DNA from: Bryobacterales bacterium
GTDB lineage: Bacteria > Acidobacteriota > Terriglobia > Bryobacterales > UBA6623
Assembly: GCA_963422375.2 (NCBI GenBank)
Contig: OY729428.2
Span: 1,760,001 to 1,824,000, forward strand
Direction of reading: 5' to 3'
Length of the DNA stretch: 64,000 bases
Numbering within the stretch: position 1 is the stretch's first letter; each line of letters begins with the position of its first letter. The position numbers were made by a program, and so were the translations under genes. This document shows positions 1 to 64,000 of this stretch, piece after piece. The notes under the pieces are model-generated. The model had not been told where the DNA came from. It ran no database searches and worked only from the letters and a program-made list of their open reading frames with translations.

Positions 1-1566
1 GACTACTACCGCATGCAGGCCGTGTTCGCCCGCACGGCTTTCGCCCGTCGCCCGCTAGCGTTCCTGCCTTCCGAATCGCAAGAGGGCCTTGTCCAGGGAA
101 GGGTGCCGTTCGACGCGCGGCTCGGTGAACTCGAGCGACGCATGCACGACCTCCACGAAGCTGCCCGGGAGAGGCTCGCGACCGAAAAGGGTGCCGAGGT
201 TGCCGCCAGGGCGTCCAGCGGCGTCCTGCAGCGCTACATGGGCAAGGAGCAGGCCGAGCTGCTGAAGCTGCTGCGCAAGCGCGTCACGATGCACAAGCTT
301 TCGATGCTGCGGTTCGAGCCGCTGGCCATGACGGTGACCAACGGCCTCGTCGCCGAGTGGGACACCGTCGCGGCGCGCAACACCTACATGCGGGCGAAGG
401 AATACGACAGTGCGAGAACTTTCGTGCTGGTGGGCGGGGACATCCAGGCGCCTTCCGAGGAGGTTGCGCCGGGGGTGCTCGCGGCTGTCGAGCGGTATTC
501 GGACCTGCCGGCCCCGCAGGTGCCCGCGTCCTCGGACGGCCGCCGCTCGGCGCTGGCTGAGTGGATCGCGGACCCGCGCAACCCGCTCACGGCCCGGGTG
601 ATGGTGAATCGCATCTGGCAGTACCATTTCGGCCGGGGACTGGCCGCGAACGCGAATAACTTCGGCAAGACTGGCAAGAAGCCGACGCACCCGGAGCTGC
701 TCGACTGGCTGGCCGGGTTCTTCGTGGACCAGGGTTGGAGCGTCAAGGCGGTGCATCGGGTGATCCTCAATTCCGAGGCGTACCGGCGGTCGAGCCAGCA
801 TCCGGCGCGCCAAGTGCTGGACCGGGCAGACCCTGACAACCGGTATCTGGCGCGATTCTCCCCGCGACGACTCCAGGCCGAGGAAATCCGCGACAGCATG
901 CTCGCTGTTGCGGGAGAGCTTAGCGCCTCGGCCGGCGGGCCCGGCACCTATCCACAGATCAACGCCGCCGTGGCCCGCCAGCCGCGTCACGCCCAAGGGA
1001 CGCTGCAGCCGCTGTACGAGGCCGAGCCGACGCGCCGGAGGCGCAACCGCCGATCCGTCTACAGCTTCCAGCAACGCAGCCTGCTGGATCCCATGGTCGA
1101 GGTGTTCAACGGCGCGAATCCCGACCTGACCTGCGAGCGGCGCGAGACCTCGACCGTGCCGACGCAGGCCTTCGCCCTGCTCAACGCCGAGCAGTCGAGG
1201 GACATGGCCCTGATCATGGCCCGCCGCTTGGCGGCGGAGCCGCCTCGGAGCCGGGTTGACCGGGCCTTTCTCCTCGCCTACGGTCGGCTGCCGACGGACG
1301 AGGAACGCGGCTGGACGACGGAATTCCTCGGGGAGATGGCCGAGCATCATGCCGCCAATCCGGTCTCGCCGAGGCGACCCCCCGACGACGTGGTGCATCA
1401 CATCACGAGCGAGCTGACGGGCGAGCGGTTCGAGTTCGTCCAGCCGGCCTACACGGGGCCCTACGAGCACAACCCGCATCCCAGTGAGGCCTCGCCCGAG
1501 ACCCGCGCCCTGGCGGATCTGACGCTGGCCCTCTTCAACTCCAACGAATTCGCCTACGTGTACTGA
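1..1566 (+). CDS. DUF1549/DUF1553 (PSD1, planctomycete cytochrome c-associated) protein, 5'-truncated by window edge
   Basis: Motifs NPLTARVMVNRIWQYHFGRGL, NNFGKTGKKPTHPELLDWLA, RRLQAEEIRDSML, C-terminal LFNSNEF; frame is open from the window start (DYYRMQAVF). Confidence 0.9.
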   Translation, partial: DYYRMQAVFARTAFARRPLAFLPSESQEGLVQGRVPFDARLGELERRMHDLHEAARERLATEKGAEVAARASSGVLQRYMGKEQAELLKLLRKRVTMHKLSMLRFEPLAMTVTNGLVAEWDTVAARNTYMRAKEYDSARTFVLVGGDIQAPSEEVAPGVLAAVERYSDLPAPQVPASSDGRRSALAEWIADPRNPLTARVMVNRIWQYHFGRGLAANANNFGKTGKKPTHPELLDWLAGFFVDQGWSVKAVHRVILNSEAYRRSSQHPARQVLDRADPDNRYLARFSPRRLQAEEIRDSMLAVAGELSASAGGPGTYPQINAAVARQPRHAQGTLQPLYEAEPTRRRRNRRSVYSFQQRSLLDPMVEVFNGANPDLTCERRETSTVPTQAFALLNAEQSRDMALIMARRLAAEPPRSRVDRAFLLAYGRLPTDEERGWTTEFLGEMAEHHAANPVSPRRPPDDVVHHITSELTGERFEFVQPAYTGPYEHNPHPSEASPETRALADLTLALFNSNEFAYVY

Positions 1567-1568
1567 TC

Positions 1569-2990
1569 ATGAAGCGCCAAGTGTTCACCGCGCGACCCTC
1601 CCGTCGCGACCTGCTGTACCACTCCGGCATGGGGCTGGGAGCCGTCGCGCTGTCGGGCATGCTTCACCGGGACAGCGCTCAGGCGAGCCCGCTCGCCGCG
1701 AAGCGCGGGCACCACGAGGCGAAGGCTAGAAACTGCATCTTTCTCCTGATGGAGGGCGGGCCGAGCCATATCGACACATTCGATCCCAAGCACAAGCTCG
1801 CCGAGCTCCACATGACGGAGTTCGTCAAGGAGCGCAACAAGTTCGAGGCGAGCATGAACACGGGCAAGCGGTACTTCGTCCGCAGCCCCTTCGAATTCCG
1901 TCGCGCCGGCGGGCTAGGGATCGAGATCAACGCCAAGCTCCGCAACTTCGCCACGTGCGTTGATGACATCTGCTTCTACCGCGGGCTTCAAGCGACTTCG
2001 GTGAACCATCCCACAGCGTTGTACCACCTGAACACGGGCAACCGCTTCGGCGGTGACCCGGCGTTCGGTTCCTGGGTGACCTACGGACTCGGCACGGAGA
2101 ATCAGAACCTGCCGGGATTCGTCGTGCTCCCCGACCTTGCGTATCCGCAGGGTGGCGCGGGCAACTGGTCCAACGGATTCCTCCCTGCGCACTACCAAGG
2201 GACTCCGTTGCGCTCGCAAGGCTCGCCGGTGCTGGACATGCGCCCGCCGGAGCACGTGACGCAGGCGCAGCAGCGAGGCACGCTCGATCTGCTCGGGAAG
2301 CTGAATCGCAGGCACATGGAGCGCCATCCGGACCACGACGACCTCGCCGCTCGGATCGAAAGCTACGAGCTTGCGTTTCGCATGCAGGCCGAGATGCCGG
2401 AGGCGATCGACATCGACTCGGAGCCCGAAGCGACCAAGGCCCTGTACGGCGTCGGATCGGACGATTTCGAGGTCGATTCCATCGGGCGGCGCTGCCTGCT
2501 CGCCCGGCGCTTGGTCGAGCGGGGGGTCCGGTTCGTGCAGGTTATGGTCGCCGGATGGGACTCGCACGACTACATCGAAAAGGCCCACGGAACTAGGCTC
2601 GACTCGATCGACCGGCCCGTTTCCGGCCTGCTCAAGGATCTCAAGCGCACGGGCTTGCTGGATGAGACCTTGGTCGTCTGGTCCGGCGAGTTCGGTCGGT
2701 CGCCGGACAATGGAATTCGCGGAGGCGGTGCGGCTTGGGGCCGCGACCACAACGCTCCGGCCATGGCCTTCTGGATGGCGGGGGGCGGAGCGCCGCAGGG
2801 CCGGATCGTCGGAGCGACGGACGAGACCGGGCGGACCGCCGTCGAGGTGGTGCATCCGATCCGGGACATGCACGTCACTCTGCTGCACCTGCTCGGCTTG
2901 GATGATGCTAGGCTGACGTACTTCGCCCAAGGCCGGGACAAGCAGCTGAGCCAGACGGGCGGGGAACCCATTAGGGAATTGGTGGCATAG
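1569..2990 (+). CDS. DUF1501 family protein (Tat-like RR leader)
   Basis: SRRDLL leader, GGPSHIDTFDPK, LLARRLVERGVRFVQ, WDSH, GEFGRSP, GRDHN. Confidence 0.92.
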   Translation: MKRQVFTARPSRRDLLYHSGMGLGAVALSGMLHRDSAQASPLAAKRGHHEAKARNCIFLLMEGGPSHIDTFDPKHKLAELHMTEFVKERNKFEASMNTGKRYFVRSPFEFRRAGGLGIEINAKLRNFATCVDDICFYRGLQATSVNHPTALYHLNTGNRFGGDPAFGSWVTYGLGTENQNLPGFVVLPDLAYPQGGAGNWSNGFLPAHYQGTPLRSQGSPVLDMRPPEHVTQAQQRGTLDLLGKLNRRHMERHPDHDDLAARIESYELAFRMQAEMPEAIDIDSEPEATKALYGVGSDDFEVDSIGRRCLLARRLVERGVRFVQVMVAGWDSHDYIEKAHGTRLDSIDRPVSGLLKDLKRTGLLDETLVVWSGEFGRSPDNGIRGGGAAWGRDHNAPAMAFWMAGGGAPQGRIVGATDETGRTAVEVVHPIRDMHVTLLHLLGLDDARLTYFAQGRDKQLSQTGGEPIRELVA

Positions 2991-3260
2991 CGTCGCCCCG
3001 GCGAAGGCTAGTCCAGGCTTCTAGGGCTCCTCGATACCGCAGGACGGGCCGTTCACGAGTCGGCTCCGGGACGGGCGGCGCTGCCCCTCCGAGTGCAGTC
3101 GGCAAGTCGGTTCCTCCCGGCAGGTGCCCGGGGTGCCCGCCGAAGTCCCGGCGGACCTGCAGTCATCCGGGGCAGTATTTCCGGCGGCCGAGCATTTCTC
3201 TAGAATCGGCCCAGTAGCGGGTTGGCGCAGCGCGACCGGATTGTGTCCAGCCGGCCTTCG

Positions 3261-3278
3261 CCCCCCCCCCCCCCCCCC
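3261..3278. repeat. C18 homopolymer tract (intergenic)
   Basis: 18 consecutive C read directly from the sequence. Confidence 0.9.
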
Positions 3279-3856
3279 GCACCGCGGGCGCTGAGCTCCC
3301 GCCGACCCTCCTTGGCGCCCGGCCCCTGCCGAGCCCGTCCTAGCCAGAAGGAACTAACGGAGCCCACTTCGGAGAGGCTGTGTGGTGCGTCTGGGGTTTT
3401 CTGGCTCGGCGAGGGGGTCCTCCGCTCCCCTTCGAGGACGGAACTCGCCGCTGCCCAACGCCAATGCACGCTTCGACCGCGAAAGTGAGGGATTTTGAGC
3501 AGGCTATGCGATTACGGCATGAGCTTGACGGCTGAGCCTGGATTACGCCGAGGGAATCAGGCTAGCGCCCTCCGCCCGCTGGCAGCCCGTGGAAGACCGC
3601 TCGCGCTCCTCACTCCGAGGGGTGACCCCTGCTGGGAGCAGAGCGCAGTGAACCTCAGGTCTGCCCGATCTCGGGGCGACAGGGACGGTAGTGTGCAGCG
3701 CCGGCACGCGTAGCCGCTCGACTGGTGACCGCCCGACCGAGGGGCTCGGCTGATCGCCGACTCGGGATCAGGGGGTGGAGTCTCAGGACGCGCCGACTCC
3801 CAACGAAACATCGCATCCCCCTCGTGCGTCGAATCACACACCAACGGAGGAGTTGC

Positions 3857-5638
3857 ATGACCTCAGCCTCTCAATCAGAACTGTTTCGGCTCGCCGCTTC
3901 GGTCGATCGCGACTGCCCGGACCCAGCGGCCGAGATTCTGGCGCGCGATGCTCTGGAGTGGGCGGCGAGAGATGTCTGCAGCCCTCTCCCGCCTTCGTCG
4001 AGCATGATGCAGCCGTTTTCCTTTCGGTCCGGCAACGCCAGATGCACCGTCGCCCGGGCAACTGAGGATGACCTCGACCTGTGGGCGATGAGGACGGACG
4101 CGCCGGACGCCAAGTTTCCGGAACTCATCCGCAGCACTGAGGTGGTCGTCGAACACCGTGCCGGTGGGGGCACCGCGCTCACTGTTCGTCAGCTTGTGGA
4201 CCGCAATCAGCACAATTTCGCACTCCTTCCGGAAGTCCCGGGTTTCGTGCATTCGGCGAGCACGCGAATTCCCCTCGTCGTGGGGAACGACAAACTCAAC
4301 TCCAAGCCTTGGACGGTCGATTCGGCGGAGGGCTGCTGGAATCTGATTGAGACACTCCTTGACAACGACAGGGCTTTCCCAGTCGTGATTGTGACCGAGC
4401 TTGGCGCGGGATCGGCGACTGCATCCCTGATACCGATTGCCCCGGAGCCGCTGGCTCGCGCAACAGTCGGATTGGCGACTGTTGTCGTGCTGGCGCAAGC
4501 ATACACGCACCAGTTGACGGACCACGTTGGCCGGAATCTCTCGGTGTTCGGAGGCGGCGCCCGAATCTACCGCCCCGGATTCGATCACGGGGCGGATCGG
4601 AATGTGCATAAGCTGTGGCTTCCTGAAAGGCTCAAAGAGGCATCATCTCGAGCACAGGCTATTGCTGAAATTCGTCGCATCGCCGCCAAGGACAGCAGGG
4701 AACGATTCCGCAACGACTTGATTGCGTTTGGCGATGTGCAGGCGAGATGTGCAGACACCGATCAGCCCACTCTTGGCTCGGCGAGATCCAATGCGTTGAA
4801 GAATGTGGCCGAAGGATTCTCGCGTCGGATTCAAGCTGCAATCGCTGGGCTTGTACGCGTGGTAGGTCCCACGAAGGCAGCTATTGAACTCGAAGGAGCG
4901 AGAATCCGTATCACGGACCTGCAGAGCCGGAACGAAGCGCTGGAGCAGCGGATCGCGCGAATCGTCGCTGATCACGAGAAGACATCCGTCGAACTCGTGA
5001 AGTCGAAGAGTCAGATTGACGGCCTGCAGGCTCAGGCCGCTAAGTCGAGGCGGGCCATCAAGTCCATGCAGTCCGAGCGGAAGCAATTGGAAGGGACGAT
5101 CAGCTGGCTTTCACGGGAGCACGACGTTGCCGAGAAGCAGGGCAAGAAAACTCGGGCGGAGGTGTCCAAGGTAGTCCAGCGCAACAAGACGCTGGAGCGA
5201 CAGATCGCGCTGATCGTCCCGGACTGGGAGCGTGACCTCCCGGTGGCATGGGAGGAGTTTCCCGCTTGGTGCGAAGACGCGTTAGCAGGCAGAGTCATGC
5301 TCTTGGAGCAAGCGAAGCGCGAGATCAAGAAGGCTAGATTCGGCGATGTCGTGCTGGGCGCTCGCGGCGTTCTCTGGCTTGGGAGGGACTACAGGGCGCG
5401 ACGCAGAAACGGAGGGAACGGCGATCTTCTCGGGCCGATCCTTGACGGCAAGCTGTTCAACGCCCGATGCGGGAACACGAGGTTCTCCGTGTCGTGGTGC
5501 GGGCGGCAGATGCCGGTGGACTGGCATCTCAAGAACGGCGGCAACACGCACGATCCGACTCGGTGCCTCCGCATCTACTATCTATGGGACGATGTTAACG
5601 ACCAAGTTGTGATCGTCTCCATGCCTGCCCACCGCTAG
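3857..5638 (+). CDS. Conserved hypothetical protein: N-terminal alpha/beta domain, central coiled coil, C-terminal HLKxG..DPxRCLRIYY domain
   Basis: GGAGGAG RBS just before ATG 3857; protein-like composition; heptad-rich segment ELEGARIRITDLQSRNEALEQRI...; somewhat lower GC than neighbours. Confidence 0.8.
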   Translation: MTSASQSELFRLAASVDRDCPDPAAEILARDALEWAARDVCSPLPPSSSMMQPFSFRSGNARCTVARATEDDLDLWAMRTDAPDAKFPELIRSTEVVVEHRAGGGTALTVRQLVDRNQHNFALLPEVPGFVHSASTRIPLVVGNDKLNSKPWTVDSAEGCWNLIETLLDNDRAFPVVIVTELGAGSATASLIPIAPEPLARATVGLATVVVLAQAYTHQLTDHVGRNLSVFGGGARIYRPGFDHGADRNVHKLWLPERLKEASSRAQAIAEIRRIAAKDSRERFRNDLIAFGDVQARCADTDQPTLGSARSNALKNVAEGFSRRIQAAIAGLVRVVGPTKAAIELEGARIRITDLQSRNEALEQRIARIVADHEKTSVELVKSKSQIDGLQAQAAKSRRAIKSMQSERKQLEGTISWLSREHDVAEKQGKKTRAEVSKVVQRNKTLERQIALIVPDWERDLPVAWEEFPAWCEDALAGRVMLLEQAKREIKKARFGDVVLGARGVLWLGRDYRARRRNGGNGDLLGPILDGKLFNARCGNTRFSVSWCGRQMPVDWHLKNGGNTHDPTRCLRIYYLWDDVNDQVVIVSMPAHR

Positions 5639-6171
5639 GTGCCGGACCGAGCACCGGTACGGTGCATTTCCCGCCAGTGCTACACGAATGCTGACCTGAT
5701 CGGCGTCCGAGCCACGGGGTTGCCGATCATCTTGGACTGGAGTGTCGCTCAAGCGGTCCACCATAGAGGGGGGCTGACGGCCGCGCTCTAGCGAGGCTTC
5801 AACTCCGGCCAGTGAGTGACGGAACCTCCAGAAATAACGGGGTCGATGGGCGCTGGCCCGGCCATCTACGAGACACCGCCGTGAAGAGACTCGCGGGCGA
5901 GTACGAAGTTGCCAAGGGAGTCTGCTGGATGTACACGTGTGGGGCTTGTCGGGCCTTGGTTCGGAACATTGATCGCTTGGCATTGGGTTGGTCTTCGGAT
6001 TGACTAGCAAGAATCCTCCGCGTATCACCGTCGGATCCATTGATCAACCGGCGCGGCATGCCTAGCCCGCGACAGCATCAAGGAACCGCCTCGGGATGTT
6101 CATCAAGCCTCTAGATCGCACATCAAATGGGGCTCCTATCACCGACTATACGTCGGGGTGATTTTAGTTTG

Positions 6172-6586
6172 TGGAATCATTTATCTGAGTGTCTAAGCAG
6201 CCAATGCGGCGAAATAATTAAGGCATCAGATAATCTCATATTTCTTCCCTATATCTGGTGATATTCGGTGGATTATCTTGGTAGAATAGTCTTAGTATAT
6301 GAGTCTATAAATGAAGAAGATATGTCGTAGAAAGGGAATTTGTAAAATCATCACTTTATCCAAATGATCGCCATGTTTCCCGATGACGAATCCACGGAAA
6401 CATGGTTCGCCCCCATGCGCTGGCCGAACGGCCCGTGTGCTCCCTCTGCCTCGGCTCCGGCGTGCAGTCCGGCACGGCCCACCCTTCGATGCCGAACCGT
6501 TGATCCGGCTGCGGCAAGCGCTTCTCGGTGCGCACCGGCAGCGTGATGGCCGACACCGAGCTCGGCTACCGCATTTGGGCCATGGC
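6172..6586 (+). mobile_element. Degenerate, truncated IS1595-family element (lineage A, copy A0): left end plus 5' transposase remnant
   Basis: TGGAATCATTTATCTGAGTG resembles the lineage A TIR GGGAATTATATATCTGAGTG; remnant MIAMFPDDESTETWF..MRWPNGP matches copies at 8285, 21871 and 41863. Confidence 0.8.
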
Positions 6587-6693
6587 CCAGCGATTCTCAA
6601 TTTGGGCATTTGGGATTTCCAGAGTGTCTGAGAAAGGTGTCGAAGGCAGTCTGGCACTTGACTTTTGCTAGCGGAATGTGTGAGCTAGGGTGA

Positions 6694-8030
6694 ATGCCCC
6701 ATGTCCTGGACGCGCTGCTGAGCGCCTTCCGCGAGACGGCCGCCGGCCGGCCCGACCGGCGCGACGGTCGCCGCAACAAGCGCTACGAGGTCAGCGACGC
6801 CGCCGGTTGCGCCCCGGCCTGCTTCTTCACCCGGTGCGAGTCGTTCCTCGCGTTCCAGCGGCGCATGGAGCGGGACGGCTCGCGCTCCAACTGCCGGACC
6901 CTGTTCGGCGTGGGCCGCATCCCCTGCGACAACCGGATCCGCAACTTGCTCGACGATCTCGACCCGGCCGCGTGCGACCCGCTGTTCCGGCCGTGCCTCG
7001 CAACCGTGGCCGCGCAGGGCGCGCTCGAGCCCTTCCAGCGCCTCGACGAGCGCCTGCCGGCGGCTCCGGACGGCGTCCGGTTCCACCGCTCCGACAGGGT
7101 GCATTGCCCGCAGTGCTCGGTGCGGCGCGCCGGCAGCGAGCGCCGGCCGCATCACTTCCACGCCATGGCCGTCGGCCACGCCACGGTCCTGCCGCTGATG
7201 CCCGAGTTCGCGTGCCCGCAGCAGGACGCGGCCGCGACCCGCGCCGACATGAGCGAGGACGAGCGCAAGCAGGACTGCGAGCGCAACGCCGCCAAGCGCT
7301 GGCTCGCCGCTCAGGGCGCCTGGCTGCAGGCCTACCGCCCCGTCCTGCTGGGCGACGACCTGCACTGCTGCCAGCCGGTCTGCGAGGCCGCCGCGGCGGC
7401 CGGCATGGACTGCATCCGGGTATGCAAGCCCGGATCCCGCAAGCACTTGCACGAGGTGCCGGAGAGCCGGCGGGCGAGCGGCGCGGTGCGCTCGACCGGC
7501 TGGCTGCCGCGGCGCGGGAAGGGCAAGCGGTCCGAGCGGCACCGTTTCCGCCGGACGGCCGCGGTGCCCCTGCGCAAGGGCCGCGACGCCCTGCGGGGCA
7601 CTTGGATCGAGTACGCCGTGGAGCGCGACGGCAAGCGCACCTGCGCCAGCAGCTTCTTCGCCAGTCTCGCGGTCACCGCGGACAACCGCGGACAACGCGG
7701 AGCGGATCGCGCGCGCCGGCCGGGCGCGCTGGAAGATCGAGAACGAGGGCTGCAACTGCCTGGCGCGGCACGGCCGCAACTGCAAGCGCAACTTCGGGCA
7801 CGGCAAGGAAGGGCCGGCCAACGTGCCGGCCGTGCCGAACCCGTTCGCCTTCGCGCTCCGCGCCGTGGTGCAGTGCGTCTGCGCGCTGCGGCAGCAGTGC
7901 CGGCGCCAGCCGGTCACGCGCCGCGCCCTGTTCCGGGAGCTGCAGGTCGCGCTGCGCTGGTTCCGCTTCCCGGACCGGCCGACGCTGCTGGCAGCGGTGC
8001 GCGACGGACGCGCGCCTCCGGGCTGCCAGG
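6694..8030 (+). pseudogene. ISNCY-like transposase pseudogene (frameshift near 7685; 3' end approximate)
   Basis: FFTRCESFLAFQR, TLFGVGRIPCDNRIRNLLD, KQDCERNAAKRWL, LLGDDL; continues in another frame as GRARWKIENEG..HNFGHG-like; 10-bp duplication at 7675-7694. Confidence 0.85.
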
Positions 8031-8284
8031 CGGCCGGGGCCTGGATTCCGCGCAGTTTCGTGCCGGCAGCGTCCGGCCAGCGGCCGGCCGTCAAAGCCGG
8101 CTACCGCCGGAGTACGTCCGGCCGCGGGCTCGGCACTCCGCGGACCCGCGACGCGAGCCGCTCCACGGCCCTGCCCGCCGTCCGACGCTCCCGCGGGGCG
8201 GCCTCGGGAGCGCAACCTCTCGGTCAACTTATTCACCTCATCCTCCGAAACAACGTTCACGCACCCCCTTGACGGCTAAATTTA

Positions 8285-9433
8285 GGGAATTATATATCTG
8301 AGTGCCGAGGCAACCGATTTTGCAAATTATCAGTCCATAAATTAATTTCATATTTCTTCCAGAGATCTGTTGAAAGTCGGTGGATTATTTTGATAGAATA
8401 GTTCCAATATATGAGGTCGTATATGAAGCAGAAAGGTCCCGGGAAGTGGTTTCGTAAAGGCATCACTCTGATTGAAGTGATCGCCATATTCCGCGATGAC
8501 GAATCCGCGGAAAAGTGGTTCGCCTCCATGCGCTGGACCGACGGTCCGGTATGCCCCTTCTGCCGCGGCTCCAGCGTGCAGTCCGGCACGGCCCACCCTT
8601 CGATGCCGTACCGTTGCCGCGGCTGCGGCAGGCGCTTTTCCGTGCGCACCGGCAGCGTGATGGCCGACACCAAGCTCGGCTACCGCACCCGGGCCGTCGC
8701 CCTGTTCCTGCTGACTACCGGCATCAAGGGCGTCTCAAGTATGAAGTCAGGCACTCCGGCGGCGAGTACGTGCGCGGGGCAGCGCATGCGAACGGCATCG
8801 AATCGTTTGGGTCCCTGTTCAAGCGCGGCCTGTACGGAACCTATCACCGGATGAGCGTCCGTCATCTCGGCCGCTACCTGACGGAGTTCGCGGGACGGTG
8901 CAACGACCGCGACTGCGACACGGCGGAACGGATGCGGCGCATGGCGCGGGGCCTGGTCGGCCGGACGCTGACCTACCGGCAGCTGACCGGCAAGGCCGCG
9001 GTCGCGGCCCGAGCGGCGCCCTCCGAGCTGAGCGCCGCAGCCCGCTGCCGACGCACTCTTCACGCTCGATGCGCTTCACGCTCGGTGCGAGGGTCGCGCC
9101 GGCTCTGGAATCCCCCGGCGCGACCCGCGTCCGGCCCGGACCGTCCATGCAGGCCGTCGAGCGCCGGGGATCCGCTGTCTTCGGCCCTCGGAGGGCACGC
9201 AAGCGGCTTGCAAGGGGTGCCCTCCACCGCCAACCGGATTCCACCGGGGCATGCGAGGGGGCCTCTCTTATCCGTGCCTCGTCCATTCCGCTGGCAGGTT
9301 CGATTCAGATACGATCCCACTTTTCCGTGCCTACCGCGGCCGCATTCGAATGACCCCAGCCAGACGCCGACCTCCCTGCTCAGAGCAGTTCTCGTCGGAC
9401 ATGGCGTTGTCGGCACTCAGATATATAATTCCC
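8285..9433 (+). mobile_element. IS1595-family element A1 (ISNwi1-like ends), internally deleted transposase
   Basis: TIR GGGAATTATATATCTGAGTGCCGA at both ends; 8-bp TSD TAAATTTA (8277-8284, 9434-9441); Zn ribbon CPFC..CRGC; about 370 bp missing near 8746 relative to A2. Confidence 0.92.
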
Positions 9434-9451
9434 TAAATTTAGAACCGCTGG

Positions 9452-10200
9452 TGTATGCCGCAAGGCCCGAAGACTCCGACGAATCCTCGAACTGTCCATT
9501 CCCCAAGTTCCGATAGAGCGTCGGCGCCTGCCCTCGGTACTTGTTGGGGTGGCAGTAGGAGCGGTATCCGGGCCGTCGCTCGCCGCAATGCAAGTTCCCT
9601 TCGGTGGACCAATCCAAGTAATTGGCGATCGCGAGGTCGAGCAGCCCGTCAAGGTCGTAATCGAACCACGCTGCGCTCGTCCCCCACTTGCCTTGATTGG
9701 ATGTACCGGCCTCTCGGTGACATCGCGAAACGTCCCATCCCCTTCGTTCCGGAGCAGGACCGACCGCCCATAGCCGCTTACGGCCAAGTCCGTGTCCCCG
9801 TCGTTGTCGAAGTCGCCCGCGGCTAGGCCCATCGCGAACAGGTGTTCCAGCCCGACTCCAGTTCCGGGCCCGGCCACCTCGAATTTCCCATCCCCGATTG
9901 CTCGATAAAGAGCACCGACTAACGGGCTGGGCGGATCGAACTTGTCTGTAGCCGCACTGTTGGCCAGATACAGATCAAGGTTGCGGTCCCCGTCATAATC
10001 GAGCCACGCGGCCCCGCCCCCCATAGTCTCGATCAGGTACTTGTCAGCAGTCGCGGCGTTCTCGTGAACGAAGTCGATTCCTGATTCCCGCGTTACGTCA
10101 ACGAATTCGACAGTCGCCCGCGCCAACGCGTCCTGGCAATTCGCGGGAGGCGTAGCGTGCCATGCGGACGCGCCAGCGAGCAGCAGCCGGATCGCGACCT
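9452..10200 (-). pseudogene. CRTAC1/ASPIC-UnbV (FG-GAP repeat) protein, frameshifted and 3'-truncated by IS; start approximate
   Basis: FVDVTRESGIDFVH, KYLIETMGGGAAWLDYDGD, GDFDNDGDTDL, LYRNLGNGQFED; 1-bp frameshift near 9711; ends at the IS boundary 9451. Confidence 0.85.
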
Positions 10201-10789
10201 GCCGCCCCCGGCCAAACCGTGGCACTGGGCTACCGGTCGCGAGCAGTTGCAAGCAGGCGCGCGATGCATAGTAGGCAAGATGTCCGTGCCGAGTCTGGCG
10301 TCTCGGCGGGGCGGTGGCCGTCTTAGTCCGCATGTTGAAGTGTTGGAGACCGCTGCAATCAGCGCGTCGAACCTATCCAGTCGTTCAGTCTGTCGCGTTT
10401 CGTCGGAATGGCCCGGCCGGGCAGGGCCACCCGAGGCTCGGGCAGGTCGGGGGGCTGGTGGCGACGAACGGACCGCGAGTGTCTCCGCCCGCGCACTGTC
10501 TCTAAGAGTCGGTCGCGACCCATGGTGTCCGACCATCGCGGGAAGTCCGAGTCTTTGAACGGCTGCAAGGCAAGGTCTCAATCCCGAAAACCCCCAGGAC
10601 AATCTCTGTGAATCAGAAGAAAAGCTCGCCTGCGTCTGATGCTCTCCTCGCGAAGACATCGGGACGGTGGCACACGCTGAAAGGTGCGTGTTGCCCAGCG
10701 AAGCGTTCATTCTTGGGGGATGTAGTCGAATCGAAGTGCCGGGGACTACCCTCGATTCCCGCCAGAATCCGCCTTAGAAGCCAACTCGG

Positions 10790-10831
10790 CTGGCACCGAG
10801 GGGCCTGCCGACCAGACCCCCTCGGTGCCAG
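10790..10831 (-). terminator. 14-bp GC stem-loop 22 bp downstream of the TonB receptor stop
   Basis: CTGGCACCGAGGGG ... CCCCTCGGTGCCAG perfect inverted repeat; no clear U-tract. Confidence 0.5.
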
Positions 10832-11379
10832 GCTCGTTCAGGAGCAATGGGGTCAGAAGACGACCTTGACTCCGAACTGGATGTTCCGTGCGCCGAACGT
10901 GCTGGCGACTCGCCCGAAATTGCCGCTCTGCAGGCTGCCGTTCACCGAGCCTAGGTTGACGTGGTTGAAGACGTTGAAGAACTCCGCCCGCAGGTCGATA
11001 CGACCGCCCTCGCCGAGCAGCGGCACGCGAATCTGCCGTAGAAGGTTCAGGTCCGCGTTGGCGAAGCCCGGGTTTGTGAAGGTGTTGCGTCCCAGCGTGC
11101 CCGGGCGGACGGACTGCAGTTTCGGGAAATCCGCCGCGGTGAACAGGCCGTTTATGTAGTGCTTGTGACAAAACCATGATATTTTGGGGATTCTAGCTGA
11201 TAGATCCCGACCAAATGATAGCTATGGAAGAAACAAGCTGTGCCAATTAACCGCACTCATTGCCTTATATTCCATTTTCATTGTGAGGATACAGTTAGTT
11301 CTGTTCTAGTTGTACACTTTTCCTGAACCTTGTCTCTTCAAGGTTTCAATTCAGGGCAATTCAGATCGCTGCAGACTGC

Positions 11380-12885
11380 CTATGCAGCCAGCGGCAAGGG
11401 TCCCGTCTTGAGACGCTCCCTCTCTCTGTCGCGCTCTCTGTCGCGCACGATCCGGCCCACTCGATGCACGTTCGCCGCCAGGACCGCTAGCCCGATCATC
11501 CGCTCGAATCCCTCCGCTCCCCGGTCCGTCACCCCGTCCGGACCGCGGCACTCGAGATTGTTGATCGCGGACTCCACGGCCGGGTGCGCCTGCCTCGCTG
11601 CCGCGAATTCGGGCGCGCCTTCCGTCTCCTTCGCCGCCTTCGACCGCCTCCCCTTCCGCGGCATCGCGTGGCACGACAGCAGTTCCCCCAAGCGCGTCCG
11701 GTTCGCCGGGCTGTGAAAGCCCTTGTCGAAGCTGCAGCTCGACAGCCCCGCGTACAGCCCCTGCGCCCCCTCGACGATTCCCACCGCCACGTCCGCGTCG
11801 CTGCCCTTCCACGTCACTTCGTGATTCATCACGAATCGGTGCTCGCTTTCCACGATGCATACCGGCACGCCCGGCTCCACCGGCACCCCCGCTTTTCCTT
11901 GCACGCACCAGCGCGTGTGTTCCTCGAAGATCGAGAACACTTTCCCCTCGTGCGGGATCTTCTCCCCCCGCAGCACGCGCCGCTCCACCGGGTCCGCCAG
12001 GAGCTGCACGCACCCGAGGTAACTCCTTGCCGCTCCCAAGGTTCCCTCGTCTTCCCCGGCCCGCTCCAGGGCCGCCAGCGCACCCTCCGCCCGCCGCGCT
12101 ATCTCCAGGGCCGCCTCCAGGTACGACCGCACCCTCTCCGGGTTGGCTTTCCTCCTCTTCGCCTGCCGCACCCGGTTGAATTCCTGCTTCAGCGTCTTCG
12201 GCAGCCGCGCGCTCTGCCGCCAGCCGGCGATACCGCGCCCCTTGCACAGCGGCGCAATAGAGCGAATCAGGCAGCGCACCGCGTCCCATAGAAGACTCAC
12301 GTCCGTCGGGTAATGCACGTTCGTTTCCACCGCGAAAGAGTCGCACCGCGCCTTCAGCGGATCGCCTTCCTCGCACCCCGCCAGCGCGTGCCCTTCCTGC
12401 ACCACCAGCTGATTGATTTCCGCGAGGAGGTCGGGCGTGAGAAGCTTCGGATTCCGGTTGACTGTCCGGTAGCTGAAGACCCGCTCGTCGAGCGTCGCGT
12501 TCAGACCGAGGAAGCGCCGGACGTCCGCATGCTTGTTCGCCAGCTCCGTCACGCGGTCGCAGTCGCAATTCAATCCCTGCTTGAGCAGGCCCGGGACGAG
12601 AATGTTCCACAGCTGCATGCCGGGACGACCGAGGGCAGGGTTGATCCTGCCGGACTCGCCTGCGGAAGGATCGCTTCCGTTCCCGCCGTTCCCGCTACTC
12701 TCGCCGAGGCCGAGGATACGGCTCTCGAGCAGTGCGAAAACCCTGTCCCGCAACTCCTCGGTGCGATAGATAGATTGTATTCCTAGCAAGATGGCCGGGA
12801 TATCGTCGCGGGAACGGACGTCGGGATCGATATCCTCGATTGCAGTCCGGCCAAGGGTGAGCTGGATCTCCTGAACGGTCCTCAC
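11380..12885 (-). CDS. ISNCY (ISDol1-like) transposase; open frame but with several L->P changes
   Basis: GTG start after GAGGAA; RSRDDIP, GRPGMQLW, DSFAVETNVHYPTD, KIPHEGKVFSIFE, SFDKGF, VESAINNLE. Confidence 0.85.
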   Translation of the reverse strand: MRTVQEIQLTLGRTAIEDIDPDVRSRDDIPAILLGIQSIYRTEELRDRVFALLESRILGLGESSGNGGNGSDPSAGESGRINPALGRPGMQLWNILVPGLLKQGLNCDCDRVTELANKHADVRRFLGLNATLDERVFSYRTVNRNPKLLTPDLLAEINQLVVQEGHALAGCEEGDPLKARCDSFAVETNVHYPTDVSLLWDAVRCLIRSIAPLCKGRGIAGWRQSARLPKTLKQEFNRVRQAKRRKANPERVRSYLEAALEIARRAEGALAALERAGEDEGTLGAARSYLGCVQLLADPVERRVLRGEKIPHEGKVFSIFEEHTRWCVQGKAGVPVEPGVPVCIVESEHRFVMNHEVTWKGSDADVAVGIVEGAQGLYAGLSSCSFDKGFHSPANRTRLGELLSCHAMPRKGRRSKAAKETEGAPEFAAARQAHPAVESAINNLECRGPDGVTDRGAEGFERMIGLAVLAANVHRVGRIVRDRERDRERERLKTGPLPLAA

Positions 12886-12906
12886 GGGCGGTTCCTCAAC
12901 GAAGAT

Positions 12907-13961
12907 CCTGATTACCAACGAACGTCAGCCGAGGATAGGCTATACTGAAGGAGGTCGGAAATCTCTGATAGGAAAGGGGATAGCAGCTGAAACGCAATCG
13001 CGTGCAATGCCAGAAGGGACTCAGCCCGGGCAAGTTCCTGCAGCGCTACGGCAGCGAGGGGCCATGCGAGCAGGCCGTCTTCAAGGCCCGCCGGCCGGAC
13101 GGCTTCCGCTGCCCGGAGTGCGGCTCCCGCCGGCACTGCCGCATCCGCTCCCGCAAGCTCCGGCAGTGCCACGCCTGCCACCGCCGGACCTCCCTCGTCG
13201 CCGGCACGATCTTCGCCGCCACCAAGCTGCCGCTGACCGTCCGGTTCCTGGCGCTCCACCTGCTGACGCAGGGCCAGCACGGCGTTTCGTCGCTGGAACT
13301 GGCGCGGCAGCCGGGCGTGAGCCGGAACACGGCTTGGAAGGTGAAGCACAAGCTCCTGCAAGTGCTGAAGGAGCGCGACGAGCGCGTGCCGCCGGGCGGC
13401 ATCGTGCAGGTGGACGACGCCTACTGGGGCCTGCTGGGGCGGGGAGCGGACCGGCGGCAAGCGCGGTCGCGGCGCGGCGGGCAAGACGCCGTTCGTCGCC
13501 GCCGTGCAGGTCACCGCCGCCGGCCAGCCGGCAAGGATGCGCCTGAGCAGCGTGGCGGGCTTGCGCAAGAAGACGCTGGCAGCATGGGCCGGGCGGCACT
13601 TGCAGCCCGGCACGGAGGTGCATTCCGACGGCCCGGCCTGCTTCCGGGGCGTGGCCGACGCCGGCTGCGAGCACGTGCCGACCGTCACCGGAGGCGGGCA
13701 GCGGAGCTGCGGGGATTCCCGCTTCGTCCGGGTCAACGTCCGGGTCAACACGATGCTGGCGAACGTCAAGCAGTCCCTGGCGGGAACCTGCCATGCGCTC
13801 GACGGCAAGCACCTGCCGCGGTACCTCGCCGAGTTCCGCTACCGCTTCAACCGCCGCTACGATCTGGAGGCGCTGGTCCCCCGCCTGCTCCACGCCTCCG
13901 TGCGCACCCCGCCCAGGCCTTTCCGCCTCCTAACCTTGGCTGAGTCTTGTGGGTAATCAGG
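12907..13961 (+). mobile_element. IS1595-family element B1 (CCTGATT ends), transposase pseudogene
   Basis: TIR CCTGATTACC..TCAGCC; TSD ACGAAGAT (12899-12906, 13962-13969); start ATG->CTG; frameshift at 13421-13440; YLAEFRYRFNRR. Confidence 0.93.
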
Positions 13962-16791
13962 ACGAAGATTGTCGCACAACCCCCGGAAACGCGCAAGCCG
14001 GCCCGGATCGCCCCGATCTTCGTCCCACGGACCTGCTGCAACCTCCCGGAAACTAAGGGCTTGCGCGTTCTGTCACAAGCACTATGTAGTCCTGCCTGGA
14101 GGCTCCGTCGATCGAGCTTCCGAAAGCCGGGGTGTCCGGGTAATCGTTGTTGAGTCCGTCGGCGTTGAAGTCGCAGCCGTTGTTTCCGATCATGTTGCCG
14201 CTGTCGTCGAAGACCGGATTGAAGGGCAGCCCGCAGTTGACCGTGAACGGGGACCCAGTCTGCAGGATCGAGGTCAGCCCGAACTGCCATCCGCCGAAGA
14301 TCGCCTTGCCCGGGCCGTTCCGAAATGGCGACGGAATTTCGAAGATCAGGCTGGTCGCGAACTTCTGCCGCACGTCGAAGCGCGAGCGCCCGCGGTTCAG
14401 GCGCATGTTCGTCAGCTCGATCAAGTGCTCGCCAGAAAAGCTGCTGGCTGTGTCGATCGCCTTCCCGAACGTGTAGGCCCCTTGGAATAGCAGGCCATGC
14501 GCGAAGCGCTTCTTGAGGCTGAGGTTGCCTCCGTGGTAGTACGACTTGCCGTTGTTCTGGCCGTACGTGATGCTGCCGAAACTGGGGTTCAGGCGGTCCA
14601 GCCGCCCGTCCAGCAGATCGCCCGCGAAGCGGTTGACCTCGTAGTTCTGGTACAGTTTCGATCCCTGAGAGCCCACGTAGTTGGCTTCGACCGCCCAGTC
14701 GTTGCCCAAGGCGTACTGGATGCCGAAGAACCAGTTGATGGCGTATTGATTCTTCAGGTCCGGCTCCCATATCTGGATCGCCGCCGGCACGCCGACCAGC
14801 ACGCCGCGCTCGTCGAGCCCGATCTGGAGATCCGGCGGGCGCGGGAACTGCCACGGCGACTCCATGGTGCTGCTCAGGCCGTAGACCGGCTGCGCGTCGG
14901 TCTGCTTGCTGACGTCCGCCACCGCGAAGATCGGCAGGCTCGTGCAGCAGTCTCGGTAGAACTGGCCGCCGGGACGGTCGTAGAACATCCCCGCCCCGCC
15001 GCGGATGGACATCTTGCCCCGCCCGGTCGGGTCCCACGCGATACCGAGACGCGGCGCGACGTTGTTCATGTCGGTCGAGGCCAAAGGCGGCCCCTGCCTC
15101 ACGCCGACGTCGGCGATCCGCTCCGTGAAGTTGCTGCCGCCGCGAAAGTTGGCGCCGACGAAGATGGCGTCCAGGTCGGTCGGGATCGGGAAGGCCTCCC
15201 AGCGGACGCCCCAGCTGACGGTGAGATTGGGCCGGACCTTCCAGTCGTCGTTGACGAACATTCCGAAGTTCGTGAAGCGCGGGCGGAAGTCGAAGCCGCG
15301 TGCGTCGCCCGTGGCCGGGTCGAATCCGATGTTGCCGTGCGAGAACGGGTCGTCCAGGATGAAGTCCCAGGTGTTGTTGAAGCCGTAATTCGGACGCTCC
15401 CAGACCGCGGCGAACAGGGCGCCCGCGCCGGGGGAGCCGCTGTCGCAGTTGAAGTTCCCGCCGAACTTGAACGAGTGCGAGCCCTTGTTCCACGTGGTCA
15501 CGTTGCGCCACTGCTGGTTGTTCTGGATGAAGACCGCGTCGGAGAACCCTTGCCCGTAGCTGGAGATTCCGGGCACGTTGATCAGGGGAATCTCGCCGCG
15601 TCCGATGGGCGCGTCGCCCTCTGCGTGCTACCGGGACCACGAGAGCTCGTTGATGACGTTGGTCGAGATGATGCGGGTCCAGTTCAGGTTGGCGAAGGCC
15701 GTCCACTGCTCCTGCATTTTCGTGAAGGCCGGATAGACCGAGGGGTTGCCGAACAAGACCTGCTGATTGGTGGTTCGGGCCACGCTGCCGTAGATGCGGT
15801 CCCTGCTCTCGTTGAAGTTGTGGTCGATCCTAGTCGTCCATTGCAGGCCGTCCCGCGGGAGCGTCTGGGCGAAGGACCCGCGCTCGGTCACGGGGAAATT
15901 GCAGGGCATCATGCCGATGGGCGTCTCGATGGGAGTCGTGCCGGAGCAGTCCGAGCCGGCCAGCCCCCCGGCTGTCTGCGCAACTGCCTTGTTAGTCAGG
16001 ATGTCGGGAAACTCGTTCATCACCATGCTGCTGATGTTGTCCGGGTATCGCTGGCGCACGAAATCGGCGAACTGCCGGCTCACTACGGTGTTGCTGAATC
16101 CGGCCCCGACGCCGGAACGCAGGATGTCCATCGAGGCAAAGGCGAAGGTGCGGTTCCTGAGGATCGGCCCGCCGAGACTCCAGTTGGCCTCGTTGCGGCG
16201 GAACACCGGCACCTTGGGCTGAAAGAGGTTGCGTGCCTGCATCTTGTTGTTGGTGTGGTACCAGCCCAAGGTGCCGTGGTAGTCGTTGGTGCCTGACTTG
16301 GTGACCACATTGACGAGGACCGAGGAGTTCCGACCGTATTCCGCGGAGAAGTTGTTGACGGAGACGCGGAGCTCCTGCACGGAGTCGGCGTTTGGGTTGT
16401 GGTTGACGACGCCGCCGCGCGGGCTGGCGTTGACGGAGGCGCCGTCGACGTTGAAGCTGTTGGACTCGGCGCGCTGGCCGTTGCCGCTGAGGTTGACGCC
16501 GTACTCGGCCGAGAAGATGTCTCCGGTGGCCTGCGCGTAGGCCTGCCCGCCTCCGGACGGCAGGCCTACCACGCCTGGCGTGAGCACCACCAGCGTCATG
16601 AAGTTGCGCCCGACCAGCGGCAGGTCCGCGACCTCCATCTCCTCGATCTGCCCGGACACCTGCGCCTCGCCGGTCTCGATGAGCGGCGCTTCCGAGGTCA
16701 CGCTGACGGTCTCGGTAGTCTGGCCCACCTCGAGCTGGATGTTTAGGGTGGTGGTCTGCGCGACCTCTAGCGTCACCCGTTCCTGGACGTA

Positions 16792-17944
16792 CTGAGGGGC
16801 GCAAAAGTCGTTCTGGCCGTTCGCGCCCTCTGCTGAGACCAGTTCCGACACTTGAACGTGGTAGAATTGTTGCATGAATCCCTTCCAATTCGACGACTTT
16901 CGGCGACTCCATCATAAGCTTGAGATTACCGTTCGAAAGTTCGTCTTCACGCAATTCACGCTCGGCTATGTTCCGGAAGAACTCGCGATGAAATTCGGCA
17001 TCGGAACCGGAACGGTCAAGTCCTGGGTGGCTAGATTCATCGCCGGAGGCATGGGGGCACTGGATGATCGGCCCGGAACTGGACGCCCTCGCATCTTGAC
17101 CGAGGAGCACGCGCAGTGGATCTTCCATACCGTCGTCGATAAGAATCCCCGGCAGCTCAAGTTCGAGTTCGCCTACTGGACCGTCCAGAGAGTCCGCCGC
17201 GCTTTCATCGACGAGTTCGGCATCGACGCGAGCCGCTGTGCCATCCGCCGCGTCATGCGTCGGCTCAGGCTCACGCCGCAGAAGCCTCGCTTCCGGGCAT
17301 TCCAGCGCCGGACGGGGCAAGTCGCGCGATGGATTGACACGACATTCCCGGAAATCAAGCAGGAGGCCGAGCGGGAAGGGGCCTTGATCATGTTCGCTGA
17401 AGAGGCCGGAATGCGCTCCGACTATCACGTGGGACGGACGTCGAGAGTGCGCGGACAGACGCCCGAGGTGACCTGCACGGCCACGAAGTTTCGCTTCAAC
17501 ATGCTGGCAGCGATCAGCCCGGACGGCCGCATCCATTACATGCTGCACGAGGGCGCGGCGGATGCTGGAAGGTTCTGCTCGTTCGTGAAGCAGGTGGCGG
17601 AAGAGACCGGCAGGAAGGTGCGCTTCGTAGTGGACGGCTGCCGGATTCGCACGGCGCGAGAGGTGGCGAGTTTCCTCGAGAAGGAATTCGAGGACGGGCA
17701 CGTGAGGATTCGTATTCTTCCGGCGTACTCCCCGATGCTGAACCCAGCTGAGCTGCTACGGTCGCACGTGAAGCGGATGGTGAGCCGGAAATGCTTCAAG
17801 ACCGAGGACGAGCTGTTGCGCCTGCTCGAGGCGGAATTCAAGTCGCTAAGGGACTTGACTGACAAGGTGGCTCGCTTCTTCAAGGAGCCCGATTGCAAGT
17901 ACATTCTGGCGTGACCCGCCCGAGACGACTTTTGCGCTCCTCAG
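16792..17944 (+). mobile_element. IS630-family element
   Basis: TIR CTGAGG(G/A)GCGCAAAAGTCGT (19/20); TA target duplication (16790-16791, 17945-17946). Confidence 0.93.
16874..17914 (+). CDS. IS630 transposase (first catalytic Asp appears replaced: FAEEAG)
   Basis: GRPRIL, WT..V, LTPQKP, VVDG, LPAYSPMLNPAE. Confidence 0.88.
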   Translation: MNPFQFDDFRRLHHKLEITVRKFVFTQFTLGYVPEELAMKFGIGTGTVKSWVARFIAGGMGALDDRPGTGRPRILTEEHAQWIFHTVVDKNPRQLKFEFAYWTVQRVRRAFIDEFGIDASRCAIRRVMRRLRLTPQKPRFRAFQRRTGQVARWIDTTFPEIKQEAEREGALIMFAEEAGMRSDYHVGRTSRVRGQTPEVTCTATKFRFNMLAAISPDGRIHYMLHEGAADAGRFCSFVKQVAEETGRKVRFVVDGCRIRTAREVASFLEKEFEDGHVRIRILPAYSPMLNPAELLRSHVKRMVSRKCFKTEDELLRLLEAEFKSLRDLTDKVARFFKEPDCKYILA

Positions 17945-18499
17945 TAGGTCTGGAACCCCTCCGCGCTTGCCGTGACCCGGTAGGTGCTGGCCGCCAAGGC
18001 GGTCGCGCGGTAGCGCCCGACACTCGAGGTCTCAAGCGTGCGAGTCGTGCCAGTAGCGACGTCCTCGATAATGACCTCGACCGCGGGAATCACGGCGTCG
18101 GTCGGATCGCTGATCGTTCCCTCGAGAATACTGCTGAACTGCGCCTGCAGGCCAAGTGTGCCGACCAGCAGCAGGACCAGTGGGCGGAGCATCCGCCCGG
18201 CGCGCCGCATACGGCGAGAAGCAGGACTCCCTGCCCGTGATCGATGATTCATTCGCTCTCCCTCTGGTCCTGGCGCTGCGGCTGGTCAGCCCCGATAGCC
18301 GCCAATATGGTAGAGCATTCCGGCTGGCGCATCGCTACACCGGATTACGCTGAACGGGGAATTCAGGGCTCACCACGAGGCCTGCCATTCAGTCCGACCG
18401 ATATTCATCCGTGTCTGCGAGCCAGCTCTTCGAGGGCCGAGCCACGAGGCACCTGAGGACCGGAGTTGCGAAGGCGGAGCAGCGTGCTTTGACCGTCAC

Positions 18500-18826
18500 C
18501 GACCGGTGGGTAACGAGATCGGTCGGACCGGGGCACTCCAGCCCGAGATTCGTCGCCCGCAACGCCTTCGGCGTGACGCGGTGCAGGAGCGCCGTCAGTT
18601 TCTTCTCCCGCAGCTACCTGTTCACTGGCTGCCGTACGCGTTCGGTGCCGCTTGGCATGGATCCGCGACTCTGCGTCCAGCCCGAGTCGGCTGGTCCCGT
18701 CTTTCCCTTGATCCCGGCCATTCACTCCGGCGGCTCCGGCGGGACTCGCGCCCCTTTGGTCGCCGCCTTCGTCGCTACGACGCCCGGGTCTGACTTCTGC
18801 GCGCCGTGCATCCGCGACTCCGGCTC
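18500..18826 (-). pseudogene. Group II intron remnant: upstream intron RNA segment plus degenerate N-terminus of the RT/maturase; boundaries approximate
   Basis: Minus-strand frame from 18679 reads WTQSRGSMPSGTERVRQPVNR*LREKKLTALLHRVTPKALRA, resembling the RTQ..ERVR..KFTALLHHV start of bacterial intron RTs; adjacent 18720-18826 resembles intron RNA from recollection. Confidence 0.65.
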
Positions 18827-18886
18827 ACGGTGTAGGGGCCCACTTTGTTCAGTTGGATCACCGCCGTGCTTTCGCGAATTGGATTG

Positions 18887-19940
18887 ATACGGTTATGCAC
18901 TTAGCTCTAGTATGCTCAAAGTTTGCGCTGCGAGCGGAGGTGTCGGGCGATGGGAAGCGATTCCGAGGCGTTCCCGCGGAACGCGGAACATCCTCGAATG
19001 CATGGAGCGGTTCGGTACGGAGCGGGCGTGCGCCGAGTACCTGGCCGCCGTGCGCTGGCCGCGCGGTTGCGCCTGCCCGCGCTGCGCGGGCGCCGAGGCG
19101 TGGACGACTGCGCGCGGCATCCTGTTCTGCAAGGCGTGCCGCCGGCAGACCTCCCCGACGGCCGGCACGGTCCTGCACAAGTCGCGCGTGCCGTGGCGCG
19201 GCTGGTTCCTCGCGATGCGGCTGGCTTGCACGCAGCAGACCGGGCCGAGCGCGGCGGGCTTGCAGCGCGAGCTCGGGCCGGGCAGCTACCGCACGGCCTG
19301 GCTGCTGCTGGCTGCTGCTGCCAGAGCTTCGCTCGGCGATGGCGAGGCTGGGCCGCGAACGCCTGCAGGGGGCGGTCGAGGTGGACGAGGCGTATGACGA
19401 GGCGTATGTCGGAGGCGCGGAAAAGGGCGTTTGCGGGAGGGAACCGGCCGAAAAGTGCCTGGTCGCGGTCGCCGCGGAGCTGGAGGGGCATGGCGCGGGG
19501 CGCATCCGCCTCCGGCACGTGCCGGACGCCTCGGGGGCGAGCCTGGCGGGTTAGGTAGCGGACTGCGTCGAGCCGGGCAGCCTCGTGCAGACGGACGGTT
19601 GGAGCGGCTATCGCAGCCTCGAGCGGCGCGGGTACCGGCATCAAGTGACCGTCACGCGCGGCAGCGGGGACGTTGCGGGCACGGCGTTTCCGCAAGTCCA
19701 CTGGGTGATCTCGCTGCTGAAGCGCTGGCTGCCGGCCACGCATCAGGGCAAGGTCGGCGCGAAGCACTTGCAGCTCTATCTCGACGAGTTCACGTTCCGC
19801 TTCAACCGGCGTCGGTCGCGTCACGTTGGCAAGATCTTCTACCGGCTCTTGGAGCAACTGGTCTTGCAGCGAGCGGCTACGTACCAAGAGCTAATCGACA
19901 GGCCGGAACAGCCTGACTAGAGCTAAGTGCATAACCGTAT
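18887..19940 (+). mobile_element. IS1595-family element C (ISSod11-like transposase), pseudogene
   Basis: Perfect 24-bp TIR ATACGGTTATGCACTTAGCTCTAG; CPRC..CKAC, VEVDE, TDGW, SLLKRWL, YLDEFTFRFNRR; frameshift near 19310, TAG at 19552; no TSD. Confidence 0.9.
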
Positions 19941-19943
19941 TCA

Positions 19944-19963
19944 GGGGTTTTGTCACAAGCACT
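19944..19963. mobile_element. Isolated terminal stub of the ISDol1-like element
   Basis: GGTTTTGTCACAAGCACT is the reverse complement of the 11158 TIR AGTGCTTGTGACAAAACC. Confidence 0.7.
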
Positions 19964-20281
19964 ATATAGTTCCCATAGTTTGAGAATCGCCCGAATGAGA
20001 CGCCCCAACCCAAAACGAGTGCAGTTGGTCGCACCTCGTGGCCGTGCAGCCCCGCAATGGGCGCCTCACGGCTCCTAGCCTCTAGCACCGCGCTGAATGG
20101 GACAATCGATCGTCATTCGCGAGAAGCCGTTGAAAGCCCGCCCTACTGCTAGACTCTCCGGCACGGCCACTTGGTCGACCTTCCAAATGAATCGACATGG
20201 GGCTGCTTGTACATGAGGCTAGCGGAGGACCAGAACTCGACGGGATCCAGTCAGTGGAGGAATAAGACCCTCAATTGATCA

Positions 20282-20714
20282 TTAGGTCTCATTGCTTGCA
20301 TCATGTAGGAACTTGATCGATGCTTCTCTACTGCGAAATGAACCTCGAACTTCATCCCCATTTGAGGATTCCATGAAAAGTTCATATCTTACGAAACTTC
20401 TTGGCCTCAACGATTCATCATAAGCCAAAATAAAACTGATCGCTGACTCTACAGAAGTGAGTTCTTGAAAATCGCCTGAAACAGGCAAAATAGACACGAT
20501 CTTGATGAACTGTGTGAGACTAGACTTCAATTTACGGAAGAATGATAGCCCGGACCGAGTCAATAGTGATGCAAGTTCATTGCGGAGTAGGCTCCTCGAG
20601 TTGGAGTCCAGCCCGTGTAATGCTGCGACTCTTCGCCGTAGTTCCTCTGTGGATGTACCCTCCTCTGACGACACATCTAGCCCTGCCCGATGGAATGCAT
20701 CCACAATACTTCTA
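20282..20714 (-). pseudogene. C-terminal fragment of a low-GC gene, probably the restriction endonuclease partner of the MTase
   Basis: Open frame cut at the B2 end (RSIVDAFHRAGLDVS...VRYELFMESSNGDEVRGSF); AT-rich; co-oriented downstream of the MTase fragments; function inferred from context. Confidence 0.55.
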
Positions 20715-21756
20715 CCTGGTTACCCACAAGACTCAGCCAAGGTTAGGAGGGGGTAAGGCCTGGGCGGGGTGCGCACGGAGGCGTGGAGCAGGCGGGGGAC
20801 CAGAGCCTCCAGGTCGTAGCGGCGGTTGCAGCGGTAGCGGAACTCGGCGAGGTACCGCGGCAGGTGCTTGCCGTCGAGCGCATGGCAGGTTCCCGCCAGG
20901 GACTGCTTGACGTTCGCCAGCATCGTGTTGACCCGGACGAAGCGGGAATCCGCGCAGCTCCGCTTCCCGCCTCCGGTGACGGTCGGCACGTGCTCGCAGC
21001 CGGCGTCGGCCACGTCCCGGAAGCAGGCCGGGCCGTCGGAATGCACCTTCGTGCCGGGCTGCAAGTGCCGCCCGGCCCACGCTGCCAGCGTCTTCTTGCG
21101 CAAGCCCGCCACGCTGGCCACGCTGCTCAGGCGCATCCTTGCCGGCTGGCCGGCGGCGCTGACCTGCACGGCGGCCACGAACGGCGTCTTGCCCGCCGCG
21201 CCGCGCCCGCGCTTGCCGCCGGTCCGCTCCCCGCCCCGGTAGGCGTCGTCCACCTGCACGATGCCGCCCGGCGGCACGCGCTCGTCGCGCTCCTTCATCG
21301 CTTGCAGGAGCTTGTGCTTCACCTTCCAGGCCGTGTTCCGGCTGACCCCCGGCTGCCGCGCCAGTTCCAGCGACGAAACGCCGTGCTTGCCCTGCGTCAG
21401 CAGGTGGAGCGCCAGGAACCGGACGGTCAGCGGCAGCTTGGTGGCGGCGAAGATCGTGCCGGCGACGAGGGAGGTCCGGCGGTGGCAGGCATGGCACTGC
21501 CAGAGCTTGCGGGAGCGGATGCGGCAGTGCCGGCGGGAGCCGCACTCCGGGCAGCGGAAGCCGTCCGTCCAGCGGGCCTTGAAGACGGCCTGCTCGCATG
21601 GCCCCTCGCTGCCGTAGCGCTGCAGGAACTTGCCCGGGCTGAGTCCCTTCTGGAATTGCACGCGATTGCGTTTCATCTGCTATCCCCTTTCCTATCAGAG
21701 ATTTCCGACCTCCTTCAGTATAGCATATCCTCGGCTGACGTTCGTTGGTAATCAGG
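20715..21756 (-). mobile_element. IS1595-family element B2; transposase ORF 20720-21676
   Basis: Ends CCTGATTACC / CCTGGTTACC; near-identical to B1 and B3; flanks differ, so no TSD. Confidence 0.92.
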
Positions 21757-21870
21757 TTTCTGATAAGCGAGACATAGGAGTCTAAGTTAGGAGCCATATG
21801 TTCCGCTTTCCTGATCACAGAGCTAACGCGGTCAAAATACTCATCTGGCGAAATGCGGTATGCAAGTTTA

Positions 21871-23414
21871 GGGAATTATATATCTGAGTGCCGAGGGAAT
21901 CAAGTCGGCAAATTATCAAGCCATTATAAGATTTCATATTTCTTCCGACTTTCCGTTGACATTCTGTGGTGTTTCTTGGTAGAATAGTTCCAGTAGGGGA
22001 TACCGTAAATGAAGAAACAAGGTCCCGGAAATTGGTTCCGTAAAGGCATCACCTTGATCGAAGTGATCGCCATGTTCTCCGATGACGAATCCGCGGAAAA
22101 GTGGTTCGCCTCCATGCGCTGGCCGGACGGTCCTGCGTGCCCCCGCTGCCGCGGCTCCAGCGTGCAGTCCGACGCGGCCCACCCTTCGATGCCGTACCGT
22201 TGCCGCGGCTGCGGCAAGCGCTTTTCGGTGCGCACCGGCAGCGTGACGGCCGACACCAAGCTCGGCTACCGCACCTGGGCCGTCGCCCTGTTCCTGCTGA
22301 CTACCGGCATCAAGGGCGTCTCGAGCATGAAGCTGCACCGCGACCTAGGCATCAGCCAAAAGTCGGCCTGGCACCTGGCGCACCGCATCCGCGCGTGCTG
22401 GGAGCGCGATCGGGGCCTGTTCGCCGGCCCGGTGGAGGTGGACGAGACCTACGTCGGCGGCAAGGAACGCAACAAGCACGAGAGGAAGAAGGCCCGCGCC
22501 GGGCGCGGGCCCGTCGGCAAGACGCCCGTGGCGGGGGCGCGGGACCGCGCCACGAACGCAGTGGCCGCGCGGCCGCTGCCGGGCACCGCCGAGGGCGACC
22601 TGCAGGGCTTCGCGCGCGCCCGCGTCGCGCCGGGGGCGCAGCTCCGCTCCGACGAGGCGGCGGCCTGCGCCGGCATGGCCGAGTTCGCGCACGAAGCCGT
22701 CAGGCACTCCGGCGCTCCGGCGGCGAGTACGTGCGCGGGGCAGCGCATGCGAACGGCATCGAGTCGTTCCGGTCCCTGTTCAAGCGCGGCCTCTACGAAA
22801 CCTATCACCGGATGAGCGTCCGTCATCCGGGTCGCTACCTCACGGAGTTCGCGGGACGGTACAACGACCGCGACTGCGACACGGCGGAACGGATGCGGCG
22901 CATGGCGCGGGGCTTGGTCGGCCGGACGCTGACCTACCGGCAGCTGACCGGCAAGGCCGCGGTCGCGGCCTGAGCGGCGCCCGCCGCGCTGAGCGCGGCA
23001 GCCCGCTGTGGGCGCGCGCTTCACACTCGGTGCGCTTCACGCTCGGTACGAGGGGCGCACCGGATCCGGAATGTCCCGGCGCGACCCCGGTCCGGTCCGG
23101 ACCGTCCATGCAGGCCGTCGAGCGCCGGGGATCCGCTGTCTTCGGCCCTCGCAGGGCCTGCAAGCGGCTTGCAAGGGGTGTCCTGCCACCGCCAACCGGG
23201 TGCCACCGGGGCAACCGGGGCAGGCGAGGCGGCCTCTCTAGTCCCTTCCTCGTCCAATCCGCTGGCAGGCTCCATTCAGATACGATCCCACCCCACTCCA
23301 CCCCTCTGTGCCCGCCGCGGCCGCACTCGCATGACCCCAGCTCGACACCCACCTCCCTGCTCACAGCAGTTCTAGTCGGACATGGCGTTGTCGGCACTCA
23401 GATATATAATTCCC
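21871..23414 (+). mobile_element. IS1595-family element A2; transposase 22009-22973 frameshifted
   Basis: TIR GGGAATTATATATCTGAGTGCCGA at both ends; GPVEVDETYVGG, SDE, NGIESF, YLTEFAGRYN; 8-bp duplication at 22707-22722. Confidence 0.93.
21956..21985 (+). promoter_or_regulatory. Sigma70-type promoter of the IS1595-A transposase
   Basis: TTGACA-18 bp-TAGAAT with TGn extension; conserved in A3 (41749-41778, minus strand). Confidence 0.7.
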
Positions 23415-23423
23415 AAATTAATT

Positions 23424-24456
23424 CCTGATTACCAACGAACATCAGCCGAGGATATGCTATACTGGAGGAGGTCGGAAACCTCTGACAGGAAAGGGGATAG
23501 CAGATGAAACGCAATCGCGTGCAATTCCAGAAGGGACTCAGCCCGGGCAAGTTCCTGCAGCGCTACGGCAGCGAGGGGCCATGCGAGCAGGCCGTCTTCA
23601 AGGCCCGCTGGCCGGACGGCTTCCGCTGCCCGGAGTGCGGCTCCCGGCGGCACTGCCGCATCCGCTCCCGCAAGCTCTGGCAGTGCCATGCCTGCCACCG
23701 CCGGACCTCCCTCGTCGCCGGCACGATCTTCGCCGCCACCAAGCTGCCGCTGACCGTCCGGTTCCTGGCGCTCCACCTGCTGACGCAGGGCAAGCACGGC
23801 GTTTCGTCGCTGGAACTGGCGCGGCAGCCGGGGGTCAGCCGGAATACCGCCTGGAAGATGAAGCACAAGCTCTTGCAAGTGATGAAAGAGCGCGACGAGC
23901 GCGTGCCGCCGGGCGGCATCGTGCAGGTGGACGACGCCTGCCGGGGCGGGGAGCGGAGCGGCGGCAAGCGCGGTCGCGGCGCGGCGGGCAAGACGCCGTT
24001 CGTGGCCGCCGTGCAGGTCACCGCCGCCGGCCAGCCGGCAAGGATGCGCCTGAGCAGCGTGGCGGGCTTCCGCAAGAAGACGCTGGCAGCGTGGGCCGGG
24101 CGGCACTTGCAGCCCGGCACGAAGGTGCATTCCGACGGCCCGGCCTGCTTCCGGGGCGTGGCCGGCGCCGGCTGCGAGCACGTGCCGACCGTCACCGGAG
24201 GCGGGCAGCGGAGCTGCGGGGATTCCCGCTTCGTCCGGGTCAACACGATGCCGGGGAACGTCAAGCAGTCCCTGGCGGGAACCTGCCATTCGTTCGACGG
24301 CAAGCACCTGCCGCGCTACCTCGCCGAGTTCCGCTACCGCTTCAACCGCCGCTACGATCTCGAGGCGCTGGTCCCCCGCCTGCTCCACGCCTCCGTGCGC
24401 ACCCCGCCCAGGCCTTACCGCCTCCTAACCTTGGCTGCGTCTTGTGGGTAATCAGG
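23424..24456 (+). mobile_element. IS1595-family element B3; transposase ORF 23504-24451
   Basis: CCTGATTACC TIRs; TSD AATTAATT (23416-23423, 24457-24464). Confidence 0.93.
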
Positions 24457-24519
24457 AATTAATTTATGGACTGATAATTTGCAAAATCGGTTGCCTAGGC
24501 ACTCAGATATATAATTCCC
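24457..24519 (-). mobile_element. 63-bp left-end stub of an IS1595-A element
   Basis: Reverse complement matches 8285-8347 with a single mismatch. Confidence 0.9.
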
Positions 24520-25104
24520 CAAGTTTAGCCTGCACGATCTTGGAAATGGAAGGATGAGCCTCGATTCCCCAAGACTCAATCCCGCATTGCTCGGCAGCGA
24601 TTAGAGTTGTACCGCATCCTACAAACGGGTCCAAGACACGCGCATGATTCTTCTTGACTTCAAGAGAAATAACCCCTTCAGCCCATGCACCGCTGAATCC
24701 CGCGCTGTACCGAAACCACCGGTGAACCGGCAGCCTCATGTTGCCCACGAAGCTGGACGACCTCTCTTCAGCGGGAATCGTGGCTTCCATAATCACCGTA
24801 ATGCTAGGGTAGTGGACCGCACTGCGGGCGAATGGCAGGCCGGATGGGTTGGGACGCAGCTTGACGATTCACCTCTAACAAGCGCTTGGGGGCTCCAAAC
24901 CGCATTTGACAACCGATCTGATTGAGGATAGCATACTCGGAGAGGCTCGGCGCGTCGGCACCCGCTTGAAGCGCCTTCTGCCGATGAGTTCGGACGGACG
25001 TCTGGAGTGTCGTTGGAGCACTGCGATGTCAGGCGACTTTCGCAGACGCTCAAGTGTCATCAGGCCAGGCATGTCCTGCCGCCCCAGTGTCGTAACGAGT
25101 CGAG

Positions 25105-26589
25105 TCACTCGCTACTCGATGCAACCCGCTCGAGGAGCGCGAGGAGTTCGCGCTCGATCGTCACCGACGCCCGCTTCTCGACTTGACTGGTCCCGAGCCA
25201 CGTTTCGTATCCGCCGAGCTCGTGCTGCTCCGGCGTCGGGAGGTACTTCTCGGCGCCGTTGGCGAGCGAGATGACGAACGTCGGTCGGAGCGGACTGGCG
25301 CGCTTGATCGCCAGACCTGTCTCCGCGAACGTCTCGAAGGGCAATGCCGCCATTCCTAGGTCGCCTACCCGGATCGCCTGGAGGAGGACTCCGACCTCGT
25401 CCGGGCCGTCGTTGAGTCGGACCGCCCGCTGGGCATAAATCAGCGGCCTTGCTTCCGTGGCCTCGGGCGGGCTGGCGAGCAGTCTGCGCGAGCGCTCCAG
25501 AATCCGGGTCGACGGCTTCCGGAGCGCAAGCGTGACTTCGCTCTGGGCCATCGATACTTCGGCCTGCCTCCGGTGCTCGATGGATCCATAGATGCCGAGG
25601 ACCGTGTCCGCTAGCTCGGCCGCCACCCTCCGGACCTGCTCAAACGGTTCCTTCGGCACTCTCGGCTTGGAGAAATCGAGGTTGTTGACATTGCCGCTGG
25701 TTCCGTTCGCAAGGATGCCCACGAAAGTCCCTGCGGCCCCCATCCGCTGGGCGACTACCCTTGCGAATTCCCCGAAGTAATCAGCCGAGACCCGCCCGGC
25801 GGGGATCCCTCCCACGTAGTGCAGCGAGTAGTTCGCCAGCAGGGCCAGAGGCTCGCCCGCAGTTGACCGAACGGACAGCACCGACACCTCCGGATCGACC
25901 GGACCCGACGGCTGGGCGAGGTCAGGGCTTGCGAACGGAGGATTCATGCGCACCCTGTCCGTTGTTTTGCCGAACGGGTCCGGCGGTATCGCCCCTTCCT
26001 TCATGAACCACCGCCGGTTGAACACCTCGCCCGGAAGCGCTCCCGTGCCCCATCCGACCTCCGCGGGCTCGAGGCGCTCGTGGGCCGCGACTATCGAGGA
26101 AGCAATGCCGTCGATCAGTCGCTCCGAATAGAGCGCCTCGTTCTCTTCGAGACGCTCGACCTCCAGGCCGCGCAGGCCGGTGTCCGGGGCGGGCGGAGGA
26201 GCGGAATGGGTGTGCGTGGCGGCGACTAGGATTCGGTTCGTGGCGAGGCCGATGGCTGACTGCACTCGTCGCTTCGCTTCGTCAAGGATTTCGCGGGGAA
26301 TGTAGCAGCTGTCGACGATCGCGATCGCCACCGGCGTGTCGCCGTTCCGAAGGACTAGCGCTCGGGAATGCAGGGGGTCGTGCGCGGCGGTCGCCGGACG
26401 GTAGCGGAAGGACCCGATGAGGGGAAGCGGCCATGCCTGCGGCGTGATGTCCACTGCCGCTGCCCCGGCGAGCACGTCGATCCGGTTCGGGGCGCTGCAT
26501 CCAAGCGGAAGAGTCACTACCCCTAGAATCAGCAGTGCGGCTGCGCTCCGGCAAATCTTGCGTTCGCTCGACCTCGCATGAACCCTCAT
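25105..26589 (-). CDS. Neutral/alkaline ceramidase-like lipoprotein
   Basis: AGAAAVDITP, HDPLHSRALVL, ATHTHSAP, NYSLH, SADYFG, YLPT...GGYE; lipobox-like LPLGC. Confidence 0.82.
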   Translation of the reverse strand: MRVHARSSERKICRSAAALLILGVVTLPLGCSAPNRIDVLAGAAAVDITPQAWPLPLIGSFRYRPATAAHDPLHSRALVLRNGDTPVAIAIVDSCYIPREILDEAKRRVQSAIGLATNRILVAATHTHSAPPPAPDTGLRGLEVERLEENEALYSERLIDGIASSIVAAHERLEPAEVGWGTGALPGEVFNRRWFMKEGAIPPDPFGKTTDRVRMNPPFASPDLAQPSGPVDPEVSVLSVRSTAGEPLALLANYSLHYVGGIPAGRVSADYFGEFARVVAQRMGAAGTFVGILANGTSGNVNNLDFSKPRVPKEPFEQVRRVAAELADTVLGIYGSIEHRRQAEVSMAQSEVTLALRKPSTRILERSRRLLASPPEATEARPLIYAQRAVRLNDGPDEVGVLLQAIRVGDLGMAALPFETFAETGLAIKRASPLRPTFVISLANGAEKYLPTPEQHELGGYETWLGTSQVEKRASVTIERELLALLERVASSSE

Positions 26590-26814
26590 TCTGCCGACCG
26601 CTCCCGCTGGCCTATACTACAGGAGGCACTGCAAATCGTCGTTTCCGGTACGCGGTCTCGGTGTCGGGCCGAAGTCTGGATGCCGGTCGCGTCGCGTGAC
26701 GGCGGGAATTCGGCAGCGGCTTCGGGCCTGAAGGTCGGCTCCCTGCACGATTCGCGCCCCGCACGCGATTCTATGTCGAAGGCCCCCGGGGCGGCTGGTA
26801 GGCTGAGGTGCGCA

Positions 26815-29346
26815 ATGAAGCAGAGGCTGCGTGGTTGCGTATTGCCACGTTCGCTGGTTGTCGCGGCAGCTCTCGCAGCCGCTTCGGCATACTCGCTGGC
26901 CCAGTCTCCCGACCACGCGGTACTCGGTCAGGCCTTCCTGTCGGGGTCGCAAGGCGAGCACTTCGGCGTCGCCGGAGCAACGGTTGAACTGCACTCGATC
27001 GCCGTGGAGGAGCCCGACCCCGCAGGTGGTGGTGGCGTCGGCCCGGCCACGGCCGAGGCCGACGAGCTGGGGTTGTTTCGTTTCGACGGCCTCGCGGAAG
27101 GATGCTATTTCCTGATCGCGAGTTCGCCGGGTCTCAGCGGCCAGAGCGACATCCTGTGCGTTCCCTCCGGCGAAGGCCCCCTCCGGATTGACGTCGAACT
27201 GGATGTGGAGACGGTCGTCGAGTCCGTCGAAGTCACAGCATCCGTCATCGCGATCGATCCCACCGAGACAACTTCGTCCGGCTCGGTCGGTGTGTCGACC
27301 CTCGACAACGCTCCCAAGGCGAACCGGAGCGTCGAGGACGTGATGCCGCTGATTCCCGGAGTCCTGCGGGGGCGTGCCGGCGAGATCAACATGAATGGAG
27401 TGCGCGCCACGCAGAGCGGGTCGCAGCTCAACAACGTTGACGTCACCGACCCGGTTGCCCGCACATCCGAGATGACGCTTCCGCTGAGCGTCGTGTCCAG
27501 TGTCGAGGTTCTATCGAGCCCCTACGACGCGCAGTACGGCGGATTCGCCGGGGCCATGTCCACGGTCGAGACCAAGGCAGCCGATCCGTCCGAGTTCCGC
27601 TTCGACCTGCAGAACTTCACGCCGCGCATCCGGCGGCGCGCCGGACGGGTGATCGGCGTCGAGTCGAGCACTCCCCGCCTGACGGTGAACGTGCCATTGA
27701 TTTCGAATCGGGTGGCGTGGCTGCACGCTACCGAATACCAGTACGTCCGCGCCGACCAGGAGGACGCCAACCTCCCTCTGATGGAAAGAGACGTCGAGCG
27801 CGAGATGTTCACGATATTCAATCAGTTCGACGCCTTCGTCTCCGAGAAGAACACGGCGTCGCTCACCGCGCTGGTGTATCCGGAGAAGTTCAACTACTTC
27901 GGACTCAACGCCTTCACGCCGCAGGCATCGACGGCGGATCTGCGCAAGAGGGCGTTTCTCTACACGATCAAGGACTCGCATCAGTTCGCCTCCGGCGGCG
28001 TGCTGCTGTCCCATTTCTCCATCCAGGATCTTGCCAACGACGTCAAGCCGCTCGGGCTGGATCCTAGCGTGATTGGCCTTGACCGCGCTTCGGGCTCCTT
28101 CTTCAATCGGCAGTCCCGAACGACGACCCGGCGCAAGTTATCCGAGCTCTTCCACTTCCGCCCCCGTGGGGCCCACCAGCTCAAGGCCGGCTTTGAATGG
28201 GGCTGGGAAAGCTACCGAGGGAGCCATAGGTACAGTCCCGTAACGTGGCTTGGCGCGAGCGGTCAGCCCGTCCTAGGCCTGCGCTACACCTCGCCGGTCG
28301 AGGTTCGCGGCCGCAAGACCGACCTGTCTGCGTTTCTCCAGAACAAATGGACGGTCAACGACCGGCTGACTCTCGACTTGGGTGCGCGGCTCGAGCGGGA
28401 CTCGCTCTCGGCGCAGCTGAATCCGTCGTACCGAGCCGGGTTCGCCTATGCCTTCGGCGGTGGGTCGCGAACCGTGCTGCGGGGCGGCTCGGGACTGTTC
28501 ATTGATCGGATCAGCCTGCTCGTGCCGACCTTCGAGGCTCTTCCCCTGCGCATCGAGACCCTTTTCGGCCCTGGCGGGACCGTGGAGTGGGAGCGGCGGC
28601 TGCAATCGCGCTTCGACGGGCCCGTCCGCAATGCGCGCAGCCTCGGGTGGAACTTCCAGCTGGACCGGGAGCTTGTCGAGAACCTATTCCTGCGCACCGG
28701 CATCCAATACCGCCGGACTGTCAGCAACTTCCTGATCGACCCGGTCTACGCACGAGACCCGAGGGCGGGACGTGACGCGCTGACGATGAGCAGCGACGGC
28801 CGTGACCACTACCGCGAGTTTCAGGTGTCCCTTCGCTACCGGCTGAGCGGGACAGGGCACATCACCGCCTCGTACGTCCGGTCCAGCTCGTCCGGCGACT
28901 TGAACGACCTCGGCTCGATTTACGGGCCGACGCCTTCGGCGCTGATCCTCCCGAACGAGCGGGCCCCGTTGCGATTCGACGTACCGCATCGCATGCTGAC
29001 ATGGACCGAGTTCAACCTGCCGTGGGGCCTGAAGACGATTCCGGTTTGGGAAGTGCGCAGCGGATTTCCCTACTCCAAAGCGGACGAGTACCGGCGCTTC
29101 GTCGGCCCTCGGAATCGCGCCGGCAGGTTTCCGGTATTCAACGCGCTCGATCTGCAGGTGACCAAGAAGGTGACCATCCCTTTCAGGGGCAAGGACCGGC
29201 GCTTCCGGGCCGGCATCCGGCTGTTCAACCTGCTCAACAACTTCAACCCTCAGGATGTCCAGGGCAACCTTGCCAGCCCGCATTTCGGGATGTTCTACAG
29301 GGGCGTCAAGCGGAAGATCCGGGCGGTGTTCGAAATCGGCTACTAG
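26815..29346 (+). CDS. TonB-dependent receptor-like outer membrane protein
   Basis: Signal peptide, carboxypeptidase-regulatory-like domain, ESVEVTAS, LIPGV, YDAQYGGFAG, RLTLDLGAR, FNLLNNFN, aromatic C-terminus. Confidence 0.85.
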   Translation: MKQRLRGCVLPRSLVVAAALAAASAYSLAQSPDHAVLGQAFLSGSQGEHFGVAGATVELHSIAVEEPDPAGGGGVGPATAEADELGLFRFDGLAEGCYFLIASSPGLSGQSDILCVPSGEGPLRIDVELDVETVVESVEVTASVIAIDPTETTSSGSVGVSTLDNAPKANRSVEDVMPLIPGVLRGRAGEINMNGVRATQSGSQLNNVDVTDPVARTSEMTLPLSVVSSVEVLSSPYDAQYGGFAGAMSTVETKAADPSEFRFDLQNFTPRIRRRAGRVIGVESSTPRLTVNVPLISNRVAWLHATEYQYVRADQEDANLPLMERDVEREMFTIFNQFDAFVSEKNTASLTALVYPEKFNYFGLNAFTPQASTADLRKRAFLYTIKDSHQFASGGVLLSHFSIQDLANDVKPLGLDPSVIGLDRASGSFFNRQSRTTTRRKLSELFHFRPRGAHQLKAGFEWGWESYRGSHRYSPVTWLGASGQPVLGLRYTSPVEVRGRKTDLSAFLQNKWTVNDRLTLDLGARLERDSLSAQLNPSYRAGFAYAFGGGSRTVLRGGSGLFIDRISLLVPTFEALPLRIETLFGPGGTVEWERRLQSRFDGPVRNARSLGWNFQLDRELVENLFLRTGIQYRRTVSNFLIDPVYARDPRAGRDALTMSSDGRDHYREFQVSLRYRLSGTGHITASYVRSSSSGDLNDLGSIYGPTPSALILPNERAPLRFDVPHRMLTWTEFNLPWGLKTIPVWEVRSGFPYSKADEYRRFVGPRNRAGRFPVFNALDLQVTKKVTIPFRGKDRRFRAGIRLFNLLNNFNPQDVQGNLASPHFGMFYRGVKRKIRAVFEIGY

Positions 29347-29446
29347 GTCTCGGCCTGCGCCGACCATTCCAGGGGCCGCGGCGAAAGGCTTGGTTCCCCC
29401 GCGCTGACCCGGCCGGTCGCGGACGCTTCGATATACTCGGATCGGC

Positions 29447-30826
29447 ATGCCCCTGCGCGCCGACCGTCGCCCCGCGAGCCGGCGGGATTTCGTGCAGTCG
29501 CTTTGCGGAGGCTTCGGTGCCGTCGGCCTGGCCGCCCTGCTTGCGGAGCAGCTGGGCGCTGCGAACCGCCGCCCGCCCGGACCGCATTTCGAGCCCAGGG
29601 CCAAGCACGTCGTGTTCCTGTTCATGACGGGCGGCCCGTCGCACATGGACTTGCTGGATCCCAAGCCGGCGCTGCTGGAATACCAGGGCCAGCGGCCCGA
29701 ATCGGCGAATCTCCGCACTGAGCGCATGACGGGCGGCCTGCTCCCGTCGCCCTTCGCATACGCCCGCCACGGGCAGAGCGGCATCGAGGTCAGCGAGCTG
29801 CTGCCGAACCTGGCTCGGGTGGTTGACGAGCTATGCGTCATTCGCTCCATGCACACGTTCAACCCGACGCACGGGCCGGCGCGGAACCTGATCCACTCGG
29901 GGAACATCGCTGCGACGAGGCCCTCCCTCGGCGCTTGGATCTCGTACGGCCTCGGAACGGAGAACCGCAACCTGCCAGGATTCGTAGTCCTCAGCCCGGG
30001 CCACCGTGGCGGCAACCTCTGGCGCTCGGGATTCCTGCCCGCCGAGCACCAAGGCACCCATTTCGATCACGCCCAGACCGATCCGGAGCAGATGATCCAG
30101 TACCTGCGCAATGACGCGCTGGATGCCACTTCGCAGAGGCGTCAGCTCGACCTGATCCAGGCGCTGAACCGGGACCACCGCGAGCGGTTCGGCCGCGACG
30201 CGTATCTTGACGCCCGGATTCGGTCGATGGAGACTGCCTACCGGATGCAGTTCGAGGCGTTGGACGTGTTCGACGTTCGCAACGAGCCCGCGGGCATCCG
30301 GGAGGAATACGGCGACACCCCGTTCGCCAACGGCTGCCTCCTCGCCCGCCGGCTGGTCGAGCGCGGCGTGCGGTACGTTCACGTCTACTACGGGCCCGGC
30401 CAGCCGTGGGACGACCACAAGGCTATCAACAAGAACCTGCGCGATCGCTGCCCCGACATGGACAGGGGCTCCGCCGCGCTCATCCGGGATCTCAAGCGGC
30501 GCGGGCTGCTCGAGGAGACCTTGGTCGTGTGGGGAGGGGAATTCGGGCGCACCCCAGTCTCGGAGGCCGGCGACGGCCGCGATCACAACCCCTACGGTTT
30601 CACCATGTGGCTGGCGGGCGGCGGGATGCGCGGCGGCGTGGCGCACGGGGCCACCGACGACTTCGGGTTCCAAGCCGTCGAGGATCGCGTCAGCGTCCAC
30701 GATCTCCACGCCACGATGCTCGACCGCCTCGGCTTCGATCACGAGCGGCTGACCTACCGCTACGCGGGCCGGGACTTCCGTCTGACGGATGTCCACGGGG
30801 AGGTCGTGCGCGAGCTGACGGTATGA
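29447..30826 (+). CDS. DUF1501 family protein
   Basis: SRRDFV, GGPSHMDLLDPKP, LLARRLVERGVR, GEFGRTP, GRDHNP. Confidence 0.92.
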   Translation: MPLRADRRPASRRDFVQSLCGGFGAVGLAALLAEQLGAANRRPPGPHFEPRAKHVVFLFMTGGPSHMDLLDPKPALLEYQGQRPESANLRTERMTGGLLPSPFAYARHGQSGIEVSELLPNLARVVDELCVIRSMHTFNPTHGPARNLIHSGNIAATRPSLGAWISYGLGTENRNLPGFVVLSPGHRGGNLWRSGFLPAEHQGTHFDHAQTDPEQMIQYLRNDALDATSQRRQLDLIQALNRDHRERFGRDAYLDARIRSMETAYRMQFEALDVFDVRNEPAGIREEYGDTPFANGCLLARRLVERGVRYVHVYYGPGQPWDDHKAINKNLRDRCPDMDRGSAALIRDLKRRGLLEETLVVWGGEFGRTPVSEAGDGRDHNPYGFTMWLAGGGMRGGVAHGATDDFGFQAVEDRVSVHDLHATMLDRLGFDHERLTYRYAGRDFRLTDVHGEVVRELTV

Positions 30827-33171
30827 GGCTCCCCGCACTGCTGGCGGCCATCGCGGCGGCCGCGTCGGCGCAGAGTCCGGAGATCGAGCACTTTGAGCGC
30901 CGAATCAGGCCGGTGCTAGCGGAGCAGTGCGAGCCCTGTCATTCGTCCAGTCTGCCCGAGCCGATGGGCGGCCTGCGCGCGGACAGCCGCGAGGGCTTGC
31001 TGGCAGGCGGGCAGTCCGGACCGGCCGTCGTGCCCGGATCGCCCGACTCGAGCCTTGTCATGAAGGCCTTGCTCTATCGCGACCCCGCGCTCAAGATGCC
31101 GCCTTCTGGCAGGCTGCCGGACAGGGTGGTGGACGACTTTCGGGCGTGGATCGCGGCCGGAGCGCCGGACTCCCGCGGCCGGCCAATGGCGGACGCGGCG
31201 AACACCTCCGGGGAATCGGACGGACCGGGCACACCGATTGACGAGGGGCGCCAATGGTGGGCGTTCCAGCCCTTGCAGGAGCGGGTCTCCCCGGCGCTTT
31301 CCGATCCTGCTTGGACCCTGAGGAAGATCGACGCGTTCGTGCTCGCAAGGCTCGAGCGCCACGGCCTGCGACCGTCCCCCGAGGCGAACCCGAGAACCTT
31401 GGTGCGGAGGGCCTTCCTCGATCTGACAGGGCTGCCCCCGACCTACGCACAGGTTGAGAGCTACGCACGAAACTGGTCGCCCGAAGCCTACGCGGAGTTA
31501 ATCGATGAGTTGCTGCGGTCCCCCCGCTACGGAGAGCGCTGGGGACGGTACTGGTTGGACGTGGCCCGCTGGGCCGAGGACCACCCGACTACCGAGGCCA
31601 CCAACCGTCCCTTCGACTTCGCTTGGCGTTACAGGGACTGGGTGATCGAGGCCGTCAACACGGACATCCCGTACGACCGCTTTGTTCGCATGCAGTTCGC
31701 GGCGGACCTGCTCCCCGGCTTCGTCCCGTCCGACATGCGGGCGCTCGGCTACCTCGGCAATGCGCCGGTCTATCACAAGGACCGCCGCCTGTCCGGCGAC
31801 GTGATAGAGACGATCGCCAGCGACGACTGGGACGAGCGGGTCGACGCGGTGACGCGCGGCCTGCTGGGCCTGACCGTCGCCTGTGCCCGCTGCCACGACC
31901 ACAAGTTCGATCCGATCACCGCTGAGGACTACTACGGGCTCGCCGGGGTCTTCGCCAGCATGTGGCCGGCCAGCCGTCCCATGGTCGCGATGAAGGCCGA
32001 GCGGGCGCGCTGGCTGACCGAGCGGCACGAAAAGCTGTACCGCCTCAAGGGCACCTACGGCAATCTGAAGGACTTGGAGACCGTCGCCGAGGAGCTTCAT
32101 GCGGGCATCATGGCCATGAAGCCCGAGTACGAGGCGCTCGAGCGGGAACTTGCCGCCCACGAAGTTCCCATGACCCCGGCGGTCGTCGACTGGGGCGTGT
32201 GGGTGGACGGCTCGACGCCGACAGTCACGCGGATGGATTTGCGTCCGGGCCAGCCGCGCGACCTGCCGGTCTTCGTCCGCGGCAATGTCGCCAATCCAGG
32301 CAGGATCGTGCGGCGGCGCTTTCTGAGCGTGTTTGAGGCGAGGCATCCCCCGCCGTTCGAGCGCGGCTCGGGACGCTTGGACCTAGCGAACAAGATCGTC
32401 GGGGAGGCCGGCCCCCTCGCCGCGCGCGTGTGGGTGAACCGGGTCTGGGGATGGCACTTCGGCAGGCACCTCGTCCGGACGCCTTCGGATTTCGGGACGC
32501 AGGGCCAGAAGCCCACGCATCCCGCATTGCTCGAGGATCTGGCGGCTCGATTCGTGGGCAGCGGCTGGTCGCTGAAGTGGCTCCACCGCGAGATCATGCT
32601 GTCCGCGACATACCGGCAAGCCAGCCGTTACGTCGAGGTGTTGCAAGCGGAAGACCCTACGAACCGGTGGATGTGGCGAACGAATCCCCGGAGGCTCGAT
32701 GTCGAAGCTTGGCGTGACTCGATCCTCATGGCGTCCGGCGAGCTCGATACTGCCATGGGCGGTCCGTCGGAGGATATCGACGGCAGCTCGTCGGCTCGCC
32801 GGTCGGTGTATTCGCGAATCAGCCGGGCGCGCCTGCACCCCGTGTTGCAGCTGTACGACTTCCCGCTTGCGACGCAGCACAGTCCGGCCCGGCAGGTCAC
32901 CACGACGCCGTTGCAGCAGCTCTTCGTGCTCAACAGCAGTTGGATGCAGGCTCGCGGGCGCAGTCTGGCCGATAGCGTGGCCGCTGTCCGGGGCCGCGCC
33001 GAGCGCGTCGAGGCCTTGTACCGACAGGCGCTCGCCCGCGATCCGACCGAGCGAGAGACCGATCTGGCTCTGGAGTACTTGGAGGCCCGGCGGCAAGAGC
33101 TCGGTCGCGAGCCTTGGGAGGAGTACGCTCACAGCATCCTCGGGACGACCGAGATCAGCTTCCTGAATTAG
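30823..33171 (+). CDS. Planctomycete cytochrome c + DUF1549/DUF1553 (PSD1) protein
   Basis: ATG overlaps the upstream TGA; CEPCH heme motif, YGERWGRYWLDVAR, CARCHDHKFDP, PTHPALL. Confidence 0.9.
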   Translation: MRLPALLAAIAAAASAQSPEIEHFERRIRPVLAEQCEPCHSSSLPEPMGGLRADSREGLLAGGQSGPAVVPGSPDSSLVMKALLYRDPALKMPPSGRLPDRVVDDFRAWIAAGAPDSRGRPMADAANTSGESDGPGTPIDEGRQWWAFQPLQERVSPALSDPAWTLRKIDAFVLARLERHGLRPSPEANPRTLVRRAFLDLTGLPPTYAQVESYARNWSPEAYAELIDELLRSPRYGERWGRYWLDVARWAEDHPTTEATNRPFDFAWRYRDWVIEAVNTDIPYDRFVRMQFAADLLPGFVPSDMRALGYLGNAPVYHKDRRLSGDVIETIASDDWDERVDAVTRGLLGLTVACARCHDHKFDPITAEDYYGLAGVFASMWPASRPMVAMKAERARWLTERHEKLYRLKGTYGNLKDLETVAEELHAGIMAMKPEYEALERELAAHEVPMTPAVVDWGVWVDGSTPTVTRMDLRPGQPRDLPVFVRGNVANPGRIVRRRFLSVFEARHPPPFERGSGRLDLANKIVGEAGPLAARVWVNRVWGWHFGRHLVRTPSDFGTQGQKPTHPALLEDLAARFVGSGWSLKWLHREIMLSATYRQASRYVEVLQAEDPTNRWMWRTNPRRLDVEAWRDSILMASGELDTAMGGPSEDIDGSSSARRSVYSRISRARLHPVLQLYDFPLATQHSPARQVTTTPLQQLFVLNSSWMQARGRSLADSVAAVRGRAERVEALYRQALARDPTERETDLALEYLEARRQELGREPWEEYAHSILGTTEISFLN

Positions 33172-33849
33172 GCGTGAGGCTCGCTACTGACGCCGGTCGC
33201 CAGCTGAGGCGAACGCGACGGCCCGCCGACCGTCAATCGGAGCAGCGCAACGAGGCGCATCTCGCAGCTGCCCTCTTGGTCGCTCTCCCTGCAGATTCGG
33301 CATGCGTGCGGCCGGGCAGCCCGAGGTCCTCCCCGATTCCTTCCGGCCGGACAGTCGTGCGCTGCCATTTCCTGCCCGTGTCGCAGCTCCGGGCTGAGCG
33401 AGGCGCTTGCACTGGCGGCAGGTTCGCCCCGAACCGGGCGGAGCGACCGACCGTGCAGCGGGGAGTCGAGCGCAGCGTCTGGGACGAGTGCAGGTTGTTC
33501 GGCACGCTCGGATCCGAGCGGTATGCGCCGGGGAACCGGCGTCCCTAACGCGATCAAGCCCAGTCCGCCAGCGTCCGCCGGATCGTGGCCCGGATGTCGC
33601 GGATCCCTCGCCAGGCCAGCTGCGACCGCAGCGGCTGAGCAGCCCCTCGGCACGAGCCAGATTCGTGAATGATGCAGGCTTGAAGTGGCAGGAATGCGCG
33701 TTTGCTCGCCTCCCGACTCTCCTGAGGCGGATCTGGCCGAGCGGCTCATCAGAACTCGCTAGCCGACAACGGCTCCGTGCGGGCTGGCATCCCGTCCGCG
33801 GGCCCAGCGACCATGCACGGGAGCCGCCACCGAGCCTTGGCCTCGCGCT

Positions 33850-34869
33850 CTACTCGGCACCGACGAGAGGCTCGCCCCATCGTGACTGGCGGTACGTTAG
33901 GTGCTGGATGCCGGGCTCGCTGCCGAAGTCTGACGGCATCCCCTCCAACGCCGCGTCAATCCAAGCCGCATCGAACTGCTCCCACGCCGCCTCTTCTGGA
34001 GCGTCGGTGTGGCTGACGGGCAAGGACATCGTCCAGCGCGGGCAATCGAGGTGGGCGAAGATCGCAAGCACGGTCTCGGGCGGCACGACATCGTCCATTC
34101 GACCGTAGCCGGCGATCACCGGGCACTGGACGAAGGGCGCGAAGTTCATCGAATCGAAGTAGCTGAGGGTGCGCATTACCCGGTCCCGCTCCGACGGGAG
34201 GGCCTCGATGTATCGCCGCGTCTCGACCGCGCTTCCTCTCTTGACGAGCCGGTGCCGGCCCTCGTGCCAGCCGAAGGTCGGGACCCCGGCCGCTACGAGA
34301 CCCGCCGACTGGGTCACGGCCTCGGTCATCAGCGCCAGCGCTCCCGAGAAACTGTAGCCGTGGAACACGAGATCTCTCGTCCTGCCACCGAACAGCTGGG
34401 TGCCCGCCTCGACGGCCCGCGCGTAGTCGCAGACCGCCCCTCTCAGCACGGACGTTCTCGGGGATCCGATGCCGGTCACCATGTAGCCCCATGGCGAGCG
34501 GTTCTGCACAGAATCGAACGATTCGCCGAATCCCCTGACGTCGAAGCCCAGGATGTTGAGCCCGCTGAGACCCCAGAGCCATTGAACAGCGGACCGTCCG
34601 CCGTAGCCGTGCGCGTGAATGACGAGCGGGCGAGGGCGGTCGTCATTCCACCCGAGCGCGTACCCGCGCAGCCTCGCGCCTGCGAGGGAAGTGAAGCGCA
34701 GGCGGGCGGCCCTGAGTTCCTTGTACGGCTGGCGCGCGAAGTCCGCCACCTCAAGGGCGATTTCGGTCGCTTGCAGCTCGGCCAATGTCTCCGCCCAGAA
34801 CTCGCTGAAGTCCGGCGGCGTCGTCAGGGCTGGGGTGCCGCCCGGAGTCGGGTCAGCCCGCGAATTCAT
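33850..34869 (-). CDS. Acetyl xylan esterase / cephalosporin-C deacetylase (CE7-like alpha/beta hydrolase)
   Basis: PPDFSEFWAETL, HGYGG, DVRG, GYSFSG nucleophile elbow, TLSYFD, DDVVPP. Confidence 0.8.
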   Translation of the reverse strand: MNSRADPTPGGTPALTTPPDFSEFWAETLAELQATEIALEVADFARQPYKELRAARLRFTSLAGARLRGYALGWNDDRPRPLVIHAHGYGGRSAVQWLWGLSGLNILGFDVRGFGESFDSVQNRSPWGYMVTGIGSPRTSVLRGAVCDYARAVEAGTQLFGGRTRDLVFHGYSFSGALALMTEAVTQSAGLVAAGVPTFGWHEGRHRLVKRGSAVETRRYIEALPSERDRVMRTLSYFDSMNFAPFVQCPVIAGYGRMDDVVPPETVLAIFAHLDCPRWTMSLPVSHTDAPEEAAWEQFDAAWIDAALEGMPSDFGSEPGIQHLTYRQSRWGEPLVGAE

Positions 34870-35002
34870 GCGCCTAGGGGTCCATCCGGCTGCTCCGCTA
34901 GGGAGCGCGCGGATCCATGTGGAATGCTAGCATCTTGGAGCGCTGGCGGCGCGAGCCTCGCTCTCTGCCCGCCGGTCCTCCCGCCGGTCAGAGTGAGGCG
35001 CT

Positions 35003-36487
35003 GTGCAGACTCCGCTTGACCTGCTGCGAGAGTCGGGATTCTTCGAGGGCTTCGCCGACGCCGACCTTGTCGCCCTCGCCAGCGATGCCGTGCGGCTGAG
35101 CTTTGGCAAGGGCGATCGCGTCGTACAGGAGGGCCGACCTTCCAATCGCTTGTTCATTCTAGTCTCGGGCACCTTGGAGCTCTCCTTCTCAGACGCCCAG
35201 GCAACCGGCGAGATGGATCCGCAGGTGGCCGAGGGCCCGAGCAGCATCGTGATTCATTCGATCAACGAACCGGGAGCATTGATTGGATGGTCCTCGATGG
35301 TCGAGCCGTTCGTGTGCCGGGCCACCGCCACCGCGCTCGAGACGACGCGCATGATCGCGCTCGGCAGGGATGCCGTCGATGCGTACTGCCAGAGCCATCC
35401 GGAGTTCGGGCTCCGGTTCGTCAAGCGCATCCTCTGGGCGCTCGGCGAGCGGATCGGGCGCAGCAGGGCGCAGCTGGCCGCGCGAGGCCATTCTCGCGAG
35501 GCCGAGAGAGTTCGCATGTTGCTGGCCGAGCGCGGCGAGCGGCTGGGGGTGAAGTCGCCGCTCTACAAGGTGCCGGTGTATCTCGAGGACCGTCTGACGG
35601 CGGCCGATGCGTACGACACGCTCGACGAGGTGGCGCTCTCCGCCGATGAGCTGGAGAGGGGGCTCGCGGTCGAGTGCCGGCGGCTGATCGCCGACTTCGA
35701 GCGGGAGGCGCGCGTGTTTCGACAGCTGCAGCGCATCTACGACTCGGTGGCCCAGGCGCCGGACTGCGCGGCGCCGGAGGATGTCCGGCGAATTTGCTGC
35801 CGCGGCTTCCAGAAGCTGTACGCCCTCACGGACTACCGCGTGGCAGGCTGGGAGAACCTGCCGTCCGAGAGCGGCTTCATCGTGCTGATGAACCACCTCT
35901 CGAACCACCCCGAGAACACTCTGCCTAATCGGTTCCAGCTCACGCTCGACACGCATTTCGTCAGCGCGATGATCCTTTTCGAGCGCTACGGCGAGCCGCC
36001 CGTGCGGGTGGTGCGGCAAGCCGCGCCGGACGAGGCCGGCCACCGGCGCTACTTTGATCGGTTCGGCTACATCACAGTGACGGCCGGGCCCGCTCCCGGC
36101 CCGCCCGGCGAAGCGCGGAGCCGCTTGGCCGCGATTCGCCGCCAGTTCCTCGAGCAGGCCCGGAGCGAGCTCGCGGCAGGCAGCAACTTGGTGATCTGTC
36201 CCGAGGGAGGCTCCACCGTGACGGAGTCGTCGCCGATGGCGTTCCGGGCGGGAGGCTTCCGCATCGCGAGGAGCGCCCGGCCGGAACCGCTGCTGCTGCC
36301 GATCGCCGTGGCCAACTTCGACAAGCAGATCGGCCGTACGCGCTTGGCGGCCAAGATCTACCCACCCATTCGGCTCTCGGACTCGGTCCCCCCCGAAGAT
36401 TCCGACAAGGACTTCTACTCATTTATCAACGGGCTCCGCGAGCGCTACCGAGGGTTCGTGCGCGAGGCGCGCCAGCTGGCCGCCTAG
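35003..36487 (+). CDS. Cyclic nucleotide-binding domain fused to a PlsC-like acyltransferase domain
   Basis: N-terminal FxKGDxVVQEG..LFILVSG..GALIGWS..ATATA; C-terminal GWENLP..IVLMNH, VICPEG, AFRAGGF, LLPIA. Confidence 0.75.
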   Translation: MQTPLDLLRESGFFEGFADADLVALASDAVRLSFGKGDRVVQEGRPSNRLFILVSGTLELSFSDAQATGEMDPQVAEGPSSIVIHSINEPGALIGWSSMVEPFVCRATATALETTRMIALGRDAVDAYCQSHPEFGLRFVKRILWALGERIGRSRAQLAARGHSREAERVRMLLAERGERLGVKSPLYKVPVYLEDRLTAADAYDTLDEVALSADELERGLAVECRRLIADFEREARVFRQLQRIYDSVAQAPDCAAPEDVRRICCRGFQKLYALTDYRVAGWENLPSESGFIVLMNHLSNHPENTLPNRFQLTLDTHFVSAMILFERYGEPPVRVVRQAAPDEAGHRRYFDRFGYITVTAGPAPGPPGEARSRLAAIRRQFLEQARSELAAGSNLVICPEGGSTVTESSPMAFRAGGFRIARSARPEPLLLPIAVANFDKQIGRTRLAAKIYPPIRLSDSVPPEDSDKDFYSFINGLRERYRGFVREARQLAA

Positions 36488-36605
36488 ATCCGGCGCGCGG
36501 TGCGCCGGCGGCTCGGCACCGACGGATGGCAGCGGTCGGGTCGAGGGCGCCCTGCGGGCCGCTCGGCTCGGCAACGGCGAGCCCCCGCGCCGAACTGCGC
36601 CCCGG

Positions 36606-37067
36606 TCATTCGAATACGATGCGGTCCTTCCTCGCCTTGATCTTCGCGGTGTCGATGCCCGGCACCGCGAGCAGATCCTCGAGCGACTGGAAAGGGCCGC
36701 GCTCTTGCCGGAAGCGCAGTACCGCCGCCGCTTCCGAGCGCCTGAGGGACAGGCGGCTCTCCAGGTGGATGGCTCGGGCCCGGTTGACGTTGACCGGAGG
36801 GGCCTCCTCCGCGGGGAAGTGCCTAGCTAGGTAATCGACCAGCGTCAGCAGCTCGATGTCCGTAGCCTTCACGCCCAGGCCGACCATCTTGGTCAGCGTC
36901 GCGGCCCAGCCGTTCCTGTCCTGGCGCAGCGAGATCGATTGGCCGATGTCGTGGCACCCCTGGCAGAGTCTCTCGGCCTCCGGCTTGCCCGGTCCTTCGG
37001 GGAGGCTCGACCCCGGCAGCTGACTTGCGGCGGCCAGCAGGAGCGCGATCGTCAGGGAGGTGCGCAT
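36606..37067 (-). CDS. Secreted cytochrome c + ComEA-like helix-hairpin-helix protein
   Basis: Signal peptide, LPEGPGK, CQGCH, VNVNRA...GPFQSLEDLLAVPGID. Confidence 0.82.
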   Translation of the reverse strand: MRTSLTIALLLAAASQLPGSSLPEGPGKPEAERLCQGCHDIGQSISLRQDRNGWAATLTKMVGLGVKATDIELLTLVDYLARHFPAEEAPPVNVNRARAIHLESRLSLRRSEAAAVLRFRQERGPFQSLEDLLAVPGIDTAKIKARKDRIVFE

Positions 37068-38570
37068 CTAGCGCTCCATCGGGAAGCCGAACGCGTAGAC
37101 GGCGCTGTCGGATGTGGTCAGGTACACCTGCCCGGGTCCTGCGGACAGCACGTTGCCCCGCGCCGTGGACTTGATCGAATCGCCGCTGTCCCACAGCGCC
37201 CGGCCGGTCGTGCCGTCGAGCGCGTAGAGCCTGGCCGCTCCGGAGGAAGGCCCTCCGTCGAGCGCGAACACGACTCCGTTGACGATGATCGGGGGCAGGG
37301 GCGCATCCATTCGGGGGGACTCCCAGCCCTTCGCCACTCGCTTGGCGTCGCCGCTCCCATCGACCCTCCACGCCGTCACGCCCTCGGCCGCCGGAACGAG
37401 CACCCAATGCGTGCCGCTAGGATCCCGCCATGCGGCCAAGGCCGTGTCCTCGGGCTGGCCCGTCGCGCCCGCGGAGGCGGTGGCGAGCTGCGCAAGCGTC
37501 GCGCCCTCGTAAATTCGGAGCGAGCCGTCCCTCGCGACCGCCGCCACGCAATCGCTGCCTCCGTGGTCGAACACGACCGGCGACGACAGAAAGCCGACGG
37601 CCTCGCTCCTGGCTCGGAGAGCCAGCGTCCGGCCGTCCAGCGCCACCAAGGCGCCGTCGCTGGTCGTCGCGTAAACCGTGCCGTCCGGGCCGAACGCGAC
37701 GCCCGCCGACCCGACAACGGATCCGCCGTCCGACTTCCACGAGATGACCGTGCCCGACTCGAGGTCGAGGGCCCAGACCGCGTCGGGAGCGCCGTTGCAC
37801 GAGTTGCTGGACGCCACGTAGGCCGTGCCGTCCACGACGATCAGGCCGCGGGCGTTGACGTTGGCCTGCAGGAACCGCACCGGTGGGACACGGTCCCGGC
37901 CATTGGAAACGTACAGCGAGTGGAGCATGCCGTCAGCGGACAGCGCGTAGACGAGCATCACGCCGCGCAGCGCTCTCCGCGCGGGCGGCCGCGTCCGGGC
38001 CGACGCCGGCCGTTGTTGCGGACGTTGGGTCGACGCGGGGATCTCGGCGAGCGTCACGGCTCCTTCTTTGGGCCTCCCGACGCCGCTCTTCGCGGGGGAG
38101 CGCCGCCCGCGGGCTCCGAAGCCCAGCGAGGACGGCATCGCCGCGGCCGTGGGGCGAGTCAGGTTGGCTGTCATTCCCCCGGGGCATTCCGGAGTGCTCG
38201 CGCGCGGCCCGGGCAGGAAGTGCCGCTCCCATTCCATGCGGGCGAGGTCGGTATCCATGACGTACACCCCGCCCGAACTCCCGCCCACGAACGCCAGCGA
38301 ACGGAAGCCTCGGTGGCTGATGAGGAAGTCCAGCAGCGCCGGCGCGGTGAGCGCGTTCCCGCTGCGCGCCTCGTTGGGCAGATCGATCTTCCAGAGGAAC
38401 CTAAATTCGGGGGCGCGCACCGTCGACGGCGAGGTCTTGGCGTCGGACCGCACCCACGAGGACCGCTGGGCGTCGGATCCCACCGAAGTCCAGTCGTCGG
38501 AGCGGGCTCCGGGCGCGGCCAGCGCGAGCACGGCGAACAGGGAAGCGAGAAAGGCCTTCGAATCGAGCAT
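37068..38570 (-). CDS. PQQ-binding-like beta-propeller protein
   Basis: Signal peptide, W..G.DAQRSSW, LWK, VWALDL, LYALDGTTGRALWDS, VYAFG. Confidence 0.8.
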   Translation of the reverse strand: MLDSKAFLASLFAVLALAAPGARSDDWTSVGSDAQRSSWVRSDAKTSPSTVRAPEFRFLWKIDLPNEARSGNALTAPALLDFLISHRGFRSLAFVGGSSGGVYVMDTDLARMEWERHFLPGPRASTPECPGGMTANLTRPTAAAMPSSLGFGARGRRSPAKSGVGRPKEGAVTLAEIPASTQRPQQRPASARTRPPARRALRGVMLVYALSADGMLHSLYVSNGRDRVPPVRFLQANVNARGLIVVDGTAYVASSNSCNGAPDAVWALDLESGTVISWKSDGGSVVGSAGVAFGPDGTVYATTSDGALVALDGRTLALRARSEAVGFLSSPVVFDHGGSDCVAAVARDGSLRIYEGATLAQLATASAGATGQPEDTALAAWRDPSGTHWVLVPAAEGVTAWRVDGSGDAKRVAKGWESPRMDAPLPPIIVNGVVFALDGGPSSGAARLYALDGTTGRALWDSGDSIKSTARGNVLSAGPGQVYLTTSDSAVYAFGFPMER

Positions 38571-38656
38571 GGCAAGCGTATCGCGAAAGGCGGAATGCCC
38601 GGCAGACGATCAATCATATCGTTGCGGACTAGAATGGTTCAACAGGTTTGGCCTCC

Positions 38657-40207
<1,551 letters not shown>

Positions 40208-40330
40208 GGTCCGGCAGGGCCAGTGACCGGCTGTCCCGAAGCGGTGGCCGGCAGCGCGCCCGCCATGGGCTGCTTCGACCGAAGTCATTGGGAACTGCGT
40301 GGCGGCGAGGAGGTGAGCTCGGAATCTTCG

Positions 40331-41863
40331 GGAAATTATATATCTGAGTGCCGACAACGCCATGGTCCGACTAGAACTGCTGTGAGCAGGGAGGTGGGTG
40401 TCGAGCTGGGGTCATGCGAGTGCGGCCGCGGCGGGCACAGAGGGGTGGGGTGTGGGATCGTATCTGAATCGAGCCTGCCAGCGGATTGGACGAGGAAGGG
40501 ACTAGAGAGGCCGCCTCGCATGCCCCGGTGGAACCCGGTTGGCGGTGGCAGGGCACGCCTTGCAAGCCGCTTGCAGGCCCTGCGAGGGCCGATGACAGCG
40601 GATCCCCGGCGCTCGACGGCCTGCATGGACGGTCCGGGCCGGACCGGGGTCGCGCCGGGGCATTCCGCATCCGGTGCGCCCCTCGCACCGAGCGTGAAGC
40701 GCACCGAGCGTGAAGCGCGCGCCCGCAGCGGGCTGCCGCGCTCAGCGCGGCGGGCGCCGCTCAGGCCGCGACCGCGGCCTTGCCGGTCAGCTGCCGGTAG
40801 GTCAGCGTCCGGCCGACCAAGCCCCGCGCCATGCGCCGCATCCGTTCCGCCGTGTCGCAGTCGCGGTTGTTGCACCGTCCCGCGAACTCCGTGAGGTAGC
40901 GGCCGAGATGACGGACGCTCATCCGGTGATAGGTTCCGTACAGGCCGCGCTTGAACAGGGACCGGAACGATTCGATGCCGTTCGTATGCGCTGCCCCGCG
41001 CACGTACTCGCCGCCGGAGCGCCGGAGTGCCTGACGGCTTCGTGCGGGAACTCCGCCATGCCGGCGTAGGCCGCCGCCTCGTCGGAGCGGACCTGCGCCC
41101 CCGGCGCGACGCGGGCGCGCGCGAAGCCCTGCAGGTCGCCCTCGGCGGTGCCCGGCAGCGGCCGCGCGGCCGCTGCGTTCGTGGCGCGGTCGCGCGCCCC
41201 CGCCACCGGGGTCTTGCCGACGGGCCCGCGCCCGGCGCGGGCCTTCTTCCTCTCGTGCTTGTTGCGTCCCTTGCCGCCGACGTAGGTCTCGTCCACTTCC
41301 ACCGGGCCGGCGAACAGGCCCCGATCCCGCTCCCGGCACGCGCGGATGCGGTGCGCGAGGTGCCGGGCCGACTTCCGGCTGATGCCTAGGTCGCGGTGCA
41401 GCTTCATGCTCGAGACGCCCTTGATGCCGGTGGTCAGCAGGAACAGGGCGACGGCCCGGGTGCGGTAGCCGAGCTCGGTGTCGGCCGTCACGCTGCCGGT
41501 GCGCACGGAAAAGCGCTTGCCGCAGCCGCGGCAACGGTACGGCATCGAAGGGTGGGCCGCGCCGGACTGCACGCTGGAGCCGCGGCAGCGGGGGCACGCG
41601 GGACCGTCCGGCCAGCGCATGGAGGCGAACCACTTTTCCGCGGATTCGTCATCGCGGAACATGGCGATCACTTCAATCAGAGTGATGCCTTTACGAAACC
41701 ACTTCCCGGGACCTTTCTGCTTCATATACGATCTCATATCTTGAAACTATTCTACCAAGAAACACTACCGAATGTCAACGGAACTCCGGAAGAAATAGGA
41801 AAATATCTAGTGGCATGATAATTTGTCGGCTTGGTTCCCTCGGCACTCAGATATATAATTCCC
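40331..41863 (-). mobile_element. IS1595-family element A3; frameshifted transposase 40761-41725
   Basis: Same TIRs as A1 and A2; TSD AATCTTCG / AATCTTTG (7/8); shares the 8-bp duplication with A2. Confidence 0.92.
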
Positions 41864-42203
41864 AATCTTTGACGGTGCCCTCGATGCCCGCGGTTCTGCG
41901 ATTCGGGCGGGGATGCGGCGCAACGGTGCAGTCGAGCAGCGCGGGGTTCCGCTCGGGGACTCTTTCCAAGCGGCTTCCCTTGTCCAGCACGTAGCCGCCC
42001 GCTCTCCGTCGATCCTGATCAGGTCGGCCCGAGCTCGCTTCGAGCGGCCCTCGCCCCTTCCGAGAATCCGGGGACAACCCGCCACTCTCCTCAGCATGCG
42101 GACCAGTGCTGCCTCCCATTGGCTGGCCAACCTCGGCGAGTTTTCATGTGGCGGCTCTGGAGGCGTGCCATTCGCTCCATTCCACGAATGCAACGATACA
42201 AAC

Positions 42204-43575
42204 CGCCCATTCAACTCCGAAGTGCGACACGCGCCGAGCCACAAGATGGCAGGGAGGGGAGAGGGGGGCAGCGAGCGGTGGTGTCGCGGCAGTAGGCTGG
42301 TAGGTGCTGGAAGGAGCAGGGAGGCGGATGCGGAAGAGCTACACGCACGTGACGCAGGAGGAGCGCTGCCGGATCGAGACGCTGCGGGCGGCGGGCTGGG
42401 GAGCGGGCAGGATCGCCGGGCAGCCGGGCCGCAACCGGGCCACGATCTACCGGGAAGTGAGCCGCAACGGCCGACCGGCGGAGGGCGAGCGCGCGGCGAG
42501 CTACAGCTTGGGGAGCGCGCGGGAGCGCGCGGAGCGGCGGCGGCGCGCGGCGTCGTGCCGGCCGCGCCAGCTGACGTCGGCGCTGCGGACGCGGATCGAG
42601 GACTGCCTGCGGCAGGACTGGAGCCCGGAGCAGGAGCCCGGAGCAGGTCGCGGCGCGGCTGAAGCGGGAAGGGGCGCTGGAGATCAGCCCTGAACGGATC
42701 TACCAGCTGGTGCGCGCGGAGCGGCGGCAGGGGGGCCGGCTGTACCGGCACCTGAGGCAGGGCGGCCGCAAGCGCGTGCGGCGGGTCGGCCGGACGGCGG
42801 GCCGCGGCCTGATCCCGGGGCGCGCGGACATCGCGGAGCGCCCGGCGGAGGCGCGAGCGCTGGTGACGCTGGTGGACCGGTTCTCTCAGTACCTGCTAGT
42901 GCAGCCGGTTAGCCGGCGCACGGCGCAGCTGGTCGGGGCGGCGATGACGGCCATGCTCGCAGGGAGCGGGGCCGTGACGCACACGCTCACGGCCGACAAC
43001 GGCAAGGAGTTCGCGGCAAGGAGTTCGCGGGGCACCGGGAGGTGGTGCAGCGGCTGGGGGCGGGCTTCTACTGCGCGCGGCCCTGCCACTCCTGGGAGCG
43101 CGGGCTGAACGAGCCTGCCAACGGGCTGCCGCGGCAGTACTTCCCGCAGGGGACGGACCTGCGGCGAGTGGACCCGGCCCGGGTGCGGGAGGCGCGGGAC
43201 CGCCTGAACCGGCGTCCGCGGAAGGTGCCGGGCGGGCGCACGCCGGAGGAAGTCTTCCCGGCGGAGCGGGAGCGGGTGCCGCGGGGCTGAGGCAGGGCTG
43301 GCAGCCCGCCGCCCCGGACAGGGGCGCGGGGGAGCTGCGCCCGGACAGGCGCGGACTCGACCCTCCGGGCCTTGCTGCGGTCGCTCCGCTCCCTGCGCAA
43401 GGCCCGGAGGGTCCCCGTTCCGGAAACGGGGCACGCCTGCCCGCCTGCCCGGGACGCGGCCCCCCGCTGCGGCCCGGCAGCGGCTTGTCCGGCGCCGCTG
43501 GATCTGCTACTGTGGTCCTAGTATCCCAGCCCACCGCCCCTTACCCGCGTGTCGCACTTCGGAGTTGAATGGGCG
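42204..43575 (+). mobile_element. IS30-family element; transposase pseudogene 42328-43290
   Basis: Perfect 30-bp TIR CGCCCATTCAACTCCGAAGTGCGACACGCG; 3-bp TSD AAC; TIYREVSRN, WSPEQ, TLTADNGKEFA, SWERGLNE, LNRRPRK; duplications and an apparent internal deletion. Confidence 0.93.
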
Positions 43576-44080
43576 AACATTATCGCTAGGCAACATAGCT
43601 GGGAGCAAGAGGGCCTTCAGGGAGGTCTGCGTTATTTCTTCCCAGAACAACCGCGAATTCTCACTCTGGCCAAGGGATTCTTCTGCCCGTTCTGGTCACG
43701 GGTCTGATCAATTAATAGAAGTAGTCCCCGGGAATTGACGAGTACAATCTCATTCCTGAGACGACGCGAAACATCGTAGTTCCGCTCGCGGTCCCCACCT
43801 GCAGCGCTCGCTGCGACGACCTCGCCGACGGGGATCTGCTCCAAGCGGGCATGGAACTACGGGGCACTGGGATCTCGACTCGGCAGCGGCGTAAGGCCCG
43901 TGCCGGCGGAGTGGCACGGTCTGGGCCAAGGGCGGACGGCCGGCGAGCCGTGCGCCGCACCGGCGGAAGCGCCCGGCCGAACCGGAGATCCGGGCCGGGA
44001 CTGGTCGAGAGTGCCCGCGCGAGTGAATGCCCCGGCTCCGGCCGTGTCGCGGGATCGCGATTCGCAGTAGGGTGTAAGGC

Positions 44081-45934
44081 ATGGTCAAATTCGTGGCGGG
44101 GTGGGCCGGAGCCACCCGGCTCCAGTCCTCGACTGCAGGGGCCGTCGCGCGCCGACTCCCTGCGATCGCCTTGCGACACCGTCTGCTCGGATACGGGCGC
44201 TGCGCACGGCTCGCTTGGTTCCTTGTGGCCGCGGCAGTCTCCGTGTCCGCCCGGCCGGAGATTGTCCTCGGGGATCCCGTGTCGCCGCCCGCGTGGGCCC
44301 TTGCCGAACGCCTGCTACTCGATTCGGCTTCCGCCGGGGTCAGGGAGTTCTACGAGCGCTTCGTCGACCGGCGGGGGTATCTGAAGTGCGTCGAACGCTG
44401 GGGCGGAAACGACGGGGCGGACGACGCTATGGAGAATTTCGGCGGTTGGACGCTGCTGTACGCGCTGGGCGGCAGCCCTGACGCGCTGGAACTGTACCGG
44501 AGGGCTTGGGAAGGGCATCTCCGGCAGTACACGCAGGCGCGCGCTCCCGGCATTGAGATGGCGCGGGACGGCATGTACTGGCGTGAATTCGTCACGTCCT
44601 TCGACTGGGAGCATACCGGCGAGGCCCTCGCGGCGTTTCACATGTACGGTTTGGCAAGGCCGGACGATCCCGCCTATGCAGCTCGCGTGAAGCGATTCGC
44701 GGACTTCTACACCGGCGCGGATCCCGACGCCGACAACTACGACTCGGAACTGAGGATCGTCAAGAGCCTGCACAACGGCAGCCGGGGGGCCAAGCTCTCG
44801 CCTGCGAGCGAGATGGACTGGGGAGGCCTGCCCGTCGCGGACGCCCCCGAGCGGCTCACGCGCTACGCGACGGCGTCCAACATCCGCGGGGACCATCCCC
44901 TCAACCTAGCCGCCACCGCGCTCGGCTTTAATGCCTACGCCCTGACCGGCGACCGCCGCTTCAGGGACTGGGCTGTCGAGTACGCCGGTGCGTGGCGCCT
45001 GCGCGTCATGCGCAACCACGGCAACATCCCCACGAATATCGGCTTGGACGGCGCGATCGGCGGCGAATGGGGCGGCAAGTGGTACGGCGGCGTCTTCGGC
45101 TGGAACTTCTGGCCAGAGTCGAGCGGTCGCAACTACTTCATTCGCGGTCCGCGGATTGCGTTCGGCATCGGCGCTCTGCTCACGGGCGATACCGGCTTTC
45201 TCGAGCCTCTGCGACGGCAGGTCGCCAACCTTTACGCGGCGAGGAAGGTCGTCGACGGCCGGGTCCTGCTTCCGAGAAAGCACGGCGACGATGGCTTCTA
45301 CGGCTACGCGGATGGCCAGCACTTGGACGTGCAGCGCGACGTCTACTTGTTCACTCTGGATCGCAGCCTGCTCGACGGCCTTGCCGGTGACCCGTGGATT
45401 CGATTCCTGGACGGCAGCAACCCGGACTATCCGCTGCGGGCGCTGGGCGGCGATATCTCCTCGGTCCGGTCGCGCCTTGCAAGAATGCGAGCCGACGACT
45501 CCGTTGATTACGAGAGGTCGTCGGATTACACGCAGCGCTTCAATCCAGCGGCAACCGACTCATTGGTCGAGCTCGCGCTGGGCGCGAACCCGCCGGGGCG
45601 GTCCGGCAACATTCTCCACGCCCGCCTGTTCTACTTCGATCCGGCGGGTGATCGTCCGGGGCTGCCGGACCGCGTTGCCGCCTTGGTGGACCGGATCGAC
45701 TCCTCAGGCGTCCGTGTCCGGCTGGTGAATCTCGACTCGACGCGGGCTCGGCGGGTTGTCCTCCAAGCCGGAGCATACGGCGAGCACTCCTTCGACCTTG
45801 TCCGTTCCGGCGGCGCTGAGATTCAAATTGACGGCAGCCGCATGGAGGTCCTCTTGGGGCCAGGGGCGGGTGGCTCTCTGGACATAGGCATGGATCTCTT
45901 CGCCAACCAGCCCTCGTTTCGGCGAGTGCCGTGA
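44081..45934 (+). CDS. Conserved hypothetical protein (start uncertain)
   Basis: Long ORF with host-like codon usage; ERWGGNDGADDAMEN, DWEHTGE, NIPTNIGLDG..WYGGVFGW, GLPDRVAALV, QAGAYGEH. Confidence 0.75.
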   Translation: MVKFVAGWAGATRLQSSTAGAVARRLPAIALRHRLLGYGRCARLAWFLVAAAVSVSARPEIVLGDPVSPPAWALAERLLLDSASAGVREFYERFVDRRGYLKCVERWGGNDGADDAMENFGGWTLLYALGGSPDALELYRRAWEGHLRQYTQARAPGIEMARDGMYWREFVTSFDWEHTGEALAAFHMYGLARPDDPAYAARVKRFADFYTGADPDADNYDSELRIVKSLHNGSRGAKLSPASEMDWGGLPVADAPERLTRYATASNIRGDHPLNLAATALGFNAYALTGDRRFRDWAVEYAGAWRLRVMRNHGNIPTNIGLDGAIGGEWGGKWYGGVFGWNFWPESSGRNYFIRGPRIAFGIGALLTGDTGFLEPLRRQVANLYAARKVVDGRVLLPRKHGDDGFYGYADGQHLDVQRDVYLFTLDRSLLDGLAGDPWIRFLDGSNPDYPLRALGGDISSVRSRLARMRADDSVDYERSSDYTQRFNPAATDSLVELALGANPPGRSGNILHARLFYFDPAGDRPGLPDRVAALVDRIDSSGVRVRLVNLDSTRARRVVLQAGAYGEHSFDLVRSGGAEIQIDGSRMEVLLGPGAGGSLDIGMDLFANQPSFRRVP

Positions 45935-46062
45935 ATTGGGGCCGGGCCGGGGCTGCTTCGGACCTGCGTGCGCCGCAGCGCTGCCGCACGCCTGCGCTAC
46001 CCGCGCCCGACCCGCGACTCGGTCAGCTGCTGACGCCGACGCGACCGTGTGCCCGGCCGCCC

Positions 46063-48444
46063 TTACGGCTCGCTGCCGGAGGCGATGAAGTCGCGGTGCC
46101 GCTCGACAGCCTCGAGAATCGCAGCGACCGTCTGGGGCTCGCGGTCGGCAACGTCCCAGCGCTCGCCCGCATCCGTGCTGAGGTCGAACAGGAGGGGATG
46201 ATCATGCTTCCGGTTATTGGCGTATCCGCGCCACCCGATCTGCCTCTCGGTGCCCAGGGACTCCCACGACTCGAAGTCCAGCTTGTGACTCCCGACGCGG
46301 GCGGCCCAGAGGTTGCCCGGCTGGCCGTAGTAGAACCATTCAGTCCGGGCGCTCGGCTCTCCGCTCAAGAGCGTCGGCGAGAGGTCGAGCGAGTCAAGCC
46401 CGGAGGTCTCCGGCAGCGGTGCGCCCGCAATCGACGAGACGGTGGCCAGCAGGGCGACGTTGACGTCGATCCCGTCGATGACCGCCGGGCGGACGCGGCC
46501 AGGCCACCAGAAGATCGCGGGGACGCGGAAGCCGCCCTCCCACGACGTGATCTTGCCGTCCCTGAGGTGGCCGGACGATCCGCCGAGATCGGTCCGTTGT
46601 CGCTGCTGAACCAAACCACGGTGTCCCCCGCGACGCCCAAATCCTCCAGGGCCCTGGTGATTGCTCCCACGGACCAGTCGAGTTCCTCGATCACGTCGCC
46701 GTACATGCCGGCGCTGCTGCGGTCCTCGAATTCCGGCGAGCGGAAAAGGGGCACGTGCGGCATGCTGTTTGCAGGGAACAGGAAGAACGGCGAGTCGCCT
46801 TGCTCGCGGATCCACCGGACCGATTCCTCGGTGTAGCGCTTGGTTAGCGTCGGCTGGTGGGCGGGAGTTTCGATCGCCGCGCGCTGGCGGTAGAGGGTGA
46901 TCGGGAAGTCCGCGCTGGTCGAGTTCCGGATGTTCTCATAGGTCCGCTCGAAGCCTTCCCGTAGCGGAGCGTCGTTGCTGCCGACCAGTCCGAAGAAGTA
47001 GTCGAAGCCTTGGTCGTTGGGATGCGCTCCCCGGTAGTCGAACCGGGCGCTGAGGCTCCACTTGCCCACGTACGCCGTGGAGTAGCCGGGCCCTTGAGCG
47101 TTTCGGCGAGCGTGACTTCGCTGTCGGGCACGTCGGCCCACCTGTTCCTGCCGTCGCCGTGAATGCGGATCGGCATCCGCCCTGTCAGCAGCGCCACGCG
47201 GCTCGGGTTGCACAACGGCGCCGAGGCGTAGAACGAGGTCCCCCGCTGCCCCGCCGGGGTCCGTGCCCGGGGTGCCGCCGGGCGCGCGCCGGGCCTCGAC
47301 GGCCGCCCGCAACGGGGCCGCGCGCCGCTCCGGCACCGCGTTCTTCTGCAGGCACGCCACGCACTCCAGGCCCTCGCGCTCGCCATAGGCCGGCAGCTCG
47401 TCCCCTTGGAGGCCCGCGTCCAGGCGCAGGCGCAGCGTCGTCCGCGGGAAGAATTCCCGCAGCAGCGGCAGCAAGCGCTCCAGCAGCGGCAGCAAGCCCT
47501 CCGCGGCCGTGCCCGAGCGCAGCAGCGCCGCCGCGAGATGCCGCTCGCGCTCGTCGTCGAAGCGCACCGCGCCCGCCAGCGACAAGTAGCAATGCGTGTC
47601 GTAGAAGCCGTTGCACAGCGCCAGCTGCCGGCCCCCGTGCGTCGGCTCGCAGGCCGGGTCGAAGTCCGGCTCGACGATGCTGGTCTCGGGGCGCCGCTCG
47701 TGCCGGCGCCGCACGACGCAGCGGGCCGGCACCGCGGACAGCGCGCTCGGCGCGTCCGCGGTGACGGCGTTCTCGAAGCGCGACAGGGTGGGCCGGGACG
47801 GCAGGTCGCGACCCTGCCAGGGGTCGCGCCCGAGCGGCAGCTTGAACACGGGGTCGCCGCCGAGGCGCCCGGCGTCGTGGCAGTCCTCCTAGCCGCGGGC
47901 GAGGCCGTGGACGCGCTGGCGGAGCCTGTCGGCGAGGGAGTGGAGCACCTTGGAGACCTTGGAGGGCTGGCGCCGGTCGCGCAGGCAGCCGGCGAACGCC
48001 GCGGTGAGGCCGGGAGCGCGGTCGGCGGCCTCGACCGGGACAGCGCCGCCGTCGGAGCTGCTGCGCTCGTGATCGAAGCGGACGGCGACGGGGCGACGGC
48101 GCGGATTGCGGAACGGAACGCCTTGGGAGCCTGCGGATGCGACCATGCATTCATTATAACCTACCGGATGAAAACAATTTCAGCGTATAAACTTGGATCT
48201 CAATCGGACCGGGCCGGGGCTGCCGCCGGGGATCGCAGGGCACTCCTAGGAGTGAGGATCACGCTGGACCGTGGGCCCTCACGGCCCGGGCGGAGGGACC
48301 GGACTATGGCCCTCCGGGCTACTCATGAATTATCCGGGCTAGGGCGAGGGCCAGGCATGCTGCTCCGGCTCGCTGCAACGGCCGACCCGCGAGGAAGCGG
48401 AGGGCAAGCGCGATTGCCGCGTGGATTGCGTGGGAATGCTGCAT
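46063..48444 (-). pseudogene. Sulfatase pseudogene interrupted by an IS1380 remnant, with further frameshifts
   Basis: Leader 48339-48444 (MQHS...ACLALALA); resumes near 47255 with CNPSRVALLTGR, GKW, PHVPL, SDNGP, WEGGFRVP, LFDLSTD.GE in changing frames. Confidence 0.82.
47256..48338 (-). mobile_element. IS1380-family element, 3'-truncated, transposase pseudogene
   Basis: End CCCGGATAATTCATGA next to CTAG (48339-48342); SSDGGA, RQRVHGLARG*ED, DPVFK, SRPTLSRFEN, NGFYD, RLDAG. Confidence 0.85.
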
Positions 48445-48520
48445 GGGTTCGCCGCCGGGCCGGGACGGCTCTCGCAACAGTATGGCCGGAGCCGGCCGCC
48501 CCCTTTCCCCGAGGGCGGGC

Positions 48521-49972
48521 CTACGGGGTGAGCACCGCGGGTCGCGGGGAATCCACCCTGCCCGGAGGCCGCTGGCCGCTGCCTCGCGCCTCGCCGTCTC
48601 CGAGCACCGCCCGAGCCCGCTCCGCAACCGTCATCAGGTGCTCGACCACCTCGGGCCGGCTGCTGGCTAGGTCGCTCTCGCTGCCGGGGTCATCCGCCAG
48701 GTTGAACAGCAGGGGTCGGCCAAGGTCTCCGTCCGGGAAATGGGGATGGCGCGTGCCGGGCCGCTGCAGCGGCAGGAACAGCTTCCACGGCCCTGAGCGG
48801 ACCGCGTGGAGGGTGTCCTCGTGGTAGTAGTAGAGATCCCGGCGCGGGGAGCGGGCCCGGCCCCGGCCGATCAGCGCGTCGGTCACGTCAAGCCCGTCAA
48901 TTTCGCGGCCCTCCGGAACCTGCGTGCCGGACAGCGCGGCGAACGTCGGCAGCATGTCGATCAGGCTGATGAGCTCGTCGCTCTCCGTGCCAGCCAGGAT
49001 GGTGCCCGGCCACCACGCGATCGCGGGAACGCGAAAAGCCCCCTCCGCGGTGGTATAGCCGCGCCCGTGCAGCGGACGGTTGCTGCCTCGCGCTCGGCTG
49101 GCCGGATCCGCCGCCAGCGGGGCGCCGTTGTCGGAGGTCCAAAGCACCAGCGTGCCGCGGTCGAGACCGGTCTCTTCCAGCTTGCCGAGGATCTGGCCGG
49201 TCGACCAGTCGAGTTCCTCCACGGCGTCGCCCCACGCCCCGTTGCGGCTATTCCCGCGAAAGCCGTCGCTGGCGAACGGGACTCGCTCGCTGCCCGGCAT
49301 CGCGTGCGACAGGAACAGGAAGAACGGGCGGTCCCGGTTCGTCTCTATATATCCGAGCGCGCGCTCCGTGTAGCGCTTGGTAAGGAGGTTCCGGTCCGCG
49401 GGAGCCTCGACGACGCGCTCGCCCTCCATCAGGGGCAGCGGCGGCCATCGGTCGCTTTCGAAGCGCTCGGAGGCCCGCCCGCGCCGCTGCGTCATGTCGT
49501 CGCTGTAGGGAATCCCGAAGTACGAATCGAAGCCGTGCCTGGTCGGCAGGAAGGCCGGCTGGTCTCCTAGGTGCCACTTGCCGATCATCGCGGTCGCGTA
49601 CCCGCGCGCCCGGAGCAGCTCCGCGACCGTGGTCTCGCCGGCGTCGAGCCCGTAGGGCGAGACCGGCCGCAGCACGTGACCGTCCCGCGGCGTCCTGTGC
49701 AGCCCGACGCGCTGCGCGTAGCAGCCCGTCATGAAGCTCGCCCTCGACGGCGTGCAGACGCCTGCACTCGCGTAGAAGTGGGTCAGGCGGCGGCCCTCGC
49801 GGGCCATGCGCTCGAGGTGCGGCGTGCGGTGGAGGGTGGACCCGAACGGCTCCGTGTCCCCGTAGCCCAGGTTGTCGCACAGCAGCACGACGATATTGGG
49901 CGGCCGCTCCGGATCCGCGGAGCACCCGGCCAACGCGAGCGCGGACAGAGCGCGGGCGAGAGCGCTGGTCAC
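48521..49972 (-). CDS. Arylsulfatase (Cys-type, lipoprotein signal)
   Basis: GTG overlaps the upstream stop; LAGC, PNIVVLLCDNLGYGD, CTPSRASFMTG, GKWHLG, SDNG. Confidence 0.92.
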   Translation of the reverse strand: MTSALARALSALALAGCSADPERPPNIVVLLCDNLGYGDTEPFGSTLHRTPHLERMAREGRRLTHFYASAGVCTPSRASFMTGCYAQRVGLHRTPRDGHVLRPVSPYGLDAGETTVAELLRARGYATAMIGKWHLGDQPAFLPTRHGFDSYFGIPYSDDMTQRRGRASERFESDRWPPLPLMEGERVVEAPADRNLLTKRYTERALGYIETNRDRPFFLFLSHAMPGSERVPFASDGFRGNSRNGAWGDAVEELDWSTGQILGKLEETGLDRGTLVLWTSDNGAPLAADPASRARGSNRPLHGRGYTTAEGAFRVPAIAWWPGTILAGTESDELISLIDMLPTFAALSGTQVPEGREIDGLDVTDALIGRGRARSPRRDLYYYHEDTLHAVRSGPWKLFLPLQRPGTRHPHFPDGDLGRPLLFNLADDPGSESDLASSRPEVVEHLMTVAERARAVLGDGEARGSGQRPPGRVDSPRPAVLTP

Positions 49973-51411
49973 GCGAACATGTCCGAGATAACCGACCCGC
50001 CGAAGTCGGTGAGCTTCTCGTGGCGGCCGTTGTGCAGGTACCACAGCCGGTCCTGGTCGAGACCCAGGGCATGCAGGATCGTGGCGTGGAAGTCGCGCAT
50101 GGCGAACGGCCTGTCGACCGCCCGCAACCCGAACTCGTCGGTTCCGCCGATGGCCTGGCCTCCGCGGACCCCGCCGCCGGCGAACCACATGGTGAAGCCG
50201 TGGGGGTTGTGGTCCCGGCCGTTGCCGCTCTCCGAGGTCGGCAGGCGGCCGAACTCGGCTCCCCAGATCACGAGCGTCCTGCCGAGCAGGCCGCGCTGCT
50301 TGAGGTCGTCGAGCAGTGCCGCCACCGGCTGGTCGCTGTGGCCGGCCATCTTCTCGTGATTCGCCTTGAGATGCTTGTGCGCGTCCCACTGCATGCTGAG
50401 CGGTCCGCCGCCAGAGTAAATCTGGATGAACCGGACGCCTCGCTCGACCAGCCTGCGAGCGAGCAGCAGCCGCGTGCCGAATTCCCGCGTGCGCTCCTGA
50501 TCCAGCCCGTACGCCCGCTTGGTTGCCAGCGCCTCCTGCGACAGGTCGACCGCTTCGGGCGCGTGCGACTGCATGCGGAAGGCCAGCTCGTAGGCCGCGA
50601 CGCGGGCCTGCATTTCGCTGTCGAAGTCCCCGGCGTCGGCCTCGTTCATCGATTGGAGCAGATCCAGCATCGCTCGCTGGCGCTCGACGGTCATCCCCTC
50701 GGGCGGCTTGAGGTGGAGAATCGGGTGCGGCCCCGGCCGCAGCAGCGTGCCTTGGAAGACCGACGGCAGGAAGCCCTGGCTCCAGCAGGACGTGCCCCCT
50801 TCCGGCGTGCCCTCCGGCTGGGGCATCACCACGTAGGCCGGCAGGTTCTCGGTGACCGATCCGAGACCGTAGGTGACCCACGAGCCGATGCTGGGATGCG
50901 TCGCGAACAAGCGGCCGTTATGCACTTCGTACATCGCCGGGGCATGCACCACGCTATTCGTGGTGAACGACCGCACGAAGCAGATGTCGTCGACGTGCCG
51001 GGCGACGTTGGGAAACAGCTCGGACACGGGCATCCCGCTCTCTCCGTGACGCTGGAATTCCCACGGGCAGGGGAGGATCGGGTTGCTGCCGTCCGTGAAC
51101 TGACCGCCCACCGTGCCGAAGCTCTCCGGCATCGCCTCGCCGGCGCGCTCGCCGAGCAGGGGCTTGGGGTCGAACGTGTCCATCGAGCTCGGCGCGCCGA
51201 CGTTGAAGATGAAGATGACCGCCTCGGCGCTGGCCTCGAAGTGCGGCTCCTTGCGTCGCAGGGGATTCTGCGCCTGATCCGCGGAGCAAGTTCCGGAGAG
51301 GAGGTGCTGCAGGGCGATCGCGCCGAAGCCGTTGGCGGCGCCGAAGAGAAGGTCCCGTCGGGAGAGGGCGCGGGGGATGCCGCCAGGGTTAGGGCCGGTA
51401 CACGAATTCAT
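49969..51411 (-). CDS. DUF1501 family protein
   Basis: SRRDLL, GAPSSMDTFDPK, LLARRLVERGVRF, AEFGRLP, GRDHNP. Confidence 0.92.
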   Translation of the reverse strand: MNSCTGPNPGGIPRALSRRDLLFGAANGFGAIALQHLLSGTCSADQAQNPLRRKEPHFEASAEAVIFIFNVGAPSSMDTFDPKPLLGERAGEAMPESFGTVGGQFTDGSNPILPCPWEFQRHGESGMPVSELFPNVARHVDDICFVRSFTTNSVVHAPAMYEVHNGRLFATHPSIGSWVTYGLGSVTENLPAYVVMPQPEGTPEGGTSCWSQGFLPSVFQGTLLRPGPHPILHLKPPEGMTVERQRAMLDLLQSMNEADAGDFDSEMQARVAAYELAFRMQSHAPEAVDLSQEALATKRAYGLDQERTREFGTRLLLARRLVERGVRFIQIYSGGGPLSMQWDAHKHLKANHEKMAGHSDQPVAALLDDLKQRGLLGRTLVIWGAEFGRLPTSESGNGRDHNPHGFTMWFAGGGVRGGQAIGGTDEFGLRAVDRPFAMRDFHATILHALGLDQDRLWYLHNGRHEKLTDFGGSVISDMFA

Positions 51412-53563
51412 TGCGGTTCAGCAGGGCGAGGGAGAAGTCGCGGAGCCCTTCGGGCCGCGACGCGAGGAACGCACTCGCCAGCCGCTCCTCCTCCGCCGTG
51501 GGCCGCCGCGCGAGCGTCAGCTCGTACGCCCGGGGCACTAGGCAGGCCGCGCCGCTGCTGGCGCAGTCGCGGCGCAGTCGCCGGGCGAGGGTCCGGGACT
51601 GGTCCTGCATGAGGTCGCTGTTGAGCAGGCTCAGCGACTGCAGGGCGTGCGTAGAGGTCTGCCGTACCGAGCAAGAGGTCATCGTGTCGGGCTGGTCGAA
51701 GTTGGCGAGGAAGGGCAGCCGCACGGTGCGCTTGTTCAGCAGGTACAGGCTGCGCCGGTCGTGCTGCGCCAGGTCGGGAGTCACGGGCCAGAGGTTGTCC
51801 GGCTCCGCCTCGGTGAAGATCAGGTCGTAGACCTCCTGCTCGATCGGGATCCGGACCGGCCTGCCGCCGACGGAGCGGTTGAGCCGTCCCGACGCCGCGA
51901 GGGCGCTGTCCCGGATCGCCTCGCCGGAGAGGCGGCGGCGGTGGGCTCGCCAGTACCGGGAGTTATCGGGGTCCGCCGCGGCCTTGGCTGGGTCGACCGC
52001 CGCGGACTGGCGGTAGGCGCTCGAGAGAGCGATGGCTCGGTCCATGGCCTTGACGCTCCATCCCTCGCGGACGAACCGCGCCCCCAGCTCGTCGAGCAGG
52101 GCCGGGTGCGTCGGAAGACCGCCCAGCAGGCCGAAGTTGTTCGGGTCGGACACGAGCCCGCGTCCCATGCGGTACTCCCAGATGCGGTTGGCCATGACGC
52201 GGGCGGTAAGAGGGTGCCTATCATCGGTCAGCCACATCGCCAGAGCCGCTCGCCGACCCGAAGGTCCGTCAGGCACGTCAACGCCGAGCGAGCCCAGGAC
52301 CGCTGGGAACCCGGGCGTGACGGGATCGCCCTTGCGGCGGTAGTCGCCTCCGCCCAGGATGAACGTCCCGGGCGCCTCGTCCATGTTCTCTACCGCGAAC
52401 GCGGCCCGCGGCGGCGGGGGCTTGCGCAGCTCCAGCTCGTGCATCCGCTGGCGGAGGGCCGCCCGGCGGTCCCTGACAGCGGGGGGCATGAGCGGTACGA
52501 TCTCGTACCAGACCGGCTTGACCTGCGAGTCGGCCTCCTTGGCGAGCCGGGCCTGCTCCTCGTCCCGGCGGTCTTCGGAGACCTCCAAAGCCTTCGCATG
52601 CCGCGGCTCCAAGGCGGCGCGCTTGCGGGCCCGGACCCGCTCGTTGAAGGGGGCTTCGATGGCCTTCAGCCGGTCCTGGATGGGCTTGAGCAGGGCCTCG
52701 TGCTCCTTGACCGACGCTTCGTACGCTTCGGTCTCGTCCACGGTCGCGATCGGGACGTCCTTGAGTTCGGTCGCGCCGAAGAACGCCTCCAGCCGGTAGT
52801 AGTCCTCCTGCGTGATCGGGTCGAACTTGTGGTCGTGGCAGCGGGCGCACTGCACGGTCAGTCCGAGCATCGCCTGTCCCACGCCCAGCGCCATCTCCGT
52901 GACGACCTCTTGGCGCGCCTCTGCCTTGTCCTGGTTCCCGGACGTGACGTGGCGTGGGCCCGCCCCGTGGAAGCCCGTGGCTAGCAGCGCGGACTCGTCG
53001 CCCGGGTAGAGCTCGTCGCCCGCCACCTGCTCCCGCACGAAACGGTTGAACGGCTTGTCCTCGTTGAAGGATCGCACCACGTAGTCGCGATACCGCCAGC
53101 CGTGCTCCCGATAGCCGTCGCGCTCGAAGCCGTCGGTGTCGGCGAAGCGGACCACGTCGAGCCACTTCTGCGCCCAGCGCTCGCCGTAGTGCGGGGAGGC
53201 GAGCAGGGAGTCGACCAGCCGCTCGTAGGCGAGCGACGACGGGTCCTCTAGGAAGGCGGCGGCCTGGGCCGGAGCGGGCGGCAGGCCGGTCAGGTCCAGG
53301 CACACGCGGCGGAGCAGGCGCTCCGGCGCCGCTTCGGGCGACGGGCCGAGTCCGCCGGACTGCAGGCCCGCCCAGACGAGGGCGTCCAATGCCGTCCGCG
53401 CCCAAGGCGAGCCCGCCGTCGGCGCCGGTGCCCGCGCGGGCGGCCGGAAGGCCCAGTACTCGCGGACGCCCTCCGGGATGTCGGCGCCCGTCGCGACCGG
53501 CAGGCAGGCAGTGCCCGTCGCCGCAAGGACCACGAACGCCGCCCGCATCGGCCTCACGCCCAC
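51389..53563 (-). CDS. DUF1549/DUF1553 (PSD1) protein
   Basis: YGERWAQKWLDVVRFADT, CARCHDHKFDPI, PLTARVMANRIW, LLNRNEF. Confidence 0.9.
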   Translation of the reverse strand: MGVRPMRAAFVVLAATGTACLPVATGADIPEGVREYWAFRPPARAPAPTAGSPWARTALDALVWAGLQSGGLGPSPEAAPERLLRRVCLDLTGLPPAPAQAAAFLEDPSSLAYERLVDSLLASPHYGERWAQKWLDVVRFADTDGFERDGYREHGWRYRDYVVRSFNEDKPFNRFVREQVAGDELYPGDESALLATGFHGAGPRHVTSGNQDKAEARQEVVTEMALGVGQAMLGLTVQCARCHDHKFDPITQEDYYRLEAFFGATELKDVPIATVDETEAYEASVKEHEALLKPIQDRLKAIEAPFNERVRARKRAALEPRHAKALEVSEDRRDEEQARLAKEADSQVKPVWYEIVPLMPPAVRDRRAALRQRMHELELRKPPPPRAAFAVENMDEAPGTFILGGGDYRRKGDPVTPGFPAVLGSLGVDVPDGPSGRRAALAMWLTDDRHPLTARVMANRIWEYRMGRGLVSDPNNFGLLGGLPTHPALLDELGARFVREGWSVKAMDRAIALSSAYRQSAAVDPAKAAADPDNSRYWRAHRRRLSGEAIRDSALAASGRLNRSVGGRPVRIPIEQEVYDLIFTEAEPDNLWPVTPDLAQHDRRSLYLLNKRTVRLPFLANFDQPDTMTSCSVRQTSTHALQSLSLLNSDLMQDQSRTLARRLRRDCASSGAACLVPRAYELTLARRPTAEEERLASAFLASRPEGLRDFSLALLNRNEFVYRP

Positions 53564-53707
53564 ATTATAGTCGCGGCGTTCCTGGAGCGGGCGGCATCCG
53601 TACGGCCCGTGCGCCCGTTGCGGGACGCAATCGCGCCCGAAGTGCTAGCTTGAAAGTTCCTGATCCGCTCTAGGTCGCTTCCAGCCGACCGCGATGGGAA
53701 GCGAACA

Positions 53708-56011
53708 ATGACCGGCGGCACGTCAGGGGCGAAGGTTCCGGCCTACGCCCGCGCGGTTGTCGCGATCCCGGTTGCGCTGTTTGCCTGGTTCTGCACGATG
53801 GTCCCGCAAGTCGCGGGCGGGGCGTCCCTCTATTGGGAGGTCCGGTGGCTGCCCCAGCAGGGTATCGCTCTAGGATTCCACGTCGACGGCCTCGCGCTGC
53901 TCTTCGCGCTCCTGATCACGGGCATCGGCAGCTTCATCCTGCTCTACGCGAGCGAGTACATGCGAGGGCAGGCGCATGTGGGCCGCTTCACGGCATTCCT
54001 TGTCTCGTTCATGCTCGCGATGCTCGGCCTCGTGCTGTCCGACAATCTAGTCGGCCTGTTCGTCTTCTGGGAGCTGACCGCGGTCACCTCGTTCCTGCTG
54101 ATCGGTTACTCGCACGAGGAGGCGACGGCGCGCCGCGCGGCCCTGCAGGGGCTGCTCGTGACTGGCGCGGGCGCGCTGGCTATGCTGGCGGGCTTCGTCC
54201 TCTTGGGCGAGGCGGCGGGGACCTACAGCCTGCGCGAGATGCTGGCCGGCGCGGGCTTGGCCGATCACCCCAGCTACGCCGCGATCCTGGCGCTGGTGCT
54301 GGCCGGGGCGTTCACGAAGTCGGCGCAGTTCCCGTTCCATTTCTGGCTGCCGAACGCGATGGCGGCGCCGACCCCCGTGTCCGCCTACCTCCACTCGGCA
54401 ACCATGGTGAAGGCCGGCGTGTTCCTCTTGGCGCGGGTCAGCCCCATTCTCGGCGGGACCGCGGAGTGGGCCGCGGTCCTGACGGGTGTCGGGGCCTTCA
54501 CGGCGGTCTACTCGGCGGCCGTGGCGCTGACGCGAACCGACCTCAAGCAGGTCTTGGCCTATTCGACGGTCATGGCCCTCGGCACCTGCGTGATGTTCAT
54601 CGGGCTTCCGCCCGGCGACGGCTTCGCGCCGGGGGCGCTCGCGGCGGTCACTGCGGTCTTTGTTCACGCGCTCTACAAGGCGGCGCTGTTCATGGCGGCC
54701 GGCACGATCGACCGCGCGACGGGCACGCGCGACCTGCGCGCGCTCGGCGGCCTGGGGAGGGCGATGCCCCTGACGTTCGCGGCGTCCGCCTTGGCGTCCC
54801 TCTCGATGGCCGGCGCGCCGCCGTTCCTAGGCTTCCTCGGCAAGGAGATGCTGTACTCGACCGCGCTCGACTCGCCGGCGGGGCTCTGGGCCGTGGCGGC
54901 CGTGTTTCTCGCCAGCGCTATGATCGTCACGGTCGCCCTGCTGGTGGGCGCGTTCCCTTTCGCCGGGCGGCGCGAGACGGCCCGGCGCGAGCCGCGCGAG
55001 GGACGCTGGCCGCTGTGGGTCGGCTCACTGACGTTGGGCGCTTGCGCGTTGATCGGCGGCCTGTGGGCACCCGCTGCCTTCGACTCCCTGCTGCTGCCGG
55101 CGGCCTCCGCGGTCGCGGGCCGGGGCTTGGAATTCCATCCCCACCTCTGGCCCGGCATGAAGCCCGAGGTCCTGCTGTCCGCCGCGACTCTCGCCGTCGG
55201 GGTGATCGTGTACTGGCGGCGCGCAGCGCTGCTCGCGGGCCTGGGACGGGCGCTCGCGCTGATTCCCGTCACCGGGGACCGATCGTACGACGCCTCCATG
55301 GCAGGCATCGCCCGCCTTGCGGCGTGGCACACGCGCTGGGTCCAGTGCGGCACCCACCGCCGCTACATCCTCGTCGTGTTCGGCACGCTCGGCGTCGGCC
55401 TCGCCGCGGCGATCGCCGTAAAGGGGGTGGCCTCGTGGCCGACGGGCCTGCCCGGCGCCAGCGCGGTCGAGTGGACGCTGGCGGCCATGATCGCGGCGTC
55501 GGCGCTCGTCACGATCCGGGCGCGCTCGCGCCTGCTGGCGATTTGCGCTCTCGGCGTCGTCGGGACGGGCGCGGCCCTCGTGTTCGCCCTGTACGGCGCA
55601 CCGGATGTCGCCCTGACGCAGCTGATGGTCGAGACGCTGGTCGTGGTGATCGTCGCCATGGTGCTGCTCAAGCTGCCCGATTTCCGGGGCGAGGTGCGTC
55701 AGACTTGGACCGGGCGCTGGCGCGACGGCATCGTCGCCGTCACGGTAGGGCTTGCGATCACGCTCGTGCTGCTGGCCGTGCTGGCGGAGCCGAAGAGCCG
55801 GGACCTGACGGCGTACTTCGAGCGGACGGCCCTGCCCGAGGGCTTCGGGCGGAACGTCGTCAACGTGATTCTCGTCGACTTCCGCGGGCTCGACACGCTC
55901 GGCGAGATCACCGTCCTGGCGGTGGCGTCGATGGCGGGCTTCGCCCTGATCCGCTGGCGCGCGATCCGCCCGGCACGACGGGCCGCGGCGCGGGCGGAGG
56001 GCCGGCCGTGA
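53708..56011 (+). CDS. mrpA: Mrp Na+/H+ antiporter subunit A
   Basis: [58 protein letters not shown]. Confidence 0.95.
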
Positions 56012-56412
56012 ACACGCTGGTGCTCCGCGAGACGACGCGAATTCTCGTCGCGCTGATTCTGGTGTTCTCCGTGTTCATGCTGATGCGGGGCCACAACGAG
56101 CCGGGCGGCGGGTTCGTCGGCGGCCTGATCGCGTCGATCGCTTTCTCGCTGCATGCGTTCGTGGCCGGATCGGCGGCGCTGCGGAAGGTGCTGCGAGCCG
56201 ATCCCAGCCGGATCGGGGCTGTCGGCCTGGGCCTGGCGATCGCCTCGGGCTTCGTGGCGGCCGCCGGCGGGGACTCGCCGTTCCTAACCTCCTCCTGGGT
56301 GACCGTCAGCGGCATCAAGGTCGGCTCGCCTCTGCTGTTCGACGTCGGCGTCTACCTCGTCGTCGTCGGCGCGGTGCTAACGTTCGTCCTCGGCATCAAG
56401 GAAGAGAAGTGA
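56008..56412 (+). CDS. mrpB: Mrp antiporter subunit B
   Basis: [27 protein letters not shown] overlaps the mrpA stop. Confidence 0.93.
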
Positions 56413-56453
56413 GCGCCTGACTCGCGACCGGCGAGCGTGCGGAGGCATTCGCG

Positions 56454-56840
56454 ATGCAGCAACTTGTGGCCGTGCTGGTGGGCGTGTTGATGGCGTCGAG
56501 CGTCTACCTGATGCTGAGCCGCAACCTGGTGCGGTTCGTGCTGGGGCTGGCCTTGATCTCCCATGCGGCCAACCTCTTGATCTTCGTCAGCGGCGGCATC
56601 ACCATCGCGATGCCCTCGCTCGTGCCGGAGGGCGCGAGCCGACCGGCCCCGGGCGGATCGGACGCGGTGGCCCAGGCCCTCATCCTCACGGCCATTGTGA
56701 TCTCGTTCAGCGTGCTCACGTTCGCGCTGGTGCTGGCCTATCGCGCCTACCAGCGGCTGGAGACGGTCGACACCGACGCGATGCGCGCGGCCGAGCCGCG
56801 GCGGCCCCCGCCGTCAGGCGGGGCGGGGGATCTTCCGTGA
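56454..56840 (+). CDS. mrpC: Mrp antiporter subunit C
   Basis: SHAANL, QALILTAIVISF. Confidence 0.93.
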   Translation: MQQLVAVLVGVLMASSVYLMLSRNLVRFVLGLALISHAANLLIFVSGGITIAMPSLVPEGASRPAPGGSDAVAQALILTAIVISFSVLTFALVLAYRAYQRLETVDTDAMRAAEPRRPPPSGGAGDLP

Positions 56841-58384
56841 GCTGGCTCCTATTCGGCCCGATCGTGCTGCCTCTGATCGCCGCGGTCGTCACCGGGAGCG
56901 CCGGCGGCGACCCGCGCCGCCAGCGCGCCATGAGCTTGTGTTCCGTCCTCGGCTTGCTCGGCCTCGCGGCCGCCCTGCTGACGACGGTCTGGCGGGAGGG
57001 CGTCTTCTCGGCGCAGGCCGGCGGCTGGCCGGCCCCGTTCGGGATCACCTTGGTGGCGGACCACCTCAGCGCCGCGATGGTGGCGGTCACGGCCGTGGTC
57101 GGCGTCGCGGCGGTGGTGTACTCCTTCGAGGATGTAGGCTCCGCCGTCCTGTCGCGGTCCTTCCATCCGCTGCTGCACGCGCTGCTGGCCGGCGTGTGCG
57201 GGGCGTTTCTGGCCGGGGATCTGTTCAATCTATACGTCTGGTTCGAGGTGATGCTGATCTCCTCGATCGGCCTGCTGGTGGTCGGCGGCACTAGGGCACA
57301 GCTCGACGGCGCGGTGCGCTACGCGGCGCTCAGCCTGATCGCGACCACGCTGCTGCTCACCGGTATCGGCCTGCTCTACGGCTTGGTCGGCACTCTCAAC
57401 ATGGCCGACTTGCACCTGCGCGTGCCGGAGCTGGCCAACCAGGGGCTGGTCACGGTGATCGCCTTGATCTTCATCGTGGCGTTCGGCCTCAAGTCCGCCG
57501 TCTTCCCGCTCTTCTTCTGGCTGCCCGCCAGCTACCACACCCCGAAGGTCACGGTCTCGGCGGTCTTCTCGGGGCTGCTCACCAAGGTCGGCGTGTACGC
57601 CCTCATGCGGCTCTTCACCCTCGTGTTCGTCGGCGACGCGGGCTTCACCCACCAGATCCTGCTCTGGGTCGCCGGCTTCACCATGGTGACGGGCGTGCTG
57701 GGCGCAGCCTCGCACGAGCACCTGCGGCGCATCCTCTCCTTCCACATCGTGAGCCAGATCGGGTACATGATCCTCGGGCTGGCCCTGCTGACCCCGCTGG
57801 GGCTGCTCGGCGGCATCTTCTACGTGATCCACCACATCGTGGTGAAGGCGAACCTTTTTTTCGTCGCCGGAGCCGTGCGGCGCTTGGGCGGGGCGTCCGA
57901 TCTGAGCAGGCTGGGGGGCCTCTACCGGGACAAGCCGCTCTTGGCCGCCCTGTTCTTCGTGCCGGCGTTCTCGCTGGCAGGCTTCCCCCCGCTGTCGGGC
58001 TTTTGGGCGAAGTTCCTGCTCGTCCGCGCTTCCATCGAGGCCGGCCAGTACGCGATCGCGGCGACGGCCCTCGGGGTAGGACTGCTCACGGCTTATTCGA
58101 TGACCAAGATCTGGCTCAATGCCTTCTGGAAGCCCCTTCCGGGCCACCTCGTGCCGCCCGCGCCGCTGCCACCGGCTAGACGCCGACTCCTGCTGGGCCC
58201 TGTCGCGGGCCTGGCGGCGATCACCCTGGCGATCGGCCTCTACGTGCGGCCGTTCTACGAGCTCGCCGAGCGCGCCGCCTCGGAGCTGCTGGACCCGAGC
58301 GCGTACGTGGAGGCCGTGCTGGGAGAGGCCGGCGGTCCGGTCGGGTCGGCGGGGCGCTCCGCCGGGAACGGAGCGGCGCGGTGA
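56837..58384 (+). CDS. mrpD: Mrp antiporter subunit D
   Basis: GWPAPFGI, GDLFNLYVWFEV, FFWLPASY, LLTKVGVY, GFPPLSGF. Confidence 0.95.
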   Translation: MSWLLFGPIVLPLIAAVVTGSAGGDPRRQRAMSLCSVLGLLGLAAALLTTVWREGVFSAQAGGWPAPFGITLVADHLSAAMVAVTAVVGVAAVVYSFEDVGSAVLSRSFHPLLHALLAGVCGAFLAGDLFNLYVWFEVMLISSIGLLVVGGTRAQLDGAVRYAALSLIATTLLLTGIGLLYGLVGTLNMADLHLRVPELANQGLVTVIALIFIVAFGLKSAVFPLFFWLPASYHTPKVTVSAVFSGLLTKVGVYALMRLFTLVFVGDAGFTHQILLWVAGFTMVTGVLGAASHEHLRRILSFHIVSQIGYMILGLALLTPLGLLGGIFYVIHHIVVKANLFFVAGAVRRLGGASDLSRLGGLYRDKPLLAALFFVPAFSLAGFPPLSGFWAKFLLVRASIEAGQYAIAATALGVGLLTAYSMTKIWLNAFWKPLPGHLVPPAPLPPARRRLLLGPVAGLAAITLAIGLYVRPFYELAERAASELLDPSAYVEAVLGEAGGPVGSAGRSAGNGAAR

Positions 58385-58857
58385 CGGGCCTGTTCCGCTT
58401 CAACCTGCTGCTCGCGGTGGGCTGGTGCGCCCTCTGGGGCGGCTTCACGTCCGCCAACTTCGTGGCTGGGTTCCTGATCGGCTTCGGGGCGCTGAGCGTC
58501 GCCAGCCCGATGTTCGGCAGGACCGGTTACTTCGGAAGCGTGGTTCGCATGGCGAACCTCGGGTTCTACTTTCTCTGGGAACTTGCCATCTCGAGCATTC
58601 AGGTGGCTTGGGAAGTGCTTACGCCGGTGCATCGGTCGCGGCCGGCGATCCTCGCGGTGCCCCTCGACATCGACGATCCGGCGCAGATCACGGTGTTGGC
58701 GAACCTGATCTCCCTGACGCCGGGGTCGCTGAGCCTGGACGTGAGCCCGGACGAGCGAACCCTATATGTGCATGTTATGTTCGTCGACGATCCGGACCGG
58801 GCGCGGCAGAAGATCAAGTCCGGATTCGAGCGCCGCGTGCGGGAGGCGATGCAGTGA
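58381..58857 (+). CDS. mrpE: Mrp antiporter subunit E
   Basis: LANLISLTPGS, LYVH. Confidence 0.93.
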   Translation: MTGLFRFNLLLAVGWCALWGGFTSANFVAGFLIGFGALSVASPMFGRTGYFGSVVRMANLGFYFLWELAISSIQVAWEVLTPVHRSRPAILAVPLDIDDPAQITVLANLISLTPGSLSLDVSPDERTLYVHVMFVDDPDRARQKIKSGFERRVREAMQ

Positions 58858-59186
58858 TCGGCCTGGCTCAGCACTCGGCGGTCGTGGCATGGGCCACCGG
58901 CGTGACGGCGGGCCTGACCCTGCTGGGGATGGTGCTGGCCTTCGTGCGCCTGGTCAAGGGGCCGTCCTTGCCGGACCGCGTGGTGTCGGCCGACCTGATC
59001 ACGACGCTCTCGGTAGCGCTCGCGGGCCTGTTCGCGGTGGCTAGTCGCCGGCGGGAGTTCGTTGACGTCGCGGTCGCGCTGGCCCTCGTGGCGTTCCTGG
59101 CGACGGTCGCATTCGCCTGGTATGCGGACCGGCGCACCCCCCAGATCGGCCCGGAGAGCGGGCCGCCCGGAGGAGGGGGGAGCTGA
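58854..59186 (+). CDS. mrpF: Mrp antiporter subunit F
   Basis: RLVKGPSLPDRVVSAD, FLATVAFA. Confidence 0.92.
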   Translation: MIGLAQHSAVVAWATGVTAGLTLLGMVLAFVRLVKGPSLPDRVVSADLITTLSVALAGLFAVASRRREFVDVAVALALVAFLATVAFAWYADRRTPQIGPESGPPGGGGS

Positions 59187-59188
59187 TC

Positions 59189-59551
59189 ATGCCGCCCGAA
59201 TCGACGCTGGCCGACTGGGTCGTCGCCGCCGTGCTCGTGACGGGCGGGTTCTTCCTGTTCGTCGCGAGCCTGGGTATCCTGCGCATGCCGGACGTGATCA
59301 TTCGCATGCACGCATCGACGAAGGCGGGCACGCTCGGCGCGGGGCTGGTCTTCATCGCCGTGGCCCTGCACCTCGGGGACATCGTGACGGTCTGGCTGTC
59401 GATCCTGACCGTGGTGTTCCTGCTGGTGACCGCGCCGGTCGCCGCCCACGCGATCGCGAGGGCGGCCTACCGCATGAGAATCCCGCTCTGGAAGAACACT
59501 CACCTAGACGAGTGGAAGGGGCAGGCCGCGCCCAGGAGGAAATCTCCCTAG
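59189..59551 (+). CDS. mrpG: Mrp antiporter subunit G
   Basis: RMPD..RMHASTKAGTLG, TAPVAAHAIARAA. Confidence 0.93.
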   Translation: MPPESTLADWVVAAVLVTGGFFLFVASLGILRMPDVIIRMHASTKAGTLGAGLVFIAVALHLGDIVTVWLSILTVVFLLVTAPVAAHAIARAAYRMRIPLWKNTHLDEWKGQAAPRRKSP

Positions 59552-59677
59552 ATCCCCCGGACTTGGGACGATCGGCCACTCTTCGCCGGGATCACCCCGG
59601 TCGACCTGGCGAGCCACGGGTGCCTGCGAGCCGCAAGCGCAGCAGGTCGAGGGGCGCTCGGCTCCGCCGCGTCGACG

Positions 59678-60994
59678 CTAGTCGGGGAGGTCCGCTTGCC
59701 CGGGCTCGGGGAGCCAGAAGCTGGCGGCCAGGCCGATCGCGTAGGTCGCCGTGCCAACGATGCCGGCGGCGGACGCCAGCTGCAGGAACTGGTCGGCGCC
59801 CGGAGCGTAGTTCGCGATCGTGGTCGTCACCATCGCCGCGAACGTCCCGAGCATCCGCCCGCCGATGTTTGCGGCGAAGGCCTCGCCCGTGCCGCGCAGG
59901 CGGGTCGGGTAGACGCGAGGCAGGTAGTTCCCCCAGAAGCTGAATTGCGCTACGGTGACGAGGCCGGCTAGGAAGATCCCGACGCGCAGCATTTCTAGGT
60001 TGCTGGTAGCGGCGTAGAAGAATACGAACGGGAAAACCACGATGCCGCAAAGCTGAAACGCTCGTAGCATGTTCCGGCGGGACGCGACCACCACTACCAG
60101 CACGGCGAGCAGGAGTCGGCCCGCCACGCCTCCGACCTCCTGCACAGCCTGGACGCCGGCAATCACCCCCTCCTGAGCGGGGCGGTCGAGGTCGGGCACT
60201 AGGCCGGGCACGATTCGCGGCACGTGCTGGATGGCTCCGAAGGCGGCCCCGTAGCTGCAGGCCACGATGACAGTCGTGACGACAGTGGTGCGGAACAGCC
60301 GCGGCTGGAACAGCTCCAGGACGCTCGGGCGCTGGAGCAGCCCCTTCTTCTTCTTCTCCGCCCAGAGCGGGGATTCCGGCAGGAATGGCCGAATGACCAT
60401 GAGCGGGATCGCTGGGATGAGCCCGGAAATCAGGGTGTAGCGCCATGCTTCGTGCCCGCCGTAGATTTCCGGCAGCCGCTCGCCGTGCGTGTTGGCCAGG
60501 TAGTAGGCGCCCGTCACCATCAGGCCTCCGACCGAGCTGAAGGCCTGGGTCCAGCCCAGGACGGCTTCGCGCCTCTTGGCCTCGGGGAAGAGTTCGGCGA
60601 GCCAAGCGATCGCCGCCACGAATTCCACCGCGACTCCGATGAAGGTGGTGCAGCGGAAGAACAGCAGCGCCCACAGATTGGTCGCGAAGCCCGCGGCGCA
60701 GGCCGAGAAGCCGTACAGCAGGATGCTCCAGACGAGCACCGACCGTCGGCCGAGCCGGTCGGTCAGCCAGCCGCCCAATAGTCCGAACACGCCGCCGAAC
60801 ACGGCCGGTACGAAGAACAGCAGGCCCACCCACTGGTTGAACTCGGGCGTGCCGGGGCGCACGTCCGCCAGCTCCAGCAGCGCCGGCCGCACGATCAGCG
60901 GCAGCATGAGCAGCTCGTAAATGTCGAACGCGAAGCCGAGAGCCGCGACGAAGCAGATGAGCCACTGCTTGTCGGTGGGTTTCGGATGCGCCAT
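59678..60994 (-). CDS. MFS transporter
   Basis: Motif A GWLTDRLGRR; about 12 hydrophobic segments; YPTRLRGTG. Confidence 0.92.
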   Translation of the reverse strand: MAHPKPTDKQWLICFVAALGFAFDIYELLMLPLIVRPALLELADVRPGTPEFNQWVGLLFFVPAVFGGVFGLLGGWLTDRLGRRSVLVWSILLYGFSACAAGFATNLWALLFFRCTTFIGVAVEFVAAIAWLAELFPEAKRREAVLGWTQAFSSVGGLMVTGAYYLANTHGERLPEIYGGHEAWRYTLISGLIPAIPLMVIRPFLPESPLWAEKKKKGLLQRPSVLELFQPRLFRTTVVTTVIVACSYGAAFGAIQHVPRIVPGLVPDLDRPAQEGVIAGVQAVQEVGGVAGRLLLAVLVVVVASRRNMLRAFQLCGIVVFPFVFFYAATSNLEMLRVGIFLAGLVTVAQFSFWGNYLPRVYPTRLRGTGEAFAANIGGRMLGTFAAMVTTTIANYAPGADQFLQLASAAGIVGTATYAIGLAASFWLPEPGQADLPD

Positions 60995-61044
60995 GGAATG
61001 CTCTAGACTCTACCGGATTGTGCCCGACGGATGACCCGGTTGCC

Positions 61045-61503
61045 TTACAGCACCAGTTCGCTTGCCTTCATGCCCCCGCAGCCGCCTTCCTTGAAGGGGC
61101 GCGGGCAGCCGCCCGTGTAGCAGGAATCCCCGCTGAAGCCGCGCGGGTTGATGAACTCGATCCACTCCCGCACCTTGGAACGCACCTGCTCGGCCGTCGC
61201 GTCCTGCTTGGCGATCATATACTGGCTCAGGCCCCAAACCGTACGGGAGATGTTGCAGGGGCAGCAGCAGGTGTAGGCGCTGTTGTCAGAGCAGCAGGGC
61301 GCGGGGATCGCTCCCAGGGCCGCCTTCTTGACGCGCTCCTGCGGCGGGGTTAGCCGGATCTCGGCGTGCCAGCGCATGAACTCGCGCGACTGCGCTTCCA
61401 CGTCGCGGAACTCGATCTCGGCCGCTTGCAGGCGCGGCTTCCGGATCAGCGCGAGCGGGCCCGCCGCGGCTAGGAACAGCAATTGCCTTCTCGCGAGCAG
61501 CAT
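61045..61503 (-). CDS. Small Cys-rich exported hypothetical protein (152 aa)
   Basis: RRQLL Tat-like leader ending LQA; PCC..CCCPCN, CY.GGC.RPF..GGCGGM. Confidence 0.72.
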   Translation of the reverse strand: MLLARRQLLFLAAAGPLALIRKPRLQAAEIEFRDVEAQSREFMRWHAEIRLTPPQERVKKAALGAIPAPCCSDNSAYTCCCPCNISRTVWGLSQYMIAKQDATAEQVRSKVREWIEFINPRGFSGDSCYTGGCPRPFKEGGCGGMKASELVL

Positions 61504-61589
61504 CCCCCCAGAATAGCTCAGTGCCTCTCTGGTGCGGCGGGCATCTGGTCGGGAGCGTTCTTCCGGCCCGGCGCGACCGGCGGGCGGTT

Positions 61590-62231
61590 CTAGTCCAGCC
61601 GCCGGATTCTCACGTTCCTGAAGCTCACGGTGCTGTTGTGGTCCTGAAGGGCGATGCGCCCGCTGCGAGCCTGGCTGAGGCCCGTGCCTTTCTTGGCGGC
61701 TGCGGCGCGTCGGCGGAAGTCGTCGCTCGCAAAGTCGAACTCGACCACCAATCGGCCGTTGAGCCAGTGCCGGGCGACGGATCCTCGAACAAGAATCCGC
61801 AAATCGTTCCATTCGCCCGGCGGCCTGGCCGCGCCCGCGTCGGGAGCGTAGCGCCCGTACGCCGCCCCGGCTCGGCGCTTCGGATCCCGCTGCGATGCCG
61901 TTCGGGCGTTGTCGGCGATCTGGCACTCGACGGCGGAGCCGGCGGGGTTGCCGTCCCCGGCGTAGCGGTAGAACACGCCGCTGTTGCCTAGCGGCTCGAC
62001 CGCCCACTGGAGGCGCAGGTCTAAGTCCCCGAACTCGCGGTCGGAGACGAGCATTCCGGGCCGCCCGCTGACGGCGAGGACGGAGCCGGAGACTGTCCAA
62101 GAACCGGTGCCGCCCTCCCGTCGCGCGACGGACCAGCCATTCAGAGTGGTGCCGTCGAAGAGAGGCTTGAAGCCCGGCTCGGCCGCCTGCGCGCCGGCCG
62201 CGAGCACGATTGCGAGGGCAGCCTGCTTCAT
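61590..62231 (-). CDS. DUF1080 (3-keto-disaccharide hydrolase-like) protein
   Basis: GFKPLFDGTTLNGW, GNSGV, GEWN, HWLNG, GRIALQDH..FRNVRIR. Confidence 0.9.
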   Translation of the reverse strand: MKQAALAIVLAAGAQAAEPGFKPLFDGTTLNGWSVARREGGTGSWTVSGSVLAVSGRPGMLVSDREFGDLDLRLQWAVEPLGNSGVFYRYAGDGNPAGSAVECQIADNARTASQRDPKRRAGAAYGRYAPDAGAARPPGEWNDLRILVRGSVARHWLNGRLVVEFDFASDDFRRRAAAAKKGTGLSQARSGRIALQDHNSTVSFRNVRIRRLD

Positions 62232-63700
62232 AGCTCGCGCACCTGCTCCGTTTCAAGGTCGAAGGCCATGGCCTTGTTCCGGCGGTGGGCTTCCACGCCT
62301 AGGCTGACCGCGACCTGCGAGCGGTACCCGAGCTCGCCGTCCAGCGGAGCCGGCTTGCGCGTGCGGATGGCCTCTAGGAAGTAGTGCCGGAACGACTCGG
62401 TCCGGAGTGCCTCGATGCGCAGCGTCGGCTTCACGGCCAGGGTCTCGGCGCGTTGCTCGAACAGCGCCTGCAGATAGGCGTCGCGCGCATCGCCCGGAAC
62501 GGCGACTCCGGGGCGCGAGCGTGCGTCGCTCTCATACCGCTCGCGCCAGCGCGGCTCGGCCAGAAGCATCGCGACCATTTGTCGCTTGCGGCGCTCGCTC
62601 ATGCCATGGATGTTCGTCGGCCGGACAGGGAGCCTCTCCTCGGCCCACGTGCCCATCGCGTCCAGGCCGGATGCGGCGACCCGCTCCCTGAAGCCGTCGA
62701 TGAATGGCTCCTCGGGAACCAGGCGCAGGGATCTCGGCCGCAGGTGGTTGCCCTCGAAGTGAATGTTGGCCTCGTGCCCGCGCACGATGATCGGCAGCTC
62801 GACGCTGTTTCGCAGCGAACCCCCGCACACGACGGTGTGCCTGGACGGGAAGTCGAGCGAGATGACGAGGACGTCCGGAACCTCCATGACTGCGTCGGGC
62901 GTGCCGTATAGCCCGCCGGCCGAAACGGCGCGGACCGGGAACTCCCTGCCGAGCACGTGGATGAGGGGCGTCACGTGGTGGTAGTAGAGGTCTGTCGCGA
63001 TGCCGCCCGAGTAGTCGCGGTAGCGCCGCCAGCGGAAGAATCTCTCCCGCGAGAACGGTCGCTTCGGGGCGCTCCCCAGGAACGCGTCCCAGTCCAGGTT
63101 GGCGGGGCTGGCCGTCCGGTCAATCACGTAGTGGAACGGAGGGTTGCGGGTGTTCCGGCTCCGGCTGGTCTGGCTCCAGAGAATCTTCCCCAGCAGGCCC
63201 GCCGCGACGGCCCGGCGGGCCGGCTCCCAGATGCCGTGCGCGATGTGCTCGCTGTCTACGGCGAGGATGCGGTTGGTTTCCTTGGCGACGCGGACCATCT
63301 CCCTGGCTTGGGCCACGGTCAGGCTCATGGGCTTCTCGACATCCACGTCCTTGCCGGCCTGCATAGCGTCAATCGCCATCGGCGCATGCCAGTGGTCCGG
63401 GGTGCAGATGATTACCGCGTCCACGTCCGCGTCGGCGAGAAGGTCCCGGTAGCGCCTGTAGCCCTTGGCCCCGGTCTGGGACACGCCGGCGTCCAGACGG
63501 GGGGCGTAAATGTCGCAGACTGCGGAGACCCGGGAGTCGGCCCGCTCCGTGTACTCCCCGATGTGCCCCTTCGAGATGTTGCCTAGGCCGATGATGCCGA
63601 TGCCCGCGACGTCGTTCGCGCCGAGTATCCTGCTGTACGACACGGCCGTCGCTGCGAGCGCGGCTCCGGCGCCGAGCCTGCGACGTGTCAGCCCGTCCAT
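62228..63700 (-). CDS. Gfo/Idh/MocA oxidoreductase with Tat leader
   Basis: TRRR leader, IGLGN, TPDHWH, GKDVDVEKP, WRRYRDYSGG. Confidence 0.9.
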   Translation of the reverse strand: MDGLTRRRLGAGAALAATAVSYSRILGANDVAGIGIIGLGNISKGHIGEYTERADSRVSAVCDIYAPRLDAGVSQTGAKGYRRYRDLLADADVDAVIICTPDHWHAPMAIDAMQAGKDVDVEKPMSLTVAQAREMVRVAKETNRILAVDSEHIAHGIWEPARRAVAAGLLGKILWSQTSRSRNTRNPPFHYVIDRTASPANLDWDAFLGSAPKRPFSRERFFRWRRYRDYSGGIATDLYYHHVTPLIHVLGREFPVRAVSAGGLYGTPDAVMEVPDVLVISLDFPSRHTVVCGGSLRNSVELPIIVRGHEANIHFEGNHLRPRSLRLVPEEPFIDGFRERVAASGLDAMGTWAEERLPVRPTNIHGMSERRKRQMVAMLLAEPRWRERYESDARSRPGVAVPGDARDAYLQALFEQRAETLAVKPTLRIEALRTESFRHYFLEAIRTRKPAPLDGELGYRSQVAVSLGVEAHRRNKAMAFDLETEQVREL

Positions 63701-64000
63701 GCCCGGCATTTTACAGCAGGAGTCGCTGCGCCGCGGGCCCGATTCCGGTTAGGGATGCGCCTCTCGGTCACTCCGCAGCCGCTGCGCCGACGAGCGGCAG
63801 CCCCCACGGCAGGCCCGCTCCCCGGCCTGCGATGGCTTGGTCGCCTTTCATTCCGGTGAATGCGTGCTCAACCCGCCCGGGTTGCCCTTGCCGCGCCCGG
63901 CCCGCTACGAGTTGCGGGTCGGTTCCGGCCTGCGACTTGGCGTTGCGGTCCGAATGGTACCGTCCGCCGGAGTGGCAAGGGTCTCCAGCCCGCCCGGCCA

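Follow-up and report, generated by a model that had tools for sequence, protein, structure and literature searches.

One-way T-to-C change before GG in insertion sequences of a Bryobacterales bacterium and its possible origin in biased conversion between copies

Results

Insertion sequences of the window

The window, a stretch of 64,000 nucleotides, harbors copies of several insertion sequence (IS) families and a TonB-dependent receptor pseudogene which was used as a control (Table 1). The label of family A follows a preliminary description of this DNA and the similarity to homologues, as the tested frames have no Pfam match. The insertion of family D into the family C copy has its joint at 12898–13962. 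Genome-wide, repeats with at least three copies make up 9.3% of the sequence.

Table 1. Elements of the window (positions of the whole stretch)
Element	Position	Strand	Remarks
IS family A copy, ISNCY-like	6588–8285	+	~45 copies per site
IS1595 family B copy, partial	8285–9433	+	contains site 8690
ISNCY family C copy	11155–14090	-	13–16 copies; interrupted by family D insertion
IS1595 family D copy	12907–13965	+	~98 copies; sites 13092, 13161, 13425, 13757
TonB-dependent receptor pseudogene (control)	14084–16789	-	91% identical to intact paralogue on C1
IS630-type copy, family E	16780–17940	+	4–6 copies
Low-copy IS1595 remnant	18888–19950	+	L>P at both motifs named in the preliminary description, plus stop
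IS1595 family D copy	20715–21756	-	
IS1595 family B copy	21871–23414	+	~100 copies; sites 22276, 22369, 22399
IS1595 family D copy	23424–24456	+	sites 23609, 23678, 23942, 24252
IS1595 family B copy	40331–41863	-	sites 41335, 41365
IS30-type remnant, family F	42204–43575	+	~20 copies; rve match below cut-off
Remnant presumed to be of IS1380 type, family G	47240–48345	-	~22 copies

The preliminary description had listed seven differences between paralogous copies in which a C in place of T creates CCGG and destroys a Trp or Leu, and had explained them by a CCGG-specific hypermutation. All seven pairs differ as described and the C allele creates CCGG in each of them, with T being the ancestral allele according to the outgroups. 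The loss of a conserved residue holds for four of the seven sites, which lie in near-invariant columns (W in 10/10 outgroup sequences at 13092, L in 9/9 at 24252, W in 34/35 at 8690 and in 33/35 at 41365); the columns at 13161, 23942, and 41335 are variable and mix W, F, and L, with R not among the commonest residues. Each C allele is present in 9–90 of the 88–105 copies across the genome. Hypermutation is therefore not supported, because the alleles are common to many copies and did not arise separately. C(T/C)GG sites account for 13 of the 392 substitutions in six overlapping pair comparisons within the window. The altered family motifs named there are all found in the sequence; a comparison with homologues covered the motifs of the two IS1595 families, of ISNCY-A and ISNCY-C, and of the low-copy IS1595, and those of IS30 and IS1380 were seen without an outgroup. 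TTG alleles are present among the copies for DGPAC, LPAAPDG, and ILVPG, so these are two-step changes.

Direction and context of the spreading changes

In four IS families, changes were polarised at codons that are conserved in the outgroups (families E, F, and G, being without outgroup, were left out, family E also for its low copy number), and a derived allele was regarded as spread when found in at least 10% of the copies. No closer outgroups were found (one weak locus; the next sequence after the own copies stands at 57%). T>C had spread at 70 of 545 sites and C>T at 5 of 723, which bears out the proposed direction, opposite to deamination. CTGG is the top context (22/39 vs 48/506 for all other T, p=1e-11), and the suggested enrichment beyond chance is thus correct. 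The suggested specificity for CTGG/CCGG is not: other TGG sites behave alike (17/42, p=0.18), and T>C had spread at 11/12 TGGG and 6/6 TAGG sites. Since CTGG is inseparable from other TGG and all TAGG sites are affected, the drive is not CCGG-specific; the one-way drive is real and broader than CCGG. The CTGG share of the damage is 15–24%, and CCGG>CTGG had spread at 0 of 30 sites. A second one-way class is T>G (24/578 vs 6/976 for C>A).

When only sites with any derived allele are considered, the spread fraction is 70/149 for T>C (39/49 at TGG, 31/100 elsewhere), 16/86 for C>G, and 5/126 for C>T (C>T vs C>G, p=0.0007), and T>G again exceeds C>A (24/96 vs 6/56, p=0.036). As had been proposed, the same change occurs in unrelated IS families: family A has 33 derived changes in 220 conserved codons, seven of them at CTGG, and family C has 11 in 162; when family C was polarised again against 118 protein outgroups, T>C was counted at 14/156 and C>T at 1/198. 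The effect is seen on both ORF strands. An unpolarised count gave 50/138 at CTGG vs 43/170 at other TGG (p=0.046) and 343/3069 at non-GG sites. A majority-consensus count, in which CCGG>CTGG exceeds CTGG>CCGG in six of seven families, was dropped as the consensus is often derived and holds many damaging alleles, which masked the signal. Genome-wide 4-mer counts show neither CTGG depletion (1.06) nor CCGG excess (1.04). Templating by quasi-palindromes or direct repeats was also dropped, there being no clear increase by arm length.

Exchange of alleles between copies

In the assembly the IS copies behave as a recombining pool in which linkage is lost within ~30 bp. In family D all four gametes are found in 3301 of 3486 site pairs. 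Linkage between sites decays steeply, r2 being 0.37 at 1 bp and 0.02 past 32 bp (independence, 0.011). Shared runs exceed those after permutation of the site order (22.8 vs 19.7±0.6 in family D, 25.7 vs 22.0±0.8 in family B). Within the three closest trios, 56 of 60 changes are alleles present in at least three other copies, and ten of these common changes are the outgroup-ancestral allele. The linkage decay, the shared tracts, and the shared recent changes support the earlier guess of heteroduplexes between copies. Recent events at GG favor T>C (18 per 30.7 vs 29 per 96.5 donor-weighted exposure for C>T, p=0.039), a bias of ~2:1 that is one of four tests and comes from clusters which may hold chance neighbors; no bias was found in recent events outside GG.

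Host sequences and congeners

The TonB pseudogene was said to be without obvious W>R or L>P decay, and indeed non-synonymous T>C at CTGG is found at 1 of 53 sites. The restriction to repeats among decaying sequences holds as well: 35 host pseudogene regions have no CTGG excess (CTGG 2/69, other TGG 5/93, other 48/1084) and 35 mobile-element remnants gave 20/111, 11/116, and 106/1521, in a control that is noisy (references at least 38% identical) and includes pseudogenes that may be young. In 55 intact host regions the CTGG count is 0/118. In 284 gene pairs, host synonymous sites have lost TpG relative to congeners, with 2937:893 before G and 4660:2666 elsewhere; among the TGG contexts this loss is weakest at CTGG (2.9 vs 3.9–4.3). 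The IS context ranking is not tracked by the lineage-specific synonymous shift (rho 0.25, p=0.35) and anticorrelates with the synonymous T content (rho -0.69).

In three younger IS families of congeners the signal is absent (TGG 0/29, 0/28, and 0/11); three other congener families were dropped for want of an outgroup and the G016 copies lay outside the comparison. Congener G042 displays a T>G (A:T>C:G) spectrum instead.

Repair genes and methylation

Both Vsr- and NucS-type endonucleases had been put forward as candidates. Vsr is present as one PF03852 match, a 145-aa ORF at C2:2578614 which appears whole and which 29 of 30 congeners have too, and NucS was not found (no PF01939 match in the genome, which is 96% complete). 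The 3.2-kb vsr locus has no linked C5 methyltransferase; 18 PF00145 matches, several of them duplicated or broken, lie elsewhere. RecA, MutS, and MutL are likewise present as open frames, and there are two UDG-family and three HhH-GPD matches. No special gene for repeat inactivation was found by the genome search. The proposed CCGG methylase is not supported, as rare CCGG>CTGG changes are at baseline (3.95 vs ~3.9 per 1000); at the second C of CCWGG the rare rate is 8.7 per 1000 (11 events).

Discussion

The polarised counts show that weak-to-strong changes reach high frequency whereas strong-to-weak changes are rare, and that the skew peaks at T before GG or AGG. The best reading is inter-copy gene conversion with a short-patch repair biased from T:G to C:G, which we consider somewhat probable. 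Old, high-copy IS families would form recombining pools in which copies at unrelated sites swap patches of tens of bases by ectopic recombination. A T:G mismatch in the heteroduplex between two copies would then mostly lose its T, this bias presumably being strongest in (C/G)TGG and TAGG; a weaker bias may act on A:C/T:C-type mismatches. With ~100 copies a small bias could suffice for a family-wide sweep of T>C, indifferent to the loss of Trp, Leu, Gln, His, or Tyr. The enzyme may be the lone Vsr with a relaxed context, perhaps together with MutL; Vsr enzymes with broad context that cleave CTGG/CCGG have been described (PMC6116569). Transposase death would be a by-product growing with copy number, and the same bias in recombination between strains would account for the synonymous TpG loss of the host. 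Whether T:G repair on IS heteroduplexes acts as a copy-number ratchet, by which successful families are extinguished through their own recombination, is a more tentative proposal.

A mutation bias that depends on sequence context, with an increased rate of T>C at TGG and a decreased rate of C>T, combined with unbiased conversion and transposition is a less likely explanation but one to be taken seriously; Vsr misfixing replication errors or a past mutator phase could be the source, and E. coli Vsr is able to promote CTAGG-to-CCAGG mutation (PMC2715241). The genome-wide synonymous TpG loss, the anticorrelation with synonymous T content, and the apparent lack of conversion bias outside GG speak for it, as does the excess of rare T>C at TGG, 1.56-fold with already-spread sites out of the denominator (7.1 vs 4.6 per 1000, p=0.008). 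We compared both models in simulations tuned by hand. The mutation model comes near the hot fraction of TGG (0.36–0.41 vs 0.48 observed) but over-predicts the rare TGG excess (3–5-fold; biased conversion gives 0.5–0.65-fold), the TGG "any" fraction (0.85–0.89 vs 0.60), and the hot fraction of C>T (0.024–0.039 vs 0.007). For TGG, C>T, T>G, and C>A, biased conversion reproduces both the any and the hot fractions observed, its singletons requiring an extra private phase and its short-range r2 being 0.02 vs 0.24–0.37 observed. Other points against biased conversion are the TGG effect outside ORFs, which lacks significance, the synonymous TGG count of 3/7 vs 69/205, the three younger congener families without a TGG signal in genomes that have Vsr, and the synonymous shift that departs from the IS context ranking. 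Hotspot mutation without conversion was rejected, as it turns nearly all TGG sites hot and zero transversions. The lack of a TGG excess in host pseudogenes also stands against a mutation bias, although a time-varying spectrum would evade both this comparison and the simulations.

Selection, by purging of missense changes during transposition or by a host benefit from dead transposases, appears improbable. T sites are more often polymorphic at synonymous positions (69/205) than at non-synonymous ones (39/511 conserved, 65/629 variable), and the TGG effect is greatest at conserved codons and weak outside ORFs (5/25 vs 50/410, not significant), which could be expected under selection. However, none of 197 stop-creating changes has spread, the direction, the DNA context, and the effect on both strands are left unexplained, and selection at a single locus cannot carry an allele to other loci.

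A dedicated, CCGG-specific inactivation of repeats, the RIP-like process of the preliminary description, is largely refuted by the context tests, and we give it very little credence. CTGG is indeed the top 4-mer, host pseudogenes are spared, and all 89 near-full copies of family D and all 27 of family A are damaged (at least 10 and at least 22 hits per copy, respectively). On the contrary, other TGG and TAGG sites are affected similarly, T>G is driven too, and both a CCGG deamination signal and a special gene are lacking. In addition, the process is not a dedicated defense against transposons because host synonymous sites have lost TpG in parallel, least so at CTGG among the TGG contexts. An artefact of assembly or base calling, caused by errors linked to methylation or by a polishing step that blends the alleles of different copies and could produce mosaics, is just as improbable given the clean CTGG sites of intact host regions, the apparently whole Vsr and MTA phosphorylase proteins, unique pieces identical to contigs that two runs of two separate studies provided, the fragmentation of the IS copies into ~1000–1400 pieces as genuine inter-copy variation would cause, and the nested multi-step alleles.

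Fungal repeat-induced point mutation (RIP) acts in the C>T direction on repeated DNA only, mutates each copy independently, and creates many new stops. The decay described here is alike in that repeats decay one way while single-copy pseudogenes are spared. Likeness to RIP nevertheless fails, as the direction is opposite, the alleles are shared, stops do not spread, and host synonymous sites are shifted too. With GC-biased gene conversion and the concerted evolution of multi-copy sequences the present case has in common the conversion between homologues, the high frequency of weak-to-strong and rarity of strong-to-weak alleles, and the spread of damage; it differs in concerning dispersed bacterial IS copies with a strong 3′ context (TGG, TAGG). 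The operation of such conversion in bacteria is debated (PMC11879095) and conversion between bacterial repeats has rarely been confirmed (PMC4444293), as far as the accessible text of these sources goes. Very-short-patch repair (E. coli Dcm/Vsr; Neisseria V.NgoAXIII and V.NgoAXIV) turns T:G into C:G in short patches, as is proposed here; TAGG and CTGG are favored, and the genome carries a vsr gene of putative activity. Unlike dcm-vsr, this locus has no methylase ORF, and the context is a gradient and not a single site. Among symbionts with IS expansions, Sodalis SOPE has hundreds of IS copies with >94% identity, many of them pseudogenised and with conversion suggested (PMC3914690), and Wolbachia has old degraded copies (PMC3205602); a directional, context-dependent spread of missense changes is not reported in the accessible parts of these two sources. 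Our literature search, which covered titles and abstract openings with subscription papers mostly outside it, found no account of IS copies in a bacterium being converted in one direction.

The debate on bacterial GC content and biased gene conversion is open because recombination also sharpens selection (PMC11879095). In the present case the favored alleles destroy invariant transposase residues, so that selection for GC-rich codons is excluded as the cause. As ~100 copies per genome provide a frequency spectrum without population sampling, biased conversion in bacteria becomes directly testable. If the ratchet is true, biased gene conversion that overrides protein function would be demonstrated directly within a single bacterial genome; more copies should mean a faster sweep of damaging T>C alleles in a family, and congeners would vary in their repair signature, G042 having T>G where this genome has T>C at TGG. 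High-copy IS families could thus die without a dedicated defense gene. The majority consensus of old IS families should not be equated with the ancestral sequence.

Direction and context of the changes

The window lies at C2:1760001-1824000 of the studied genome (G000; 6.0 Mb, 67% GC, three contigs), which, judging by the names of homologues, probably belongs to Bryobacterales. Repeats with at least three copies make up 9.3% of the genome. Seven multi-copy IS families are represented in the window: A and C (ISNCY-like; about 45 and 14 copies per site), B and D (IS1595; about 100 and 98), E (IS630-type; about 5), F (IS30-type; about 20) and G (IS1380-type; about 22). Their copies are 94–97% identical to their own consensus, and most sampled congener families show 98–99.9%, which a passage of PMC3205602 describes as the usual state of bacterial IS. 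A fragment adjoining a family A copy (see table) shares about 80% identity with the 5′ end of family B and probably represents an older or sister element. Genome-wide, families A, B, D, F and G contain many insertions of 7–19 bp, often tandem duplications, which are common to 4–23 copies and unlinked to adjacent SNPs.

The seven paralogue T/C differences of the preliminary description are all as described, the C allele of each being carried by 9–90 of 88–105 copies. Scored against the majority consensus the T>C signal is masked or inverted, since in many cases this consensus itself has the damaging allele; therefore we polarised the changes with homologous congener transposases. The polarised set comprises 713 codons of families A–D conserved in at least 80% of at least five outgroups (E, F and G have no outgroup). 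We counted non-synonymous single changes with the ancestral codon still present, and considered changes in at least 10% of the copies as spread. T>C had spread at 70/545 compared to 5/723 for C>T, and T>G at 24/578 compared to 6/976 for C>A; C>G reached 16/1007 and T>A 1/581. Using 118 protein outgroups for family C gave a concordant result (T>C 14/156, C>T 1/198).

By context, spread T>C amounts to 22/39 in CTGG, 17/42 in other TGG (p=0.18) and 31/464 at other T, with 11/12 in TGGG and 6/6 in TAGG, and CCGG>CTGG to 0/30. The larger unpolarised set gives 50/138 for CTGG and 43/170 for other TGG (p=0.046) versus 343/3069 for non-GG contexts, and its ranking falls smoothly to 0.06 for TCC and TTC. 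The effect is present on both ORF strands. From both sets of counts it follows that the T>C drive is real and forms a gradient, with C or G before the T and purines, above all G, after it, and with CTGG as peak. Thus, of the CTGG/CCAG-specific change proposed previously, the direction and the top rank of CTGG hold, but the specificity for CCGG does not.

The share of damaging changes at conserved codons is 15–24% for CTGG, 28–44% for all TGG and 41–89% for all T>C. Among near-full copies, 89/89 of family D carry at least 10 and 27/27 of family A at least 22 damaging changes; families B and C retain a few copies with 1–3. Two results do not fit a simple account: outside ORFs the TGG effect is not significant (5/25 vs 50/410), and synonymous sites are polymorphic more often than missense sites, suggesting past purifying selection.

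Exchange between copies and a probable bias in spread

Alleles move between the IS copies. In family D all four gametes occur in 3301/3486 pairs of common sites, and r2 drops from 0.37 at 1 bp to 0.06 at 8–15 bp; past 32 bp it is about 0.02 (independence, 0.011). Minor-allele counts follow roughly 1/i from three copies up, plus a singleton excess. Shared runs exceed those in 30 permutations of site order (D, 22.8 vs 19.7±0.6; B, 25.7 vs 22.0±0.8). In the three closest trios at unrelated insertion sites, 56/60 lineage-specific changes are alleles present in at least three other copies; ten, including two adjacent pairs, equal the outgroup-ancestral allele, which in some of these cases may have been kept all along. 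In a hand-tuned simulation that lacks conversion, neither TGG sites free of change nor frequent transversions arise. For templating by palindromes or repeats in the vicinity there was no clear trend.

The decay of the IS families is real, directional and spread by conversion, and we lean towards biased conversion between copies as its cause. Among sites with any derived allele, the allele is common at 39/49 for T>C in TGG and 31/100 for other T>C, at 16/86 for C>G and at 5/126 for C>T (p=0.0007 between the last two classes). Scaled to donor frequency, recent events are equal for most classes (0.25–0.31), with T>A at 0.08; at GG, T>C reaches 0.585 and C>T 0.30, a difference with p=0.039 in one of four tests. 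Simulated biased conversion fits the fractions of sites with any derived allele and with one in at least 10% of copies (TGG 0.54/0.43, observed 0.60/0.48; C>T 0.18/0.009, observed 0.17/0.007).

Mutation bias combined with neutral conversion appears possible but rather doubtful. Rare T>C variants are enriched at TGG (45/6337 vs 361/78904 elsewhere, p=0.008), although only 1.56-fold, and the corresponding simulation overshoots both any TGG change (0.85–0.89) and C>T in at least 10% of copies (0.024–0.039). The observed rare TGG excess lies between the two simulations; short-range linkage is not reproduced by the simulations. Selection we regard as improbable. A dedicated CCGG defence is very unlikely and a CCGG-specific process is rejected, as other TGG contexts behave like CTGG; nor is the decay RIP, to which it had been likened. 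An assembly or base-calling artefact is equally unlikely: intact genes are free of the effect, and contigs from two sequencing runs of separate studies (library not on record) cover all 30 bins, the longer unique pieces among those listed mostly matching without difference.

Host sequences and congeners

As controls, 311 leftover regions with protein matches were collected, 130 of them with enough columns. T>C amounts to 2/69 in CTGG, 5/93 in other TGG and 48/1084 elsewhere in 35 host-family pseudogene regions, and to 20/111, 11/116 and 106/1521 in 35 mobile-element remnants; 55 intact host regions gave 0/118 in CTGG. The TonB pseudogene of the window, reported before to be free of obvious W→R or L→P decay, shows 1/53 in CTGG against its intact paralogue (83–91% identical), but is young. 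Three IS insertions and a single stop disrupt its locus.

Across 284 gene pairs with four congeners plus nine mrp loci, synonymous differences with T in the congener and C in G000 outnumber the reverse by 2937:893 before G and 4660:2666 elsewhere; therefore, over long times the bias is not confined to IS. CTGG is here the weakest TGG context (2.9; others 3.9–4.3). The IS context ranking anticorrelates with synonymous T content (rho −0.69 in G000, −0.57 in congeners) but does not correlate with the lineage-specific synonymous shift (rho 0.25, p=0.35).

Three younger congener families lack the TGG signal (0/29, 0/28, 0/11). An ISNCY-like family of the congener G042 (L145–L164, 16 copies) has a one-way drive of different spectrum, with shared derived missense T>G (A>C) at 10/234 and T>C at 0/218 at conserved codons; its singletons are mostly C>T (19/30).

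With the IS decay, biased gene conversion in bacteria, a subject of debate (PMC11879095), can be tested free of selection.

Repair and methylation genes

Of the enzymes previously considered, Vsr and C5-methylases have matches in G000, whereas NucS was not found. The single vsr gene (145 aa) has no methylase at its locus, and its neighbour is presumably a methylthioadenosine phosphorylase-like gene. Vsr, also found in 29/30 congeners, is a candidate agent of the T>C drive. Characterised Vsr enzymes cleave CTGG/CCGG or any context (a passage in PMC6116569); for the E. coli enzyme, stimulation of CTAGG-to-CCAGG mutation is described (an excerpt of PMC2715241). MutS, MutL and RecA have open frames.

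Rare CCGG>CTGG changes occur at baseline rate, which speaks against the CCGG methylation considered previously. In CCWGG, rare C>T changes of the second C reach about twice baseline (11 events), and CCTGG/CCAGG is depleted genome-wide (0.67 of Markov expectation; other NCTGG 1.1–1.2). Together these hint at methylation of CCWGG rather than CCGG; they possibly reflect Dcm-type methylation or restriction avoidance. Several of the 18 C5-methylase matches are duplicated or broken. An element with C5-methylase genes recurs, 96–99.9% identical, at two or three locations as well as at the ends of contigs, and the contig breaks lie within it.

Locations of features in G000
Feature	Location	Length
vsr locus (L013)	C2:2577114-2580332	3.2 kb
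C5-methylase element	C1:1-21509, C1:1824034-1844793, C2:1307817-1350163, C3:1-28679, C3:479729-494722	20–40 kb
Family B-like fragment	window 6173-6588	
TonB-receptor locus	window 9447-18830	
Intact TonB paralogue	C1:977135-982523
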